Assembly: GCF_947568905.1 (NCBI RefSeq)
Contig: NC_079171.1
Location: 40,610,001 to 40,674,000 of the forward strand
DNA: 64,000 nt
Direction: 5' to 3'
Origin: Ostrea edulis
Lineage: Eukaryota
Shown here: in pieces, positions 1 through 64,000 of the stretch
How the letters are laid out: every line of letters starts with the position of its first letter
Position numbering within the stretch: position 1 is the stretch's first letter
Translations under genes and position numbers: made by a program
Notes under the pieces: model-generated
The model's input: the letters and a program-made list of their open reading frames with translations, nothing else
Databases searched by the model: none
Told to the model about the DNA's origin: nothing

Positions 1-2001
1 AAGTGGCGCCTAAACAGAACGTTGTGACATCATCGGTTGCCATGCACAATATTTTTTATGTGTACAGCCCGTGGATTTTTATGGCAGATAGCAGGAGTTG
101 TTAGCTCCAGATAGAGAACATTTTACTAGTAATAATATTTGTACCAAAACCCGGTTTTTTCTATGGAGAAAAATTCTAAATTGGTTAGTGTTAATTTTGA
201 ATGATATTATTGTGATGTTTAGCAATGAATGCAGTGACAGTACATTAGGTTGATACTTATGTATTTGATGTATGTGTATTCATCAATTTCGGTATAAATA
301 CATCATTTAAGCATACATATACATGCATTTATAGTTACACTCTTTATAAAAAAAAAAACGTTATTGATAAAGTTAGGTGTAGGTTTTCTTCATAGATGCA
401 ATTGTTTTATTATTATATAATCACGGAAGATAACTCAATCTACACCATGTACGTATTTGTATCTGGTTGAAAGAGTTACACCTCGTTGCACATGTGTGTC
501 AGTGCTTAGGTATTGTTCAGTTATGTACATGCAACTACAGTCGATAGTACATGTAATTACAGTCGTTAATGAATTCTATTGATGCAATCTAAACAATTTT
601 ATTGTACATGTACCGCATCATCAATAACATTGCTAGTATGTATTATCATGTCTGATTGCAGTAACTTGTGTTTACAATGCTATTCTTTTACATTTGTAAC
701 GGTAAATCGTGTTCAATGTTGTCATCGTGTTCATGGACATCGTCATTACGAATAAAATTATACGCATTTAGAAAAAGAAATGGTCTCATTTCTGGTCAGT
801 GCAACATCATAAATTCATTATTAACAATGGGTGAAGTGAAACAGCAATTACAGTCGGACCCTTTTCCGTGGTCAATTAAAGCAGTTTTACTTTGCAAAAT
901 TAAAAGGTTTATACATAATCGTCACGGAGGATGCTTTCTAAAAACATTTTTATAGTTCCCTTTGTTTTTCTTCACGAAGAATGTCGATATACCCATTAGT
1001 CTTTAAACCCCACAACAAGCAGTTTTCGTCACTATACTCCTTCATGAATAATAATTAAAAAAAAGTGATCAAGTCTTAACACAAAGGACAACGATATGAA
1101 TATATCTCGTGCTTTCCAAGTTTGCAAATTACGTGCCATTATTTAATTGTGTTAGAATCTTGATATTCTTGTTAATTGGAAGATATGCATGATTTTCATT
1201 GAATACATATGCACGTATGCTACGTAGATGATAGATTTAATATTATCATCATTATTATTTTCATCATTATTATTATTCTTATTATAATTATTATTATTAT
1301 TGGAGTCACTCGGCTCAAAGTGGTGTGGAGCTTAACACTTCGTTACAAACAGATGGAATGTTCAGCGCTAGCAACAAATAGTTCGTAAAGCATTTACGTA
1401 TTACACGTTTAAATTCACAATTTCTGTAAAATTCACTTTTCTACCGTCGGTCAATTGAGTATGTAAATAACAATAATAATAATAATAATAATAAACATAT
1501 CCTTTATTGAAACAGGATAGCACAATTATTTTAAAAACTAGTTTACATTGTGGTGCTGAAAAGGTATGTTGTATACATACATGTACGCTATTTACATTTT
1601 TAAAACTGAAAATAATAAAAAACAAATCTATATGGTTTTAATTCCCCGTATGAAAAACATCTAAGATAAGCGGATTTAAAACTCTCCAATGTTGGGTAAT
1701 ATTTTAAAAATCCTGGCATATTATTCCATAACTGTGACCCGTATAGAGATATACATTTGTGCGTAAGTTTATGACTTTTGAGTGTACTTCTCTATTTCTT
1801 TTTTTTATTTTGGGGCAATTCTTAATTTGCATAAAATCAACTGCCATCAGTATTTTAAGTACTTTGATTATTATATTATTATAATTGTTATGATAATGAT
1901 AATCACGCGCAATTGATGATTTAGAATATCTTTACGGAAGAATGAATTTTACTACATCACAACAAACTGCGATTTTCTATTTGTTATCAAAATGGTATTT
2001 C

Positions 2002-3230
2002 TTTTAGGTTACCTCAATCACTCTGGTGATATATTACCGTTGGTCTTCGTCCGTCGCAATGTATTATACAGTGCATCATCCGTACACAAGTTTACATTAT
2101 TAACTTCTTCATGAGAACTACAATGCCAATTTTATCATTTTCGGTGCGAGAAGTATATAGAAGAGCCCTTGATAAAACTTGTGAAATTCATGACCCCTGG
2201 GTAAAGGGTTCAGGACCTAGGGCAGGGTAAATATGACCATTTCGTGAACATGTATGAAATTTTAGAAGATATTCTCTACTCTCATATATATTGGGGAAAA
2301 AAACTAAATCAATGATCAGGGTGTCCATGAAGCTCAGTACTGAAATGGTTCCCGTATTGGGGATTGAGGCCCTAGGGCTTGACCAATATGGCCATCTAGT
2401 GAACATATATTAAATGTTAGAAAATATATATGTCTATTTCTGTATATATTTGAGAAAAACTAAATGCATGATCAAAATGTCCATCAAGCTCTCTACAAAA
2501 TAATGTGAAACCCGTGATTCAGGGGTTGAATGTGAAACTCGTGAGTCAGGGGTTGGGGCCCTTGGATGAAGACCAAGATGATCACATAATGATAATGTAA
2601 TCTATCTTTAAAAGATTTTCTCTATTCCAAAATACATTTGAGAAAAAAATAAATAAATGCATGATTATAGTGTCCATATAACTCTAACTGAATTGTGAAA
2701 TTCCTGGGTCAGGGGTTCAGACCCTAACGCAAGGCCAAGGTGGCCATATAGTGCAAACGAATCGAATCTCAAAATATATTCTTCTCTAGTCCCATATGTA
2801 AATGTACTTGAGAATAACTAAATGCATGGCTATGATGTCTATAAAGCTTTCTACGGATATTGGAAAAGTCATGGTTCTTGAGTAAGAAGTTCAGAGCCTT
2901 GGGCAGGACCTATATGACAACATAATAAATGTATACAAATCTTGTGTTCTCTTTTTTCATTGTACAGTTATGGGAGAAACTTTATACATGATTATGATGA
3001 AATTCATTGCCCATTGGTCAGGTGTTAGGCTTTCAGGGGAGGGCGGTTTCAAAATGATTTATAGGATTAAAAATTCCATTTTTACTTCTTCTGTAATAGG
3101 AATTGTATGCATATTTTGAAAGATTATAAACATGTAAACAGACTCTATATTGAGGCTTCAATGCTAATGTGAGACTCTTTTTTCGGACTATGATACTCAG
3201 GTGATCGATAAGACCCGATGGTCTTTTGTC
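2002..3230 (+). mobile_element. Helentron-associated non-autonomous element (HINE/Pearl-like) with ~160-bp internal tandem units
   Basis: T-rich start ttttaggttacct, gtccgtc motif near the 5' end, degenerate internal repeats (catgacccctggg..ggccatatag), 3' end ctcaggtgatcgat plus hairpin aagacc-cgat-ggtctt. Confidence 0.7.
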
Positions 3231-3536
3231 TCACATTGCTCATTATTAGAAACCGCCTATAAACCAGGCGTATTATGTCACAACGGTGCTTGCACGTCCG
3301 TCCATACGTTGGGGGTTTTCTGTTTTAATTTTCATTCATCTGCCATATCAAGCTGGAACTTACCATGCGACTTCTCTGTTGGTCACTCTGGGTCATGTTA
3401 ATCCTTTTCGAACTCTCTTATAGCGGTGTTTCCGCTATATTTGGAGATTATTACGATATGGAGGGTACATAATGTGTTCGTCTAACCCCTCCAACAAGTT
3501 ACAAGTGAGAACCTTGTGCATGTGACAATGATTTGA

Positions 3537-5110
3537 TTTTTATACCCCGTCATTAGACCGGACGTACTATGTTATAGCGTTGCCCTTGTGTCCGTCTATC
3601 TGTCTGTCCGTCCGTCCGTCCGAGGTCGTGTTTTGTGACTTTTTCCTGTAACAGATACATGTACGACTTTGAAAATTTGTCACAATTTCTATCTTAAGAA
3701 GTGAGTTTGCATTTCAGCTGGATTGGTCCTTCCTATAATAAGTCAAACAGTTTTCCGAAATTGTTTTCTTTACAAATACAGACGTTTGCCTGAAATTTAT
3801 ACATAAGCTTCCTCTCAAAACAATAAAAAATTAGTTTGCATTCCAGCTGAATTACTCCGTCCGTCCTTGACCTACATCAGACCTAAATGTAAGTCAACAG
3901 TTTTCCGGGTTTTTTTCACGATGGGTAAATATTTTGCCATGAAATTTAGTCACAGGCTTCCTCCTGGACGAATACAAGTTAAGTTTTCATTTCAGCTGGG
4001 TTGGTATATCATTGACCTACTTTCGGGCTAAGAATAGGCCAAAGAGTTTTCCGGTTCTCTTACATTATGGATACATAGTACCCTTAAATTTAGTCACAAA
4101 CTTCCTCTTGGAGGAATACAAGTTCAGTTAGCATTTCAGCTGGATCGGTCCGTCCTTAAACTACTTTTAGGGCCTCCGTGGCCGAGTGGTCACCTCTGGT
4201 CGGCGCGGGTTCGAATCCCGCTCGCACCGGTAAGTGAGAAAGTTCCAAATTTACTTTCGGAAGGTCGGTTGTCTTTTCTCAGGTACATTATCTGGGTTCT
4301 CTCTTCCACCAATAGAAACTGGGCGCCACCAGATAGCTGAAAAACTGTTGAGTGTGGCGGAAAAAAGCAAAACAATCAATCAATCAATTGACCTACTTTT
4401 GGGCTAAAAATAGGTCAATTAGTTTTCCAGTTTTTAAATTACGAATTCAGACATTGCTCTGCGATTTAGTCACGGGTTCCTCTTGGAGGAATACAAGTTA
4501 ACTTTGCATTTTAGTGGGATTGGTACTTTCTTGACCTATGTTTTGGCTAAAACTGGGTCAAACAATTTTGGGGTTTTTGTCAATTACGGATATAGGTATT
4601 GTCCTGGTATTATGTCAAAGGCTTTCTCTTGGAGGATTAAAAGTTCATCTTGCATTTCAGCTGAATTGGTCTATCCCTGACCTTCGTTTGAGCTAAAATA
4701 GGTCAACCAGTTGTCCATACTTTTTTTCTTTATGTATATTGTCCTGCTATTTAATCAAAGACTTTCTCTCGGAGGAATAGTAATGCAGTTAACATTTCAG
4801 CTGGATTTTTGCATTATGACCTACTTTAAGGATATAATTGGTTGAAAAGTTGTTCCAGTTGTTCTTTTTTTTAGGTATGACCACAGGTATTGCTCTGAAT
4901 TTTTGTCACAGCCCCCATCCCTTTAAGAGAAATGCAGTTCACATTTCAAACATTTAAACTTAACTGGTGTACCTTGACCTACATTAGGGCTAAAGGTAGA
5001 AAGATCAAATGATCTCCTGGACTTTCTATCATCATTTATAGATATTGCACCGACATTTTGTCAGAAACTTTTCCTCATAGAAATACATAATTCGTACACA
5101 TGTCAGATGG
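3537..5110 (+). mobile_element. Second HINE-like element with (GTCC)n and ~130-bp tandem units
   Basis: tttttatacccc start, gtccgtccgtccgtcc at ~3607-3622, and about ten repeats of gcatttcagctgga..gacctacttt..gggctaaaaataggtcaa. Confidence 0.65.
4170..4389 (+). mobile_element. tRNA-derived SINE (family 1) inserted in the HINE array
   Basis: A-box gtggccgagtgg, B-box gggttcgaatccc, (CAAT)n tail. The host motif ctactttt(a)gg is present on both sides, TSD-like. Confidence 0.8.
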
Positions 5111-5171
5111 ATTGGTGCACGATGATCCACTTTATTAAGATTTTGTGTTGTATGAATTCAGAGTGCATAAT

Positions 5172-6130
5172 CTGCTTCCAGTTTGAATTTCACGACGGGT
5201 GTATATTGTACCGCTTTTTGAATTTCACTATCCGACTGGTGTATATTGTACCGCCTTTTGAATTTCACTATCTGACGGGTGTATTTGTACCACTTGTTGA
5301 ATTTCACTATCCGACGGGTGTATATTGTACCGCTTGTTGAATTGCACTATCCGACATGTGTATATTGTTCCGCTTCCTGTTTGAATATCACTATCCGACG
5401 AGTGTATATTATACCGCTTCCTGTTTGAATTTCTCTATCCGACGGGTGTATATTGTACCGCTTCTTGTTTGAATTTCACTCTCCAACGGGTGTACATTGT
5501 ACCGCTTTTTGATTTTCACTATCCGACGGGTATATATTGTACCGCTTGTTGAATTTCACTATCCGACGGGTGTATAGTGTACCGCTTGTTGAATTTCACT
5601 ATCCGACGGGTGTATAGTGTACCGCTTGTTGCATTTCACTATCTAACGGGTGTATAGTGTACCGCTTTCTGTTTGAATTTCTCTATCCGACGGGTGTATA
5701 ATGTACCGCTTCCTGTTTGAATTTCACTATCCGACGGGTGTATGTTGCACCGCTCTTTGATTTTCACTATCCGACGTGTGTATATTGTACCGCTTGTTGA
5801 ATTTTACTTTCCCACTGGTGTTTATTGTACCGCTTGTTGAATTTCACTATCCGTCGGCTGTATATTGTACCCCTTGTTGAATTTCACTATCCGACGGGTG
5901 TATATTGTTCCGCTTCCTGTTTGAATTTCACTATCCGACGGGTGTATATTGTACCGCTTGTTGAATTTCACTATCCAGCGAGTGTATATAATACCGCTTC
6001 CTGTTTGAATTTCACTTTCCGACGGGTGTATATCGTACCGCTCCCTGTTTGAATTTCACTATCCGACAGGTGTATATTGTAACGCTTCATGTTTGAATTT
6101 CACTATCCGACGGGTGTATATTGTACCACT
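5172..6130. repeat. Minisatellite, 40-bp unit with a 44-bp variant, about 23 copies
   Basis: gaatttcactatccgacgggtgtatattgtaccgcttgtt, with variant ..cttcctgttt; head-to-tail with no spacers. Confidence 0.95.
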
Positions 6131-6589
6131 TTCATACTCTAGTTCATGTTGTGTTAGAAAATTACACGTTGTTGTTTAACAATTTTGCGAAAATATTATA
6201 AAGTTTTGTCCTTTTAATTCCTTCTAACTACTTTCAAATTTCCAAAAGAGGCCATCTATGAACAACTTGACGATATGCTATTTGCAAGGATTTTGATTAT
6301 CAAAATTTTTCTACTTTTCTTTGAATATTGAAGTATTTACACATTGATGAATTTTGTACGATTGTTCGTATACTCGAGCCGAATGTTAAACAATATACGA
6401 CCAACCAATATTCCTATGTTTGAAAACAAAGAATACCACAGCTTGTCGATGGCTGATACTACCTTAAGTAAAGTTCTATAACTGTTGGTATTGTTTCCAT
6501 GTTTACTAACCAATGTCACAAAACAAAGACATTATAATAAACATATCTTATATAACCTTCTTACGTAATTTCTAGGGGTAAAGCTTTTT

Positions 6590-7130
6590 AATAAAATATA
6601 TTGCATTTTCAACATATGATCAATTATGCCCCACCCTAGGATCTGAACTCAAAGTCCAGATTTTCTTTTGCATTCTCAAAACATGCACCACAATGCATGT
6701 AGCCAATATATCCCATTTTTGACACCGAAACCATGGATTCATGGATCTCACAATTTAGATAGAGGTTTTATTGTCCAAAATCATGAAAATAGTTTGTCTT
6801 CTTGATGTCAAAAGTAACAAAGATTACAGTTTTATTATATAGCCAACGTGGCACAACCTTAGGTCTGAACCAAGGCCTTCATCGACAGGTCATGAGTTTC
6901 GGCTTTGGTAAAAGGCTCAATGGTCAACATAAGCATGCAAACAGTTTGCCTCCTTCATGTCCAAAACCAAAGAGGAATATCTACGGTATAATGCATTTTG
7001 AATATACATATATGTTCAGCTTAGCCCTATCCCTGGACATGAACCATGAACATGTTTATTTATTCGCTCATTGCTTATCATAGGCAGACCAATTGTTTGC
7101 CCTCTTGATGTCAAGAAGTAAAGATGATTA
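6590..7130. repeat. Degenerate ~165-bp satellite/HINE core units
   Basis: Recurring gcc(c/a)caccct.gg.tctgaac..catga..tt..caa..tt.g.taga motifs. Similar units at ~17600-17720, ~26200-26400 and ~37040-37270. Confidence 0.45.
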
Positions 7131-7199
7131 CATTGACTTATATGGTTTTGGTTATAAGTTTGTTTGCGATAACAGAAAGCCAAAAACATGTTCAAAATC

Positions 7200-7760
7200 C
7201 CACGCTCAACCTATACTAACCACTGAGGAATCTTTAGACAATTTGGGATGACTGAGTCCAGCATGGTAGTCCAGCTTATTGATTCCATCAGGTGTAAATT
7301 TATGAAAAGTTCAGACTGTATGCACTATTTAGAACCCATGTGGGTTTCTTTCAATTTAAGGTGTTACCTATGGGACTGGCAAAATCACCAGGTACATTTC
7401 AGATAGTTGTAGATGTTGTATTGTGTGGGCTTTCAAGTAAATCATGTCTCGTATACCCGGATGATATAATTGTGTTCTCAAGAACATCTGATGAGCACTT
7501 AGTACACCTTCAAGATTTTGAAAGGTTAGCGACTGCTGACCTAAGACTTATCGAGTTTGTGTGATATGGTTTAACTATTTGGGTCACATTGATAGTGATT
7601 ATGGTGTTAATTAGTCCAGACCCAGAGAAGGTCAAAGTGGTTCAAGAATGAACTATTTCTTACAACCGTAAAAATTGCCATCCTGAGTAATTACAAGATA
7701 AGTTACAGTGAAATTGCTTCACCATTGTATTAATTGACGAAAAAAGGTTGTCAGCTGTCA
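7200..7760 (+). mobile_element. Ty3/Gypsy LTR-retrotransposon RT relic
   Basis: FQFKVLPMGLAKSPGTFQ..CLVYPDDIIVFSRTSDEHLVHL (YxDD). After a frameshift it reads YLGHI..G..PDPEKVKVVQE. No LTRs seen. Confidence 0.8.
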
Positions 7761-8284
7761 CATGCCTGGTTCCCTGGTTTACGCATTTCAATCATTAATA
7801 CAGAAAATCATCATAGTAGATGTTTCGCTCATTGCGGTGGTGGATGTTGCTCGGACACATTATGTTAACAGCATCATAGATATATAGGGATATAAATATG
7901 CGTTCATTCCTCCGTTTACAATAACAAAGTCACTATATGAATTCGCCATGCTGCAGAAGAGTTTAGGCCCAGTTGCACACGGTATTTCAAATGAAACAAC
8001 TGAACGGTATGCTTAATGTTTATGTTGATTAATTGATGAAAGTGTAACCTGTTTACAAGATAGACTGTGTATACAAATTATGATGCGGTTTTTTTTAACA
8101 TTGTTACTGTCATGGTGTCATTACAATGGTGGATGCAGGATTCCCAAAAAAGGAGGGGGTTATTTAAAGTCAAGTATTAGCCTGAATATTGTGTTTTAAA
8201 ATAATGGATGGACAAAATTTAAACAGTCGCTGCCATTACAACCACATTTCATATCACATATGTCACAACATAAATGCCTCACTT

Positions 8285-10020
8285 TCATGTCTGAAGTAAC
8301 AAGGCCATGGCAACTGCTCCATCACGTCCTGCTTTACCAATCTGCTGTACGAATCTATACATATCGGTAGGAGGTCCATAGTTTACAACATATTTAAAAA
8401 ATTTAAAATTGACTCCCATCCCAGCTGCAATTGTCGCAACTAAAACTGAAATGTTTCCACCATCTTTTATTTTTTCCTTCACAGTGTCTGGGAATTGCGA
8501 ATGGCATATACATTGTCTCAACATGTCTAATAAGATGGCCAAATTTCATCCCAAAAGTAGAAAATACTTCACTGCCTGTTTTAATTGATATGTAGAATAT
8601 CAAATATCGTTCACAAAGTTCTCTTTTAATCAAATAAATCAGAAAGTAGAAAATGTCGCACAATGATACAATACTCTTGAATTTATGAATAAATATTTTA
8701 ATATTCTTTCTATCTGGGTTTTCATTGCCAATTATCATACAAAACTTGTTTCTGTATTTCCTTCCGTGCTGATTTATTAGCTGTTACAGTTATCAACAGG
8801 ACATACCATTCTATGAGGGGTCTAATTTCAGCAACCTTGCTGGACCATACACGGAGAAGCTCCATCTCCGTTTCACTTTCACCCCTCAATATTACCACAT
8901 ATTCACATTGACAATTAAGTTTGGTGCAGGACAAGTAAAACCATTGGCAACTCAACCCTCACCAAATCGCCCCACCTAAAAGCCAACTGGATTTCCAATT
9001 GTTAAGGCATCCCTTTACCAAAAGTGACAACTTTTTTTGAGATATTTATGCTATCAATTTATCAAATGAAAAACAAAAATGGTTAAGGTCAAGACTGAAC
9101 CTTTGCTGGAGTGAATTTTTCTGATTGTGTGGGTTCAATACACAGTGTGTGTTCATTTGGAGTTGTAAAATAGTTTGCAGTTTTTGAGTTTGTGAATGAT
9201 ATAATACTTATGTATGTGTTTGCTTCATCATAAGCATAAGGAGAAAGATCTGTGTGGGATTAAGCGAGTTGAAATGGAATACGAGTTGATAATAATTAAG
9301 ATGTGCAATTCCATATGTAGACACCTAAGGGGATTTTAATTTTGGCTGTTTAAGGAATGCGAATTGGCAGAAAGTAGATGTGAGTTGCCTTTGTGACAAT
9401 TTATCTGTAAACATATACTCTGAAAACATAATAACTTATTAAATAAAGTTAGGGATTGTTATTGTACAGTACTGTAACGTAGAAATGATACAAGTCTTCA
9501 CGGTTATTTTTAAATATAATATCATATATCTTTAACATGAAAAGTAAAGTTTTTTTCCGTACCAATGCAGCACGGTATGGGCCTAATCAACAACAAACAG
9601 CTTGAAATGGTTACTGTTGGTCAGCATGTTCCTCCATTTATCCACTGTCAAAATGGATTAGGGTGAAGCAAACAGGAATTGAAAACGACCATTTATAATG
9701 TCACAGTCCTCGCTTTAATATCTGCCAATATACTTGGCAGTAAAGTTACACGATTTCAAATAATCACATTGTTATCTCATTATCGAAATTAATGGTGAAA
9801 CGACCAGAACACTGCACTTGCACCCGTTTATTATCATCCACACTGGTTGAAAATCTGGATAACAAATATTTCTACTGCCACCTGTTTTAATTGACAAAAA
9901 AGGATTCTCATCTTTTCAACATCTGTGTAATTGTGTCCTCCTGAAAAGATTTTGAAGCGTCGAAATTGAACTTAGCTCGCACTATGAAAAATTTGTCCTC
10001 CAGGTTTATGTTGTTGCTGA
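8285..10020 (-). pseudogene. Degenerate intron-containing RecQ-family (SF2) helicase, probably transposon cargo (AcademH-like)
   Basis: - strand ~9560-10020 reads SFQEDTI..IKTGGSRNICY..SVLVVSPLISIM..FLFASP*SIL..LFVVD*AHTVLH (motifs I, Ia and II DEAH, with stops). An intron at ~8885-9560 splits W of HW|GE. Then VLLITVTA (motif III) and VLVATIAAGMGVN..YGPP..QQIGKAGRDG (motifs V and VI). Confidence 0.85.
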
Positions 10021-12663
10021 ACATATATTCGTTACACTACCTCTAATTCGCTGAAATGCCATTGCGGTTTCTGAATGGCACCAATCAAATTATCCGAGCA
10101 TACTAACTAAATACAACGACATTTTGACTGGTTTGCTTACGGATGATGAGTAGACAACGATATTAGCTGTGGGTATCCGACGATGGGGATTCACATACGT
10201 ACTAGAAATTGTTGGTAGCTACACGAACCCAATTATTTTCAGAAGAAAAATGTACAAATGCTGTAATAACTGAATCGATATTTTTGGGGATCCACATGTG
10301 AGCATACCAATTTGCGATTTTGGGTTTCTAAAATCAATCATTCAAACGTATATGTCTCTTTCGGCTAAAGAAATTCACAAAAGCTAATTAATTCCGTTTG
10401 ATGCAATGTTTAGTTGGTGTTAGTATCTATTTTCTGACTAAAATATCTAAGTACGAGGCAGACGTGGAAGCCTCTGTGGTGTCTTTATTTCGAGTTCACT
10501 GAGATATAGGCCTATTCGAAAACGTGAGCTATCTCTCTTTGTATTCTAACATTTAGTGTGAATATGACAAGTTCCGGGTAGCAACACAATCAGACTGCAC
10601 AATATGTTAAGTATTATGTTGAGAATCCAGGATGGTGTTCAAAATTGAAAACAGTTCAAACCATTTGTATGAGGGGTAAGAAAATGCTAATGAAAACAAA
10701 GTTCTTTGATCGAGTCAGGGGTGTGGGGTTTTTTTTTTGGGGGGGGTGCAGACTTTTAAAAATCGAATTGGGAATCAGACACTCACTTCTTTACAAATAT
10801 CTTCTAACGACTGGTATGATCATTTTGTACGAAATCAGAACAGAACTACTGAATATCAAAAGATGATGGCAATTCATCAGCTCAAAGCTCGTTTTTTTTT
10901 TGCAAGGATCGAAACGTGTCATGATCTTGAATATAATGGTACCCCCACCCCCTCCAACGAAAATCCTCCAAATTATGTAAAGTAAGAAACCAATGCTCTC
11001 ACTGGTTTACCAGGGCTAAAATTATTCCATCACTACCATCCGACTTTTTGGAAACTTAACCAGATTGCAATATTTGGCTAACTCACTTCAAAGTAACTAG
11101 ACGTATCAACGCTGTGTGCAAATCATTTGTACATGTGCAGCATTCAGCTGGGATTGTTGGTCTCAACTGATATATTCAAAATGCAGTAAAATAGGTAATT
11201 ATATCCAAATAAATTTACATTTGTTAATTATTGCTTGATTGATATAAATTATTTTTCCAATGTGGTCTGGGGAGGGGTAGGGGGTACTTGCCACTCTCAG
11301 ATGTACTCTTTGAGGGATAGGTAGGTTTTAACATCGAATATGATGCTTTTGACGTCTCTGTATTTTCCCTCTTTTTATTCGGTTGAGTCCCCTTGAGATG
11401 TTTTATTATGTAGGCGTGTACTGTGTCATAACAGAAGGATTCACCTTTTGCCACAAATTCACAAAATAATGTGATTTAAAACTCCAAATATTTTACCCCA
11501 AAATGGCTGAATTTACAGGTACATACTCCTGCCGACTTATTTATACCGCGTATTACTATTCAGGGGCTTCAATTTTAATTATTTTATTTTCAAAACATTG
11601 CATGTGTAAATGTCAGTTTAAAGATGAGTTGTGACGATAAAGAATTTGTTTATACTTGTATTTGAAACTGTATTTGTGAGTAATCAGTTGGGAATCTGTC
11701 ATTTGCCTCTCATTTACAAGCACAGGCTACGTTAGATTGTACTCGCCAATCGAAGGAGGTGGACATTTCCAGAATTCAGATGTGTCAGTCTGACATACCT
11801 AGACGTACATAGTGTCAGAACTTTTATTACTGCATGTACTACATTGATACTGAACAAGCAACCTTTGATATTCTATTATAAACCTGCCTGTGTTAAAACA
11901 CGGGGTCCTAAGTTAAGAGTAAAGGTCCTGAGGAAATTTGTGCAATATATGATATATATACTAACTTCAATCATAAAACACGTGAAATCCTGGAACGGGT
12001 TAGTTAGAATAATCTGACTGTGTCTCGGGACAGGCTCTTCGTAGCAATCCACATCACTTTAACGATAAAACGTTCTATTGGATGGGATGGGGGTTGTCCT
12101 CCTGTATTTACAATATCAATTTTCTATTATTTTTACATGCAAAGCTTATTTTTTCACGTGTATGAAGGAAACCTATGTATTGTGATTTTTTTTACTAACG
12201 TGAACATATTTGTTGGCGTGATTGCTGTAAGATTATGCAGCAATATCTTTGCAGCCGTCTGCACTATTGGTAATGACCCTTTTCGAGCAGTACTTTCCAG
12301 ATCAAGGAAAGATAGCTCATGTTTTTGGATTGGCCTATATCGAATTGATGTAAAAATGAAAATGATGATTGTTAACAGATGTAATATCATCGGTGTATCT
12401 TAATTACTGTGATAAAATTTAGAAATCATTTCAAAAGTAAGGATTATCTCCCTCATACATAGCTCTGATCCTTAGACGAATTTGGCTTCAGTCTTTGACA
12501 CAGATTTTCCTATTAGTTCTTACAAGTTTATTGTTATATCGGATTTCCAAAATTTCGGCTTCAGCATATGTTGTCGAAATCCTTATGGATAAAATGGAAT
12601 ATTTTAGGGAATTGGAATGTGTATAGGGAAGTTGATTACGAAAATCATTGATATTCATTTCAG

Positions 12664-12824
12664 ACAACAAATGGATAGAGACATAATTAAGAAATACCAA
12701 GCAATTGACTCCCCCAGTTCCAGGAAAGGTAGGATGGCACTATAACATGACAATGAGAACGTGAACAGTGATTACCAAGAATAGGGACAATTTAGTCCAT
12801 CTTCAACCTGACTCCATTCATTAA
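12664..12824 (+). pseudogene. Orphan, inactivated last (cytoplasmic-tail) exon of an upstream paralog
   Basis: Aligns with 34564-34720: acceptor TTTCAG, then QQMDRDIIKKYQAIDSPSSRK..NVNSDYQE* versus [30 protein letters not shown]. It has in-frame stops, and no TM or EGF exons are recognisable upstream. Confidence 0.75.
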
Positions 12825-13567
12825 ACGATTTTCATATAGGGCCCAAATTGTTTTGAATAGTGTAACGGTATTATCGATGTCAAGTTCGAAAAGTATTTGG
12901 CAGGTTCCACATAGGGGAATTAATAAAATATGTTGATGCATATGAATAGCAATTCTGGATCATTGATCCAATGCGCATTTCAATTCAACTTTATTCAGAT
13001 GAAATGAAATTACTTTTTTTTTTTTTTTTTTTAGAACAGACTAATTGTGAATTAAACCCAGTTATTGTGTACGTGACTAAATGTTTAAATGTTTAAACTG
13101 TCGACAATAGCAGGCAACGTACCATCTTGACTTAAAGTCAGGTTTTAAGATTCTAGCTACATGAAACATATGTTACACACATTTTGGCTGCGAGAAGGGG
13201 GATATGAATATCTTGCAACTCTATGTACTTGTCTGTACAAGGACACCATGGATGTTCCCAATGTCTTGCGCAGTTTAGGTAAGCGGATCTAAGTTGATAA
13301 TGTATAGATTTTTAAAGGGATCCAATGCAGTGATACAGAGCTATACATAATTATTTTCATTCACCTCTCCTTTGGGCTATCATCTTAAATTTCTACTGAT
13401 CAATTAGTAATTTACTGCCCTTTAAACCAGTAGATATGAAGACGACTAGCCCAAATTCGATATTTGATAATAATGAAACGTTTCCGTGATTCGGCCTAAT
13501 ATTATGTTTATTCAAACTGGAATCAACACCATGTTTGAAAAACGTCGTCATTGTACTATTCTCATTC

Positions 13568-13826
13568 ATGGGGATCAGGGTTAGAATAGGTCCTCAGTAC
13601 CCCTTGCTTGTCGTAAGAGCCGACTAAATGGGACTGCCCTTCGGATGAGACCGCAAAAACTGAGGTCCTGTGTCACAGCAGGTGTGACACGATAAAGATC
13701 CTTCCCTGCTCAATGGTCATAAGCGCCAAACATAGGCCTACATTTTGCAGCCATTCACCGGCAGTGGTGCCGTCTCCATATGAGTGAAATATTGTTGGGA
13801 GGGACGTAAAACAATACTCAATCAAT
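13568..13826 (+). mobile_element. SINE-like repeat family 3 (no tRNA head; central and 3' region shared with family 2)
   Basis: ggggatcagggttagaatagg..cttgtcgtaagag.cgactaa..cggatgagaccgcaaaaac.gaggtcc.gtgtcacagcagg..caatcaat. Other copies at 37360-37627 and 43146-43400. The central block resembles my recollection of the Deu/Nin SINE domain (unverified). Confidence 0.7.
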
Positions 13827-14611
13827 TATTCAGTCTAGGAAAATAATTTGTTATCTTCATTTTTGTCACCTATAGAAGTGTAGCATCACAGAATCACAGT
13901 CGTTTCACAAACTTGACAGATAAAGCTAAGAAACGCACAGCTGAAATTTGAGTTCTAAGATATAATCACTTGGTTTAGAGGAAATATCCGATGATTGCAC
14001 ATTGTATATACACCACTTAAGATACCTTGTGAAAATATATACATTGTGTTACTTAATAGTACAACAGAAGAGAAATATAGAAACTAGTTTGCATTCGATG
14101 AAAAGAACGAATGTTGGGAGGACTGCCAATAAAAACATAATTTTAGAGCTATTTGGAGTCGGAGATTTAAGTTAAAACTCGTTTCATTCCTTGTGACTTT
14201 TATTAGGGGACGGTATAGTATAAAACCTTTCTATTATATCTACCGACAAAAATACCGGTTTCTGTGACCTATTACATTGTCTTGTATCATCAATGATATA
14301 ATCAATTGCCATTGGGTTAGTTGAAGTGTGTCACATAGATTTTGACTAAAGAGGATGTTTAAAATATGCATAAGCCTGATTCCAAAATAAAATAAATTCA
14401 TGAAATAAACAGTCAATTGATCGATGAATAAATGCAGCGAGCATTGTTCAAAATGGTGTTAGGGTGGGGTGGCTTACTTTAACGGTACATTAAGTTAAAT
14501 TTGTTACCGATTTTGTATATGTAGGGATATCCCACACTTTTTATCTGTACATATTATACATGGATAGGAAACTTATCAGATTCAAAACTTAATGTGAAGC
14601 ATTCTATAGTA

Positions 14612-14890
14612 TAAAACTTATACGGTACCAATTTTGATGCACCAGATGCGCATTTTGAAAAATAATGTCTCTTCAGTAATGCTCAGCCGAAATGTTTGAA
14701 ATCCGAAATAACAATGAAGTTTTAGAGCTATTATAGCCAAAAACAGCGTGCCAAAAACGTGGAGTCAAATTCGTCTAAAGATAAGAGCTATGCATGAGGA
14801 AGATAATCCTTAATTTTGAAATGAATTTCTAAATTTTATAAGAGCAATTAAATATACATCCGTATTTTCAAGCTAGTAACGAAGTACATG
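14612..14890 (-). mobile_element. Second copy of the hammerhead-bearing repeat, ~400 bp upstream of paralog A exon 1
   Basis: Collinear with 19100-19380. Confidence 0.7.
14636..14684 (-). ncRNA. Hammerhead ribozyme copy with core mutation
   Basis: Same sequence, but GAAA is AAAA (G12A) and helix II is disrupted. Confidence 0.6.
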
Positions 14891-15289
14891 TATCCTTGCT
14901 TGACGGGTTCTAACAATATAAGTTGATTGCAATTTACAACAAACATATCTTGAATTTACCTCATATCTTATTACTCTGTCGGAATGACAGCATCCTTGAT
15001 TAGCTTTGCATTATCAAACATACTCAACAAAATACTCAATCATTCATTTCCTCTTAGATACACAGGTATGCATGACACAACACATATATTACCTCATACC
15101 TTAAAGCAAAGATAGTGGTTCAGTCTGTATATCAACTAGAGTCGACATCATTTTGTGTCATGCACTTTCATATGTTTATAATTAATAATTTAAACACATG
15201 TTAATAAACTGGCGTATCATTTGTCGTGGCGCTGCACTTCATTTTTTAAAATTAAACTTCCTTGTCCATTTTGTATGACGGTCACCATC

Positions 15290-18200
15290 ATGGTTTCAAT
15301 ATATCTGCTGTTGATTTTCTGTGTATTTTCCTATGCGTACGGTAAGGACATTTCTATTTATATGTATTCATGGTCCAATTTCAATAAGTTGTACTTTTTA
15401 GACGATATTGTATACGTATTATGTTTCAGAGAATTGAACATAAGGTAATCATTCAACTTTCGGTGTCTTAAAATGAAACATGATATTGTTGAAGAAATAG
15501 GGGGAATGATCATTATGACTTAGGGACGGTGATTCAGACAGTGCCACAAAATAAGTGTAAAATGGCTATATAGTCTTCACAACAGTGAGGTGAGTGAGAG
15601 ACAAGCATAACTAAATCAAAGAAATGCAATTCGAACATCTGAGCATAAATCTGATAACTTGTAGAACAAATTTCCACGACCTACGTGAAACAGGAAAGAG
15701 TTGAAAACTGCAATCACGTGTGAAGATACATTTCATATAAAAGCCAATATATTTCCAATTATAAATTTGGAAATACTTATACCAAATCTAAAAAAAAATC
15801 ACAATTAGAAAATATAAATACTATTTTTAGAATTCCTACATATAGATATATACAAGAATCCCTCCCTAAAATGTATAATCAATTCAGTCGACGAGATTAG
15901 AAATTTTTTTTAAACAATTCCATTCAAATAAAGCATAGTTTAGGTCCAGTTATCAATTAAAAAATGACAACCCATGCAATTTGATTTACACACTAAGAAG
16001 GAAAAGAAGGTTAGCATGATAAATATCATGATATAAAACATATTTTCTTCTTTATTCATTGAGGGCGCATAAAACAATCATATCACTCATATCATTTACA
16101 CACTGAAACATTCTGCACCGTTACACAAAAGGTCACTCATGTATCAGTACTTATTCAAACTATCTTATGCAGCTGTGGTATATTCATTAACTTAATTTTC
16201 AAACAAAAAATATACAATATCGGTAAAAACAGAAAGTAACCGGGAGGGGTGTATAAATATCCGAATAAGATAACGTTATTAACAAACGCACACACTTGGT
16301 ATGAGAAACACAAATATATTATGCTATACATGTATGCACATGCATAACCCCATTAGAATAAGACAACCTTGGAATCATCTAGATACTCATGATCCTACAT
16401 ATACTGTGAAAAGCTTTAGGCATAATTCGTTTGGAATAAAACATCCATTGCTAAAATTTACAATCAAATAGGCAGTCTAAACACAACCCGACATATGTTA
16501 TGAAATACTTAAGGTATAACCCGGAATAAAACTTCTTTGGTAAAATTATCGATTTCAATCACACACATTTGTAACAGATAATCATTAGCTTGTTCGACTC
16601 AAGCAATGTTTAAACACATATATTGGTATACTTATTTGTATTACTTTTTTCGGAATGACACAACACCCTCCGTAGGCTTCGCATTATCAAACATACTCGA
16701 CAGAATACACTGACAATTCATTTTACCATAGCAATAAGAACACAACACATATCATCTGTTACACGAGAGTACAAATTAGACAATTCTCGACATTTTATCT
16801 AAACATGACACTCCACCTATTGACAAGTTAAAATTGATACCTAATATAAACTTTAGTTGACTAAACTACGAATCAATATTGATAAGTACAAACATTCATT
16901 TGCCGAATAATTTTTTTTTCTTTATGCCGCTTCAAATATGATTTTATGTCTTTGTGATAATTTTCGAAATTCGAGAATGAGTGTATTAAAGGAAATTTAG
17001 GTCGATTCCGCATAGTGAAAATAACAAACTTGTATTGAGAGCTGAATTGATTGCGAATACATGGCGTTTGTTTCCGTGTTGATGATGAATGGGGCCACTT
17101 ACACGTTCCTAAATAGTGATATACGGAACTGAGCGTAAATTCCTGAGTTGCAAACGTTTTGTGAAGTTCCTGTATAAAATTGGCAATGAATTCACTTCAT
17201 TGATAACTTGTCGATGTATTACAAATATCAAATGTTGTAAGCGATTGATATAAATCATTGGTTACACTTAAAGCGTTCTTCTTTCTGATCGGAAGTGCGC
17301 ATGGATACTTTGAAAATATATTCACAGCAGCTGTAAACTCTTGTGAGAATATATCCAGGTGGTAGGAAGTTTGTCGTATAAAACCATTCCCATACTTCAA
17401 ATGGTGCATATGGAATAAGGAGTGTCGCAATGTGTGTCTTTGTTACGTTTTGTGTACGTTTTCTTTTTCTTTTTTTTTTTTTACAATGATTGTACGATTT
17501 AAGTATATGTAGATTAAGGCTTTATCGACATCAAAATCATACATTCAGTTTTTTTTCCATCCACTACTGTGACGATAACGAAATAATATATTTCCCAAGA
17601 TTTAATGTATTTTAACTGTGTATGGCCATATTGACCCCACACTATGTCCTGGACCCTAAACCTGAGTTCCATGATTTACACAAAATAGGTAGAAAGCTTC
17701 ATGAGCATCATAACTATGTATTTAATTTTTCTCATCCATCGCATAAAACTGTTCCATTGAGCGTTTTTCTTACGTTTTTTGAAGAAGCCATAACAATTCC
17801 ATACAAGTCTATTTTTGAACATCTGAATATACATTGAATTCTATGATTATGGATGTTGCCAATGAGATGTTCTTTACGCCACCATGGGTTATTGATGATA
17901 TACCTTCCGAATCATGCTGCCAGTTCCTTAAGCTCAAATGTTTAAATTAACGAGGATATACCGTCAACATAAGGAATATTTTTCACCATAAAGGCATCAA
18001 AGAGTTTAGTTGTGTAATCTAACTTATTTTAAATTCAAGTATACTCGGGTATGTTAAGACAGGTCATGCTTCATTTATGCACGTAAACTGCATAATTTTT
18101 AAAGTCTGTCTTACACAGATAGAGGGAGCTACTAACTCTTAGAAACTATTTTGGTTGTTTACATGAGAACCTTTTGTATCATAACAACATGACAAACATA

Positions 18201-21200
18201 CGCTTCCGTATGACGTCATTACATGACTTTCATCAATACATCATGGATGTACCTTAATAGAAAATGTAAAAGTAGCACATTATTCCAAGATATAAATATT
18301 GGTCTAACTAGCGATAATGACGGTAAAATACTCATAGTATATCAGAATCACTGATAGAATCCTACCACTTTCAATAAGAAATAATTATTGAACATTTAAA
18401 CACCAAACCATCTAGCCCATTTTTTACATTTTGCACTGATGCTATGCAGTTTTATTTAAAAGTTTTCTTAACAGACGATTCTATCAGTAATTGCCGTGTA
18501 CATTAGTTTATGACCTTTCACACAGTGTATAAAAAGTCTCTAAAATATGCGGCCTGACGTGCTACTTTTGCAGTTTTATGTAAGTGTGTGGCAGAAGAAA
18601 ATCGGATCGATATGTTAAATGGAATGTTCTCTAACAAAATTCTCAATGAATGCTATCAACATACCTTCTTAATATCAATAAACTTTCAGCGTTTCACATA
18701 TATATTCCATATATCCAATGGCATATATTTCAAATACTCCACATTTTGTCGATACAAATTCCTTGCATGTGTCAACGTCACTCGATGTATAGTCATGACG
18801 TCATCAGTTTACTTTCATATTGATCAGACAGAAATTACAGAACAGCAGTATAGCATTTCGAATTTCGTTGGATCTTAGTAGCTACATGGTTTATTTTATG
18901 CATAAATAAAAAATAAAATCGTAATTTAATATATACTTAGTGATACACTTATTTCAATTGTGGACTCACATTGTTTCACGGATTTTATCCCAGTAAAAAA
19001 TGTCATAACCTGCCTTAACGTACCCGCGTGCACACTGTATTTCCTACAAATATACTCAATTATTGCATCCGAAATTTTTAATTATAAACGAACAGCATCT
19101 AAAACTTCTACGGTACCAATTTTGATGAACCAGATGCGCATTTCGACAAATAATATCTTTTCAGTGATGCTCAACCGAAATGTTTAAAATCCGAAATAAT
19201 AATGAAGTTTTCGAGCTATTACAGTGTATAGGGAAAACAGTGTGCCAAAAAGTGGAGTCGAATTCGTCTAAGGAAAAGAGCTATGCGTGAGGGAGATAAT
19301 CCTTAATTTGAAATGAATTTCTAAATTTTATAACATCAATTAAATATACATCCGTATTTTCAAGCTAGTAACGAAGTACTTAGCTACTGGGCTGTAGAGA
19401 CCCAAGGGGACTAACAGTCCACCAGCAGAGGCCTCGACCCAGGGGTATAGCCATCTGGTACTTAACCCACCTACATGTTCTTGCCCTTCGTCTTCTTTCA
19501 ACTATAGCCCAGCTGGGAGTGTCTTTACTGCTGATGTTGATAAGCATGCACTTGTAAATGAGGACCTCAAATCATTTCTTCCAAAAGGTCGCAAATGCAA
19601 GGTGAAGATAACGAACAGTGATCAATCTCATAACTCCTACAAGCAATACAAAATAGATAGTTGGGCAAACACGGACCCCTGGACACACCAGAGGTGGGAT
19701 CGGGTGCCTAGGAGGAGTAAGCATCCCCTGTTGACCGGTCACACCCGCCGTGAGCCCCATATCCTGATCAGGTAAACGGAGTTATCCGCAGTCAAAATCA
19801 GTGTGCCAAGAACGGCTTAACAATCGGTATGAAACACGTCAGACAGCATTTGACCCAATGCGAGGTTGTATTGACGAACTAGATCGTTATAACGACCATA
19901 GAATTTGCGAAATGGTGACTTCAATCAAGACTTTTGAAATCCCTGTACCATGAACTTGTTTGTCAGTAGCTTACCTCGATTTAAAAACTGACTATATCCA
20001 GAACAAGCTCTTGCATATCGAATCAGTTGAGATATATAAACACCATATGCAGGTGATAATGGAATATTGCTACATAGATGTGGGAAGTTGACGATGGAGA
20101 AGCTGAAATCATCCCGTTTGTCGTACATTTGAGTTGTCAGTTTGCCGTTAATGTCTACTTTCAATAAAATATCTAAGTATGAAGCAGCAGTGGACGACTC
20201 TGTGGTGTCCTTTATTTCGAGTTCACAAGGATATATCAAATCGACATATGAATGAAAGTTATCATTGTTAATAGACAAAACGTCATCGATATATCTAAAT
20301 GTCGAATTGAAAGTCACAGCGAGATATTTTTTCTTCTCACGTAGAAGTTTTTGAATAAATTCTGCTTCATATGAATATAAAAACAGGTCAGCTAACAAAG
20401 GAGCACAATTCGTGCCCATGGGAATTCCAACAGACTGTTGGAAGACCTGATCACCAAAGACCACGAAAATATTGTCAATGAGGAACTCTAGCATATTTTT
20501 TACAGTGGTGTTTAACAAAGTAAGTTTTTGAATGACTGGTCACTAGATATGAATATTTCCGTTTTCCGTTTTTGTTGAAGAAGCAACTGTCTATGATGTT
20601 AAAAAGTCTAGTCTTTAATTTATCGCGAGAAATGGTCGTGTATAATGTTGAAAAGTCATAGGTTTTAATGCTATTGATTTGGGAAAAATTCTGTGATTTC
20701 AAGTTTACTAAAAGTTGTTTAGAATATTTTAGAATCCACATTTGATTAATACCACTTCTGACATATGTAGTCGCACAGTAAGTTTGAAGTTTCTCCTTCA
20801 CAGCTGTTAACATTTTCGTGAGGAGAAAAGATAGGGGCTTGGCACAGCACTTACTGGATACAGCAATGTATCTTTGTTTGTAAGGGTTTTTATGTAGTTT
20901 AGGAACCCAGTATAGGTACGGTAACTCATATTCATTCGACCCATTGACTGGAATATTAAATGTGTCTAAAATGAAGCATGGTTTTGAAGAGTTTCGTCTT
21001 TTCAAAGGGCAGTTGGAGTATAAGTATGATTACCAAAAGTGGAATTAATGCCAAGTTCGTTTAAAATACAGTTGTAATAATGAGCCTTACAAACAAAGAC
21101 AATGTTGTTACTAGCTTTGTCAGCTGGAACCAAAACATATTCCTCATGTAACCTATCTAATTCTTTTATCAGATAACATCAGTCTTTCAATTGGCGACAG

Positions 21201-24200
21201 AACTTCATCTCTATTATGAATTTTATCAAAGATTATTGGCTAAATATGAAAAAGAACTTGATAAACATCGTCAGAATGGATTAAAAGTATAAGAGGAATG
21301 TTAAAATCCTCCATTAGACACATCAAAACAAAAGTACGAACCACGTATCTTTCTGTAATTAGCAGACCAGAAGTGATAAAAGAAGTAGATATATTACATT
21401 AGGAATATGCCTTGGTTCCAGCTGAGAAATCTTGTAACAACATTGTTTTTATTCGTAAAGAATATTAATTTAAAAATTCGACTTTGATATATAAATATCC
21501 AAAATGTCACATTAACTTGCAATCTGGCTTGTAATGTAAATGTCTATGGCTCGTACATATAGAAGCACACATATACCAATTTATCAATTATACACAGTAC
21601 TGGTACATTCGGGGGGTACAGAAAGGGACAATGCTCCACCGTATGTGAATTGTTGTGGGGGTAACTAGGGAGTCGCCCAGTGCGCCAGTTTAACTTAACT
21701 GGTAAGGGGTACATGAGGGATGGTGGTGGTGGTAAACATCCAGTGCCCAGACCCGCACGGATATCACCATTGTAAGGAGGTAAGCTAGACTCGCCCTTCT
21801 CACCCTGTCTCCTGCAGTGCTACCTAATTTGTAGATTATGATGTCGGACATAATCCATCCCCTATCGTGTACCAGCCTGTACATCCCCTCACAAAAGTGA
21901 GATGAGTGTGGCCCCAACCGAAAGATTAATTTGTGTACTTGTTTTAACTTGTAAGTATTTCAGTTCTGTACATTGACCCCTGCTTTAGAAGCAGTTTTGG
22001 GAGACACCCAGATTTTGAAGCTGAAACAATCGTCATATGTGATTACCGACTCACCCATTTGTCCACAAACATTGGGACAATGTTCTTAAAAAAAACTTGA
22101 AAAATTAATAATGCTGTGAGTATTAATCTCCAAAACAAAACACACTAAATGAGTTACATGAATAAGAAGTAACTTGATCGCACCGCAAAACCTGAACATA
22201 GAGTTGCGTAAATGGTACAGTGGAAGATGAAGATAACGAACATTGATTAATTAATCTCATAGCTCCCATAAGCAATACAAAATACAGTAAAATATCTCTA
22301 TCTCGAAGTCCGAGGGACGTCGAAAAAACTTCGAGATATCGAGGGGTTCGAGATATCCAAAATCGATCTGGGATATTGTTTTTGAAGGCGGATATTTGAT
22401 GCATAGTATGGGATTTGCATTATAAACACAAACCCTGTTGCCGTTTCTTATAGTTTAATACAAGTTGATAAATTAATATTGTGGAATTTCAAAGACAAAC
22501 ATTTCGTTTTTTTAAATATATATAAACATCCAATTGAATTCACTATGTGTTTCAAAATTAAGTTGATCGTGTCTGTATGCTTACTTTAAGTTTACTGATG
22601 TCCAGGCTCGACTGGGATGTAGTTATTGCGTTGTAATGAAAGAGCCTATCAGGTAAGAAACAAAAAGACGAATTTTTAAAAAAAATCAAACTTTTGAATG
22701 TTTATCAAATAAATGTTCGTGTTTTCTCTGTACTAGTTTTAATGATGAAGCGTGTACTATTAAATGCATTATCTTTATTAAGAGCATTACCTTCAAGCGT
22801 ACTTCGACGGTTTTGTGCGATTATCTAACCCACATGTTAATGATAGAGCGTGTGTCATTCAAAACACCATCCCTGGAATCGGGTGTGTTAGCTCATAATT
22901 GGCGGTGAACTTTAGCCGTAATTTTGGAAGGCTTCACTAATCACCCAAGTTATTGACCCATTTGTTGCGACCTGGGTCTACCCGGAAAAGGCGAGCGTGG
23001 ATTAGCGGTCATTAATTACAATTGATGTAACCGCGGGTGTGAATGTGTGACCTACCGACGCCAGGTATGGTAAGCAGATCATAAAATTGACTGCACTTCG
23101 AGATAAACCAGGTGAATTTAGGGTATGGGACCTTGAAAATACTTCGACATAAGCGGAGTATTCGAGATTACCGTGTTCGAAATATCAGAAGTTTTTTAAA
23201 TCATTTATATAGGGAAAACGGCCGGGACCGGCGGTCGACTTCGACTCAAGCGGGGTATTCGAGATAAACCATACTCGAGACACACATATTTTACTGTAGA
23301 TAGTTGGACAAACATTGGCCCTGGATATACCAGAGTAATACACACTAAATTGATAAACATCTGCTACAATACACGAACTATTAATAACTGTGAGGCGGAT
23401 GAGAAACAGCTTGCTTGTGGAAAAAATATTCAAAGGATATTTGAGTATTGTTGAGAAATAATTCATTTTCCAAATCCGACAGGTGAGCACCAATCTCGGT
23501 AGCCTTTGATGACGTGGTCGTGTCCATTATATTAATCTCCTACCTGGTTGGGCTTGAAAGTTTTCATGCAACTATTAATTCCGGTCCTTTATTTTTTATC
23601 CCAGCATCAAAAGGGGCAAAATGCCATTATATTCTTGGTAAGACAGTCGACCCCAGGATCCAAATTGTTTTACCTGTAATACTTGGCTAATATTACTGGA
23701 GAGTATTAAGTATAACTGAAGTGCAGATATTCCATGTGTGTGTCTGACTGGTGAGCGGGGCGGGGGGAGGAGGGGGGGCGGTGGAATATGCATTACTCGC
23801 TTCAAACTATTCGGGTGGTATGTATGCTAAGGAAGAGTTGGACACCACATACCTGTTCTTGGATAAGTGTACATTAAGGTATGTAAATATTTTCGATTTG
23901 CTACTTAGTTAAATAGTAGTGTTTGGTTGGTCATGGAACTATGTAATGATACTTTCGGAAGGTCAGTGGTCTCTTTCCAGATATATTGTATTTGGGTTTT
24001 CTCTTCCACTAATAAAACTGGGCGCAACCAAATAACTGAGCAATTACTCAGTGTAGCGGAAAACAGTAAAACAATCAATCACTTTGTTGGTTTAGAGAAA
24101 CTTCCGAAATCAGCAATATGTAATTATTATGAATAATTACTTCTATATAACCTGTTAATTTTGTATGTTTTATGGTGGATATTTTGGATAAGTAAAATAT

Positions 24201-24250
<50 letters not shown>

Positions 24251-27200
24251 TTGTATAACATGCTAAATTCGTTTATTTCACGTTTAATGGATGTTGAGTA
24301 TGGTTTTTTTTCTTCTGTTTGATGCCCCCCTTTTGGGATGCTTCATCTTAGTATGTTTCCTTATTATCATTGTATTGTGTGGGATTTTCCGATCAGACAA
24401 ACTTAGATGATGTAAGATTTTGTTTAGGGCCCCGTGCTTAGCTTATTATATGGATGACCATTCACAGCGCGCCGTTCCTTTCCGTTTTCTTGGAGTGCAA
24501 AGACTGCTCATGTGATTTTGTGTACACAAAAAAAAAAATATTTTATTCCCATCATCCACCTTCCACATCCTCCGTTGTAATGCCTGCTTTATTTGGCCTA
24601 TTTCCTTTGTAAAACCCACCTTATTTGATCGCAGGCAGCTCTATTTCGATATTTCATTATGTGTTGTAGGGGGTCAGATTGCATAATCATACCTATGTGA
24701 TACATATGTTCTTGTATTTTTGTTTTCGATTCATTCTGACCCCCACTAGCTCATTCTGTTATATCACTTCGTCCATCGTCAACTTCCCATATTTATGTAG
24801 CAGTATTCCATTATCACCTGTTTATGGTGTTAATATCTCTAAACTGGTTGGATACGCCAGAGGTTGTCATGTGTATTATCAGTTTTTAGATAGAAGCAGG
24901 CTACTGACAAACTGACGATATAGGGGTTTCAACATTTCCACAGTTTCGTTTAAAGTCAGCATTTTGCAAATCCTATGGTTGTTATAACAATCTTGTTTCC
25001 CAATGCAACCTATCATCGGGTCAAATGCTGTCGGCCTTGTTTCATACCGATTATCAAGCCGTTCTTTGCACACTGATTTTGACTACGGACGACTCCGTTT
25101 ATCTGATCAATATATAGGTGTGACCGGTCGACAGGTGATGCTCACTCATCCTAGACATGTTATCCCGCCTTTGGTATATCCAGGGATATGTGTTTGCCCA
25201 ACTGTATATTATGTATTGCTTATATGAGTTATGAGATTGATCACTGTTCGTCATCTTCATCTTTCATGTGGGAGGAGAGAATATTTTATAAGATTTGAAG
25301 AGGTTCGAACCTGAGATTTGGAGTAAAGTCAAATTTTTGGGAATTTTATTTTTGATTTCTACATTGAATAAGAATTGGGAAATTAAAAAGAAAAAACGGG
25401 GTCGTAATGCTTGTTATTGAGCTTTATTGTTCTAAATGTGGCCTTTTTGCACTTAAAATTGACTCGAGATTTATTCAATTTAACTTGATTTGTCTGTTGG
25501 GGTCAACACAACATAAGCAACAGAAATCAGTCATTACATAAAATAGATACATAATCATGTCTTAAAACAATACAGATAAAAAATAATACTATCAATGGTA
25601 ATAAGTAATGACCTTTTTTGCGCTTGAAATACGAAACATCATGGTATCAATGTTTCTGAGTTTAAAACGACATATTAGGAGTAATGTCAGTTTCTTAAAT
25701 TTCACATAATTTTCAAGGCATTGCACAAAAAGATTGAACTGAAAGAAGGTTGGTGTTGGAGATCAAATGTTTGAATGATTAGCGACAACAATGAATTTTT
25801 ACATAAAACTTCGAGTAAATTAAACTAAACTTTTTTAATCATCGGTGTTCTGTTTGAAATAAAAATCACTCAAATTAATCAATTACAACATTTGAACTTG
25901 TTCCAAGTCTCAACAACTTTTAGCATAAATTATAAAACTAAAGTACACATATCCAATTATAAATGGATGAAACAGCAACTGTAATATCATGCAGATTTAG
26001 AACTGTTTGATTAATCAATCCTTCCGCCGCAAAATATAATCCCTGCCAAAGCCTTTCAAAATTTGAATTGGCACAAAAAAATTCAACTAGATCGGGTCCA
26101 TTAATTGATGTGTAATATGTTTGCACCAATTGAATAAGTTTTGAAGCAGTAAATTCTTAGTTGTATTATCCGGTGGAGTTGTGCTCAAAGGGCCAGGAGC
26201 CAACTTCCTTAGCACATCTCAAGATACGACCATATTGACACCACCCAAGGACATAAATCCCTAACCCAAGCATTCAGTTTTTCTCACACATATCTGAGAG
26301 TGGAAAAGAACATTTTTCAAAGATACTTTTACATGAGATAACCATATTGGTCCCACCCTAAGACTTGAATACCTAACAAGGTGTCATGTATTTTTGTACG
26401 CGTCGTGTGATTGGTTCGCAAAGACATAGCTTAGTCTCGGGGTCATCCGAATGGTTTCAGGATTATTTGCAGACCAATGACATGACACATTATAAATTCG
26501 TACTCTGTAACCTCCTTTTTGGCTGTCAGTGGAAGGGATGAAGCCCTCTCCGATCAATGCACGCACGATTGTGTCAAATAAAGATATTAGATGGGTTTTG
26601 AGTTGAAGAGACTTGTAGTATGACATCTTCCTGACCTGCCGCTCGCCACAATTCCTTAGGTAACGCTGTGATTACTTGGAAAATGTGCCCGGAAAGAGGG
26701 ACCCCCTGCTTTTTTACAATTTTCTGTTTCATACCTTGTGTATTTTATTATTCCGGTAGAGGGCCAATCTCTAAAGCTTACAAAAAGCGTGACACGATTA
26801 CATGAATGAAAAGAGGGGTTAGATAGACTTGGAATTCACACATTTCAGAGAAAGTATTGCCACCAAAAATATCCAAAACGGGGAGGAGTAGAAATATCCA
26901 TACTTTAGGTGCCTGTGCGAAAGTATGCTTGTTAAAACTATAAAATTATGTTAATAGTGCATACACCTTTCAAGTGACATATTCTCTTACATATTTATCA
27001 TCTACACTTATGATACACAGCGCCATATCTTCGTGTTGTATTGTGTTTTTTGATTTGTAGATGCCTCTCCTTCTCTTTAATTTGAATGTCCGAAACACAG
27101 TCACCTAATCCCTCCTCTAGTGTGGTCATGTGCATGTGTTTGTCTAGCTCTTAATATTGCATTGTATTCTTTATAGGGATTATGACACTGATCACTGATC

Positions 27201-30200
27201 GTTTTTTCCACTGTTTCATTAGAATATAGATATAATCTATTGTTAAATCTGTTGAACTTTTAATTCGCATACTGGAGATCAAACTGACAACCCTACAATG
27301 GGGTATAACAATATATAACAGTTTCTAGAGTAGAAAGTAGAAAAAGATCTTCTTAAATTGGTTACTGCGTTATATAATGAATTGTTCCTAGTGTACATAG
27401 TGGATGTAATAATATTCAAGAAAAGATTAAATTATACTTCCCTTAACAGAAATAGCGTCTCGGAGTACGATTTTGATCCAAGAATTTCCACCCAATTCCT
27501 TATTTCGAGGGAAATACATCCACTAGACTGTGAACATGTAGTGTAATAAGCGAGAGTATACACATCTAAGCTAACGAACCCCACTAGTCCATAATTGTTG
27601 TCCACTTCTGTATCTGCACTTGATTTGTGAACGGCAATGAGTTTTATCGTGACTGATGTATAAATACACTATACATGCAAGTTTTTCCATTCTTCACGAT
27701 ATAATTCATAGTAATATAATACTTCAACAATACCATTACTAATTTCACTTTATTCCTGATAAAATGTTGCTCTATCATTTACAAAGAATATCAAGATCAC
27801 GAATACAAGTTTAATTAAGAGCTAGAGGTGAACAATGTTGATTTCGTATAAACATTATTCATTATATTCGATATGGTCACAATGTACGATTATTTTAGAT
27901 ATATAAGGAATGAATAACATTTCGTTTTTAGCGTCGTGTATTTAACCGAGTTTTACTGTAACGTGCCCTTGAGGAAACCGTATAACTGAAGATTAAATGT
28001 ATGCCTTTGTATATGTGATCATCGAATATTTGTTTTCATTTTCTACAGAAAACATTGCCCTCAACAAACCGGCATGGCAACTTCATCAATATGGAGAGGA
28101 CGCCAAATCCGATGCGAGTAATGCTGTAGATGGACTCAAATCTGACCTTCGCGCCTGGGGAGGACAGTGTATCGTATCGGCTAATTATCAACAGATAACC
28201 ACATGGAGAGTGGACCTAGAGGACATCCTCAGTATACATCACATTACCATTCATTACAGGACGGACAATGCTGCATGGGGTTTGTTGTTTCTACATTTTA
28301 CATATTCCACGAGATGTAACTTGATATTAAAGTAGGAATTTCCGCTATTTTGTTATAAACATTGAAATCATCGTATATGTATTATTGATATTTCAGGTGA
28401 AGAAAATCACTATACTAGAAGATTTTTGGGGTTTTCGTTATATGTATCAAACACAACCGACAGAACAGAGGGAGAATTGTGTTTCCACGACACAAACTAC
28501 ACAAGAGACACCATACCCGCCATCCTCAACGTCACGTGTCCAGTTCACGGGCAATACGTCATTTACTACAACGAAAGACTACCTGGAGTTACCTACCCTG
28601 ATGGTTATAGTGCCCATGCATTTAATGAACTCTGTGAAGTAGAGGTTTATGGTATGTTTGAATACTTTACGATTTCATTGAGATATAACTAGTACATGTT
28701 GATTAAACTGTAATTAGTGACCACTAATTACAGTTTAATACGAAGACAGATGCAGCTTTGCATGTAAAAAATGTTGTGTGCCTAAATTCATAATTAAGTA
28801 TTTGGGCATTTTATTTTCAATAAACGTTGAATTAATGATTTTCGTTTCTGTCTTGTGTACGAAGAAGTTTTATTAACATTTTAAATTTTAGTTTTAAAAA
28901 AAATCTTAAATATGCATATAATGGTTAAAATTAGTTCTGAAACAATATAGTTTTCTATATTACATATGAGCCCTATTTTCTTCAAACAAATCTACATTTG
29001 GTTTTTAATGTTGATATAATTAAACAGTCTCCTAATTTTTATCAAATAGCAAAATTTTACTGTCCGGCTCAACATCAAATTCACTCAGTTCGTTTGAACG
29101 TAAATGTATAAAACAAAATAAAATATTTTCAAAAGAAACATATACATTCTGTATTTTCAATACTAATTGTTTTAGATATTATTATTTGTAATTAACACAA
29201 TGCAAGCTATCATTTCGTCAAATGCTGTCTGACGTGTTTCATACCGATTGTTAGACCTTTTTAAAATGGTGTTTACGGTTCTTTGCTTTTGATTTTGTCA
29301 ATACCCCCATACACTTTAAAAATGATACATGAGTGTGTGGTCTTTAAGTGTTTAATAAATGCGTCTCTTTATTTTAAAGGATGTCCCAGCTCTGGGTTTT
29401 ACGGAGAAGGCTGTTCTCTCCCGTGTCCAGATATCAACTGTAGATATTGTAACATAGAGACGGGGGCGTGTCAGGGGTGTAAACCTGGATACAAAGGTCA
29501 CCGATGTGAACAAGGTATGGTATTACCGAGAAATAAATGTATAGTGTCATCCAAATATTATAAATATTATAGTCGCGTATCTGTGCAAACACTGTATTGT
29601 AAGTCGTTGGTATTAATATGAAAACTTTTGAATTACGTACCTTAACGGATACACTTACATAAACTTCATTTTATATCATATAATGCAAATGAATCTTTTT
29701 TACAAAATGTCTGGAAGCAAAAACGCAGCAATATTATATAAAGAATAACTACTTGCTCATATATATTGATAAAAGAAAAACTAAACCAAATTTCGTTAAT
29801 ATTGCTAGTGGGATAATTCTCGACGAAAAGGTGGTAAACAGGGTTCCGTGAAAGCCCTATTTTACCGTTTGTTTTGGCACTTCAAACTTATTATGTAAAT
29901 ATGCTTAATTTTCACAATATCCACCTATATCTAATATATCTCTTAAGGAATAACACTTAAGAATTACTGATATTTGTTGTCGGAAACAAATCTCAATAAC
30001 TTAATACCAATAGCGATGGAGAAATGTTGCGATGTGTCAGGTTTGAATACGGGTGATCTGCTGGTTCAATCTATAAAACACCTCACCAGAGATTAAATAA
30101 GGTAGAGGTAAACTTTCGACCTGTTTTGTTTCATTTATTGTCTTCTTGTTACATTTGGCGCAACGACGGATTACTTGCAGCTGGAAAATGAAGCATTTTT

Positions 30201-32353
30201 CTTTGCATATTATGCTACTACCCATTAACTAATGATACTCGCTGTTTTTGTTTTGTTTTTGGTTTTTTTTTATCAAAGAAAAACTGGAGAACATGTACGA
30301 CATAATCAGGCTGAATTACATAATCATATGGAATGGTACACTAATTGTGTTGACTTTTGTGTTGTTTTTGGAAGAATGTGATGCCAAAAAGTATGGTGAA
30401 GGTTGTCAGTATGAATGTGGGAAATGTAAAGACATGGAACAGTGTCATCATAAAAACGGGATGTGTTTAAAGGGATGTGAGCCAGGTTTCAAGGAAGGAA
30501 AATGTGTAGAACGTAAGTAATAGTATGCTCTCTACAAATAATGCTGGACGAAATTTTGTTTTGTACTAAGTTTTTGACTTTATGTTCTTCATAAGCATCG
30601 ATTTAGTTTTAGTTTTACTTCTAAGTGTGCAGGTGTAGAGAAACTTTTCTAAAAGTATGCTTATCTTCACAACATAATCATAGCGTCACCTTTGAGAAAG
30701 TTTTTCCCCGAGGGTCATAGAAAACACAAGTTTTTCCTTAAGGATGGATAGTTATATAGGTTTTTTGTAAATAATTAGTCAATGTTTACACCACCCAATA
30801 GGGTTCCGAAAATACAGGAGTCCTTATAGTTTATGTAATTGATGTCCCTTTTATTCCTAAGATACAAATGGGAACAAAAATATGGTAACGCAGGAGGGAC
30901 GCAGACTTATAACACCTAAAATATACATAAATGATTGACTATTAAAGCTGCACATAAATTACTTTTAATCTTTTTGCAAATATTTCACTCCCATGTTGTG
31001 ATAAGGATAGGGTTATGTATTTCGTATGAAATACATTTTCTTTCATTCTCAAATATCAAGTCTTTGATACTTAGGGAGCCAGGCTTTGTACAATGTACTG
31101 TTGAAGGAAAACGTTACTATTGCTTTTTTTAACAGAATGTGACAGTCGCAAATATGGCGTGAAATGCCAACAGAGTTGTGGATACTGTTTAAATTTCGAA
31201 CAGTGTCATCATATTAATGGGACATGTTTGAATGGATGTGATCCGGGACACCAGGGATTAACCTGTAACGAAAGTAAGTTAGCGCCATTCATCATGGACA
31301 TTGTCTGCTGTAAGATTATATTCGCTATAAGATTCTTTATCATTATCGTTTGTTTTACAGTATTTGTACAACTTCACTGTAATGTGAAGTTGAAGTTCAC
31401 TGCAATTGCAATGTGGTTTTATAAAACAAACAAAAATCATATAAAATGTTTACCCTCCTCTGATTTCATAGAGGGGGGGGGGGTCTTCCTTTGAACAAGT
31501 CACACGATGTGCGTTGTATTTTCCATTTCCCATGATAAACTAAGAATGAACATATACATGTAATAGTAATGTGCACAGCTAATTCCTAGACATCTTGGAT
31601 GTGAAAAGGTCACTGTTATGAAGCAGTGACGTTGTGTATGGAGATGATGGTGCATGTGAAGGCAATGTGTTTCAATGAACGTAATATACGTAATTCTATG
31701 GATGTATCAGCTCAGTGTGTGCAAATCAAGAAAAGTGTTTTTTCGTGGAAATTAAAATGTAACTAGGCCTACATATATGTACTATCTTCAGTTTTCTCTT
31801 ATTTCCAAGCTTTAAACCAACAGTTGTACATCTATCTATTCAACAGTAAATCGTTTGTTCGTCAGTAAATAAGCAATGAGTTGTTGCATATGCAACTGCT
31901 AAGTATGAAAAAGTCCAAACTTTTCAATGAAAAAACCCAATTGATGACGTCTCTGATTTTTGAACAACTGACATAGTCATTGAATTCAGTTAACCAATCA
32001 TCTAATAAACCCTGTCAATAATTAATAATTGAAAGTAGGGCAAACTCGGTCTTCATGAAAAACAAAAAGTAGAATCACGTGTGTAGAAGGAGCAAGCACC
32101 TCCAATCGCCTGGACACACAGTAGTAAAGTAATCAGCATGTAAAAGCGGCCTAATATTGGTATGGAATACATCAGGTATGTTGTAGGAGTAAACATCACC
32201 TTTTGGTGGGTCACACCTGGCTTTTATTCTCTATCCTGGTCATGTGACCGCAGTGATCCGTATTAAAAAGACGTTTGTAAGTAATTAAGTAAAGGTGTAA
32301 CAAATGGAATGAAGCACAGTAGACGGAATCCATTGTGGACATAAGTTATATTT

Positions 32354-32407
<54 letters not shown>

Positions 32408-34720
32408 CTAAAACAACAAACGACACCTGTATAATTAGAACATTTTATACATCATAAGTTTCATACATGTAAGTTACTCCGGTTGTAAAGAATGCAAACA
32501 TGTAGTATATAATGTGCCTGTATTAAATGCTAAGATAAAACAAAAATATTTACCCCATGTTTTGTAATTGTAGCATGTCGAGTTGGGTTTTATGGAATGA
32601 ATTGCCTAAAAAGATGCAATAAAAACTGTGGAATTCCAGAACGATGTAACAGAACATCCGGGGAATGTGAGGGAGGCTGCCAACCTAGATGGAGAGGGCT
32701 TCTGTGTGATACAAGTAATGTTTTGTGTAAAATACACATTTTCTGACAATGACTATAGCCAGTGATTATTTTTTTTATGTAGTAAAAGATACATGAATAT
32801 TGGATAATTGTCCACCGCGTTTTATAACAGTAGTAGTGAATAAGACGAAAGTAAGATGGAATGTTTTGCAATAAAATATGTAAACAATAACTGTAAGAAG
32901 ACTGTCTCCTCCAATTTTGAAGATTTCGCTAAACAACATTGGCAATTTTTTTTATATATACTTATCAATCGTCTTATGGATGCTCCCCACTGAAAAGCAA
33001 TGATTCGTGACTGTAATGTACTGTAATTCATTCCATTACAACAAGGATTGCTGATAACATGTACTTACCTGATTGGAATGTAATATCTCACAATAGAGTG
33101 CAGTGATGATCTGTACGGACCAGATTGTAATCAAACATGTGGTAAATGTCGGGAGGGGAAACCGTGTCATCATTTTAACGGTTCCTGTAATGATGGATGT
33201 GAGCCTGGATACCGGGGAAACAAATGTGATAAGGGTAACATTTACCTGTGCTGAAGTACAAGATCCACATATAAATTAACCATATTTCATAAGGTAAACA
33301 AATTCAAACTTTTCCTGCATTTTAATTCAATTTTCACATTAGAGTGTATCGATAATCTGTATGGGCCGGACTGTAAACAAGCATGCGGGGAATGTCGGGA
33401 CGGCAAGCAGTGTCATCACATCAGCGGTTCATGTAATGATGAATGCGAACCTGGATACCGGGGCAACAAATGTGATGAGGGTAACATTGATGTGTGATGA
33501 AGCGTGGCTACAGAAATACGAAAAATGACTACATGTATATGCTTTGGTTCTGCGTTCAGAAACTAATTAAATATAAATGTATTGTAGTATGCGACTTTGG
33601 TCATTTTGGTGTTAGTTGCCGAGAGGAATGCAGCATATTCTGTCAGAAATCACGTGATTGTCATCATGTGACGGGCAATTGTACAGGTGGCTGCAAAAGT
33701 GGATGGCATGGAAAGGACTGTTTAGAAGGTTGGTATACATACAGTCATAACAGAAAGGTGAAAATAACGAACAGTTTTCTCATAACTCTTATAAGCAATA
33801 AAAAATAGAGACAAACATGGGAAATGATCAGGTGCCTAGGAGGAGTAAGCATCCCCCGAAGACCGGTCACACTCGCCGTGAACCCTCTATCTTGATGAAG
33901 TAAACGAATTTATCCGTAGTCAAAATATGTGTGCGAAGAACGGCCTAATACATCATTTGACCCGATGATAGGTTGTATTGGAGAACTAGGTCGTTCTAAC
34001 GACCAACGAAATGGCAAGATGGTTATTCTAATTGAGACAGTTGAAACCCATGCATCATCAACTTGTTTGTCAGTAGCCTGCTTCAATTCAAAAACTGGTC
34101 ACACACAGAACTAGCTCTTACATATCCAATCAGAGAAATATACATACCATATGCAAGTGGAATTGGAATATTGCTACATACAGCTGGGAGGTCGACGATA
34201 TATAAGCTGAAATCATCCCGTTTGTCACAAAGTTGAGTTGTTAGTTTGCCGGTTATATCTATTTTCAATAATATATCCAAGTATGAAGCAAATGTGGACG
34301 ACTCTGTTAAATTCTGTTTTCTGTTATGTACAGATATGATGTTTTACTGCATACATCCTTAATTACAGTGGATAATCAAGTACAGAAAATAATGTTTTAC
34401 GGAGTCCTTGGTGCCTTCTGTGTTACGCTCGTTCTAGTTGCTGTGCTAGTGTGTGTTCTTTATAACATCTCGAAACGGTAAGTCACCTTTTCAGAGACAT
34501 CAAGTGTTTTTCACATACAAAGTAAGCAGGTCTCTTTTTTCGAGAATGGCATATCATTTTCAGACACCAAGTGGATAGATATTTCATCAAGAAATACCTA
34601 GCGAGTGACACCCCCAGTTCTAGGAGGACTCAAGACCATGGCGAGGAGGATCTCAACAGTGCATATCAAGAATTGGAAGTACGGGGTTTCTCATCATCGC
34701 TCTATGACTCCATTTATTAA
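15290..34720 (+). CDS. Paralog A: F-type lectin-like/EGF-repeat type I transmembrane receptor (MEGF10/SREC/Draper-like architecture), complete 12-exon model, ~590 aa
   Basis: GT-AG exons read by hand: 15290-15341 (signal [17 protein letters not shown]; alternative ATG 15275); 28049-28279 and 28397-28651 (lectin: [60 protein letters not shown]); seven EGF exons 29380-29514, 30375-30512, 31136-31273, 32574-32714, 33097-33234, 33343-33480, 33588-33728; TM exon 34369-34477 ([23 protein letters not shown]); last exon 34564-34720 (..[21 protein letters not shown]). Total 1773 nt, phases consistent, no internal stop. Confidence 0.9.
15560..16950 (-). mobile_element. Old LINE (CR1/L2-like) 3' relic in intron 1 of paralog A
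   Basis: Broken frame [26 protein letters not shown] resembles the RT C-terminal KYLG..LD region. A similar relic is at ~39740-40100 (-) in intron 1 of paralog B. Confidence 0.35.
18043..19031. mobile_element. ~1-kb non-autonomous DNA element with ~25-bp imperfect TIRs, intron 1 of paralog A
   Basis: Left end cgggtatgttaagacaggtcatg and right end cataacctgccttaacgtacccgc are inverted repeats; reverse-complement homolog at 40738-41757. Confidence 0.7.
19100..19445 (-). mobile_element. ~350-nt hammerhead-bearing dispersed repeat (Penelope pseudo-LTR or retrozyme-like unit), longest copy
   Basis: Runs from aaaactt.tacggtacc to gaggcctcgacccaggggt. Homologous copies at ~14612-14890 and ~62075-62175, and an opposite-orientation copy lacking the ribozyme core at ~12385-12575. 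Confidence 0.7.
19124..19172 (-). ncRNA. Hammerhead ribozyme copy with core mutation
   Basis: Same sequence as 62099-62147, but CUGAAGA is CUGAAAA (G8A), with further changes in helix I and II. Confidence 0.65.
19596..21175 (-). mobile_element. 5'-truncated Penelope-like retroelement with C-terminal RT (Naiad-type organisation), frameshifted
   Basis: ORFs 20475-21005 and 19925-20518: [77 protein letters not shown]. The frame ends shortly after the RT thumb (..FHTDC*) with no downstream GIY-YIG. Confidence 0.85.
21230..21475 (+). mobile_element. Inverted fragment of the same Penelope-like family, head-to-head with the main copy
   Basis: + strand reads [47 protein letters not shown]. It overlaps in content with [20 protein letters not shown] on the - strand at ~21100-21170. 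Confidence 0.7.
22285..23296. mobile_element. Tc1/mariner-pogo-type non-autonomous element (MITE) nested in a Penelope-like 3' tail
   Basis: TA|CAGTAAAATAT ... ATATTTTACTG|TA (11-bp perfect TIR, TA duplication). Removing it rejoins aagcaatacaaaaTAgatagttggacaaac, the retroelement tail sequence. Confidence 0.85.
24203..24246. repeat. (TA)n microsatellite
   Basis: About 22 perfect units. Confidence 0.95.
24760..25267 (+). mobile_element. 3' fragment of the Penelope-like element
   Basis: [19 protein letters not shown].. followed by the same 3' tail, ending gatcactgttcgtcatcttcatctttcat. Confidence 0.8.
32359..32403. repeat. (CT)n microsatellite in intron 6 of paralog A
   Basis: About 22 perfect units. 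Confidence 0.95.
33805..34310 (-). mobile_element. 3' fragment of the Penelope-like element in intron 10 of paralog A
   Basis: ORF 34083-34280 [24 protein letters not shown].. plus the shared tail. Confidence 0.8.
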
Positions 34721-35731
34721 ACAACTGTTCCTTTGGATTCCATACAGAGCTAACACTGCTTAGAATAGCATTTATCTATATCAGAATATTAAGATGCGCA
34801 GTAATATCCACAGAACATCAATATGATTTTAAAAGAAAATCCATAAGAATCAGACCCTAACTTTATCCAATGCTTCTCCCATAAAGTGATTTAGAGAACA
34901 ATGATGGTAACACGATTTTCATGATAAATAACATTGCACAAAAATCACTGTTCCTCAATATTCTGAAGTAGTTGTATAGCAACCATCAGAAATGCACATC
35001 AGCCCTTACGCTTAATGAAACAAACATATACAAGATGTATGGTTGATGGCGCAGCAACTCCCATGCTGAATGCAGCACGTTTCCTTGCTTTATGGTATTT
35101 TTGTGCAGACCCTTTTTGTCACAATTAGTGTTTTGTCATGTGTACATATTGTATTGACGGGCTCTTTTGTATCATGTTGTGTAGCCAACCTGTTTTACAC
35201 TCTAACTTTGTAGTTATTAGTCAATTTTCTGATGTAAGCCCAGTCAATTAATTGTGATGTAAGATTATATACTTTGCAGTTGTTGGTTCTAGTCAGCACT
35301 TAGTTTTATCAAATGACAAATTGTATTCTTTCTTATTCCTTTCCGTTGTAATGTACAGAACAATAGTGGAAATTGTTTTGTGTACATTTTTGGGAACAAA
35401 CGTTTATTGGTGCAATGTGTTGCTATGTATTCACATTTTGTAAGTTTCGTATGCTTTAATGTAGCTTAATTTGCAATTATCGCTAACTTCCCCTGTAATG
35501 CCTCTTAAAACTGACCACTATACGATGTCATTGACCAATCAAAATACTCGATTCGCCATGATATATTGAATTCATTTTTGGACATTTTATTCGTATGCCA
35601 CGAACATTTCCAACAGCAACCATTTCTTTTCACTCTGTTTACTTTGCTTCACTACATATTTGTGGATATTTGTGTACAAGTATTTTGTATGCCTTTTCAT
35701 GCACCACCTGCATCTATTCAGTGACATCATG

Positions 35732-35816
35732 TAATAATAATAATAATTAATAAATTATTTTATTTAGACAGGATGGCACAATTGTTACAAATGACTAGTT
35801 TACATTGTGGTCCTGT
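35732..35816 (-). mobile_element. ~85-bp LINE-like 3' end with (TTA)n tail
   Basis: Homologous to ~1470-1558 (acagga.(a/g)gcacaatt..actagtttacattgtggt), whose - strand shows AATAAA before the (TTA)n tail. Confidence 0.55.
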
Positions 35817-35818
35817 AT

Positions 35819-36183
35819 ACATATAACACCACCTGTATCTAGTCAGTGACGTCATGTTTACATATAACACCACCTGTATCTAGTCAGTGACATCATGTTT
35901 ACATATAACACCACCTGTATCTAGTCAGTGACGTCATGTTTACATATAACACCACCTGTATCTAGTCAGTGACATCATGTTTACATATAACACCACTTGT
36001 ATCTAGTCAGTGACATCATGTTTACATGTACCACCGCCTGTATCTAGTCAGTGACGTCATGTTTACATATAACACCGCCTGTATCTAGTCAGTGACATCA
36101 TGTTTACATGTAACACCGCCTGTATCTAGTCAGTGACATCATGTTTACATATAACACCGCCTGTATCTAGTCAGTGACGTCAT
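35819..36183. repeat. Minisatellite, 41-bp unit, 9 copies
   Basis: acatataacaccacctgtatctagtcagtgac(g/a)tcatgttt; one more decayed unit at ~35700-35732. Confidence 0.95.
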
Positions 36184-37904
36184 TTATACAGCGATTAACA
36201 ACTTCCCCAAGTCTCGTATTATCTTGCGGTTACGTGTTTTTCCGGTAAAATTTCACACACATATTTGAATTACGTATCCTATCTTAATAATGAAAAATAT
36301 AAATTTTAAATCTTCCAAATCCTACGAGAAACACATTCAAGATACAACATTTCTAGAAGATAAATCTCTTCAAAGTAAAATGAGAATGAAGTTTCTAAAG
36401 GCTTCACAAGACCCAAAGACTTGGCGAAAACACTGATATTTCAAGAAATGTCTCCGATTTGTCATTTTTCTTGTGCATATTTGATGGTCATCTGATCATT
36501 GTGAAAATTGTTACATTTGATTCCAATTTCTTATAAGAATGAAATAAACTTTAATGAACATATATCGATCAAGCCAGTAAATAAGAATTTGCAATATATA
36601 AGTGGGACTGTCACATATTGAAACATACCGCTGTACGAGTTGTCTCTGTTATATCTCTATCTGATTTAGTGTTTCCATGTGTATATATTTTATTGGCTGG
36701 GCTATTGTTTGTCATGTGACTAGTCAGCCTGTTTTATAATATATTTGATCAATTTGTAGTTACTAATCCAGCTATCCAATTAACTGTTATGTAAGATTTC
36801 GTAAATTACATTTTTTTGTTTCTAGTCATTAGTTCTAATAAATAACAAATTAACACAGTGGTATTCTTTCTTATTCCTTTCATATGTAATGTACGGCAAA
36901 AACAAGCTGCGAATTACCACGAATTGGTTTTTTTTCTTATAAGAAACATATATTCTTTGGGCAAACTTGTGGACATGAATATCTTTATGGCCAAACACTA
37001 ACACTACTGAATGTATCATTAAGCGTTGTAGTCTCACCCGTGATAAATATGCCCAACCCCTCCAAATGGTCAATATATCCTCATCTTCCTACTTGATCCA
37101 TAAGAGCACGAATTTCACAGTTTTGGTAGAAGTCTCGATGTCCATTTGTAATCATGAAAATGTTTCACCCCATTGATGTAAAAAAAATAATGAAGTTTTT
37201 TTTCTAAGATATAGTGTATTTTAATCCTATGACCAACTTAGCACCGCTCTAGGTTTGATAAAGATCCCATTATACATTATACTCATGCAAATATTTTGCC
37301 TCTTGTTGTCCAGAACCAGAGAAGATTTTCTACGGTACAGTGGTACAATGGATTATGATCCCGTGGGGATCACGGTTAGAATAAGTCATCAGTATCCCCT
37401 TGCTTGTCGTAAGAGGCAACTAAATGAGGCGGTCCGTCGGATGAGACCGCAAAAACCGAGGTCCCGTGTCACAGCAGGTGTGGCACGATTAAGATTCCTC
37501 CCTGCTAAATGGCCATAAGCGCTGAGCAAATGGTCAGATTTTACAGCCCTTCACCGGCAGTGGTGACGTCTCCATATGAGTGAAATATTCTTGAGAGGGA
37601 CGTAAAACTATATTAAATCAATCAATCATGGATGAATTTTACATTCTTATGCTTTCTGATTTTTACGAGGGGGAGTAGGGGTAATACACATGTAGTTCGT
37701 TGGCGTACAAATCCTTCCGTTCGTCCGAGCTCATAGTTTTCAAACCTTTCAGCAGAAATTGATCATACTTGATCACAGATATTCCTTGCGACATTGAATT
37801 TTGGACCAAGGTCATTTTAGAAAGGTTAAATTCACTCAGATCATATACCTCACACACTACACATATAAGGAAATAGTTCATTATATCAACAGTTTTGAAC
37901 AAGT

Positions 37905-38378
37905 ATATGTCTCACAACGGCGGATATGACCGGCAGACAGGGGGTGCTTAGTCCTCGTAGGCACCTGATCCCTCCTCTGGGGTTCGTGTTTGCCCAACTC
38001 TCTATTTTGTATTGCTTATAGGAGTTATGAGATTCAACAGTCTCGATTGAAGTCAGCATTTCGCAAATTCTATGGTCGTTATAATGATCTAGTTTGTCAA
38101 TACAACCTATCATTGGGTCAAATGTTGTCTAACATGTTTCATAACCGATCGTTAGGCCGTTCTTGGCACACTGATTTTGACTACGGATAACTCCGTTTAC
38201 CTGATCAGGATATAGGGCACACGTTGGGTGAGACCGGTCCACAGGGAATTCTTACTCCTCCTAGGCACCCGATCCCACCTCTGTTGTATCCAAGGGTCCG
38301 TGTTTGCCCAACTGTCTATTTTGTATCGCTTACATGAGTTATGAGATTGGGCTCTGTTCGTTATATTCGCCCTTCATA
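37905..38378 (+). mobile_element. Rearranged tandem 3' fragments of the Penelope-like element
   Basis: [31 protein letters not shown], with two copies of the tail motif cttactcctcctaggcacc.gatccc. Confidence 0.8.
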
Positions 38379-39514
38379 TCACACAAACAACTAACAGCCA
38401 AATGACGTTGAAACAAAGATCACTCAATGTCATTTGTAAGGTTAGGGTCACTCGTAATATAAACTCCCATCATTTCAAAAATATTTAAACATTTATTGAT
38501 CTTTTGGACCAGGGTATATTAAGGGAACTTAATCCCTATCCCAAGGAATATGTGTTATCAATTATGATTAATTTCTGATAAGTTCCGGAGATATGAACTC
38601 CGATGGAAAGACAAACGGACGGACAGACAGGACAGCAACTACATACTCCCCTGAAAAATGTTTATTAGAGGAACCAGTAAGTTGGAATATTATTTTTTAT
38701 TATCAATAAAGTATGTTTAAAAATATATGGAACCCCCGCGGTGGTCTAAATGATAGAGAATTTGCCCTGCATGCGGAAAGCCGGAGTTCGAATCCCGGCC
38801 ACGACAAATCGAAGTCGTTAAAACAGGTAATGACAGTTCCATCGCCATACGGTCGGCATCAGTTCCTTGCAGATGACCTTAGAAACGGGTGGGACAGTAG
38901 AGTTGGCATGCTAACGAACCCAGAGAGAAGTGCATAGCTTGGGGTCGAATTTACTACCAAAGAATAAAGGTGAAGAACTCTAAATATAGGGTACCCACGT
39001 TAGCCTATGTAAAAGCAATACAATAATTTATATTAAATTATATTTTGTATTCTAATATATTCTTACATAATCACTCTACATTATCACCAAAGTTCATCCT
39101 GAAATTCCCTATACTTCCCAAGATATCCAAAGTACGGACGGTTTTACAAATTTCAGTGAATTGGAGTTATTACGCACTTCAATTATAAATTGGGGTAAGA
39201 AATTCATTTTAGAAATGATATCTTATGCTGTACATTTATATGTAATAGCTTGCTGAAATGCTCAAACATTCTGTTTAGTCGTATATTGTCAAGGCCCAGC
39301 TAAAAGTCGACCACGAAATAATAGGCATTTTTCCGAATTAATTTCTGCATATCGTGGGAAATGAATAATTTACGGTACGGACTGTCATGATAGAGGTCAT
39401 AACTTTTTTTTTAAATACCCCGGTGCATTGAAAACTCTTAAAAATTGCGTATTACAGAAATCACGTTCAGCTCCAGTTATTGAACTTCCTTGTTCAGTTT
39501 GTACGTCGGTCACC

Positions 39515-42500
39515 ATGATGGTTTCAATTTATCTCCTGTTGATTATACTTATGTGTTCCTATGCATACGGTAAGAACACTTCTTTTCATATGTATTCACG
39601 AGCATTTACAATAGGCTGCAAGAGATACTAATTTGTATAAAAAATATTATTGTTACTCTATTTTGAGAAGAAAAAAAAGAAGGTAATCCAAGCTTTCCCA
39701 ACGATAAATCAATAGACATTGTAAGTTCATCTCACAACGTTTCACAATCATCCTACTTTGACAAAACCCGATTCAACCGATGTCCATGCATTTAACTTTC
39801 TTAACGATTGTGTATACATACCATCTTTTGAAACATGGTAATATATTGGTGTTGAACTCAGCCAACCATAACTTTGAGATATGAATGTAGTGAATGTGAA
39901 ATTTAAATGAATTAAAAGAAACCTGTCCCATAAAACTTGCAGAATGTTGTATCTGTGCTGCATGAACAGGTGGTAATCTATACCTAATGTAGTCATACCG
40001 ATCATGAAATCATAATAGAAGAGGATGAGTGTCGTAAGATATGGATAAGCGTCGTACAAATAATATACCCTTTCTATCATTTGCTTGAGGAAAAGTGAAT
40101 ATGATGACCTTTATTTTACTTTTAATGCTGATATATCATTAAAAACACTGAGACTCTTACAGACAAGATGTATTCTAATTCACATCACAGCTAAATTCTA
40201 AAGCACCCATCATCAGCAATTAATGTTTTCGATTTGTTACTTGATTTCTAAGAATATATAAGTGTGAACAAGTTTCATCAACCAATGTCAGTTAACATAC
40301 AGGAATATTAGCAGCATCAGAAAAAAATCTGATGAGATCAATTCATTTCTGAATACACGGATTCAATATATGTTACTGGCGCTAAATAAAGATAACACGA
40401 ACGGCTTGGAACTAATATTTTTGCATTTTCATATATGATAATTTATTGATAACTACGTTTACCTGATATGGGATATGGGCTCACGGCGGGTTTGACCGGT
40501 CAACAGGGGATGCTTACTCCTCCTAGGCACCTGATCCCACCTCTGGTGTGTCCAGGGGTCCGTGTTTGCCCAACTATCTATTTTGTATTGCTTGTAGGAG
40601 TTATGAGATTGATCACTGTTCGTTATCTTCACCTTGCATTGTACGTCACATCTACTTCATACCTAAGTATTGAGACTTATATCAAATCAACGGCAGACGA
40701 TTATTTTTATCTTTTTTTTTACATTGTGTGGTTGTCGGCACGCGGGTACGTTGAGACAGGTTAGGATTTTTTTTATGGGATAAAATCCGCGAAACAATGT
40801 TACGTCATAATTGAAATAAGTATATCACTAAGTATATATTAAATTCCGATTTTATTTTTTATTTAAGTTTTATTGATGCATAAAATAAACCATGCAGCTA
40901 CTAAGATCCAACGAAATTCTACACTGCTGTTGTGTAATTTCTGTCTGATCGATATGAAAGTAAACTGATGACGTTATGACTATACATCGAGTGACGTTGA
41001 CACATGCAAGGAATGTGTTTATGTGTGCCATGCAAATATCGACGAAATGTAGAGAATTTGAAATATATGACATGGTATATAAGAAATACATATGTGAAAC
41101 GCTGAGAATTTATTGATATTAAGAAGGTATGTTGATATCACTCATTGACAACTTTGTTTAACGGAGAAAACATTCCATTTAGCATGTCGATCCGATTTTC
41201 CTCTGTCACAGACGGAAATAAAACTGCAAAAGTAGCACATTAGCCCGCATACTTTTAGAGACTTTTTATACACCGTTTGAAAGGTAATAAATTTATGTAC
41301 ACGGCAATTACTGATGGAATCCTCTGTTAAGAAAACTTTTAAAGAAAACTACATAGCATCATGCAAAATGTAAAACATGAGCTAGATGGTTTCGTGTTTA
41401 AATGTTCAATAGCTATTTCTTATTCAAAGTGGTAGGATTCTATCAGTAATTCTGATATACTATGGGTATTTTACCGTCATTATCGCCAGTTAGACCAATG
41501 TTTAAATCTTGGGATAATGTGCTACTTTTACATTTTATATTAAGGTACCTCCATGATATATTTATAACATTCATGCAATGACGTCATACGGAAGTGCATG
41601 TTTGTCATGTTGTTATGATACAAAATGTTCTCATGTAAACAGCCAAAATAGTTTATAAGAGTTAGTAGCTACCTCTCTCTATGTAAGACATATTTTAAAA
41701 ATTATGCAGTTTACCTGCATAAATGAAGCATGACCTGTTTTAACATACCCGCTGAGTCTTTTTATACCAATGTAACGACATTGTTGAACTCGGAAATTAT
41801 ATAAATACCGATATCTTCTGATTCTTAAACAGTATGATCGGTTTAAAAGTCCCCGAACTGTTCTACTGTCCCAATTCCACGGTAAACGAACGGTGAACGA
41901 ACAGGAAGATGGTAAAGTAGAATGTTTCCGGGACGGACTGTAACCTGTACATAATTGTAAAACGGATCTGATTTACGATATTATTGAAATGTGCATCATG
42001 AAACTTCATTGGTTGTATTATCTTCAATATGTACGTTATATATTTACTATTTGTTTTGACGCAAGCTCAATTAAACCCATTAACATTTGCTTACCGTATA
42101 TAATCGCTATAAGTAAGATTTCTGAGAGTTGAAATTTGGTCCGAAAATCTGTGTTCTAAGAAGGTTAGCATTTTTCTGGACGGTGTATTGTATAGGATTT
42201 TTCCATCAACTCCGTATTCAGACGATTATCATGTTTAAACACATTAAATTCTTTATGTATTTTAAAAATATGCATAAAGTACAAGTACTTACATATTTTA
42301 ATTATTTTATGTATCTTAAATATATATTATGGAGGTTGATTTGTTCAAAAAATGAATAAATAGCAGCAATGTCCCCAAAATATCGTTTGAAACGGGGTGA
42401 CAACATTAAAGCAATGATTTGAAATTACATAAAAAATTATATTGATTTATAAACAAATCAATGGCAAATCCTTCCAAAATAGCCGAATAATATACAACCG

Positions 42501-45500
42501 ATTTATATGCGAGTATACACGGCAATCACTCTCCTTAGAATGTAAGGTTATATGTGTTTTGGGCGAGTAAGCATCCCCTATCGACCGGTCATACCCGTCG
42601 AAAACTCTATATCTCAATCGGGTATGCATACTAATTCATTGATAAAGTCAGTATGCAAAGAGCAGTCTTAATTAGTATGAAACATGTCAGACAGCATTTT
42701 ACCCAGTGATTGTATTGGTAAATTATATCGTTGTGTAAGCGCGAGGACATGCATTTTTCCAATTTTCAATCTGCTCTACCCTACGAAAGTTCTTACGTTA
42801 CTATCATCATTCATTTCCGTTACTATCATTCTCAATGTGTTTTCAACGACGAATTTTCTGTTCAGATGAGCCGTATAAAAAATAAAATAACACCTGATCG
42901 TAATTGTTGCTAGTGTATGATATTTCTTACCTACATATCATTTGCAAATAAACAATACAAATAGATATGATAAGTAAATGTGGGATTTCCGGAATTTCCT
43001 TCCGCCATCTTGGGATGATAGTAACGATCGTTTCTATCATCAGTTTAATACCTGTGATAAAGACTAATACCACTACTTTTTACTCACCCTCAAACAGGGT
43101 CACGTTTTAAGACTTATTAATATATGTAACATCAACACGATATTACCCGTGGGAATCCGAGTATACATGGCTTACTTACGTAAGATGTAACTATATTGGG
43201 ATGTTTATCGGATGAGACCGCAAAAATAGAGGTCCACTTTCACAGCAAATGTGGAAAGATAAAGATCCATCTAAGTTCAAAGGCCGTAAGCGCCGAGGAT
43301 AGGCCTAATTTTCAGCCCTTCACCAGCAATGGTGTCGTCTCCATATGGGTAAGTATTTTCGAGTGGAACGTTAAAAAATATCCAATCAAATTCATTCAAT
43401 GAATTGCTGGCAGGGAATTTGAACCCACATTCCATGTCAAAATATAATTATCCCTCTATATATGTATGTCATCGTTTCTGCGTTGCGGAAGGGCAGTACT
43501 GGCAGGACATATGTTATTCAGTGGCAACGACGTGGAGCTTGCTGGATTATGCTTCCCCATGTCCTTGTTTCTATCGCAATGATTACGCTCTCAATATGCA
43601 TAAACTAGGTGAATACTAGCTACACACAGTAAACATGTTGATCGCCGTCGTTTTGATTCATGGAGTCACACATTTATGTTTAAATTTGAAATTGTGCATT
43701 CCTGCAAGAATATAACACTTAGTTGTCGCTGTTGGATAAGATGTCCAAATCGAGTAAATATCATTGAGGTGCGAATTTGTACATACAAAATTGATGTGTG
43801 CGATGTGAAAGTAGAATTTGAGTTGATGGTGGCATGACAACTTGCGTCATTGCTAATGCGGATTGCCTTGCAAAAATTAGTGCTAGAAATAGGGTCTCCC
43901 ATGAGTATCTTTTTCACAGCTAGATATGCGCTGGTACACAACTAAAGATGAGACGAGTTTGTGACCGGTTACACACATTATCTGGAGAACATCGTTATTA
44001 CGTCATGGGCGGGGCTAGTTGTATTATTTGAAATGAATATATATAATTCTTTAATAACATTTCTGAAAATGCTAAAACTAAAAGATGGATCTAATTGTTT
44101 TAAAATAATGTTTATTTTACGAAGTGGTTAAGTATACAGGTGTAGCTCTATCGAAGCCATTTTGTATCCTTTCTATTCTTGGCAGGAAACATGGCTTTTT
44201 GTCCAATCCAATGCCTATGTTTTGATCTTGAATATTTTGTACAGATAACCTTGCCCTCAGAAAACCGACATGGCAACTTCATCAATATGGACCAGGTGAC
44301 GACCGATTCAATGCAAGCAATGCTGTTGATGGACTCAAATCTGACCTCAGCGCCTGGGGAGGTCAATGTGTCATATCGAATAGCAATGAACTGACAGCCA
44401 CATGGAGAGTGGACTTACAGGACATTCTCAGTATACGTCACATTACCATTTATTACAGGACAGACAATGTTGCATGGGGTTTGTTGTTTCTATGTATTAC
44501 ACATTGCACATGATAGTGAAGTAAATATAACCGCTTTATTGCATAAAAGTTACAGCCACGATATATGTGCTGTTATTATTTCAGGTACAACATATTGCTT
44601 TTCTGGATGATTAGAATAGTTATGATCAATCTGTTATTGGCATTTTATTTTATTTTTTTATTTAAAAAGATATTACGTTGTTTATGTTTTATATTTAAGG
44701 ATCAACATATGGCTATTCTGGAAGATTTTTGGGGTTTTCATTATACATATCAAACACAACCGACAGAACACAGGGAGAATTGTGCTTTCACGACACAAAC
44801 TTCACAAGGGATACTATACCCGCCGTCCTTAACGTCACTTGTCTAGTTCACGGACAATACGTTATTTACTACAATGAAAGACTACAAGGAGTGACCTACC
44901 CTGATGACTATAGTAACTACGCATTTAATGAGCTCTGTGAGGTAGAAGTCTATGGTATGTTTGAATATGTCATCATTAAATTAAGGTAAAACTGGTTCGT
45001 CTCATTTGCAAGCCGCAGTAATACACGTTCAATGCAAAGAGAAATAGAACAACATTATGAACATGATTAAAGGACTAAGACCATGTTTAGCTATATCGGC
45101 CCTGTGTTGTGTTAAAAAATAAAGTAGAATGAATTGAAATAAAATTGTTATACAATGTAATTTGATAATACAGTAAAACTTTGATATAGCGAATTTCTGC
45201 GGACACTCTATAAAAATTCGTTATACATTTATAGCGAATTCATAAATCAAATATAACGAATTCGTTATAAAAGTGATTTGTTCTACTTGTATATCAGTTT
45301 TACAAGAAAACGGCAATCAATATACTTGCGTTTGTATTATCTCTAGGAGAAATTAAGCCTGTATATTTTCGAGAAAAAACATTTTTATACAAAAAATATA
45401 CACATTAATTGATATATGATAACTTACCTTAATGGATTACTAAGTCATGCAAGAACATGTAAAGAGAAAAATTTCAACAAAACTATGCACAATGCATACA

Positions 45501-48500
45501 TCTACAAACAGTCTATTGCAGTTGTCATTTACTTGTTGCTTTACACAAATGAGGGGGTGTACGATAAAATAAATGCAATCAAATTTCAAATTTGATTAAC
45601 GAGAATAGTAAACAATACCGACAATATATTTGATCAACGTATGTGTAAGTATTGTTTTGCGTCAACAACCTTTTTTGAAAAAATACAAACAGAAATTTCT
45701 CAATAAGTGTGGATCTTTTATGACAATGGAAAGCGATTTTCAAAAATCACGAGTTTAAAAAAAAAAAAGAAATTCATTATAAAAAGTTATTTCTACGTTC
45801 ATTTTTAATTCAAGGGAAATATGAATATACTTCGTTATATCCGTAAATTCGCTATATTCGTGTTCGTTATAGACGCAGATTTTTATATAAAATAGATAAA
45901 GAATTTGCCGGGGAAATCGTTTTCACTTTGCTATAGCCGCAATATCGCTATATCCGTGATCGCTTCATTCGGGATTTACTGTCTATTTTTTATACCATCG
46001 CGACGTGCCACGATTTCCCAACGATAACGCCAGCTTGTGGAATTCTATACTTGACAAAACCGGTATCGGTCTGGTTTTCTGCAGAAATGTCTACTTTTAT
46101 CAAATTTAGTCATATAATTCATATAAAACACGACCTTCGATCCAGAAAATGACTGTAGCCTATCAACATTTATCAATACAAATACTTTTTGCAGGAGAAA
46201 TGTTTCGGATCGAAAGGTGTGATGTTAATGAATATTGAATATTTTGCTTTGAATAATTAAAACGAAGTACTTAAGTGGAGTCAATATCGTTTTCATACAG
46301 AATACGCTCCTATGTGGTGTTTATATTACAAGTTTATGCAGAAATTTGAAAAGCTATATAATTTTAATACGTAAACAAAGGAATCTGCACTCCAACAAAT
46401 CGGACCTTAAATGCTATAGAAAGTTGTTTTTTTTACACGACACCAAGATAATTCCTAAGATCAAAATGAAAAGAATTAAAGAACATGAAATACTAAAAAT
46501 ATTGTGACGGGTAGTATTCTGATGTGTTCCAGTATTTAATAAATAGGCTAAGCTCAAAGTAGGGACTATTACGAAGTTTATTCATATGTTGTGTTTACGC
46601 AATGCATACAGTCACGCACATACAATATCGCACGCATCTACATTTCTATCTTCCATGACTTCGCAAATCCAATGTGAAACTGTAACAAAATAAACGTTTG
46701 CCCTAATTTGTATCACAAACGGTTCATATCAAATTTACAAATACTAGTCGTTAACAATTTCACATGTAAATAATACACATAACTGCTTGCGTCCATATTC
46801 GCACGCACAGTCGTGAAGACACCGAAACACCTGCTCAATGTATTTCTCGCAAATGTACCTCTCAAAACAGAAGAGTCAAAGACGCATAGCTAATTCGTAT
46901 ATGAAATATTTCACATAGGTTAAACAAACTTATTAATATTGCCGATACATCGGAAGTATAACGTTAACTAGGCCTGGTAAGCCTCTATGTATTGGGGATT
47001 TTGAGCGAGTGACGTCATATACGTCGTGGTAGAGAGCCAGTCTTTCAAGTGGTAGATCCGGGTTCAATTCCTGTCGGTTTCAATATTTATTTTTTTAATT
47101 ATAATGTTAAATATATATTTATGTTTGCGTTATTGAAAAATTAATTTCTTTGAAGACACTCAACACGAAATTGTATATGTGGAAATAAATATATCAATAC
47201 GCAATCACATCTTAAGCACCAAGAAAATATGCAAAGATTGCAGATTATATTTCTTTAAATCCTGAGAAAAAACAACAACAAAATACCCCATTTCAGAGTT
47301 GAACCACCAGTAAATGATAATGGAAAGTAAAACGTTTTTTGCAATACATCTAATGTACAGTAAGAAAAGTCAGAAAAAAGTGAATCCATAGCTATTTGTC
47401 ATTTCCCGAGCAATAACTTTTTTGTTGAAACCACCACATGGTATTTTGTGTAGCAAATGTAGACATGTGTATTACATCCAACAGGAATGTCACAATCAAT
47501 CTCGGCCACTTCCTGAGACAAAGCCTTCACAGACAATTTCAATAACCTCTCGACAGAATCAGGACTAGGGTACTTGTAATGATAACTAAATGACAGCCAG
47601 TTTCAGTGAAATGGGGGTGTAATGGTCTAATGGACCATTTTTTGTATTACAAGTAATGGTAATGTAATGCATGACTTGTAGAAAATATACTGTACTGCAC
47701 ATTATCTTCCATTACATTTACATTGCTTCAAATATTTGATGATATTTTGAAGATTTAGATTAATTCATTATATTAGTGATTGACTGAAACATTTGATGCA
47801 TTGATGAGAACCAAATGCAATTAATAACTTGTATGTATTTTCTAACATTAATGACTATTTTGTGTGCTTATATGACTTTGTAATTAAAAATCCTAAATCA
47901 TTATAAAGAAATATTTCTTCTGCCAGTTCTTTAATATCAGTGTGTTGTGTAAAGGAGTAATGCAATGCAGTCTCAGGTAATGTAATACATTACATTTCAA
48001 AATAGGAGTAATGGCAATGGTAATGTGAACTTTTTTAAGTAATGTGAATGTGATGCATTGCATTGCTATGTAATTCACCTTAGACCTGGATATAACACTT
48101 TCTTCTCATGCATATCTGCAAGTGCCTTGGACCTTCGATCATAATTCCAACTGCAAAGTGTCCACTGTCCAATGTGTGTGGTTCCAAGATGATGAATTCA
48201 GACCTGGTGTTTTGGACAGTTTGTTAACTTTTGACTCTACAGTTGTCATCAGGGCTGCCATCCTTGAACTCATTCAAAAAATTACACAAATTATGACATT
48301 CACAATTCAACATGCCGATTTTCATTTGAACTGTAACGTGCCGGGTGTCTAAGCTCGTACCCGGTTCACCCGAGTTTTAATGAACAATGATCAATATAGT
48401 AAATTTCACCTATCTGGTGTTTATCTAAACACAAGAGGTACAACAAGTTGCAATATATACCAATATTCTTTACACCTACCTGGTGTTTAATGTTTAACTC

Positions 48501-51500
48501 CTATGTACAACTGACACTTGTCACTTGTCAGATCTATGCCTGTTTGTAGTCACTGGCCTTCACCACTTGTCTCTGCCAGTTGCATATGCCACCTGCATGC
48601 AACAACCTGTGCTTGCCACTTAATTATGCCACCTGTTTATGGTCACTTTCCTTTGCCAGTTGCAGATGCCACTTGCCTGCAACAACTTGTGCTTGCATAC
48701 ACAATTTATCAGTAAGCCACTTGCCTCTGATAATTGCTCAGAATTTATTACACCACAATGTCAAACGTCCTGACACTGGAACAATTTGTTATAGTATTTA
48801 CCTTACATGGAAATACCATCAATTTCCATCAACAACATTTACAAGTGGCTGCTCCCTATATATATGTCTCTGCATATCCGTATCAACAGGCTATAAGATC
48901 TTCCATATCATAATCTAATTAGGGCTAAACAAGTATATTCACATGTATATCTATTTTTTGGGTTGTTTTTTAGTTTTATATTATCAATTCTCGTTAATCT
49001 ATTTAATCAATACACATATTGATTATAATATGTACACTGATCTAATTACATAGTCAAAGGGATATACATCATTTAACAAAGGGGCGTAACTCTCAACCGT
49101 TTCAGAACCATCAATTTGAAATATGAATTCTTCCAATTAACAAATCCAAGAAAAACACTGAAAACTTTCACAGCTATATTTCAAATGACATCAACACACA
49201 GAACACACAGAACCATGGTGCAGGATTTCTCTGGGAAGTTCCATGGGTTATTAAGGGTTAAACTTCAGAGTCAACATGTACGTTTCTTCCAAGCAATATT
49301 CTTGTTTGGATCCAGTTTTCCCAATTCTGACTTAACTGCCTGATACTGTAGGTGTCCATTTTGTGCCCGTATTGTGGGAGTCTGTTTCCACGTAGCTACC
49401 GTATAATCTGGTACCTATTGCCAGACACAACAAGGAAGCTATTCCTACAGTGATGTCCAAGACTGATCCGCATGTGTCACTGATGCCACTATCATTGATG
49501 AATCTGATGGCACTGATGATAGCGTTATTGAGGAGTAGGAATATGGATTCTTGTCATTTTGATTCACGTCACCCTTGATATCAATTTTGTTGCACATATT
49601 ATATCATCCTGTAATTCAAATAAATCCAGTAGAACTATATTACACATGGATTATAAAATTAATAAGGTTGTACTTTCATGTCCTCATGTATTTTCAATGA
49701 TATGGAATGAAGACAAATTACATTTATGTATTCAGTGGGAGACATGTCTCCAGCTAAATAATAGGCCATTTCAGCTACATGTATATTTAGACTGCATAAA
49801 TAATTCTATACACAAACATTTCATTTGCATTTGACTCCCCATGGCCATCTACTAATTTTTGTTGTAGCTAATGTTGAATATTATCTTACTAAGTTACTTC
49901 ACAATTCTCATCTAATTCACAAAATATTTTTATCTTTCATTCTCTTTTCTGTGGTAGATGTATGGAACAATCAAATATTGAATACTATACAGGATATAAG
50001 CTAACAAAAAATTATATGCTTAAATCATGTTATTACCCATGGAATTCAACATTCTCTGAGTGATCCTATATCTTTTCAAGAGCTGGTAATCCCAATGCAG
50101 GCATGTAGAGTACTTAATTGTTGAAAATTAAGTTCGACATGTTTACAATTCATCTTGAAATAAGGCATGTTTAAATTATAGAAGTAAGAAACAAACAGTG
50201 TTCTTGTGATTATCCTGGCTTAATGGTGGTTTTAAGTATTTAAGAATTATTGAATTTAAAATCATTCCGACTTTTCCTAATCCATGTTTCCGCGTAAATG
50301 TTACCCCAGAGACATATACCATTATTGAAATATACATTATATACAATTGCATGTCTCTTTAACCTATATAAATACTTTTAGACTACACATGAAGTTCAGT
50401 GTCACAAGAGAGCCAAACTTCATGTAAGAAAATGCAAATAGACCCGAGAAGTTCATTCACTTTGGAATTGGAAATGGCATGATTATGTTCTTTGAACAGC
50501 TGATTCTTATGATCAGCTGATATATATACATTTTAAATCTTCACAATATATAATTATAATAGATAAACAATGATATATGTTGACAACAGTTACGTTAATA
50601 GATTTGTTGAGGGATTTCCAACAGCGCAATGCGTGGATATTGTGAGTTTATGTCAACACACCACAGGTGCCTCATACTATTCGTTCCATGTGACTTGTTT
50701 ATTATTTTAGAGACCAATTAGTACACCCATTTCGTTATACAGTTTAACGAGTAAAGGTAAAATATATGCATATTTTTAAAACGTACGTTGAAATGCAATT
50801 AACACCTCCTCTGCAACTTCCACAAACTGCGCAAACAGCGTGTGAAAATGACCGAATGGATTGAAAATATGGTGTTCCATTCAGGTTATAAGTAAAACAA
50901 CGTTTTTGCGTATTGGGAGAGGGTATTTCTTTTTCAAGATCTTATTATGATATTAAGTCATTGCATAATGATGTTTTACAATACGTTACCACTTCTAATA
51001 ATATATAGCGACGTTGTATGACACAATCTTAAAAAGTAGCGCAAAGTATAGGTTTGATACTTGTAATATAAACCTAAACGTAGTGCTCTTTCACCAACTC
51101 AACATAACAAAACCAAGTACAATATAGGAAAAGAAAAAGTTAAAGAATATCTTTAACAAGAAATTATTCATTTTGGACGTTAGGCCGAATTTTGCTAAAC
51201 ATGGTATTTGTCCTTTCTTCTGATTTATGGCATGTTTGAATAATGATTATGATTATATTAAATTATGAAGCGACAAAGAATATGTGGAAATGGTGTTTTT
51301 CTGATTTTTCAGATATCTGTTCTGACAGAAATGGTTATAACGAATTCGTGTATAACGTAGTTATGAATACATGGTTAATTCACATCATTCAGTAGGATCC
51401 ATTTGATACCCATCACTAATCATTTTCCCCTAGGGAATAATACTTATTTGCATTCAATTCATTTATCAGATTTGTTGGATTATTTCTATTTTCGTCTTTA

Positions 51501-54500
51501 ACATCACATACTTTTCACAATTAATCTTCATCAAAATAAAAAAAACACACCATAAAACTAAGATTGTGACATCATGAACATTCCACCGCATGTTCCAATT
51601 AGTAATATACCTTAAATTTCAGACACGGCATCTCTTTGATGTCTAAGGATAACGTCGAAATCTTAATAACGGATATCCGACCACGACAAGCGTTGTAATT
51701 TTAAAATATCATCACTACTACGGCCTTGACTGAGTGCTAAACAAATGTTAGCATTTGTTGTGTGTCACGTATAAAAAGCAAATGATATAGAAAACAAAGT
51801 TCACAGCAGGTGTGACCGGTCAAAAGGGGCTGCTTGCTCATCTTAGTCAGCTAATCCCACCTCCGGTGTGTTGAGGGTTCCTTGTTTTCGTTACCCTGAT
51901 CTTTGTATCCTTTATATAATTTCGGCGTATGGAGAAAAAAGTGCCACCATGTGACTATCAGATTTTAAACATCATACCAATGAGACGGTACATAAGAAAT
52001 GGAGCTTGTGAAACCCTAGTAAACGCCGTCGTAACATCTACATTTGATTATGGAAACTGTCTATATTTTGGAGTTGGAAGAAATTGGACCGGCTGCAACG
52101 GGTGCAGAATACTGCTCCTCGTCTAGTTACGAGGTCGTCGATTCGGAACACATATTTCCAATTCTGGTGAAAACTCAATTGGTTTCCACTTCATTGCCGA
52201 CCCCAAATCAAGATTTTGCCTTATACATATCGTTCCTCTCCAGGATCTTGGCTGTCATACAGTTTTTGAAATGAATACAAGCCATGTTGACCATTACGTT
52301 TAGAATCGAAGTCGCAACTTTTGGTTTCAAATGTCAGGTCAAAAAACCCTGGTAAACATATCTTGAAATAAAAAAAAAAACAAAAACAAAAACAAAATCA
52401 AAAAAAAAAAAAAATATTCGCTATCGATCTTATTACAATTATTCATTTCGATGATTTTAGGGATATATAAAATTGTATGTCATATTTTCATTTAATTTCA
52501 TTTAATTGTGTTTCATCGTTGTACAGTAAAACTCGAATATAGCGAACACGGATATAGCGAAATTACGGCTATAGCAAAAGTGAAAACGATTTCCCCGGCA
52601 AATTCTTTATATATTCTATATAAAAAGCGCGTCTATAACGAACACGGATATAGCGAATTTACGGATATAACGAAGTAAATTCCTATTCCCCTTGAATTAA
52701 AAATGAACGTAAAATCACCTTTTATAACGAATTTATTTTTTTCATTTTAAACTCTCTGTGATTTTTAACAATTGTTTTCCATTGACATAAAGGATCCACA
52801 CTTATTACAAAATTTCTGTTTGTATTTTTTCAAAAAAGGTTGTTAACGCAAAACAATACTTACACATACATTTAGGAAATATTTTGTCGGTATTATTTAC
52901 TATTCTCGTTAATTAAATTTGAAGTTTGATTGCATTTATTTTATCGAACACTCCTTTATTTGTGTAAAGCAACAAGTAAATTACAATTGCAATAGACTGT
53001 ACATGTGTGTATTTCGCAAAATGTTGTTGACATTTCTCTCTCGACATGTTCTTGCATGACTTAATAATCCATCAAGATAAATTATCATATATAAATCAAT
53101 GTGTATATTTCTTGTATAGAAATATTTCTTCTCGAAAATATATAGGCTTCATTTCTCTTAAAGACGATACAAACGCAAGTATATCGATTGCTGCTTTCTT
53201 ATATAACTGGTATATATGTAGAACAAATCAGTTTTATAACGAATTCGTTGTATTTTATTTATGAATTCGCTATAAACGTATAGCGAATTACGCTTATAGC
53301 GTTTTTGTAGAGGGTCCCCAGAAATTCGCTATATCAGAGTTTTACTGTGTTCCTCTTCGTACCCTGGTAAACCGAGTGTTTAGAGCATTGCGCTCAATAT
53401 CACACGGCCTCTCACCTTTATCGGCGCTGGTTCGAATCCCGCTCGCGCCAGTAAGTGAGAAAGTTCCCCAGTTACTTTCGGAAGGTCAGTGGTCTCTTCT
53501 CAGTTACATTGTATCTGAGTTCTCTCTTCCACCAATAAAATAACTGAAAAAGTGTTGAATGTGGCTACAGCATCAATCAATCAATCAATCAATCAACCGT
53601 AAAGCACCTTGGAGTAATTTATTTTTTGTATGGTGATATGTAAATTTCATTGTTATTATGATGAGTTTGTTCACTATTCAGTATCTTCCTTTCTTCAATC
53701 ATAATAATCAACATTTGAAATACGTGTTGCATTTGATCAGAAAGCCACCGTGGAAAACGTAGCACCATAGTTATCATCAAAACCATAAATGACACTTCAA
53801 TAGAGACATTCATCCGCTCTAATTCACCTCCACACTGTTCCGGTTTTTTTTCGTGCAAACCGATCATGCGTCAACCCGTGTAAACCATTTATCGCTCTTT
53901 GCAACCGTTCATCGTTCTGTTTAATTCATCAAGTGTTTCGTGTAAAGCATTCAACGTCAACTGTAAACTGCTTCATGCAATAGTTCCCCGTAATAGTCCT
54001 TTCGTTCAAGTGAAATATTCAAGCTACGTCCATGAAAATGTGCAGACCAAGCAACACCCCCTAACAAGAAATTACAGATCGTACCTTTACTATTTTATGT
54101 ATCTAAATGCATTTTCACGATGTGCGTATTTCTCTGAGAAAAATTCATAGAAAGAAAGAGCATTCATACCGTCTTATTGAATCATGATATCTAATGATCA
54201 ATACATTATGTTTGATCTGCACACGATTATTACGCAACAAAAAGGATAAAGTTTAGACTTTGATAGCCAGTCTTGTGCCGCTTTCCGAAACTCAATGTAG
54301 ATCCGTGTTATCATTGGCGTAACTAAGTTGAACTAACTTACGCAACAGTCTATGTTTTTTTTCTTCAGAAAACGGATGCAGAATTCAATTTGTAGAAATT
54401 TTCTAAGGCAATATTTTCCCAATAATATGTTTCCGTGGACTCAATATTCAATATTGAATGGTACGTTTATTTATTTTAAAGGATGTCCCAGTCCTGGATA

Positions 54501-55170
54501 TTATGGAACAGATTGTTCCCTCTCGTGTCCAGATGTCAACTGTAAATATTGTCACATAGAGACGGGGGCGTGTCAGGGATGTAACCCTGGGTACAAAGGT
54601 TATCGATGTGAACAAGGTATGATATTGTTTTCCAATGAATGTTTCGTGTCGTCCAAATTTGACAGTTACGAATCCGTGGAAATAATGTTTGGTAAACTAT
54701 TGGCTTAACATCTAAAGGACTACTTCATATTTTCCACACAAAACCCTAACTTTGATAACGCATACACGTTAAACTTTCGTTATGTTTCACTGCATATATT
54801 GTCTTCTTGTTATATGTACGTCTGGTGCAATGACAAGGAATATATGCAGCAATAAAAGCGAACTTTTCTATTTGTTTCTAGATTATTTTACGTTTCGCTA
54901 ACTAATCATATTCGTCATTATTGTTTTCTATCAATGAAACACTTGATAACATGTACTGCTTAATTATGCTGAACTACTTTCACACTATGCGGAACGATAT
55001 GCTATTTGTGTTAATTTTTTTTTAATTGGAAGAATGTGACGGCAGAAAGTATGGTGAAGGATGTCAGTATGAATGTGGGAAATGTAAAGACATGGTACAG
55101 TGTCATCACATAAACGGGACATGTTTAAACGAATGTGAACCAGGTTTCAAGGAAGGACGATGTGTAGAAC
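39515..55170 (+). CDS. Paralog B of the same receptor family, 5' part (signal, lectin domain, two EGF repeats); 3' end not found in window
   Basis: Exons 39515-39569 ([18 protein letters not shown]), 44245-44478 ([19 protein letters not shown]), 44700-44954 ([25 protein letters not shown]), 54482-54616 ([34 protein letters not shown]..), 55033-55170 ([18 protein letters not shown]..). All GT-AG, in frame, and collinear with exons 1-5 of paralog A. Confidence 0.85.
40455..40640 (+). mobile_element. 3' tail of the Penelope-like element in intron 1 of paralog B
   Basis: Near-identical to the reverse complement of 19596-19790. More decayed tails occur at ~32070-32330, ~42560-42770 and ~51800-51930, and an RT sliver at ~10440-10520. 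Confidence 0.8.
40738..41757. mobile_element. Second copy of the ~1-kb TIR element, intron 1 of paralog B, opposite orientation
   Basis: Collinear reverse complement of 18043-19031; ends gcgggtacgttgagacaggtta and tgacctgttttaacatacccgc. Confidence 0.7.
45171..45981. mobile_element. Tc1/pogo-type MITE, copy 1 (intron 3 of paralog B)
   Basis: Starts TA|CAGTAAAACT and ends TTTACTG, with subterminal tatagcgaa/ttcgctata repeats; ~810 bp. Confidence 0.8.
47560..48088. mobile_element. hAT-type MITE (~530 bp)
   Basis: TIRs CAGGACTAGGGT / ACCTTAGACCTG (10 of 12 match), dense subterminal gtaatg/cattac repeats, and flanking 8-mers gacagaat/gatataac that may be a decayed TSD (5 of 8). Confidence 0.55.
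49100..49560 (-). pseudogene. Possible hAT transposase N-terminal (TTF-type zinc finger) relic
   Basis: A stop-riddled frame contains [30 protein letters not shown], resembling the CxxC..GFxNWK pattern; short match only. Confidence 0.35.
52524..53347. mobile_element. Tc1/pogo-type MITE, copy 2, inverted relative to copy 1
   Basis: TA|CAGTAAAACTC ... GAGTTTTACTG. The internal sequence is the reverse-complement homolog of 45171-45981. Confidence 0.8.
53361..53596 (+). mobile_element. tRNA-derived SINE family 1, near full length
   Basis: ggttcgaatcccgctcgcgccagtaagtgagaaagttcc.. and a (CAAT)n tail. Truncated copies at ~23950-24081 (+) and ~56690-56771 (-). Confidence 0.8.
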
Positions 55171-55629
55171 GTAAGTAGCGATACATATATATGCGTTTTA
55201 CAAATAATGTTTGAAAAATATCGTTTTGCACTTCGCTACGTCGGGCAATAATTCAACATTTTCAGCTAAATTTGGAGAGAGTCGCCCAAGAAATAAGAAT
55301 AATCATAAGTAGTTATTCAGGCATAGTATCTTTGTTTCTTGGAAGTAATGTGATGATTGGTGAAGAATGATTTCAACCCGGAATTTTCCTCATTTCAATA
55401 AGATTAAAAGTAGATTGTTTTAATTGATATCCTTTTGTTCAGGTATCTCACCAGCTTTGATAAAATTCCTCACGAATAGAATGGCTCGAATCTCGAGTCT
55501 ATTTCCACTCTTCTGAAAAAAAACCCACTTACAAATCTTATCATCTGATCTCAGCACATACAGTAAAATGGACATGTTTTTATATCAAAGACCACGAACG
55601 CATAGAGAAAATCATAGTGCTTCTCTACA

Positions 55630-55962
55630 CCACTGCGGTGGCCTAGAGGTTAGAGAATTCGCCCTGCATGTGGAAGACCGGGGTTCAAATCGCGGTCGCG
55701 ACAGACCTTATTCGTTAAAACAGGTAGTTCCATAGCCAAACACTCAGCATCAGGTGTGAATATTACGGGTCTTCAGAAATGACCTTAAAAGCGGACATCC
55801 CGTGTCACAGTAGACATGGCATGCTTAAGAACCTTCACTCCTCAATGGATGTAAGCGACGAGCATACTATTAGGCCTAAAGTCACCGGTCTTGGTGACGT
55901 CTCTCTATGAGTGAAAGATTCTCGAGAGTGACTTTAAACAAGACACAATCAATCAATCAATC
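55630..55962 (+). mobile_element. tRNA-derived SINE family 2, full length
   Basis: gcggtggcctagaggttagag (A-box), ggggttcaaatc (B-box), central cccgtgtcacagtag..aagaacc, (CAAT)n tail. Partial copy at ~38735-38950. Confidence 0.8.
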
Positions 55963-56369
55963 TTGGGAAATGTAATTATAAGTAAGAGTGAATAGATATA
56001 CATTCTCTTAGAATACTAGGTAAGCACAGTACAAGTGCATATAGCAGGTGGCATCTAGTATGTCATCAACGTACATTATTGGAAACGCATACGATATGCT
56101 TCTGCCAATTAAAGAACAAACTTAAAACACTTAACAAATGCAATGTGATTAATGATTAATTAATCTAGTACAGTGTTGTAATACCAAGCCATGTGCATTG
56201 GCAGTCATTACCACAAACGCAAAAATCGCAAAGGGAATTTTGATTGCAAACTCTGAAACAAATTCAATTCTCCTGTTTTATTGGTTGTTGGTTTCTCTGT
56301 TTTATTTATTTGAAATTATTAACTATTTCACACTAATATTCATAAAGTTTTCGTTCTGTTTTTATATAG

Positions 56370-56603
56370 AAAACATAGCCTTACACAAACCAGCATGGCA
56401 ACGTAGTCAATTCATCCCAGGTAACGCGATATTCAATGCAAGTAATGCTGTGGATGGACTGAAATCTGACCTCAGCGCCTGGGGAGGACAGTGTGTCATA
56501 TCGAATAGTAATCAACAAACAGCAACATGGAGAGTGAACCTAGAGGACATCCTCAGTATCCGTCACATTACCATTTATTACAGGACGGACAATACTGCAT
56601 GGG
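56370..56603 (+). CDS. Third copy of the first lectin-domain exon (second lectin module of paralog B, or exon 2 of a paralog C)
   Basis: AG at 56368-56369, GT at 56604-56605, 234 nt, phase 1-1, open: [78 protein letters not shown]. The partner exon (RFLGFSLY..) is not seen before 64000. Confidence 0.8.
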
Positions 56604-58424
56604 GTACGTCATTTGTTTTATGATTTTAAGAAAGTCAATGTGTCAATTTTTTTGACCACAGTTAGGCCTTAGGAGCTTAGTTTTTTTTAGCTGTTTTCCG
56701 CCACACTCAACAATTTTTCAGTTATCTGGTGGCGCCCAGTTTATATTGGTGGAAGAGAGAACCCAGGTACAATGAGCTTAGTGGTGTGTAAATGACATTG
56801 ATATTCTACATCAAAGTTATTACGATGAATGTCACATCCTTCAATAACGAATACTTGACTTCGGAAAATTGATCTATTATCTAAATTTGTGTTGTATCCA
56901 TTCAGAATCGTAAAGGAGGAGAGGGAACGATTATTAAACGACAAATCTTAAGGTTGTTGCTAAAACATGGAACGGAAAACGGAACATAATTTAAGAATTA
57001 TAATGCCTTTTAGCAATTTATTTGTAAACTAATATCATAGAAGAATTGGTTGGAATGAAACCAAAAATCGGAAGATAATATTTTATTATGATTAAAATCT
57101 AAAGTTTTGAAATTTGTTTACTGGCGGTAAAACAATTTTATCTAAACATTCTGCACTTTAAATTTATAAAAGCGAACTTAAAGTTTGTTTAAGGACATGC
57201 GGGACGATGTGACCAAAAAAAAAACAAACTTGTCAATGAATTTTTTTTAATTTTTTTCATGAATCATTATATGGATGTCCTCGATAATATATAAAAATTT
57301 CACGGTCACTTTCTAAGTATACAAGAGAGGTATTATGCTTTGAATTACCTCCCTTTTCAAAAATTGTAAATTTTCCTAAGGCATACAAATTTTCAATGAG
57401 AAAAAAAAATTAATGGAATTTTCAATTATTTTTTTTTTACAATAATCTCAAGAGTACATGCATGATATAGAATAAACAGTAATAATATGCTTAAACATAA
57501 CTACCTAATGAAAAATAGGGAAAGTTTAGTAATTTGGGGTGAAAATTGGTACTTAAAATCAGGATAGTCTAGATACCAAATGAAACACTACTCAAAAACC
57601 TGTCAATGATTTTTTTTATAAACACTGTAATTAAAAGCTATTCATATATTTAACCTCCTGTAGAAATATGAAGGGGTGAAGCTAACCTTGATTTTGAGGT
57701 AGGCGTCCTCGAAGTCATATCTTAATATGTCCACTTGTATACTATATTTATTCATGAGGAGTGGTTACACTTAGTCAGCGACTTCTTCAACCTTCTTGCA
57801 TATAATCTCTTGGACATATGGTAGTTTTGAGGCTGATTTTAAAATGATATCATTAATATTATTGAATTATGCTTTGTAAGTTTCACCTTTTTGCACTTAG
57901 ACAAAAAAAAATCATAAATTGTTTCTCAGGCCCCACCGCATCCGCTGAATAGATACATCATGGAATTTATTTTTTCAATTTATATTTATATCTGTTAAAA
58001 ATATTCACGTAAAACTTTCAGAATGTTTTAAAAACATTATAGGTATTTTTTTTTTTATCAAATAAGGATTGAATGCATATTCATTTATGTGCAAGTGTTT
58101 GAAAATAATACTGTAAATTTAATAGTAATATGAAGCTATTTTTAATAGAAATAAGAATTACATTGTTTATTATATTACTATATAAACGAGAAAAAAAAAA
58201 CCTCAAAATACAGCCAAGTAAAAAAGAAATACCTGCGTGCCTCATCAAAATTTGAAATTTTTGGCCTGAGAAACTATTTATTAAATGTTTTGACCTTATA
58301 GTCATGTACATATAATAAGGAAACAACATATTTATGTATTGAAATGATGACTATATAATCACTTTATTTCCTCAAATACATGTTTATGTGGATTGACTGA
58401 CTCTCACCACTCACTCATGTATAT

Positions 58425-58427
<3 letters not shown>

Positions 58428-58490
<63 letters not shown>
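58428..58490. repeat. (CT)n microsatellite
   Basis: About 31 perfect units. Confidence 0.95.
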
Positions 58491-58494
<4 letters not shown>

Positions 58495-59152
58495 AACTAA
58501 GATAACTCCATCCTCGCAGATACAAGTTTAAAATGTGTATTTTAGTTCCATTCATTAGTTAAAACCAACAAATTATCAAATGAAATACATAGGTCATCAG
58601 ACGTACATAAACAGAATTATATATCACCTTCAGAAAATTGCAATTTTCCTTAAACAACGTATTAAAATTCCATACAAACTGGTTATGACGATATAGTAGC
58701 ATTCATAACAATTTCATGAAACTGTATGTTCACAAAATTATACAAAATGGCTGTAAAAATAAGGAAATTATTGTATAATAGACTTGATAAAAAAATCAAT
58801 AGAAACAGAGTTATTACCCTTGGATTCAATATTTTGAAACTTATCATTGATTATATATCTATAACTTAGACTTTTGAAATATGTTATTTGTAACATTTTT
58901 TTTTACAATAACTATAGTAAAAGACTCCCAACAAAATTTATGTTCCTATCATGCATAAATCTAAATCATTGATTTTGCAAAATCTGATGACATCACAGGA
59001 GGGTGGACTTACTTTAATGGGCATATTGCCAATATTACAAACTACCAAACTTCAGCTGTTCAACGAATGCTTAAATATTGAGGGGCAGACTGACACAATG
59101 ATGGACAAGCATATTCAGATGAAAACTGTAGGAAAGCAACGCATTTACATTA

Positions 59153-59861
59153 TCATTCTTCTTTGGTAAAGAAATTCAAAATAGACTTAGCAGTCCTTGC
59201 AGTAAAACCATGCTCCGACAACACAGATTTGACTCCATCTTCACCACCCCTATTGAAAGCTAACATCAAATGTTTTCGAGAAAGTCCACTTTGTGCTAGT
59301 CGACGAGCGACTGGTCTGGAGATGTACGATCCTCTTAATCAAAGGTGTGAAAGACTGTGATAAAAGTGTTATATTGATTGGAAATATATCTTTTTCAGAA
59401 AAGTCCAGGTTACTCAAAAGCTCATAAAGACTCTTAACATCAGCACTTGCATCATGTGCATCGTATTCTTTTCCCAGCACTTTGGACACCAGATTTTGTT
59501 GTTTATAGTTTCCAAGATCACTCTTCTTGAACTTGATAGTTTCAGGGTATCGATACATCCTGTTAGGTATTGAAGGAGTTCTGGCACCAAACGAGCTTCA
59601 CGTAATGTACCCAGTAAGACTGGAACATCGTATGCAGCAATGTTATGACCAGAAAGTATAGGGTTCTTCTTTTTCTTAATATAGTCAATGAAGTTCAGCA
59701 ACACATAATATGTATCTTTACTTATAACTGGCTTACCATGATGGTACATCTGATTTGTTTGGAAGTCAAAAGTCAATCCTGTAATGGTTGAAGCTGTGGC
59801 CGATATTATTTGGCACCATCAAATGCAGCTAACTGGGTTATATCAGATTGTCTTGATAAAC
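59153..59861 (-). pseudogene. DEDDh 3'-5' exonuclease exon (PML-C/exuperantia-like), frameshifted
   Basis: GLSRQSDITQLAA..ISATASTITGLTF..ILSGHNIAAYDVPVL (ExoII)..GCIDTLKL..YDAHDASADV (ExoIII)..ARRLAQSGLSRKHLMLAFNRGGEDGV..KEE*. At least three frame breaks; the ExoI-bearing exon is absent from the window. Confidence 0.8.
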
Positions 59862-59866
59862 CTTAA

Positions 59867-62800
59867 CCCCTTCTCTACCGTACCGGTCAATTTGACCGGT
59901 GGCGCGTAAAAACGGGACAGCGCAAAAGGAGTGCCTCTAAATCTTTCAAACTACGGTCATAAGATATATGATCTATATATCATATTTTTGGAAATTTTCT
60001 CTATTTTTTAACTATGTAGAGATCAGTTATGTAAATAAAGCTATTAAATTAATAAAAGCATTTAAAGCGAAAGATGGCTTCGTCTAAATATGAAGCAACG
60101 CTTTGTCGCAAGGCCATTTTCCCCCCGATACGATTTTTTTAATCTCCCGTATGAATGCACTATTTTTTATATTTTTGAAAAGCATATATTCCCTGCTTTC
60201 AGAACATATAAAAATTATTTCTAATGCCTGGCAAAGTTATAAGAAAATAGCTATTTTTTGCACATGTACGCTTTCTTACAATTTTATTTCTCAGTGTTTA
60301 AACAGATCGGCGTTTTACCAATATTCATATATGGAAATAGGGAAAAGTAAATACAGCCTGTAAAAGTACAGGAAATTTTCTTTTTGATGGGCCCTTATTC
60401 GTGTTGTAATTCTTGTTAGTTTTTATATTACGATAAAATGAAATTGGGACATGCTGCGTGGTTTTCTTTAAAATTAGCGATAAAACGTCGGTGCTGAAAG
60501 CGATCGACGCGCATCGCACAATTAAGTAGTGAAAACTATTTGTATTGTCCTCTGTTGGTAATATGAATACTTTTTGATACACTAAAACAATATCCATATA
60601 TGTATGAAAAAATCAGCCAGGTATTCTCTGCTTAAAAAAAAAAGAAGTATAAAAACCATTAATGGTAAATAACAGTTACACCACCTACTTGTATTGTAAC
60701 TTCATAAAACACCTAACGATAATGTTACATCGGTAGAGTGAATAAAAAAAATACTTCAAATTCAGATATAAACGTTATGTAATATTTATTCGGTATAGAA
60801 ATAATTTTTTCTGCCAAACAAAGAAAACAAAAAGACCAGTCTGCATATTGTATTATATAATACTTTTTCCCCCGTGATCCGGATCGCGACCGCGGGGTTT
60901 TCTGAAAGTGTCCACGGGCAACACACGTGTTTCCGTTTCAACGAAAACAACAACACAACAAACGCTTGTATTGTATTTTACATCTTGAAAAGGACCTGAT
61001 GTCAGATGAAGAAGTCTGAAGATACCTTGGATATCCTGTTGCAGGATGACCCAAACGATCATGCATTCAGTATAAACATGTAAGTTGATGTAGCCACATA
61101 GGCCGACTAGAAAAAAAAAACGTTCGCGGTTATGTCATGTTATGAAAAATGCACGATTAATATATTAACCGCGATTTGATGCCATAATTTGTCGTTTCAT
61201 GAAAGACAATATTTATATTTTATGATATCTAAACCAAGTGTATAACACCCAATTGTTTATTAAGAGCTGAACATATCTGACATCAATTAATCTGTCCTGG
61301 TCCGGCATTAATCAGTCTGACCCCCCCCCCCTTTTGGTATCTCCTCACCTGACGCGCGAGTGTAAGAAGAGGGTGGATTTAGTGTACCATGAGAAAAGGG
61401 TGGGATGGTTTTAATCAGACTGGGCATTCATGACCATTGGTGTGGAGGCTATTTTCCAAGATTTTCTATGTTCATAAAAAAAATCTTTCTATGAAAAGAA
61501 AACACAATCTGTTAGGAAAGCATATATTGCATTATTGTATTATCGTAATAATAGAATTTATTACCGTAATTTGAGGTTTTTCTTCATATTGCAACAGAAA
61601 TAAAAACAAAATGTTTGTTTGGGACAAAAGGTGTGTGCGTGGGGGGTTAACATCAATCAAAATCTGGTTATGACAGGCTATTGAAAAAGCATTTAATTAT
61701 ATGATCCATAAATGCTGGTGTGCTTTGAGCTGATGGGCATCTGCCCACTTCTTGCTTAGATTTTCTCTAATATCGACTAAATCCACACCCCATCAGAGTA
61801 CCATGCCAGGGAATTTAGACACTGTGTACAATGAAGAACCAATTCAATTCTACTTTAAATCTGGGACCATTCAATTTCCCTCAGAGGCACAATATTTTCG
61901 CTGGACACTGTATATTTTAACCTGAATTTCTTCAGTATTTGCTCCCATGTATATGTTGGGCATAATGCTAACACCTCCATGATGTATAGTGGGTTTTTTT
62001 TTTCAATACGCACTCTGCTACACTCGCAAAGTATAATGAAATATTCCATTCATTTGATTTCTAACATATGTATGTAAAACTTATACGGTACCAATTTTGA
62101 TGCACCAGATGCGCATTTCGACAAATAATGTCTCTTCAGTGATGCTCAGCCGAAATCTTTGAAATCCGAAATAACTATCTATGTAATCCCTTACCAAATA
62201 GCACTTCAAATATAGGACATCTCTATCTTTAAATAAATATGATCAGTACTTTCGTGCGAAACTGTCCCTTACTATCATGAAGCTTATATTCTGCTTTAAA
62301 ACACAAACCAATAATTCTTAATTGTATTTTCATCTTTAAAAAGGTTATTGACATCCCAATATTTAGTGGGAAGCTTCCAGGTATCTTCCACTAGTGACAG
62401 TCTACTGACAAATCCAGACATGCATTGGAAGTATGTTGATGTGGAGGACACAGGGACACCTGATCCAAGAACTGTGGCATTTCATTCGGAGTGACAACCT
62501 GGCATGCAGTTGGTATGACTCTTTGAGGTTGAATATAGGGTTAAATCCGTATACATTTAGTTAACATTCAAATGAATCCAGATAATACATTCACAAATGG
62601 AATCATGGCATTATGGTACACTGGTATGCGTGTACCATTTTACTGTTTATCGTTGCATTACTAGATATAACATGCATACAAAAAGAGACAAAACACGGAA
62701 AATCATTATTCTGTTTCTAATTATAAGGTATGCTAAGTGTTTTAAATGATGACAAATAAGGTATGATGGCCAATACTGATTTTATTTGCATTTTTATTTT

Positions 62801-63380
62801 CAGATATGGGACCTGATTATTCAGAGAATTGCAGATTTTATGAAGCTGTTTTTGACAGAAGATTTGGTTTTCTCCATCTGTGTTGCCACCAACCATTATG
62901 CTGTGATCGTCATATCTAGGGGGAAGGGTTGTCATATGCTTCCCAAGGAAGTTCGAAGCCTCTCACTGAAGAGGAACTGTACAGGTATTACTAGTTTTTA
63001 AGTACCGATATTGTGACAGTGAATTCCAGTTTAAAACGAATAATAAAATGCATTTTATAAGATTACCTTTACCAAAATTAATCTGGCTGTGCATCTAACA
63101 CATTTATTAAAGATAACATTTTACAAGTAATTAAACTCATAATTTTCAGAGGGCCTTGATTATAGAAAACATTTACAGAGCCAATTGAGTATTCAAAAGC
63201 TCTGAGAATACATCAGTATATTGGGGCTAAGTATAAACAATCTTTTTTTTTTCTTCAGATTTTTTGGGCATTATCTTATACATGTCTGCTGAGAAGTTCC
63301 AGTCGATAGACAGATATTGGTCAACGCATGCCCCTATCGGAACAACCTAGTATCAAGAATTATGTCTAGAAATATGTTTT
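59867..63380 (+). mobile_element. piggyBac-type DNA transposon relic (left end plus spliced transposase fragments; right end not seen)
   Basis: TTAA|CCCCTT end at 59863-59872. Exon-like fragments: ~62410-62514 (HWKYVDVEDTGTPDPRTVAFHSE*QPGMQL), 62804-62983 (ADFMKLFLTEDLVFSICVATNHYA..PLTEEELYR) and ~63259-63385 (FLGIILYMSAEKFQSIDRYWS..SRIMSRN.F). These match the N-terminal pattern of piggyBac transposases. Confidence 0.75.
62099..62147 (-). ncRNA. Minimal type I hammerhead ribozyme, core intact
   Basis: Minus strand: GAGCAUCA CUGAAGA GACA-UUAUU-UGUC GAAA UGCGCA U C UGGUGCAUC. CUGANGA and GAAA cores; 4-bp helix II; helix III of one A-U pair around palindromic UGCGCA; cleavage triplet AUC; helix I GAGCAUCA/UGGUGC(A)UC. 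Confidence 0.85.
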
Positions 63381-64000
63381 AAGAGGTTGAATATAAGAAG
63401 AACAATTTTTATTAAATATAATGCAAGTACATTTAAATTTAGTTATTGAAAGTAAGTACTTGAACATTCGTATACATGTACAATGAACTTGGGGAGGAAA
63501 AACGGGCATTATTTTCGCATAGCATTTGATATCATAATGGTGTTGTTGCTTAGCAACCAAATATATTTGAATATAAAAAATTGATTTTTTTTAGATTTTA
63601 ACAGGAAAGATCTTTGTTTTAATGTTGCAATATTTATACTATTTAGTGGGATACAATGTCAAAACGTCATATTATTAGAAAATAATGAATATGTATATGA
63701 AGTACGAAATTTTCATTTTATGACCTTTGACCTTAATTCTCTTCATTATATTTTTTGTTAAAAACCTTTTAAAATAATTGAGATCTAGTCAAAGATTATA
63801 TTTTTAAAATAATGTGACATTTACTAATCATCATGCAATGTAACTATGTTTAAATTGTGTCGAATGGATGTAGAAAGGCAAATTATGGTCAAAATTACAC
63901 CATGAGTGTTGTTACTTAGCAACCAAAAATATTTGTTTGTCAATAAAATTGATTAATTTGATTGTGATGTTTTTGTAGTATTTTAAAAGACATATCAGCT

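Follow-up and report, generated by a model that had tools for sequence, protein, structure and literature searches.

Draper, CED-1, MEGF10 and Jedi-1 (PEAR1) are receptors that cross the membrane once and have eight-cysteine EGF repeats as their stalk and tyrosine motifs in the cytoplasmic tail, and Draper carries an ITAM that is read by a Syk-family kinase. Receptor tyrosine phosphatases are classical regulators of adhesion. F-type lectin domains are best known in oysters from sperm bindin, a gamete-recognition protein of extreme diversity (PMC5712786). ITAM-Syk-ERK signaling also exists in oysters, where the Crassostrea gigas receptor CgIgR recruits CgSyk and activates ERK and phagocytosis (PMC6994640). 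We analyzed a 64,000-nucleotide stretch of Ostrea edulis chromosome OX387711.1 (40.610-40.674 Mb), here termed the window, and compared its receptor genes with these systems. The window contains one pseudo-exon, one complete gene (gene 2) and the 5′ part of a longer gene (gene 3), all on the forward strand, and all exons listed in the original prediction are present with the same boundaries. A search of both strands found no other family remnants in the window. The splicing and expression of both genes are as predicted by RefSeq models.

Gene 2 is composed of twelve exons (15275-34720) with AG/GT at all junctions, and every one of its nine lectin and EGF exons is phase 1-1. The spliced frame is open for 596 codons and its product is identical, residue for residue, to the RefSeq protein named ‘MEGF11’ (P0166, 595 aa), in agreement with the intact 12-exon gene that had been predicted. 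Exon 1 (15275-15341; 22 codons and one further nucleotide) supplies the start codon and signal peptide (P0166 residues 1-22), ends at a GTAAGG donor and precedes the first lectin exon by 12.7 kb. Around this exon, a 120-nt block (15251-15370) shares 83% identity with the exon 1 region of gene 3. The F-type lectin domain is divided between exon 2 (28049-28279; match to PDB 1K12, E = 5.6e-6) and exon 3 (28397-28651), both in phase 1. Exons 4-10 (29380-33728) form the EGF stalk, with exons 4-7 at 29380-29514, 30375-30512, 31136-31273 and 32574-32714 and exons 8-10 at 33097-33234, 33343-33480 and 33588-33728; exons 8 and 9, with 81% nucleotide identity, form a tandem duplicate within the gene. The transmembrane segment is encoded by exon 11 (34369-34477), which ends in phase 2, and the cytoplasmic tail by exon 12 (34564-34720), which terminates in YQEL-x9-YDSI-Y-stop.

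Gene 3 is a single RefSeq gene with products of 816 and 947 aa, whose first six exons lie in the window and whose remainder lies beyond its end; in the database record it starts at window position 39515, extends past the fetched locus, and has a longest product of 947 aa. Exon 1 (39515-39569), the called gene start, encodes the signal peptide (P0152 residues 1-18), exons 2 and 3 (44245-44478 and 44700-44954) a complete F-type lectin domain matching P0152, and exons 4 and 5 (54482-54616 and 55033-55170), preceded by a 9.5-kb intron, two EGF repeats. Exon 6 (56370-56603) encodes the first half of a second lectin domain (P0152 residues 273-350). The exons at 39515-55170 and 56370-56603 are intact, with AG/GT junctions in phase 1, and when joined correspond to the first 350 residues of P0152 (816 aa, isoform X2). 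No coding sequence for the remaining 466 residues was found within the window, and no second-half lectin partner for exon 6 within 56604-64000; in isoform X2, exon 6 is spliced straight to an EGF exon outside the window.

The only dead element among the family exons of the window is a tail exon at 12664-12826 (+ strand), which is unannotated in the database record. It begins directly after a retained CAG acceptor, is homologous to the intact ITAM tail exon from acceptor to stop, and contains three in-frame stops in the original frame. Nucleotide local alignment with 34551-34722 gives a score of 85 (maximum of 200 shuffles, 33), and its closest relative is the tail of gene 3 (tblastn to P0152 residues 750-810, 52% identity, E = 4e-11). 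The original prediction of four tandem units in four states thus holds for the dead tail exon and the intact gene; the five-exon “partial gene” and “extra lectin exon” belong to one RefSeq gene, and we rejected a partial gene plus orphan exon as an artefact of the window end, since the joined exons are residues 1-350 of P0152.

Beyond the window the family is large and clustered, with some clades restricted to one genus, which supports the original interpretation, and a search with gene 2 exon 3 at E <= 1e-3 recovers 746 cluster representatives. At the family level, the genus-specific clades and the dead tail exon point to duplication and loss. The rapid turnover originally proposed is not visible inside the window: genes 2 and 3 are separated by a dS of about 0.3-0.5, and gene 2 was present in all four DNA runs, with no presence/absence variation seen. 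Pairwise dN/dS between the two genes (0.2-0.55) shows no positive selection.

The head domain adopts a true F-type lectin fold. All six matches in a PDB search with a profile of 102 family lectin domains were F-type lectins, including 3CQO (5e-12, the best), 1K12 (4e-8), lectinolysin and SpX, and an AlphaFold model of the head (pLDDT 94) returned 1K12 (E = 7e-12) and 3CQO as its top Foldseek matches. The fucose-binding motif of eel agglutinin (AAA; His52, Arg79 and Arg86, searched as H-x24-R-x-D-x4-R/K) is not present in canonical form in gene 2, where V, R and E occupy the aligned triad positions, so that the first Arg is retained while the His and second Arg are absent; Ala-Ala also replaces the vicinal Cys-Cys. 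In a simple motif scan, which left 44 domains unmatched, only 2 of 174 family lectin domains place a His at the motif position. Because the canonical residues are absent, sugar recognition is unproven and the head, judged from its sequence, may not bind sugar at all. The predicted F-type lectin recognition module stands as a fold and is weakened as a sugar-recognition domain. Alignment columns of the family vary most on the loops that correspond to the eel agglutinin pocket around His52 and Arg79-Arg86.

The EGF stalk of gene 2 contains seven repeats of 45-46 residues, each with eight cysteines and each encoded by one phase 1-1 exon, an atypical array of the MEGF10/Draper/CED-1 type. Pfam gave weak matches to laminin-type (EGF_laminin), EGF_PEAR1L and related EGF models; the EMI domain of MEGF10/Draper-type proteins was absent from P0166 and P0152 in a Pfam scan at E <= 1. 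The tail that follows the membrane is ~57 residues long and carries an ITAM-like Yxx[LI]-x8/9-Yxx[LI] motif that stops one residue before the C-terminus, which bears out the predicted lectin-EGF-transmembrane receptor with a signal peptide and paired tail tyrosines. Both window proteins conform to the ITAM pattern Yxx[LI]-x6-8(12)-Yxx[LI], gene 2 as YQEL-x9-YDSI, with a spacer one residue above the classical 6-8, and gene 3 (P0152) as YQEL-x8-YDSI. The motif is conserved across three oyster genera and is present in 56 of 97 family transmembrane tails, where shuffles predict 0.9 (maximum 5). Spacers of 8 residues (41 tails) outnumber those of 9 (11 tails), and in 39 tails a single residue follows the motif. 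The NPxY motif, which serves as the docking site for CED-6/GULP, occurs in 1 of the 97 tails and in neither window gene, while the arrangement N-x-x-Y-x-x-[LI] is common (50/97). Because EMI was not detected and NPxY is all but absent, the family is very probably not orthologous to MEGF10/Draper.

New in this analysis is that the same lectin-EGF ectodomain is also found, in computational protein models, on receptor tyrosine phosphatases. Twenty-seven protein clusters from at least five species combine the lectin domain with the PTP active-site signature, and in these sister genes the shared ectodomain is followed by another, different transmembrane segment and by two tyrosine-phosphatase domains in tandem, the first with an intact HC(X)5R site; this site was not found in the second phosphatase domain of the partner genes. 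The phosphatase-type P0280 is 71% identical to the ITAM-type P0154 over 538 residues, with identity higher, by eye, over the N-terminal ~440, and P0279 is 62% identical to P0010 over 537 residues; the two types stay similar along most of the EGF stalk, as far as the repeats next to the membrane. In the lectin tree the types interleave, the starred branches requiring at least 15 changes, and a tree with all phosphatase types in one clade is rejected by the AU test (p = 2.7e-6, lnL difference 1176). P0280 (PTP), P0154 (ITAM) and P0279 (PTP) lie in this order on the same strand with gaps of 10-13 kb (12.7 kb between P0280 and P0154), 1.1 Mb from the window; both window genes are ITAM-type, and this is the distance to their nearest mapped phosphatase partner. 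Here similar ectodomains with different signaling ends are encoded by neighboring genes, as in paired-receptor clusters, which lends unexpected support to the analogy with vertebrate paired receptors drawn originally.

We slightly favor the explanation that the ITAM-type lectin-EGF receptors and their phosphatase-tailed partners constitute a paired activating/inhibitory receptor system. The window lies in a gene cluster that spans at least 1.5 Mb of OX387711.1 and encodes type-I membrane receptors. Behind its signal peptide, each receptor has at least one F-type-lectin-fold domain, an eight-cysteine (MEGF/PEAR1-type) EGF stalk, one transmembrane helix and a short tail. The lectin head would bind a ligand, probably a glycan, through the pocket loops that are the most variable positions of the family, and ligand-driven clustering would allow a Src-family kinase to phosphorylate both tyrosines of the tail. 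Oyster Syk could then dock through its tandem SH2 domains, leading to phagocytosis or ERK signaling in hemocytes, with the phosphatase-tailed partners, engaging the same ligands, predicted to set the threshold or end the signal. If this is correct, the inhibitory arm of a paired system would be a direct receptor phosphatase. The immune, paired-receptor role is inferred, its immune part from hemocyte expression of Crassostrea virginica homologues only: family members are present in published hemocyte differential-expression tables, several differ between hemocyte types, and the sister pair LOC111115260 (PTP) and LOC111112174 (ITAM) appears in the same supplement.

Among other explanations, the one implied by the database names for the family (‘MEGF10/11’, ‘draper-like’, ‘CED-1-like’, the MEGF10-like labels that automatic annotation was expected to give) is that these are simple oyster orthologues of MEGF10, MEGF11, Draper or CED-1 that engulf apoptotic cells. 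The shared EGF type with its weak Pfam EGF_PEAR1L and laminin-EGF matches, and the ITAM and Syk-family kinase through which Draper likewise signals, are consistent with this, but the missing EMI and NPxY, an F-type lectin domain at the N-terminus instead, a 57-residue tail with no other similarity, and hundreds of paralogues with genus-specific clades in place of one-to-one orthology make it very improbable. The tail tyrosines might also be an ITIM pair or an inhibitory ITAM recruiting a SHP-type phosphatase, so that the short-tailed receptors would be inhibitory. Both motifs of genes 2 and 3 have the form S-x-Y-x-x-[LI], compatible with the ITIM consensus, and among the listed tails S usually occupies position -2 of the second motif; position -2 of the first tyrosine is, however, unconserved (S 19, G 10, T 9, A 8 and E 5 of 56), acidic residues precede that tyrosine as in ITAMs, and the tyrosine-to-tyrosine geometry is fixed. 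Pairs of ITIMs are usually about 20-30 residues apart, whereas the tandem SH2 domains of Syk-family kinases recognize tyrosines set apart by an 8-9 residue spacer, and we regard an inhibitory tail as quite unlikely. Similarly doubtful is the suggestion that the phosphatase partners are annotation chimeras, in which lectin-EGF 5′ exons of dead or neighboring genes have been misjoined to downstream receptor phosphatases and there is no paired system. In P0279, introns of 17 and 19.5 kb set the lectin exons apart from the other exons, and because at one locus (P0162, 42.16 Mb) the model of a phosphatase gene with a 1179-aa product encloses a 5′-truncated ITAM-type gene, some phosphatase-type models may be chimeric. 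The P0279 and P0280 loci, in contrast, each contain exactly one lectin exon set followed by EGF, their own transmembrane and phosphatase exons, with no ITAM tail exon found inside either gene, and the recurrence of the architecture in all 27 clusters and the similarity extending along the stalk also argue against misjoining.

Somewhat less improbable, though still unlikely, is that the family serves cell adhesion, tissue morphogenesis or gamete/self recognition in place of immunity, with the ectodomains mediating cell-cell or cell-matrix contacts and tyrosine phosphorylation and receptor phosphatases tuning adhesion, as for classical RPTPs. The established role of receptor phosphatases in adhesion fits this proposal, the hemocyte paper classes phosphatases as ‘cell adhesion molecules’, and the purifying selection between genes 2 and 3 fits a conserved endogenous ligand; the best-known oyster F-type lectin protein, sperm bindin, acts in gamete recognition (PMC5712786). 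Against it stand the C. virginica members that differ between hemocyte types, copy numbers in the hundreds with genus-specific clades, which are typical of immune receptor families, and ‘MEGF10 family’ transcripts that distinguish Perkinsus-tolerant from susceptible oyster families (PMC9892467).

The oyster receptors share parts with several known systems. Relative to Draper, CED-1, MEGF10 and Jedi-1, which have one or a few orthologues, the oyster family has a similar stalk and tail motifs but bears an N-terminal lectin domain, lacks EMI and NPxY, has a tail of only ~57 residues and comprises hundreds of lineage-specific paralogues. With the F-type lectins (eel agglutinin, striped bass FBP32 (3CQO) and oyster sperm bindin) it shares the fold, detectable sequence homology, and sugar-pocket loops that coincide with its own variable positions; its head differs in being membrane-anchored through EGF repeats, in retaining only the first Arg of His-Arg-Arg and in having lost the vicinal Cys pair. 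CgIgR, which acts in oyster hemocytes, resembles the family in carrying an ITAM in its cytoplasmic part (PMC6994640), but it is a single gene with five Ig domains, whereas the family here is large, tandem and built from lectin and EGF. The partner genes resemble the RPTPs CD45, CD148 and RPTP kappa/mu/T in placing two phosphatase domains after the transmembrane segment, and bear an F-type lectin and EGF array in place of MAM, Ig or FN3 ectodomains. By analogy, the vertebrate paired receptors (KIR, LILR, Ly49, SIRP and CD200R) also form tandem clusters with near-identical ectodomains, opposite signaling ends and repeated exchange between the two types. The oyster ectodomain is lectin plus EGF in place of Ig or C-type lectin, and its opposing functions are presumed; the oyster receptors carry the activating motif in cis and need no adaptor like DAP12 to supply it, and inhibition would come from a receptor tyrosine phosphatase itself, not from a phosphatase-recruiting ITIM.

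In this stretch, a single complete gene is preceded by a pseudo-exon and followed by the 5' portion of a longer gene; all three belong to a family of oyster receptors with an F-type lectin head, a stalk of eight-cysteine EGF repeats, a transmembrane segment and a short tail. The complete gene (gene 2) is on record at OX387711.1:40,625,275-40,644,720 (assembly GCA_947568905.1) as the source of P0166, named 'MEGF11' in RefSeq, and its 12 joined exons give 596 codons that keep frame and are identical to P0166. Eleven coding exons lie between 28049 and 34720, with AG/GT boundaries throughout; both lectin exons and all seven EGF exons have phase 1-1, and the transmembrane exon ends in phase 2, with its last codon completed by the tail exon. 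The signal-peptide exon (15275-15341) is positioned 12.7 kb upstream, across an intron full of transposon fragments, and was recognised because it is 83% identical to the first exon of the downstream gene (gene 3), an assignment confirmed by P0166. A candidate first exon at 26683-26755 was rejected, since the family-type signal exon is the one at 15275, as the paralogous block at 39479-39598 and P0166 both confirm. The recorded gene coordinates put position 1 of the window at 40,610,001, and GC content in the window is about 35%.

Genes 2 and 3 share a conserved block of 120 nt (15251-15370 and 39479-39598, 83% identical) that takes in the 5' UTR, the start codon and the signal peptide. Upstream of the ATG both carry the motif ACTTCCTTGT, which is found also before the start of P0010, an ITAM-type member in another OX387711.1 locus (L001); the shared block may be a common promoter or UTR element. 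Within gene 2, the EGF exons at 33097-33234 and 33343-33480 form an internal tandem duplicate, introns included (81% nucleotide and 76% protein identity, dN/dS 0.08), and the stalk has therefore been lengthened by exon-level duplication.

The original prediction placed four tandem units of this family, in four different states, between 12664 and 56603. Their exons are real and one is dead, but units 3 and 4 are parts of a single gene, whose intact exons jointly encode residues 1-350 of P0152 (816 aa, 'MEGF10 isoform X2'); the other 466 residues have no match within the window. Gene 3 is recorded as starting at window position 39515 and extending beyond the window; its longest recorded product has 947 aa, and the 131 residues by which the isoforms differ correspond to a second-half lectin exon together with an EGF exon. 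A search for a second-half lectin exon 3' of 56603 found none within the window. The domain order in the 5' part, lectin-EGF-EGF-lectin, is a recurrent architecture rather than a one-off, since 40 out of 185 lectin-bearing family proteins have between two and four complete lectin domains, with EGF repeats in between (P0001, P0005, P0151, P0153, P0159 and others). The dead tail exon starts at 12664 with its acceptor intact and aligns with the live tail exon from acceptor to stop codon (score 85; shuffles ≤33), reading QQMDRDIIKKYQAIDSPSSRKGRMAL-stop-HDNENVNSDYQE-stop-GQFSPSST-stop; it is most closely related to the P0152 tail, which belongs to the gene downstream. A remnant of a transmembrane exon proposed upstream of it, at 12441-12623, was rejected, as neither nucleotide nor protein alignment supports it.

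Pfam gives only sub-threshold matches on single exons, so the lectin domain was assessed with full-length database proteins and a profile; the F5_F8_type_C_2 match is marginal for single exons and even for whole proteins. Compared alone with solved structures, the gene 2 lectin domain matches the eel agglutinin 1K12 (E = 5.6e-6) and FBP32, and a profile of 102 family lectin domains matches six structures, all F-type lectins, including 3CQO (5e-12), 1K12 (4e-8), lectinolysin and pneumococcal SpX. The AlphaFold model built on the 102-domain alignment has a mean pLDDT of 94, and in Foldseek its best matches are 1K12 and 3CQO, with CBM32 modules and galactose oxidase behind. The predicted F-type lectin domain is thus upheld in fold and homology, but the fucose-binding set is not retained. 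Where the eel lectin has His52/Arg79/Arg86, gene 2 has Val/Arg/Glu, the vicinal cysteines are replaced by Ala-Ala, and a simple motif scan finds the fucose-site His in 2 of 174 family domains, with 44 domains falling outside the scan pattern. Column entropy shows conservation in the framework and at the Arg79 equivalent, and variability is highest in the stretches that correspond by alignment to the pocket loops (positions 15-27, 45-53 and 78-88 of the domain). Taken together, the structure matches, lost fucose residues and variable loops indicate an F-type lectin by descent and fold in which the pocket has been remodelled and diversified; such a pocket would presumably bind a ligand.

Every EGF exon codes for one repeat of 45-46 residues containing eight cysteines, the MEGF10 and PEAR1 type. 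Gene 2 has a cytoplasmic tail of 57 residues ending in YQEL-x9-YDSI-Y, and the C-terminal end of gene 3 reads YQEL-GELSSSSP-YDSI-Y. The paired tyrosine motifs that had been predicted for the tail are well borne out: of 97 family proteins that combine a transmembrane segment with a short tail, 56 have Yxx[LI]-x6-12-Yxx[LI], against a mean of 0.9 and a maximum of 5 after shuffling, and proteins of Ostrea, Crassostrea/Magallana and Saccostrea all include it. The two tyrosine motifs stand 8 residues apart in 41 tails and 9 apart in 11; YQEL comes first in 42, and in 39 the motif stops one residue short of the C-terminus. A fixed tyrosine-to-tyrosine distance is what the tandem SH2 domains of Syk-type kinases read, and the family tails would be expected to become phosphorylated as ITAMs and to dock Syk. 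Reading the motifs as ITIMs is weakened because the residue at -2 of the first tyrosine is not conserved.

A search with P0152 also returned many proteins of 1100-1400 residues named 'receptor-type tyrosine-protein phosphatase' that share the N-terminal lectin domain and EGF repeats, a class of partners that lay outside the original prediction. Pfam identifies two phosphatase domains in them, the first with an intact VHCSAGIGRTG site, and lectin domain and phosphatase active-site signature are combined in 27 protein clusters. The closest relative of the gene 2 lectin domain is that of P0279, a phosphatase-type protein (77%). P0279 is 62% identical to P0010 over 537 residues, and P0280 (phosphatase type) is 71% identical to the ITAM-type P0154 over 538 residues, higher by eye over the first ~440. 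Proteins of the two cytoplasmic types intermingle throughout the lectin tree, 21 changes being needed, of which at least 15 are forced by well-supported branches, with supported ITAM/phosphatase sister pairs in O. edulis, C. virginica and Saccostrea; constraining the tree to a single phosphatase group worsens it by 1176 log-likelihood units (AU p = 2.7e-6).

The two types are interleaved in the genome as well. The mapped family genes of OX387711.1 lie on one strand throughout, in the order P0166 (ITAM, 40.625 Mb), P0152 (ITAM, 40.650 Mb), P0010 (ITAM, 41.278 Mb), P0157 (ITAM, 41.407 Mb), P0280 (phosphatase, 41.691-41.753 Mb), P0154 (ITAM, 41.766-41.801 Mb), P0279 (phosphatase, 41.811-41.878 Mb) and P0162 (ITAM, 5'-truncated, 42.160 Mb); the phosphatase-type genes are computational models whose introns are very long. 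A scan of the contiguous 208 kb around P0280-P0154-P0279 finds a single pair of lectin exons and a single kind of cytoplasmic end in each unit. An explanation by alternative 3' ends, with ITAM tail exons inside the phosphatase genes, was rejected, since none is present in L003 or L004, the loci of those genes. At a further locus (OX387711.1:42,149,794-42,180,517), P0162 starts within an intron and retains just the second half of the lectin domain. A receptor phosphatase gene model of 1179 aa, on the same strand, spans it, for which reason some phosphatase models may be chimeric; the arrangement is either a nested gene, a sharing of 5' exons or a chimeric model.

The family is large, as the paralog count proposed with the original prediction makes clear: the second lectin exon finds 746 cluster representatives (50% identity clusters), 447 of them at E ≤ 1e-10, and P0010 finds 508 proteins at E ≤ 1e-20. 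The best 120 hits of each word search are all from ostreid oysters, except two unnamed entries. On the lectin tree, the O. edulis proteins nearest the window genes (seven ITAM-type and two phosphatase-type) form their own clade with support 97, indicating expansion or homogenisation after the genera split. For rapid turnover, also predicted, there is little evidence inside the window: between genes 2 and 3 dS is ~0.26-0.49, with dN/dS 0.55 in the first lectin exon and 0.22-0.32 in the second and in the EGF exons. Presence/absence variation of gene 2 was not seen in four public O. edulis DNA runs (two studies): contigs matching its introns with 0-2 differences were found in all four, and one run carried a haplotype ~1-3% divergent. 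Apparent 4.5-kb deletion joints from ~29250 to 33750-33850 (for example 29241/33754) were rejected, as each connects one copy of a very high-copy transposon end to another. Ends of this element at 29198-29253 and 33753-33900, with summed contig depth of 1e5-1e6 in every run, account for both the false deletion and the strand-switch joints on gene 2. Raised summed depth over the gene 2 exons was likewise rejected as a measure of copy number, since paralogous contigs account for it.

Repeats are dispersed across the cluster, in introns and in intergenic sequence. A retroelement with a reverse transcriptase (weak RVT_1 match) lies at 19595-21005 on the minus strand, with fragments at 24775-25265, 33753-34307, 38027-38379 and 40448-40639, and a 702-bp copy, 96% identical, is present in L001, 650 kb away. 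A dispersed repeat of ~270 nt, with copies 73-87% identical, occupies spacers and introns at 13569-13832, 37359-37628, 43210-43404 and 55781-55961, and L001 positions 351-619 and 29396-29604. A tandem array at 35810-36190, ~1.1 kb downstream of the gene 2 stop codon, has copies 93-95% identical at offsets of ~41, 82, 123 and 205 nt. No Rfam family is found anywhere in the window at the gathering threshold.

Expression evidence comes from relatives and does not directly concern the two O. edulis window genes. In a C. virginica hemocyte differential-expression supplement, at least five family members appear among the matches listed: the ITAM-type LOC111112849 (base mean 260, log2 fold change 2.72), LOC111112176 (67, 1.30), LOC111111957 (123, -1.20) and LOC111112174 (369, -1.76), and the phosphatase-type LOC111115260 (295, -1.49). 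In that listing LOC111115260 and LOC111112174, a sister pair on the lectin tree, stand close together, with fold changes both negative and of similar size. 'MEGF10 family' transcripts differ between Perkinsus-tolerant and susceptible oyster families (PMC9892467).

As predicted, automatic annotation has filed hundreds of oyster genes as 'MEGF10/11', 'draper-like' or 'CED-1-like', and oyster transcriptome papers have taken them as scavenger or efferocytosis receptors. These database names are labels of resemblance. Pfam scans of P0166 and P0152 at E ≤ 1 find no EMI domain, NPxY is essentially absent from the 97 family tails scanned, and the family fails two of the three defining features of MEGF10/Draper testable here. 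At least this large subfamily of 'MEGF10/11' genes consists of F-type-lectin-headed receptors with a canonical-looking ITAM, whose ectodomain is common to a matching set of receptor tyrosine phosphatases alternating with them in the genome. Searches of the open full-text literature, subscription journals excluded, found neither the lectin-EGF-ITAM architecture nor the phosphatase partners, and both architecture and pairing are provisionally regarded as undescribed.

We tentatively propose, with rather less than even confidence, that oysters possess a paired-receptor system independent of that of vertebrates, with one diversifying F-type-lectin/EGF ectodomain re-assorted between cis-ITAM activating and phosphatase inhibitory tails. 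The ectodomain would have been swapped repeatedly between the two tails within tandem arrays, and hemocytes would read every ligand simultaneously through an activating and a directly dephosphorylating receptor. The phosphatase partners would then oppose the ITAM type, and the family would probably serve in immunity. At minimum, the annotation is corrected and an explanation is offered for 'Draper-family' and 'RPTP' genes that rise and fall together in oyster hemocyte data. For comparative immunologists, a pair of opposing arms would be a concrete, testable system in commercially important animals hit by Bonamia, Perkinsus and herpesvirus disease. A working ITAM-Syk-ERK route in oysters has been shown for CgIgR, an ITAM receptor unrelated to the lectin-EGF family (PMC6994640). 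If both arms do oppose each other, the family would represent paired activating and inhibitory receptors outside the vertebrates, with a direct phosphatase replacing the ITIM.

Follow-up and report, generated by a model that had tools for sequence, protein, structure and literature searches.

Variation among F-type lectin-like domains of a bivalve receptor family is concentrated in predicted pocket-end loops under weak constraint

The window analysed here, a stretch of 64,000 nucleotides, contains a portion of a tandem gene cluster that belongs to a very large family of bivalve genes, whose members share a layout with a two-exon F-type-lectin-like domain N-terminal to EGF repeats. Differences among the lectin-like domains fall mostly into three short segments, predicted, from their alignment to residues of the eel agglutinin and from strand order, to be loops at the barrel's pocket end. 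These loops accept amino-acid change three to four times more readily than the framework and evolve on average at close to, or slightly below, the neutral rate; the length of the first one (CDR1) also changes freely.

Results

Exon layout and receptor genes

The coding sequence of the lectin-like domain is split between two exons of phase 1-1, L1 and L2. An earlier note on this DNA had described three lectin exons, which is correct for L1 (copies A, B and C) but not for L2, present only in A and B; a tblastn search (E up to 50) of the 7.4 kb remaining 3' of copy C found no L2 partner. The first half-domain is thus available three times and the second twice, so that segment 3 rests on a single pair, A vs B. 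All the protein strings quoted previously were found at the places given for them. The features are listed below, where a slash marks a splice junction and AAA is the eel (Anguilla anguilla) agglutinin, PDB 1K12.

28049..28279, + strand: copy A, exon L1; acceptor ...ctacag/AA, donor G/GTTTGT; 76 whole codons, 28051-28278
28087..28113, + strand: segment 1 of A, QYGEDAKSD; CDR1-equivalent, one codon fewer than in B and C; maps to AAA 23-32
28177..28200, + strand: segment 2 of A, SANYQQIT; loop directly after the His52-equivalent
28397..28651, + strand: copy A, exon L2; acceptor tttcag/GT; 84 whole codons, 28399-28650
28397-28419, + strand: segment 3 of A, G/EENHYTR; first 23 bases of A L2
29382..34720, + strand: remainder of gene A; seven EGF-like exons, then a transmembrane exon, then a tail
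29382, 30416, 31177, 32558, 33138, 33384 and 33578, + strand: Cys patterns of the EGF-like exons of gene A, from a Cys-pattern scan
~34380-34480, + strand: transmembrane exon of gene A, from ORFs
34571-34720, + strand: tail of gene A, ending in ...[21 protein letters not shown]
44245..44478, + strand: copy B, exon L1; 77 codons, 44247-44477
44283-44312, + strand: segment 1 of B, [10 protein letters not shown]
44376-44399, + strand: segment 2 of B, SNSNELTA
44700..44954, + strand: copy B, exon L2; acceptor tttaag/GA; 84 codons, 44702-44953
44700-44722, + strand: segment 3 of B, G/STYGYSG
54484..55163, + strand: two EGF-like exons 3' of B; Cys patterns 54484-54573 and 55074-55163
56370..56603, + strand: copy C, lone exon L1; 77 codons, 56372-56602
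56408-56437, + strand: segment 1 of C, QFIPGNAIFN
56501-56524, + strand: segment 2 of C, SNSNQQTA

The first G of segment 3, in both GEENHYTR (A) and GSTYGYSG (B), is the codon split by the intron. The L1 exon of copy A belongs to a complete receptor gene, gene A, with the same layout as the O. edulis MEGF11-like protein P0243: both have a transmembrane helix and a paired-tyrosine tail, which in gene A reads YQEL...YDSI (YxxL ... YxxI). Matches to Pfam EGF models are weak only. The two EGF-like exons 3' of B are homologous to the first two EGF exons of A and collinear with the O. edulis locus L001. In copy C, the reading frame is open and the splice sites are intact; its positional ortholog in O. 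edulis (L001:28683-28913) contains two in-frame stops and is a pseudogene. Rather than a third functional lectin, copy C is most probably half a domain left over as a single exon.

The window is oyster DNA, and the named proteins closest to it belong to Ostrea, Saccostrea, Magallana and Crassostrea. The family comprises 1247 clusters at 50% identity (E up to 0.001); those whose names were looked up are from molluscs, mostly oysters, where database names include MEGF10/11-like, draper-like and CED-1-like. In four DNA sequencing runs, the framework parts of the exons were covered 3-60x more deeply than the introns; among the sequencing runs found, not one is registered as RNA.

Fold and homology of the domain

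The fold was read from an AF2 model of residues 13-176 of P0082, an O. edulis homologue with approximately 65-85% identity to A and B (pLDDT 97.7, pTM 0.92). The model shows the jellyroll of F-type lectins: its top ten fold matches in the PDB are all F-type lectins (Z 18.4-19.5, rmsd 1.8-2.0 A, 133-137 residues), ahead of CBM32 modules. Sequence comparisons agree with the homology to eel fucolectin proposed in the earlier note. With a single exon as query, 1K12 is the best match among solved structures, and the family profile A2 retrieves only F-type lectins from the PDB (3CQO, 4.8e-16; 1K12, 5.6e-9; lectinolysin; SpX-1). PF22633 is likewise matched, at E up to 0.01, by 65 of 67 family members (best E = 4.2e-12). 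As exons taken alone, A L1 matches it at E = 1.3e-3 and B L1 at E = 4.5e-5; B L1 gave 3.8e-4 against 1K12. The PF22633 bit scores were 19.7-24.4 for single exons, 26.2 for the whole P0082 protein and 27.5 for its domain alone, with a gathering cut-off of 27.8.

The three segments relative to the eel agglutinin pocket

We read HMMER alignments against the AAA residues that Vasta et al. 2017 (PMC5712786) name. As had been proposed, the segments align with named pocket residues or directly beside them. Segment 1 corresponds to AAA residues 23-32, that is, to CDR1 with Leu23, Glu26 and His27, and segment 2 to AAA 53-59, directly after His52, while segment 3 aligns as an insertion of eight residues in CDR4, between the position of Cys82-Cys83 and Arg86.

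The fucose-binding motif H-x24-R-x-D-x4-(R/K) (PMC5712786) is not intact in these domains. The position of His52 is occupied by Val in A (QC-I-V-S) and by Ile in B and C (QC-V-I-S), and overall the triad His of this domain is replaced by Val, Ile or Leu. Both arginines of the sugar-binding triad are kept, as is R-T-D, but it takes 12 residues from the D, not four, to reach another conserved basic residue, the R of RFLGF. The adjacent Cys82-Cys83 pair, whose disulfide packs on fucose in F-type lectins and which some true F-type lectin domains also lack (PMC5712786), is absent, the aligned positions being N-A/V/T. The calcium site is conserved: its motif, two small hydrophobic residues followed by D-G-x, is present as N-A-V-D-G, D and G being invariant or almost invariant, although the position that follows DG usually holds Leu, Lys or Arg instead of a small polar residue; Ser49 is replaced by Gln, a change listed as tolerated (PMC5712786). 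Positions C42, C107, C126, C158 and E159 are invariant or nearly so in 67 members, and both structural disulfides, Cys50-Cys146 and Cys108-Cys124, have counterparts. Since neither the canonical fucose-binding His nor the Cys-Cys pair is present, the analogy with a sugar pocket needs care, and with the canonical motif broken the term binding loops is one drawn from homology.

Variation is concentrated in the three segments

Pooling segments 1-3, 22 of 25 columns are variable, vs 22 of 136 elsewhere (Fisher p = 4.2e-12), a clustering far beyond chance. By exon, the loops of L1 vary in 16 of 18 columns among A, B and C and its framework in 13 of 59 (Fisher p = 4.8e-7); in L2, A and B differ in six of the seven positions of segment 3, compared to nine of 77 in the framework (p = 7.8e-5). 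The same three segments form the top entropy peaks among 67 full-domain family members, in which nearly all indels fall in segment 1. The concentration of differences described in the earlier note is real but smaller than it had been made to appear; the framework, then called near-invariant, is conserved but not invariant.

Loops tolerate change more readily than the framework

A loop dN/dS above that of the framework had been set beforehand as the comparison on which the earlier claim depended, and the ratio was indeed three to four times higher in the loops. Omega was 0.55 in the loops and 0.18 in the framework for 13 L1 sequences (p = 3.6e-14), 0.68 and 0.15 for six full domains (p = 7e-18), 0.66 and 0.19 for 38 L1 sequences (p = 3e-53), and 0.39 and 0.16 for ten sequences excluding A, B and C. 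Diversifying selection acting on whole segments, as previously suggested, was not supported: their mean omega was 0.39-0.79, significantly below 1 in most data sets and also for segments 2 and 3, and between the orthologs B and P0082 (Oe82) the loop dN (0.40) approximates intron divergence (K = 0.31), with a framework dS of 0.475. The segments do give an omega of 2.9 (p = 0.005) in the comparison of A vs B for which they had been picked because they differed, and 0.77 when the loops are set from the structure.

Selection on individual sites was evaluated by comparing models M1a and M2a, with branch lengths fixed from M0 (whose likelihood agrees with that of IQ-TREE to 0.0002 log units) and with no term for recombination or gene conversion among paralogs. 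M2a was favoured over M1a with 38 L1 sequences (p = 2.3e-4), with gap-free columns only (p = 4.2e-4) and with 16 full domains (p = 1.5e-3), the last pointing to G15-P16-G17 in CDR1 and to a single site within the YS(N)YA loop. Among 16-38 family members, the class with omega above 1 comprises 3-9% of sites, mostly at the tip of CDR1. Conversely, M2a was no better than M1a in the 13-sequence set (p = 0.81), and the class was not significant in the window's own clade of nine sequences (p = 0.29). These results suggest that a few positions of the CDR1 tip, plus one or two in other pocket-end loops, outpace synonymous sites family-wide, with the caveat that the signal comes only from deep sets of paralogs from several species and lies where indels leave the alignment least certain. 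Any diversifying selection would concern a few sites, mainly at the CDR1 tip, and is suggested by family-wide data only.

Discussion

We consider it probable, taking the account as a whole, that the paralogs differ in the ligand specificity of their heads, which are built on one shared scaffold. The paralogs would arise by gene birth and death, and their loops would be under relaxed constraint with local positive selection added at the CDR1 tip. Binding of a ligand by the head may then be relayed through a Draper-like phagocytic signalling tail.

It is possible, but clearly less probable, that relaxed constraint explains the whole pattern, with surface loops that tolerate almost any residue drifting neutrally, no selection for new specificities, and a class of sites with omega above 1 that arises spuriously, through misalignment, multi-nucleotide changes or gene conversion. 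Segment averages that never exceed 1 in multi-sequence sets and an ortholog loop dN close to intron K would both be expected from drift, and M1a, which assigns around 30-44% of sites to a neutral class, fits no worse than M2a for the 13 sequences and for either local clade; besides, the sites proposed to be selected border the part of CDR1 in which indels are frequent. Against this, M2a outperforms M1a in three overlapping family-wide sets, one of them limited to gap-free columns, and the sites flagged are the CDR1 tip and a CDR2-like aromatic position, which in the eel agglutinin are ligand contacts and the most variable among isoforms (PMC5712786).

Two further explanations concern how the contrast between loops and framework might have originated without different selective regimes acting on homologous residues. 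Mosaic gene conversion could have homogenised the framework repeatedly among paralogs, with the loops escaping, so that the contrast would reflect conversion tracts. In agreement with some exchange, L2 of A shows 90.5% DNA identity to that of P0082, whose positional ortholog is nevertheless B; the tree of A, B, Oe82 and Oe243 (P0243) is nearly a star, with very short internal branches; and many paralogs in the read data share framework stretches at an identity of at least 90%. We nonetheless regard this explanation as improbable, because framework dS is not depressed (0.43-0.55 for A-B and B-Oe82, no lower than the intron K of 0.31), the combination of low dN and normal dS in the framework is the signature of purifying selection, and the synonymous-rate multiplier of the loops, when left free, was 0.99. 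For segment 3 alone, the L2 acceptor might have slid, and each copy would then display a different piece of former intron instead of point substitutions in a homologous loop. The acceptor does mark the exact start of the segment, A and B resemble each other in DNA only from 28410/44713 onwards, just past the segment, and four of 15 other family members have no AG at the expected place. However, segment length and AG position are equal in A, B, Oe82, Oe243, Sc88, Lg006 and ten further loci, and an (N)G(F/Y)T-like core is conserved family-wide, which makes acceptor sliding very improbable indeed.

Returning to receptor heads of varied specificity, we tentatively put forward, as a rather doubtful extension, that oysters encode in their germline a large set of phagocytic receptors, Draper/MEGF10-like ones with a re-engineered F-type lectin head, in which the His was lost, CDR4 was enlarged, and the CDR1 tip became variable in length and positively selected. 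If this were true, the family would be a variable recognition system with a logic comparable to that of snail FREPs or amphioxus VCBPs, and the tandem cluster a snapshot of birth-and-death turnover. If the heads have diverged in ligand specificity, they would be a candidate source of bivalve innate recognition diversity and a tractable system linking loop sequence to glycan specificity.

Comparison with known systems

That pocket loops vary while the F-type lectin scaffold stays fixed is already well known from eel isoforms, oyster bindin and streptococcal modules, so that our finding extends a known rule and breaks none. Less ordinary are the non-canonical head itself, with the fucose-binding His lost and an insertion gained in CDR4, its position on EGF-repeat membrane receptors with a paired-tyrosine tail, and the scale of the family, with more than 1000 clusters at 50% identity.

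Eel fucolectin (1K12; Z 18.9, rmsd 2.0 A) and MsaFBP32 of striped bass (3CQO; Z 19.4, rmsd 1.8 A) share the jellyroll and show homology at the level of sequence profiles, with counterparts here of the calcium-site residues, Cys50-Cys146, Cys108-Cys124, Arg79, Asp81 and Arg86. In eel isoforms, variation is also concentrated in the pocket loops, CDR1 being the most variable (PMC5712786). In contrast, the domains studied here have Val, Ile or Leu for His52, lack Cys82-Cys83 and contain eight residues inserted between R-x-D and the second Arg; moreover, both fish proteins are soluble serum lectins, whereas here the domain is the head of an EGF-repeat membrane receptor. CBM32 and discoidin (F5/8 type C) domains have the same superfold (Z 14-17.6), with weaker PF00754 matches, and score consistently below F-type lectins in fold and sequence alike.

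The F-lectin domain of oyster sperm bindin shows extensive diversity and is reported to be under positive selection (Moy et al. 2008; Springer et al. 2008, via PMC5712786), and some of its repeats also lack the basic triad (PMC5712786). Bindin is described as an acrosomal protein with 1-5 tandem F-lectin repeats encoded by one gene, diversified within species by recombination and alternative splicing, whereas the diversity reported here is spread over many separate receptor genes. With Draper, MEGF10 and CED-1, after which NCBI names the oyster relatives, these receptors share, as judged from sequence, an ectodomain of EGF repeats, one transmembrane helix and a short tail carrying tyrosine motifs, which may signal in the manner of Draper's ITAM; they differ in that their head is F-type-lectin-like.

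Exon organization of the domain copies

The window is gap-free, spliced eukaryotic DNA of about 35% G+C, in which the lectin-like domain is split between two exons, L1 (first half) and L2 (second half). Three copies, A, B and C, were read from the DNA, with predicted splice ends:

28049-28279, L1 of copy A, phase 1-1
28397-28651, L2 of copy A, phase 1-1
44245-44478, L1 of copy B, phase 1-1
44700-44954, L2 of copy B, phase 1-1
56370-56603, L1 of copy C, phase 1-1

All the strings quoted in the earlier note are found in the window, and the coordinates given there run exactly from the start of A-L1 to the end of C-L1. The note's description of three lectin exons holds for L1, and thus for variable segments 1 (QYGEDAKSD-type) and 2 (SANYQQIT-type), but not for segment 3 (GEENHYTR / GSTYGYSG), which lies in L2 and occurs only in A and B. 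We detected no L2 partner for C in the 7.4 kb left 3' of it (tblastn, E up to 50); the first half of the domain is thus present three times in the window and the second half twice, so that variation in segment 3 amounts to a single A-B comparison.

The initial G of GEENHYTR / GSTYGYSG is an intron-split codon, and the phase-1 intron (28279/28397 and 44478/44700) cuts the domain exactly where this segment, an insertion in CDR4, starts; in striped bass FBP32, an intron was reported on the opposite, lower side of the barrel (PMC5712786). The length of the L1-L2 intron lies between 117 bp and about 5 kb across family members, which explains why short contigs of relatives mostly contain L1 without L2.

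An F-type lectin homologue with an altered binding site

The domain is homologous to F-type lectins but does not match the sugar-binding motif of the family. Pfam and PDB sequence searches used single exons as queries; the best match of one exon alone to a solved structure was eel agglutinin (AAA, Anguilla anguilla, 1K12; E = 3.8e-4), and the Pfam family is PF22633, for which single domains score slightly below the gathering score. A profile of 67 full-domain relatives, which replaced a mixed alignment whose L1 fragments were 23-41% identical to its first row, matched only F-type lectins in the PDB (MsaFBP32, 4.8e-16; 1K12, 5.6e-9; lectinolysin; pneumococcal SpX-1). The fold was modelled with AlphaFold2 on residues 13-176 of P0082, an O. 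edulis homologue of A and B (mean pLDDT 97.7); F-type lectins take all ten top places among the PDB matches of this model (Z 18.4-19.5, rmsd 1.8-2.0 Å), with chitosan-binding and CBM32 modules ranking behind them.

We placed the segments by comparing HMMER alignments with the residues named by Vasta et al. 2017 (PMC5712786). Segment 1 aligns with AAA residues 23-32, i.e. CDR1, including Leu23, Glu26 and His27; segment 2 with residues 53-59, immediately past His52; and segment 3 is an 8-residue insertion in CDR4, lying between the position of Cys82-Cys83 and Arg86. Segment 2 is named by its position after His52, without a CDR number, as no open paper that we found delimits CDR3 and CDR5 in eel agglutinin by residue. 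The order of strands in the model supports this inferred placement of the segments. The structural proposal of the earlier note holds at the level of homology. The binding site itself is not canonical. The position of His52 is occupied by Val/Ile in the window copies and by Leu in relatives, the adjacent Cys-Cys pair is absent from the domain, and 12 residues separate R-x-D from the next conserved Arg, versus 4 in the F-type lectin motif. Counterparts of the calcium ligands, the two structural disulfides, both salt-bridge pairs and both arginines are kept.

Differences between copies concentrate in the segments

In the L1 exons of the three copies, 16 of 18 loop columns are variable, versus 13 of 59 in the framework (domain residues outside the segments); between the L2 exons of A and B, residues differ at 6 of 7 positions in segment 3 versus 9 of 77 elsewhere. 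The combined clustering is highly significant (Fisher p = 4.2e-12), so that the claimed concentration of variation in loops stands, although the framework, with those 13/59 and 9/77 differing columns, is conserved rather than invariant. The top entropy peaks among the 67 full-domain relatives correspond to the same three stretches, with length variation almost wholly within segment 1, and this loop-concentrated variation is also seen in exon-level relatives drawn from many assemblies.

An N-A-S sequon lies at the end of segment 1 in B (44307-44318, RFNAS) and C (56432-56443, IFNAS), whereas A has D-A-S at this place (28111-28119), with D also in most family members; a potential N-glycan adjoining CDR1 has thus been gained or lost between copies. 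Separately, position 28198 is A in the window but G in all contigs of all four DNA runs, which would turn Thr50 in segment 2 of A into Ala; this G could be an allele, or derive from contigs of the paralogs that swamp the exon.

Segments evolve faster than the framework, under weak constraint

Rates were compared with additional coding DNA from the family, using GY94-type codon models in our own code (M0 log-likelihood -5879.2256, versus -5879.2254 with IQ-TREE) and taking the three segments as loops.

Omega (dN/dS) of segments and framework, with p values for their equality and for segment omega being below 1
13 L1 sequences: segments 0.55, framework 0.18; equality p = 3.6e-14; below 1, p = 1.6e-5
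6 full domains: segments 0.68, framework 0.15; equality p = 7e-18; below 1, p = 0.029
38 L1 sequences: segments 0.66, framework 0.19; equality p = 3e-53; below 1, p = 1e-7
10 sequences without A, B and C: segments 0.39, framework 0.16; below 1, p = 2.5e-9

Loop dN/dS is clearly higher than that of the framework, as the earlier note expected (0.55-0.68 vs 0.15-0.19 in the first three sets), and the synonymous-rate multiplier of the loops, fitted separately, was 0.99. Diversifying selection on whole segments is nevertheless too strong a reading, since segment omega is significantly below 1 in all four data sets. In a set of 16 full domains, omega was 0.79, 0.55 and 0.53 for segments 1, 2 and 3, the last two significantly below 1. 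For B and its positional ortholog P0082, loop dN (0.40), framework dS (0.475) and intron K (0.31) indicate loop divergence at about the neutral level. The A-B pair alone gave an omega of 2.9 (p = 0.005) over segments that had been picked for differing in these very sequences, and of 0.77 over loops defined from structure; a Nei-Gojobori estimate of about 3 for this pair (2.5 synonymous differences; binomial p = 0.07) was discarded as too noisy and biased by the choice of segments.

Site models M1a versus M2a
13 L1 sequences: p = 0.81; extra class omega 2.7, 1.3% of sites
9-sequence clade with A, B and C: p = 0.29; omega 2.5, 6.5% of sites
7-sequence young clade: p = 0.52; omega 3.8, 2.7% of sites
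38 L1 sequences: p = 2.3e-4; omega 2.1, 9% of sites
38 L1 sequences, gap-free columns: p = 4.2e-4; omega 2.3, 5% of sites
16 full domains: p = 1.5e-3; omega 4.4, 2.8% of sites

The site models show omega above 1 at a few positions, chiefly the CDR1 tip, with a signal only in deep multi-species paralog sets that is vulnerable to indel-side alignment error, gene conversion and the fixed M0 branch lengths. Besides the CDR1 tip (G15-P16-G17 in B), the models flag the aromatic position of the CDR2-like stretch and single sites in segment 2 and in the YS(N)YA loop. Taken whole, the segments evolve as nearly neutral loops under weak constraint.

Gene context of the three copies

The lectin exons of gene A are followed by seven EGF-like exons and a transmembrane exon, then by a tail that ends in a 21-residue stretch (sequence not shown); this is the layout of the O. 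edulis protein P0243 (590 residues). A copy of the tail-exon sequence of gene A (34558-34625), 82% identical, lies upstream of the gene at 12658-12725, which suggests that the first 20 kb of the window contain a further family member or a remnant. An extremely high-copy repeat (29181-29302) sits within the intron that separates A-L2 from the first EGF exon; its summed contig depth reaches 10^5-10^6 in each of the four DNA runs, versus about 25-150 nearby.

Two EGF exons lie about 9.5 kb after B, followed by C-L1, and the order B-L1, B-L2, EGF1, EGF2, C-L1 is collinear with the O. edulis locus L001, where B corresponds to the annotated P0082 (236 residues) and C to a solitary L1 exon (L001:28683-28913) that carries two in-frame stops, whereas C-L1 (56370-56603) has an open frame and intact splice sites. 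This collinearity indicates that the orphan half-domain arrangement is older than the split of the two oysters and, together with the stops in the O. edulis counterpart, C is best interpreted as an old orphan, a half-domain exon that by chance is still open here. The omega of 0.65 overall between C and the pseudo-exon is compatible with one lineage being under constraint and the other decaying, without proving it. The orthology of C is based on collinearity; a 'QRSQ' signature shared with the pseudo-exon was dropped as an orthology mark because two further sequences (J005 and J008) also carry it. As a separate observation, A-L2 (28420-28660) and the L2 of P0082 (L001:13102-13342) share 90.5% DNA identity, above that of B-L2, although by position the ortholog of P0082 is B; gene conversion or uneven rates may have left this trace.

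A large family of receptors

A HMMER scan of 1.84 billion representatives retrieved 1247 clusters (E up to 0.001), many of them full-length proteins and some with 2-8 lectin-like domains. The relatives that we looked up are named MEGF10/11/6, draper-like or CED-1-like and come from Magallana, Crassostrea, Ostrea and Saccostrea, along with an unnamed eight-domain protein from the snail Babylonia. Tandem copies (3-8) within one protein occur, for example, in P0313 (Babylonia areolata, 1939 aa) and P0234 (Magallana gigas, 1368 aa); the copies of the Babylonia protein match PF22633 and PF00754 far better than the single-domain heads from oysters do.

In four DNA runs of the source organism, analysed as Logan contigs, depth over the framework of the A exons is 3-60 times that of introns, and the least inflated exon bins are those with segments 1-3. 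We used depth for copy number only, as paralogs swamp the A exons and variants cannot be assigned to A; a search for RNA runs returned none. The pattern fits many paralogs having the framework, rather than the loops, in common.

Comparison with known F-type lectins

We found no paper on F-type-lectin-headed MEGF10-like receptors in oysters, which does not prove that none exists. Loop-concentrated variation has already been described in eel isoforms, in oyster bindin, there with positive selection, and in streptococcal F-lectins (PMC5712786). Less familiar is the combination of an altered pocket, which lacks the His and the Cys-Cys pair and has a CDR4 insertion, with a very large family of EGF-repeat membrane receptors that bear a paired-tyrosine tail.

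What the first reader, a model, noticed from the sequence alone, without database searches (positions are those of the whole stretch)
34564..34720. 52-aa tail with SAYQEL-x7-SLYDSI: readable as two ITIMs or as one ITAM-like pair
Seen: ..[26 protein letters not shown]. Both motifs fit the ITIM consensus (S/I/V/L)xYxx(L/I/V). The YxxL-x9-YxxI spacing after an acidic patch also resembles a widely spaced ITAM; Draper has an x11 spacer. The TM segment has no charged residue, so no adaptor pairing is implied. The dead paralog exon keeps the first motif (SDYQE*). Inference: the receptor signals directly through SH2 proteins, and whether it activates or inhibits is open.
Basis: partly seen in the sequence, partly recalled or inferred. 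Interest (0 to 1): 0.7.

Follow-up and report, generated by a model that had tools for sequence, protein, structure and literature searches.

The report
Oyster lectin-EGF receptor tyrosine-motif tail
The last exon of an oyster gene for a cell-surface receptor encodes a short inner tail with two tyrosine motifs of the kind immune receptors signal through; the motifs are really there, but such tails are common and nothing here shows what they do.

Summary
Window 34564-34720 (+) is the terminal coding exon of a 12-exon gene. Its acceptor and reading phase fit the donor of the transmembrane exon, and it encodes the quoted 52 residues up to a TAA stop.

The predicted protein has 597 aa. It has an F-type-lectin-like domain, seven 8-cysteine EGF repeats of the Tie2/SCARF1/MEGF type, an uncharged membrane helix and a 56-aa cytoplasmic tail.

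Both motifs (SAYQEL and SLYDSI) fit the ITIM consensus. The YxxL-x9-YxxI spacing misses the canonical ITAM (x6-8) but fits the x6-12 definition used for Draper.

Chance alone gives two ITIM-like motifs in 1.5% of shuffles of this tail and in 0.3% of generic 52-mers, which is unremarkable on a genome scale.

The only readable paralog is the dead orphan exon at 12658-12830. Its similarity to the live exon is confined to the exon, with dN/dS about 0.27. It keeps the NSxYQE block and the final DSI-x-stop block but lacks the second tyrosine.

I could retrieve no intact paralog or ortholog tail and no RNA evidence. SH2 signalling is therefore plausible, by analogy with Draper, MEGF10 and oyster ITIM receptors, but untested. 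AP-2 sorting signals and chance remain live rivals.

I rate it a new member of a known kind, of modest interest. The scan flagged at least six other ITIM-like tails elsewhere in this genome.

The parts
26683..26755 (+). Candidate first exon: ATG plus a hydrophobic signal-like peptide, ending in phase 1. Unverified.
   Evidence: Scan for ATG + hydrophobic stretch + phase-1 GT donor. It completes a 1794-nt CDS with a single terminal stop. There is no RNA or homology support.
28049..28279 (+). F-type-lectin-like domain, first exon (phase 1-1).
   Evidence: PDB 1k12 (eel fucolectin) E 9.7e-5. Pfam F5_F8_type_C_2 at 19.5 bits, below the 27.8 cut-off. Similarity to the copy at 56360-56605 starts exactly at the acceptor.
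28397..28651 (+). F-type-lectin-like domain, second exon (phase 1-1).
   Evidence: Open frame with ag acceptor and gtatgt donor. No Pfam or PDB hit on its own.
29380..29514 (+). EGF repeat a.
30375..30512 (+). EGF repeat b.
31136..31273 (+). EGF repeat c.
32574..32714 (+). EGF repeat d.
33097..33234 (+). EGF repeat e (tandem exon duplicate of f).
33343..33480 (+). EGF repeat f.
33588..33728 (+). EGF repeat g.
34369..34477 (+). Transmembrane exon: 25-residue uncharged helix, then NISK and two bases of an Arg codon. The donor is gtaagt.
34564..34720 (+). Tail exon (the finding): 52 residues. A basic juxtamembrane stretch, a Ser/Arg-rich linker, an acidic patch (EED), SAYQEL, a 7-residue linker, then SLYDSIY and the stop.
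34664..34675 (+). Codons of YQEL, the first YxxL (Tyr 35 of the tail).
   Evidence: The tyrosine and flanking N, S, Q and E are identical in the dead paralog.
34703..34714 (+). Codons of YDSI, the second YxxI (Tyr 48 of the tail).
   Evidence: The Tyr codon falls in a 5-nt gap of the dead paralog, while the following DSI-x-stop block matches at 14 of 15 bases.
12658..12830 (+). Dead, orphan paralog of the tail exon. The acceptor is kept. It has a 9-nt insertion with an in-frame TAA, TAG in place of the Leu of YQEL, and a 5-nt gap before DSI.
   Evidence: tblastn finds no EGF or TM exon upstream of it in the window.

Best explanation
The region is the real terminal coding exon of an oyster gene for a type I receptor. 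The ectodomain is an F-type-lectin-like domain followed by seven Tie2/SCARF1/MEGF-type EGF repeats. A single uncharged helix spans the membrane, and 56 residues lie in the cytoplasm.

I think the most likely function of the distal tail is phosphotyrosine docking. On ligand-driven clustering, a Src-family kinase would phosphorylate the tyrosine of YQEL and probably that of YDSI. The phosphorylated motifs would then recruit SH2 proteins directly, with no adaptor chain.

The tyrosines are 13 residues apart and follow an acidic patch. That geometry suits a tandem-SH2 reader of the Syk/Shark type (ITAM-like, as in Draper and MEGF10) slightly better than the usual widely spaced ITIM pair. Each motif alone is also a valid ITIM for SHP2 or SHIP, so the sign of the signal stays open.

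Shown: the gene model, the topology logic, the motif matches, and purifying selection on the proximal tail including the first motif block. Inferred: phosphorylation, SH2 recruitment and any downstream effect.
For: - The splice phase and consensus sites link the TM exon to the tail exon, and the 12-exon model gives one open 597-codon frame.
- Basic residues follow the helix, and the disulfide-rich lectin and EGF domains precede it, so the tail is cytoplasmic.
- There are two ITIM-consensus matches and one x6-12 ITAM match, with 5 Tyr in 52 residues. Shuffles reach both features 0.25% of the time.
- Similarity to the dead copy is limited to the exon, from about 25 nt upstream of it to 5 nt past the stop. 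dS is about 1 and dN/dS about 0.27. The NSxYQE and DSI-x-stop blocks are kept while the linker between them is not.
- The EGF repeats match the Tie2 and SCARF1 structures.
- Literature: Draper's ITAM is defined as YxxI/L-x6-12-YxxI/L and binds Shark directly (PMC6219719). MEGF10's ITAM binds Syk, and Draper-II's ITIM binds Corkscrew (PMC8092387). An oyster receptor with two ITIMs binds SHIP2 (PMC11841013).
Against: - There is no RNA evidence. All sequencing runs found were DNA contigs.
- No intact paralog or ortholog tail could be retrieved, so conservation of the tyrosines is untested apart from one pseudogene.
- In that copy the second tyrosine is absent and the last tyrosine is His.
- phmmer against 1.84 billion cluster representatives found no homologous tail. 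So either this protein is not in the library with this tail, or its cluster representative carries a different tail.
- The canonical ITAM spacing (x6-8) is not met, and there is no NPxY.
- The dN/dS estimate rests on only 36 codons with near-saturated synonymous sites.
- ITIM-like matches are frequent.
Confidence: 0.4

Rival explanations
1. The two motifs are tyrosine-based YxxΦ sorting signals. Unphosphorylated YQEL and YDSI would bind the mu2 subunit of AP-2 (or AP-1/AP-3) and drive clathrin-mediated uptake or lysosomal delivery of a lectin/scavenger-type receptor and its cargo. No SH2 signalling would be involved.
For: Both motifs fit YxxΦ, with Φ = L or I. The ectodomain (lectin-like plus SCARF1-type EGF repeats) is the kind found on endocytic scavenger receptors. 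The C-terminal position of YDSI and the upstream acidic patch are common in sorting signals (established knowledge of YxxΦ signals, such as TGN38 YQRL and LAMP1 YQTI). Conservation of the blocks fits this reading as well as it fits SH2 docking.
Against: Nothing here separates it from the SH2 reading, and the two are not exclusive. The Ser at position -2 of both motifs and the paired spacing are not needed for AP-2 binding. In Draper, MEGF10 and Jedi-1 the equivalent motifs do signal (PMC8092387).
Confidence: 0.25
2. The motifs are chance matches in a fast-evolving, Tyr- and Ser-rich disordered tail. The tail matters only as a membrane anchor or stop-transfer segment, or for something unrelated such as Ser/Thr phosphorylation or a C-terminal S-x-Φ PDZ ligand (-SIY).
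For: The short degenerate consensus gives at least one ITIM-like match in 8% of generic 52-mers and in 20% of shuffles of this tail. No homologous tail was detected in any database search. The second tyrosine is missing in the only other copy. Many similar flags were raised in the same genome.
Against: Two motifs plus ITAM-like spacing occur in only 0.25% of shuffles. dN/dS of about 0.27 and block-wise conservation centred on NSxYQE and the C-terminus argue for constraint on just these parts.
Confidence: 0.2
3. The gene, or this 3' end, is not functional: an unexpressed or decaying member of a tandemly duplicating family, or a gene whose transcripts use another terminal exon.
For: The neighbourhood holds decayed pieces: the orphan dead tail exon at 12658-12830 and a scrambled partial copy at 54484-56605. 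There is no RNA holder among the runs. The signal-peptide exon is unverified. The tail is not found in protein databases.
Against: All 11 downstream exons are open and in compatible phases, with ag/gt sites and a single terminal stop. The exon is present unchanged in an independent run (record 24).
Confidence: 0.1

Closest known systems
CED-1 / Draper / MEGF10 / Jedi-1 (PEAR1) engulfment receptors
   Same: Single-pass type I receptors with many 8-cysteine EGF-like repeats. They have an uncharged membrane helix and a tail that signals directly through tyrosine motifs: the Draper and MEGF10 ITAMs bind Shark and Syk, and the Draper-II ITIM binds Corkscrew (PMC8092387, PMC6219719). The x9 spacer fits the x6-12 ITAM definition used for Draper.
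   Different: The identified exons contain no EMI domain; the N-terminal domain is F-type-lectin-like instead. The tail has no NPxY motif. It is 56 residues long, much shorter than those receptors' tails, and has 5 tyrosines against Draper's 13 (PMC6219719). No sequence similarity between the tails was detected.
SCARF1 / SREC-I (scavenger receptor class F) and the Tie2 EGF region
   Same: These are the best solved-structure matches to the EGF-repeat profile: Tie2 2gy5 at E 2e-13 and SCARF1 8hna at E 8e-10. SCARF1 is also a single-pass EGF-repeat receptor.
   Different: SCARF1 has a long Ser/Pro-rich tail and Tie2 has a kinase domain (established knowledge). This protein has only a short tail, and a lectin-like N-terminal domain.
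Oyster ITIM receptors such as CgNCAM1
   Same: A bivalve haemocyte receptor with two cytoplasmic ITIMs that binds the SH2 phosphatase SHIP2 and dampens inflammatory signalling (PMC11841013).
   Different: CgNCAM1 has an Ig/FN3 ectodomain and an unrelated tail sequence. Its function was tested, whereas here nothing has been.
Atypical ITAMs with long spacers, and hemITAMs
   Same: The spacer is longer than the canonical one, as in FcγRIIA (x12) and Draper (x11). This comparison is from established knowledge and was not tested here. A single acidic-patch YxxL, as in CLEC-2 and Dectin-1, would suffice if only the first motif is functional.
   Different: Here the acidic triad lies 5-7 residues before the tyrosine, not directly before it as in the DEDG-YxxL hemITAM.
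F-type lectins (eel agglutinin 1k12 fold)
   Same: The N-terminal exon matches 1k12 at E 9.7e-5 over 71 residues.
   Different: The match is below Pfam thresholds. By eye, the His of the fucose-binding triad looks replaced, so sugar binding is uncertain. I did not test this.

Membership tests
ITIM-bearing receptor | Cytoplasmic (S/I/V/L)xYxx(I/V/L) motif | tested here: met
   Two matches, SAYQEL and SLYDSI, on the cytoplasmic side of the helix.
ITIM-bearing receptor | Tyrosine phosphorylation and recruitment of SHP-1/2 or SHIP through SH2 domains | not testable with these tools
   Needs biochemistry. SHIP2 recruitment by ITIMs is documented in an oyster only for another receptor (PMC11841013).
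ITIM-bearing receptor | Motif tyrosines conserved in paralogs and orthologs | tested here: inconclusive
   Only one other copy could be read, and it is a pseudogene. The first motif is kept up to the Leu-to-stop change, and the second tyrosine lies in a 5-nt gap. No intact relatives were retrieved.
ITAM (canonical) | YxxL/I-x6-8-YxxL/I | tested here: not met
   The spacer is 9 residues.
ITAM (extended, as used for Draper) | YxxI/L-x6-12-YxxI/L | tested here: met
   definition from PMC6219719.
ITAM | Binding of a tandem-SH2 kinase (Syk, ZAP-70, Shark) to the doubly phosphorylated motif | not testable with these tools
   Needs biochemistry.
CED-1/Draper/MEGF10 | N-terminal EMI domain | tested here: not met
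   The exons upstream of the EGF repeats match an F-type lectin and F5/8-type-C-like models. No EMI hit appeared in the Pfam scans. The first exon is unverified.
CED-1/Draper/MEGF10 | Multiple 8-cysteine EGF-like repeats plus a single TM | tested here: met
   Seven repeats with invariant cysteines and one 25-residue helix.
CED-1/Draper/MEGF10 | NPxY motif in the tail for CED-6/GULP | tested here: not met
   There is no NP dipeptide in the tail.
Adaptor-dependent activating receptors (DAP12 / FcRγ type) | Charged residue in the membrane helix | tested here: not met
   No D, E, K, R or H in the helix.
YxxΦ sorting signal | Cytoplasmic Yxx[LIMFV], at least 7 residues from the membrane | tested here: met
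   Two matches, about 38 and 51 residues after the helix. AP-2 binding is not testable here.

The most novel reading that the evidence does not exclude
An oyster-specific family of lectin-EGF receptors, outside the CED-1/Draper/MEGF10 lineage (no EMI, no NPxY), carries its own ITAM-like pair with an x9 spacer that recruits a Syk-type kinase directly. On this reading, adaptor-free ITAM engulfment signalling would be a module repeatedly attached to pattern-recognition ectodomains in lophotrochozoans. Retention of the intron after the TM exon gives an immediate stop (the TAA inside the gtaagt donor) and would provide a tail-less decoy form.
Probability: 0.15. Interest if true: 0.5.

Novelty: new member of a known kind. 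Interest (0 to 1): 0.3.

Why it matters
If the motifs are functional, this receptor would be one more invertebrate pattern-recognition or scavenger receptor that signals on its own through tyrosine motifs. It would add to the case that ITAM/ITIM-type signalling predates vertebrate immunoreceptors and is reused on many ectodomains in bivalves, whose immune gene families are greatly expanded. By itself it does not open a new question. Tyrosine-motif tails on EGF-repeat receptors (Draper, MEGF10) and ITIM signalling in oysters are already documented. The practical value is as one entry in a genome-wide catalogue of oyster receptor tails, where conservation statistics could separate real motifs from chance.

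Tried and rejected
**Searches for a homologous tail, all blank**
- phmmer of the tail against 1.84 billion representatives gave one hit, P0001. It is a bacterial repeat protein that scores by summing ten weak stretches, so I rejected it as spurious.
- The word search with the tail sees only proteins of 28-89 aa; it found none.
- The word search with the last EGF exon sees 58-184 aa; it found none. So the database holds no fragment models of this gene's 3' end.
- Back-translated pattern scans with the tail found nothing in JGI metagenomes, GTDB genomes or IMG/VR.
- The ESM Atlas feature search gave no usable hit.
- The scan's own notes, searched by sequence, gave nothing.

**Why the full-length protein could not be used as a query**
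The window has no stop-free reference longer than 129 aa and no ORF of 200 aa or more. The full-length 597-aa protein and its paralogs therefore could not be reached through the length window of the word search. I did not type the spliced protein. I considered padding an alignment with an unrelated long protein to shift the length window and rejected it as unsound. One word search was left unused.

**Reads**
I asked look-up of sequencing runs for kind 'any', and it returned only DNA holders. Read laying therefore gave no splice evidence.

**Readings considered and rejected**
- hemITAM: the acidic triad is not adjacent to the tyrosine.
- ITSM (TxYxxV/I): absent.
- NPxY/PTB docking: absent.
- Adaptor pairing: no charged residue in the helix.

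**First exon**
The search for a signal-peptide exon gave only one plausible candidate, which is unverified.
Full report
**1. The observation**

- It begins right after a pyrimidine-rich acceptor (…ttttcag).
- The exon upstream (34369-34477) encodes a hydrophobic helix and ends before a consensus gtaagt donor with two bases of a codon (CG).
- The first base of the tail exon (A) completes CGA = Arg, so the two exons join in frame.
- The frame then stays open for 51 more codons, to TAA at 34718-34720.
- The tail has tyrosines at positions 7, 12, 35, 48 and 52, counted from the split Arg.
- A pattern scan finds [SIVL]xYxx[LIV] twice (SAYQEL, SLYDSI) and YxxL-x9-YxxI once.
- The helix (25 residues starting IMFYG) has no charged residue, and the tail has no NPxY.

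**2. The gene**

Upstream lie seven exons of 135-141 nt, each in phase 1-1 and each encoding one 8-cysteine EGF-like repeat. A profile of the repeats matches the EGF regions of Tie2 (2gy5, E 2e-13) and SCARF1 (8hna, E 8e-10) among solved structures. Pfam gives only sub-threshold laminin-, teneurin- and PEAR1-type EGF hits.

Two further phase 1-1 exons (28049-28279 and 28397-28651) encode a jelly-roll lectin-like domain. The first matches the eel F-type lectin 1k12 (E 9.7e-5) and, below threshold, F5/8-type-C models.

A candidate signal-peptide exon at 26683-26755 completes a 1794-nt coding sequence with one terminal stop, giving 597 aa. That first exon is unverified.

The disulfide-rich domains must lie outside the cell, and K/R/H residues follow the helix, so the tail is cytoplasmic. 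An AATAAA lies about 1 kb downstream of the stop.

The organism is an oyster: 'oyster metagenome' runs hold the stretch. Earlier notes of this scan name it the flat oyster; I did not verify this.

**3. Is it more than chance?**

| Feature | Shuffles of this tail | Generic 52-mers |
|---|---|---|
| Two or more ITIM-like motifs | 1.5% | 0.34% |
| ITAM-like pair (x6-12) | 2.2% | 0.47% |
| Both together | 0.25% | not computed |

This is uncommon for a single tail. Among several thousand membrane-protein tails, however, such a case is expected by chance several times. The motif match alone therefore carries little weight.

**4. Comparative evidence**

The window holds one other copy of the tail exon, at 12658-12830. 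It is dead:
- a 9-nt insertion carries an in-frame TAA;
- TAG stands where the Leu of YQEL should be;
- a 5-nt gap precedes the last block.

It is also orphaned: tblastn finds no TM or EGF exon upstream of it.

Similarity between the two copies is confined to the exon, from about 25 nt before the acceptor to 5 nt past the stop. Over 36 alignable codons, dS is about 1.06 and dN about 0.29, so dN/dS is about 0.27. This suggests the exon was under purifying selection in both lineages for most of their separation. The estimate rests on few codons and nearly saturated synonymous sites.

Conservation falls in blocks:
- DR..IKKY next to the membrane;
- D.PSSR;
- N-S-x-Y-Q-E, the first motif;
- the final GACTCCATT-yAT-TAA (DSI, then Tyr or His, then stop), 14 of 15 bases identical.

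The linker between the two motifs is poorly conserved. The Tyr codon of YDSI lies in the 5-nt gap, so I cannot tell whether the ancestor had the second tyrosine.

**5. What could not be obtained**

No intact paralog or ortholog tail was retrievable. The full-length protein could not be used as a query, because the window offers no stop-free reference longer than 129 aa.

The phmmer blank has a limited meaning. With 51 residues against 1.84 billion sequences, about 44 bits are needed, so tails less than roughly 50% identical would be missed. It does show that either this protein is not in the library with this tail, or its 50%-cluster representative has a different tail.

Laying contigs of four DNA runs showed:
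- the tail exon is present unchanged in an independent run (record 24);
- at 80% likeness the tail bin has roughly single-copy depth, whereas the EGF-exon bins are 3-8 times deeper, so close paralogs share the EGF exons far more than the tail;
- a second copy, about 88% alike, of the TM-exon-to-tail region is present in all four runs (records 8, 15, 16, 23, 32), but I could not read its letters.

There is no RNA evidence.

**6. Mechanism**

I commit, at 0.4, to phosphotyrosine docking. A Src-family kinase phosphorylates YQEL and probably YDSI on clustering, and SH2 proteins bind directly. The basis is:
- the motif matches;
- the constraint on the first motif block;
- the absence of an adaptor-pairing charge in the helix;
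- the precedent of EGF-repeat receptors: the Draper ITAM binds Shark, the Draper-II ITIM binds Corkscrew, and the MEGF10 ITAM binds Syk (PMC6219719, PMC8092387);
- working ITIM-SHIP2 signalling in oyster haemocytes (PMC11841013).

The 13-residue Tyr-to-Tyr distance lies between the canonical ITAM (10-12) and Draper (15). It is shorter than the typical spacing of paired ITIMs (established knowledge). I therefore lean slightly towards an ITAM-like reading, but the sign of the signal is open.

The rivals are:
- AP-2 YxxΦ sorting signals (0.25), which are not exclusive with SH2 docking and suit a lectin/scavenger ectodomain;
- chance motifs in a fast-evolving tail (0.2);
- a silent or decaying gene (0.1).

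**7. Comparison with known families**

The protein works like, but is not a member of, CED-1/Draper/MEGF10: EMI and NPxY were tested and are absent. It is closest in repeat type to SCARF1 and Tie2, and it carries an F-type-lectin-like head. It is a new member of the known kind 'single-pass EGF-repeat receptor with a tyrosine-motif tail'.

**8. Verdict**

The functional inference is plausible but untested. Novelty and interest are modest.

Noticed in passing
window 54484-56605: A scrambled partial copy of the gene. Homologs of EGF exons a (54484-54615, 77% aa identity) and b (55029-55172, 79%) are followed by a homolog of the first lectin-like exon (56360-56605, 83% nt identity, similarity starting at the acceptor). 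I found no further EGF, TM or tail exons before the window ends. It may be a partial tandem duplicate followed by the start of another copy.
   Followed up: partly
window 33088-33256 and 33334-33502: EGF exons e and f are a tandem exon duplication: 169-nt units 246 nt apart, 81% nt and 76% aa identity.
   Followed up: partly
window 29197-29393 and 33728-34318: Very high-copy repeat sequences sit in the introns directly abutting EGF exon a and EGF exon g; summed contig depth is 10^5-10^6. Many contigs join the two places on opposite strands, so inverted copies of one repeat family bracket the whole EGF-exon block.
   Followed up: no
window 34478-34481: If the last intron is retained, the reading frame stops at once, because the TAA inside the gtaagt donor is in frame after CGG. 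This would give a receptor with only a 6-residue tail. Whether this form is made is unknown.
   Followed up: no
window 34255-34833: Contigs about 85-88% alike covering the TM exon, the last intron and the tail exon are present in all four DNA runs, at depths near single copy. This is either a divergent haplotype or an unassembled paralog. Its sequence could not be read.
   Followed up: partly
window 32349-32410: A GA/TC dinucleotide microsatellite lies in the intron before EGF exon d. The reads tool skipped it as a repeat.
   Followed up: no
window 28049-28279: The lectin-like domain matches the eel fucolectin 1k12, but the position of the fucose-binding His appears to be occupied by another residue (judged by eye, from memory of the F-type motif). 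Fucose binding may be lost.
   Followed up: no
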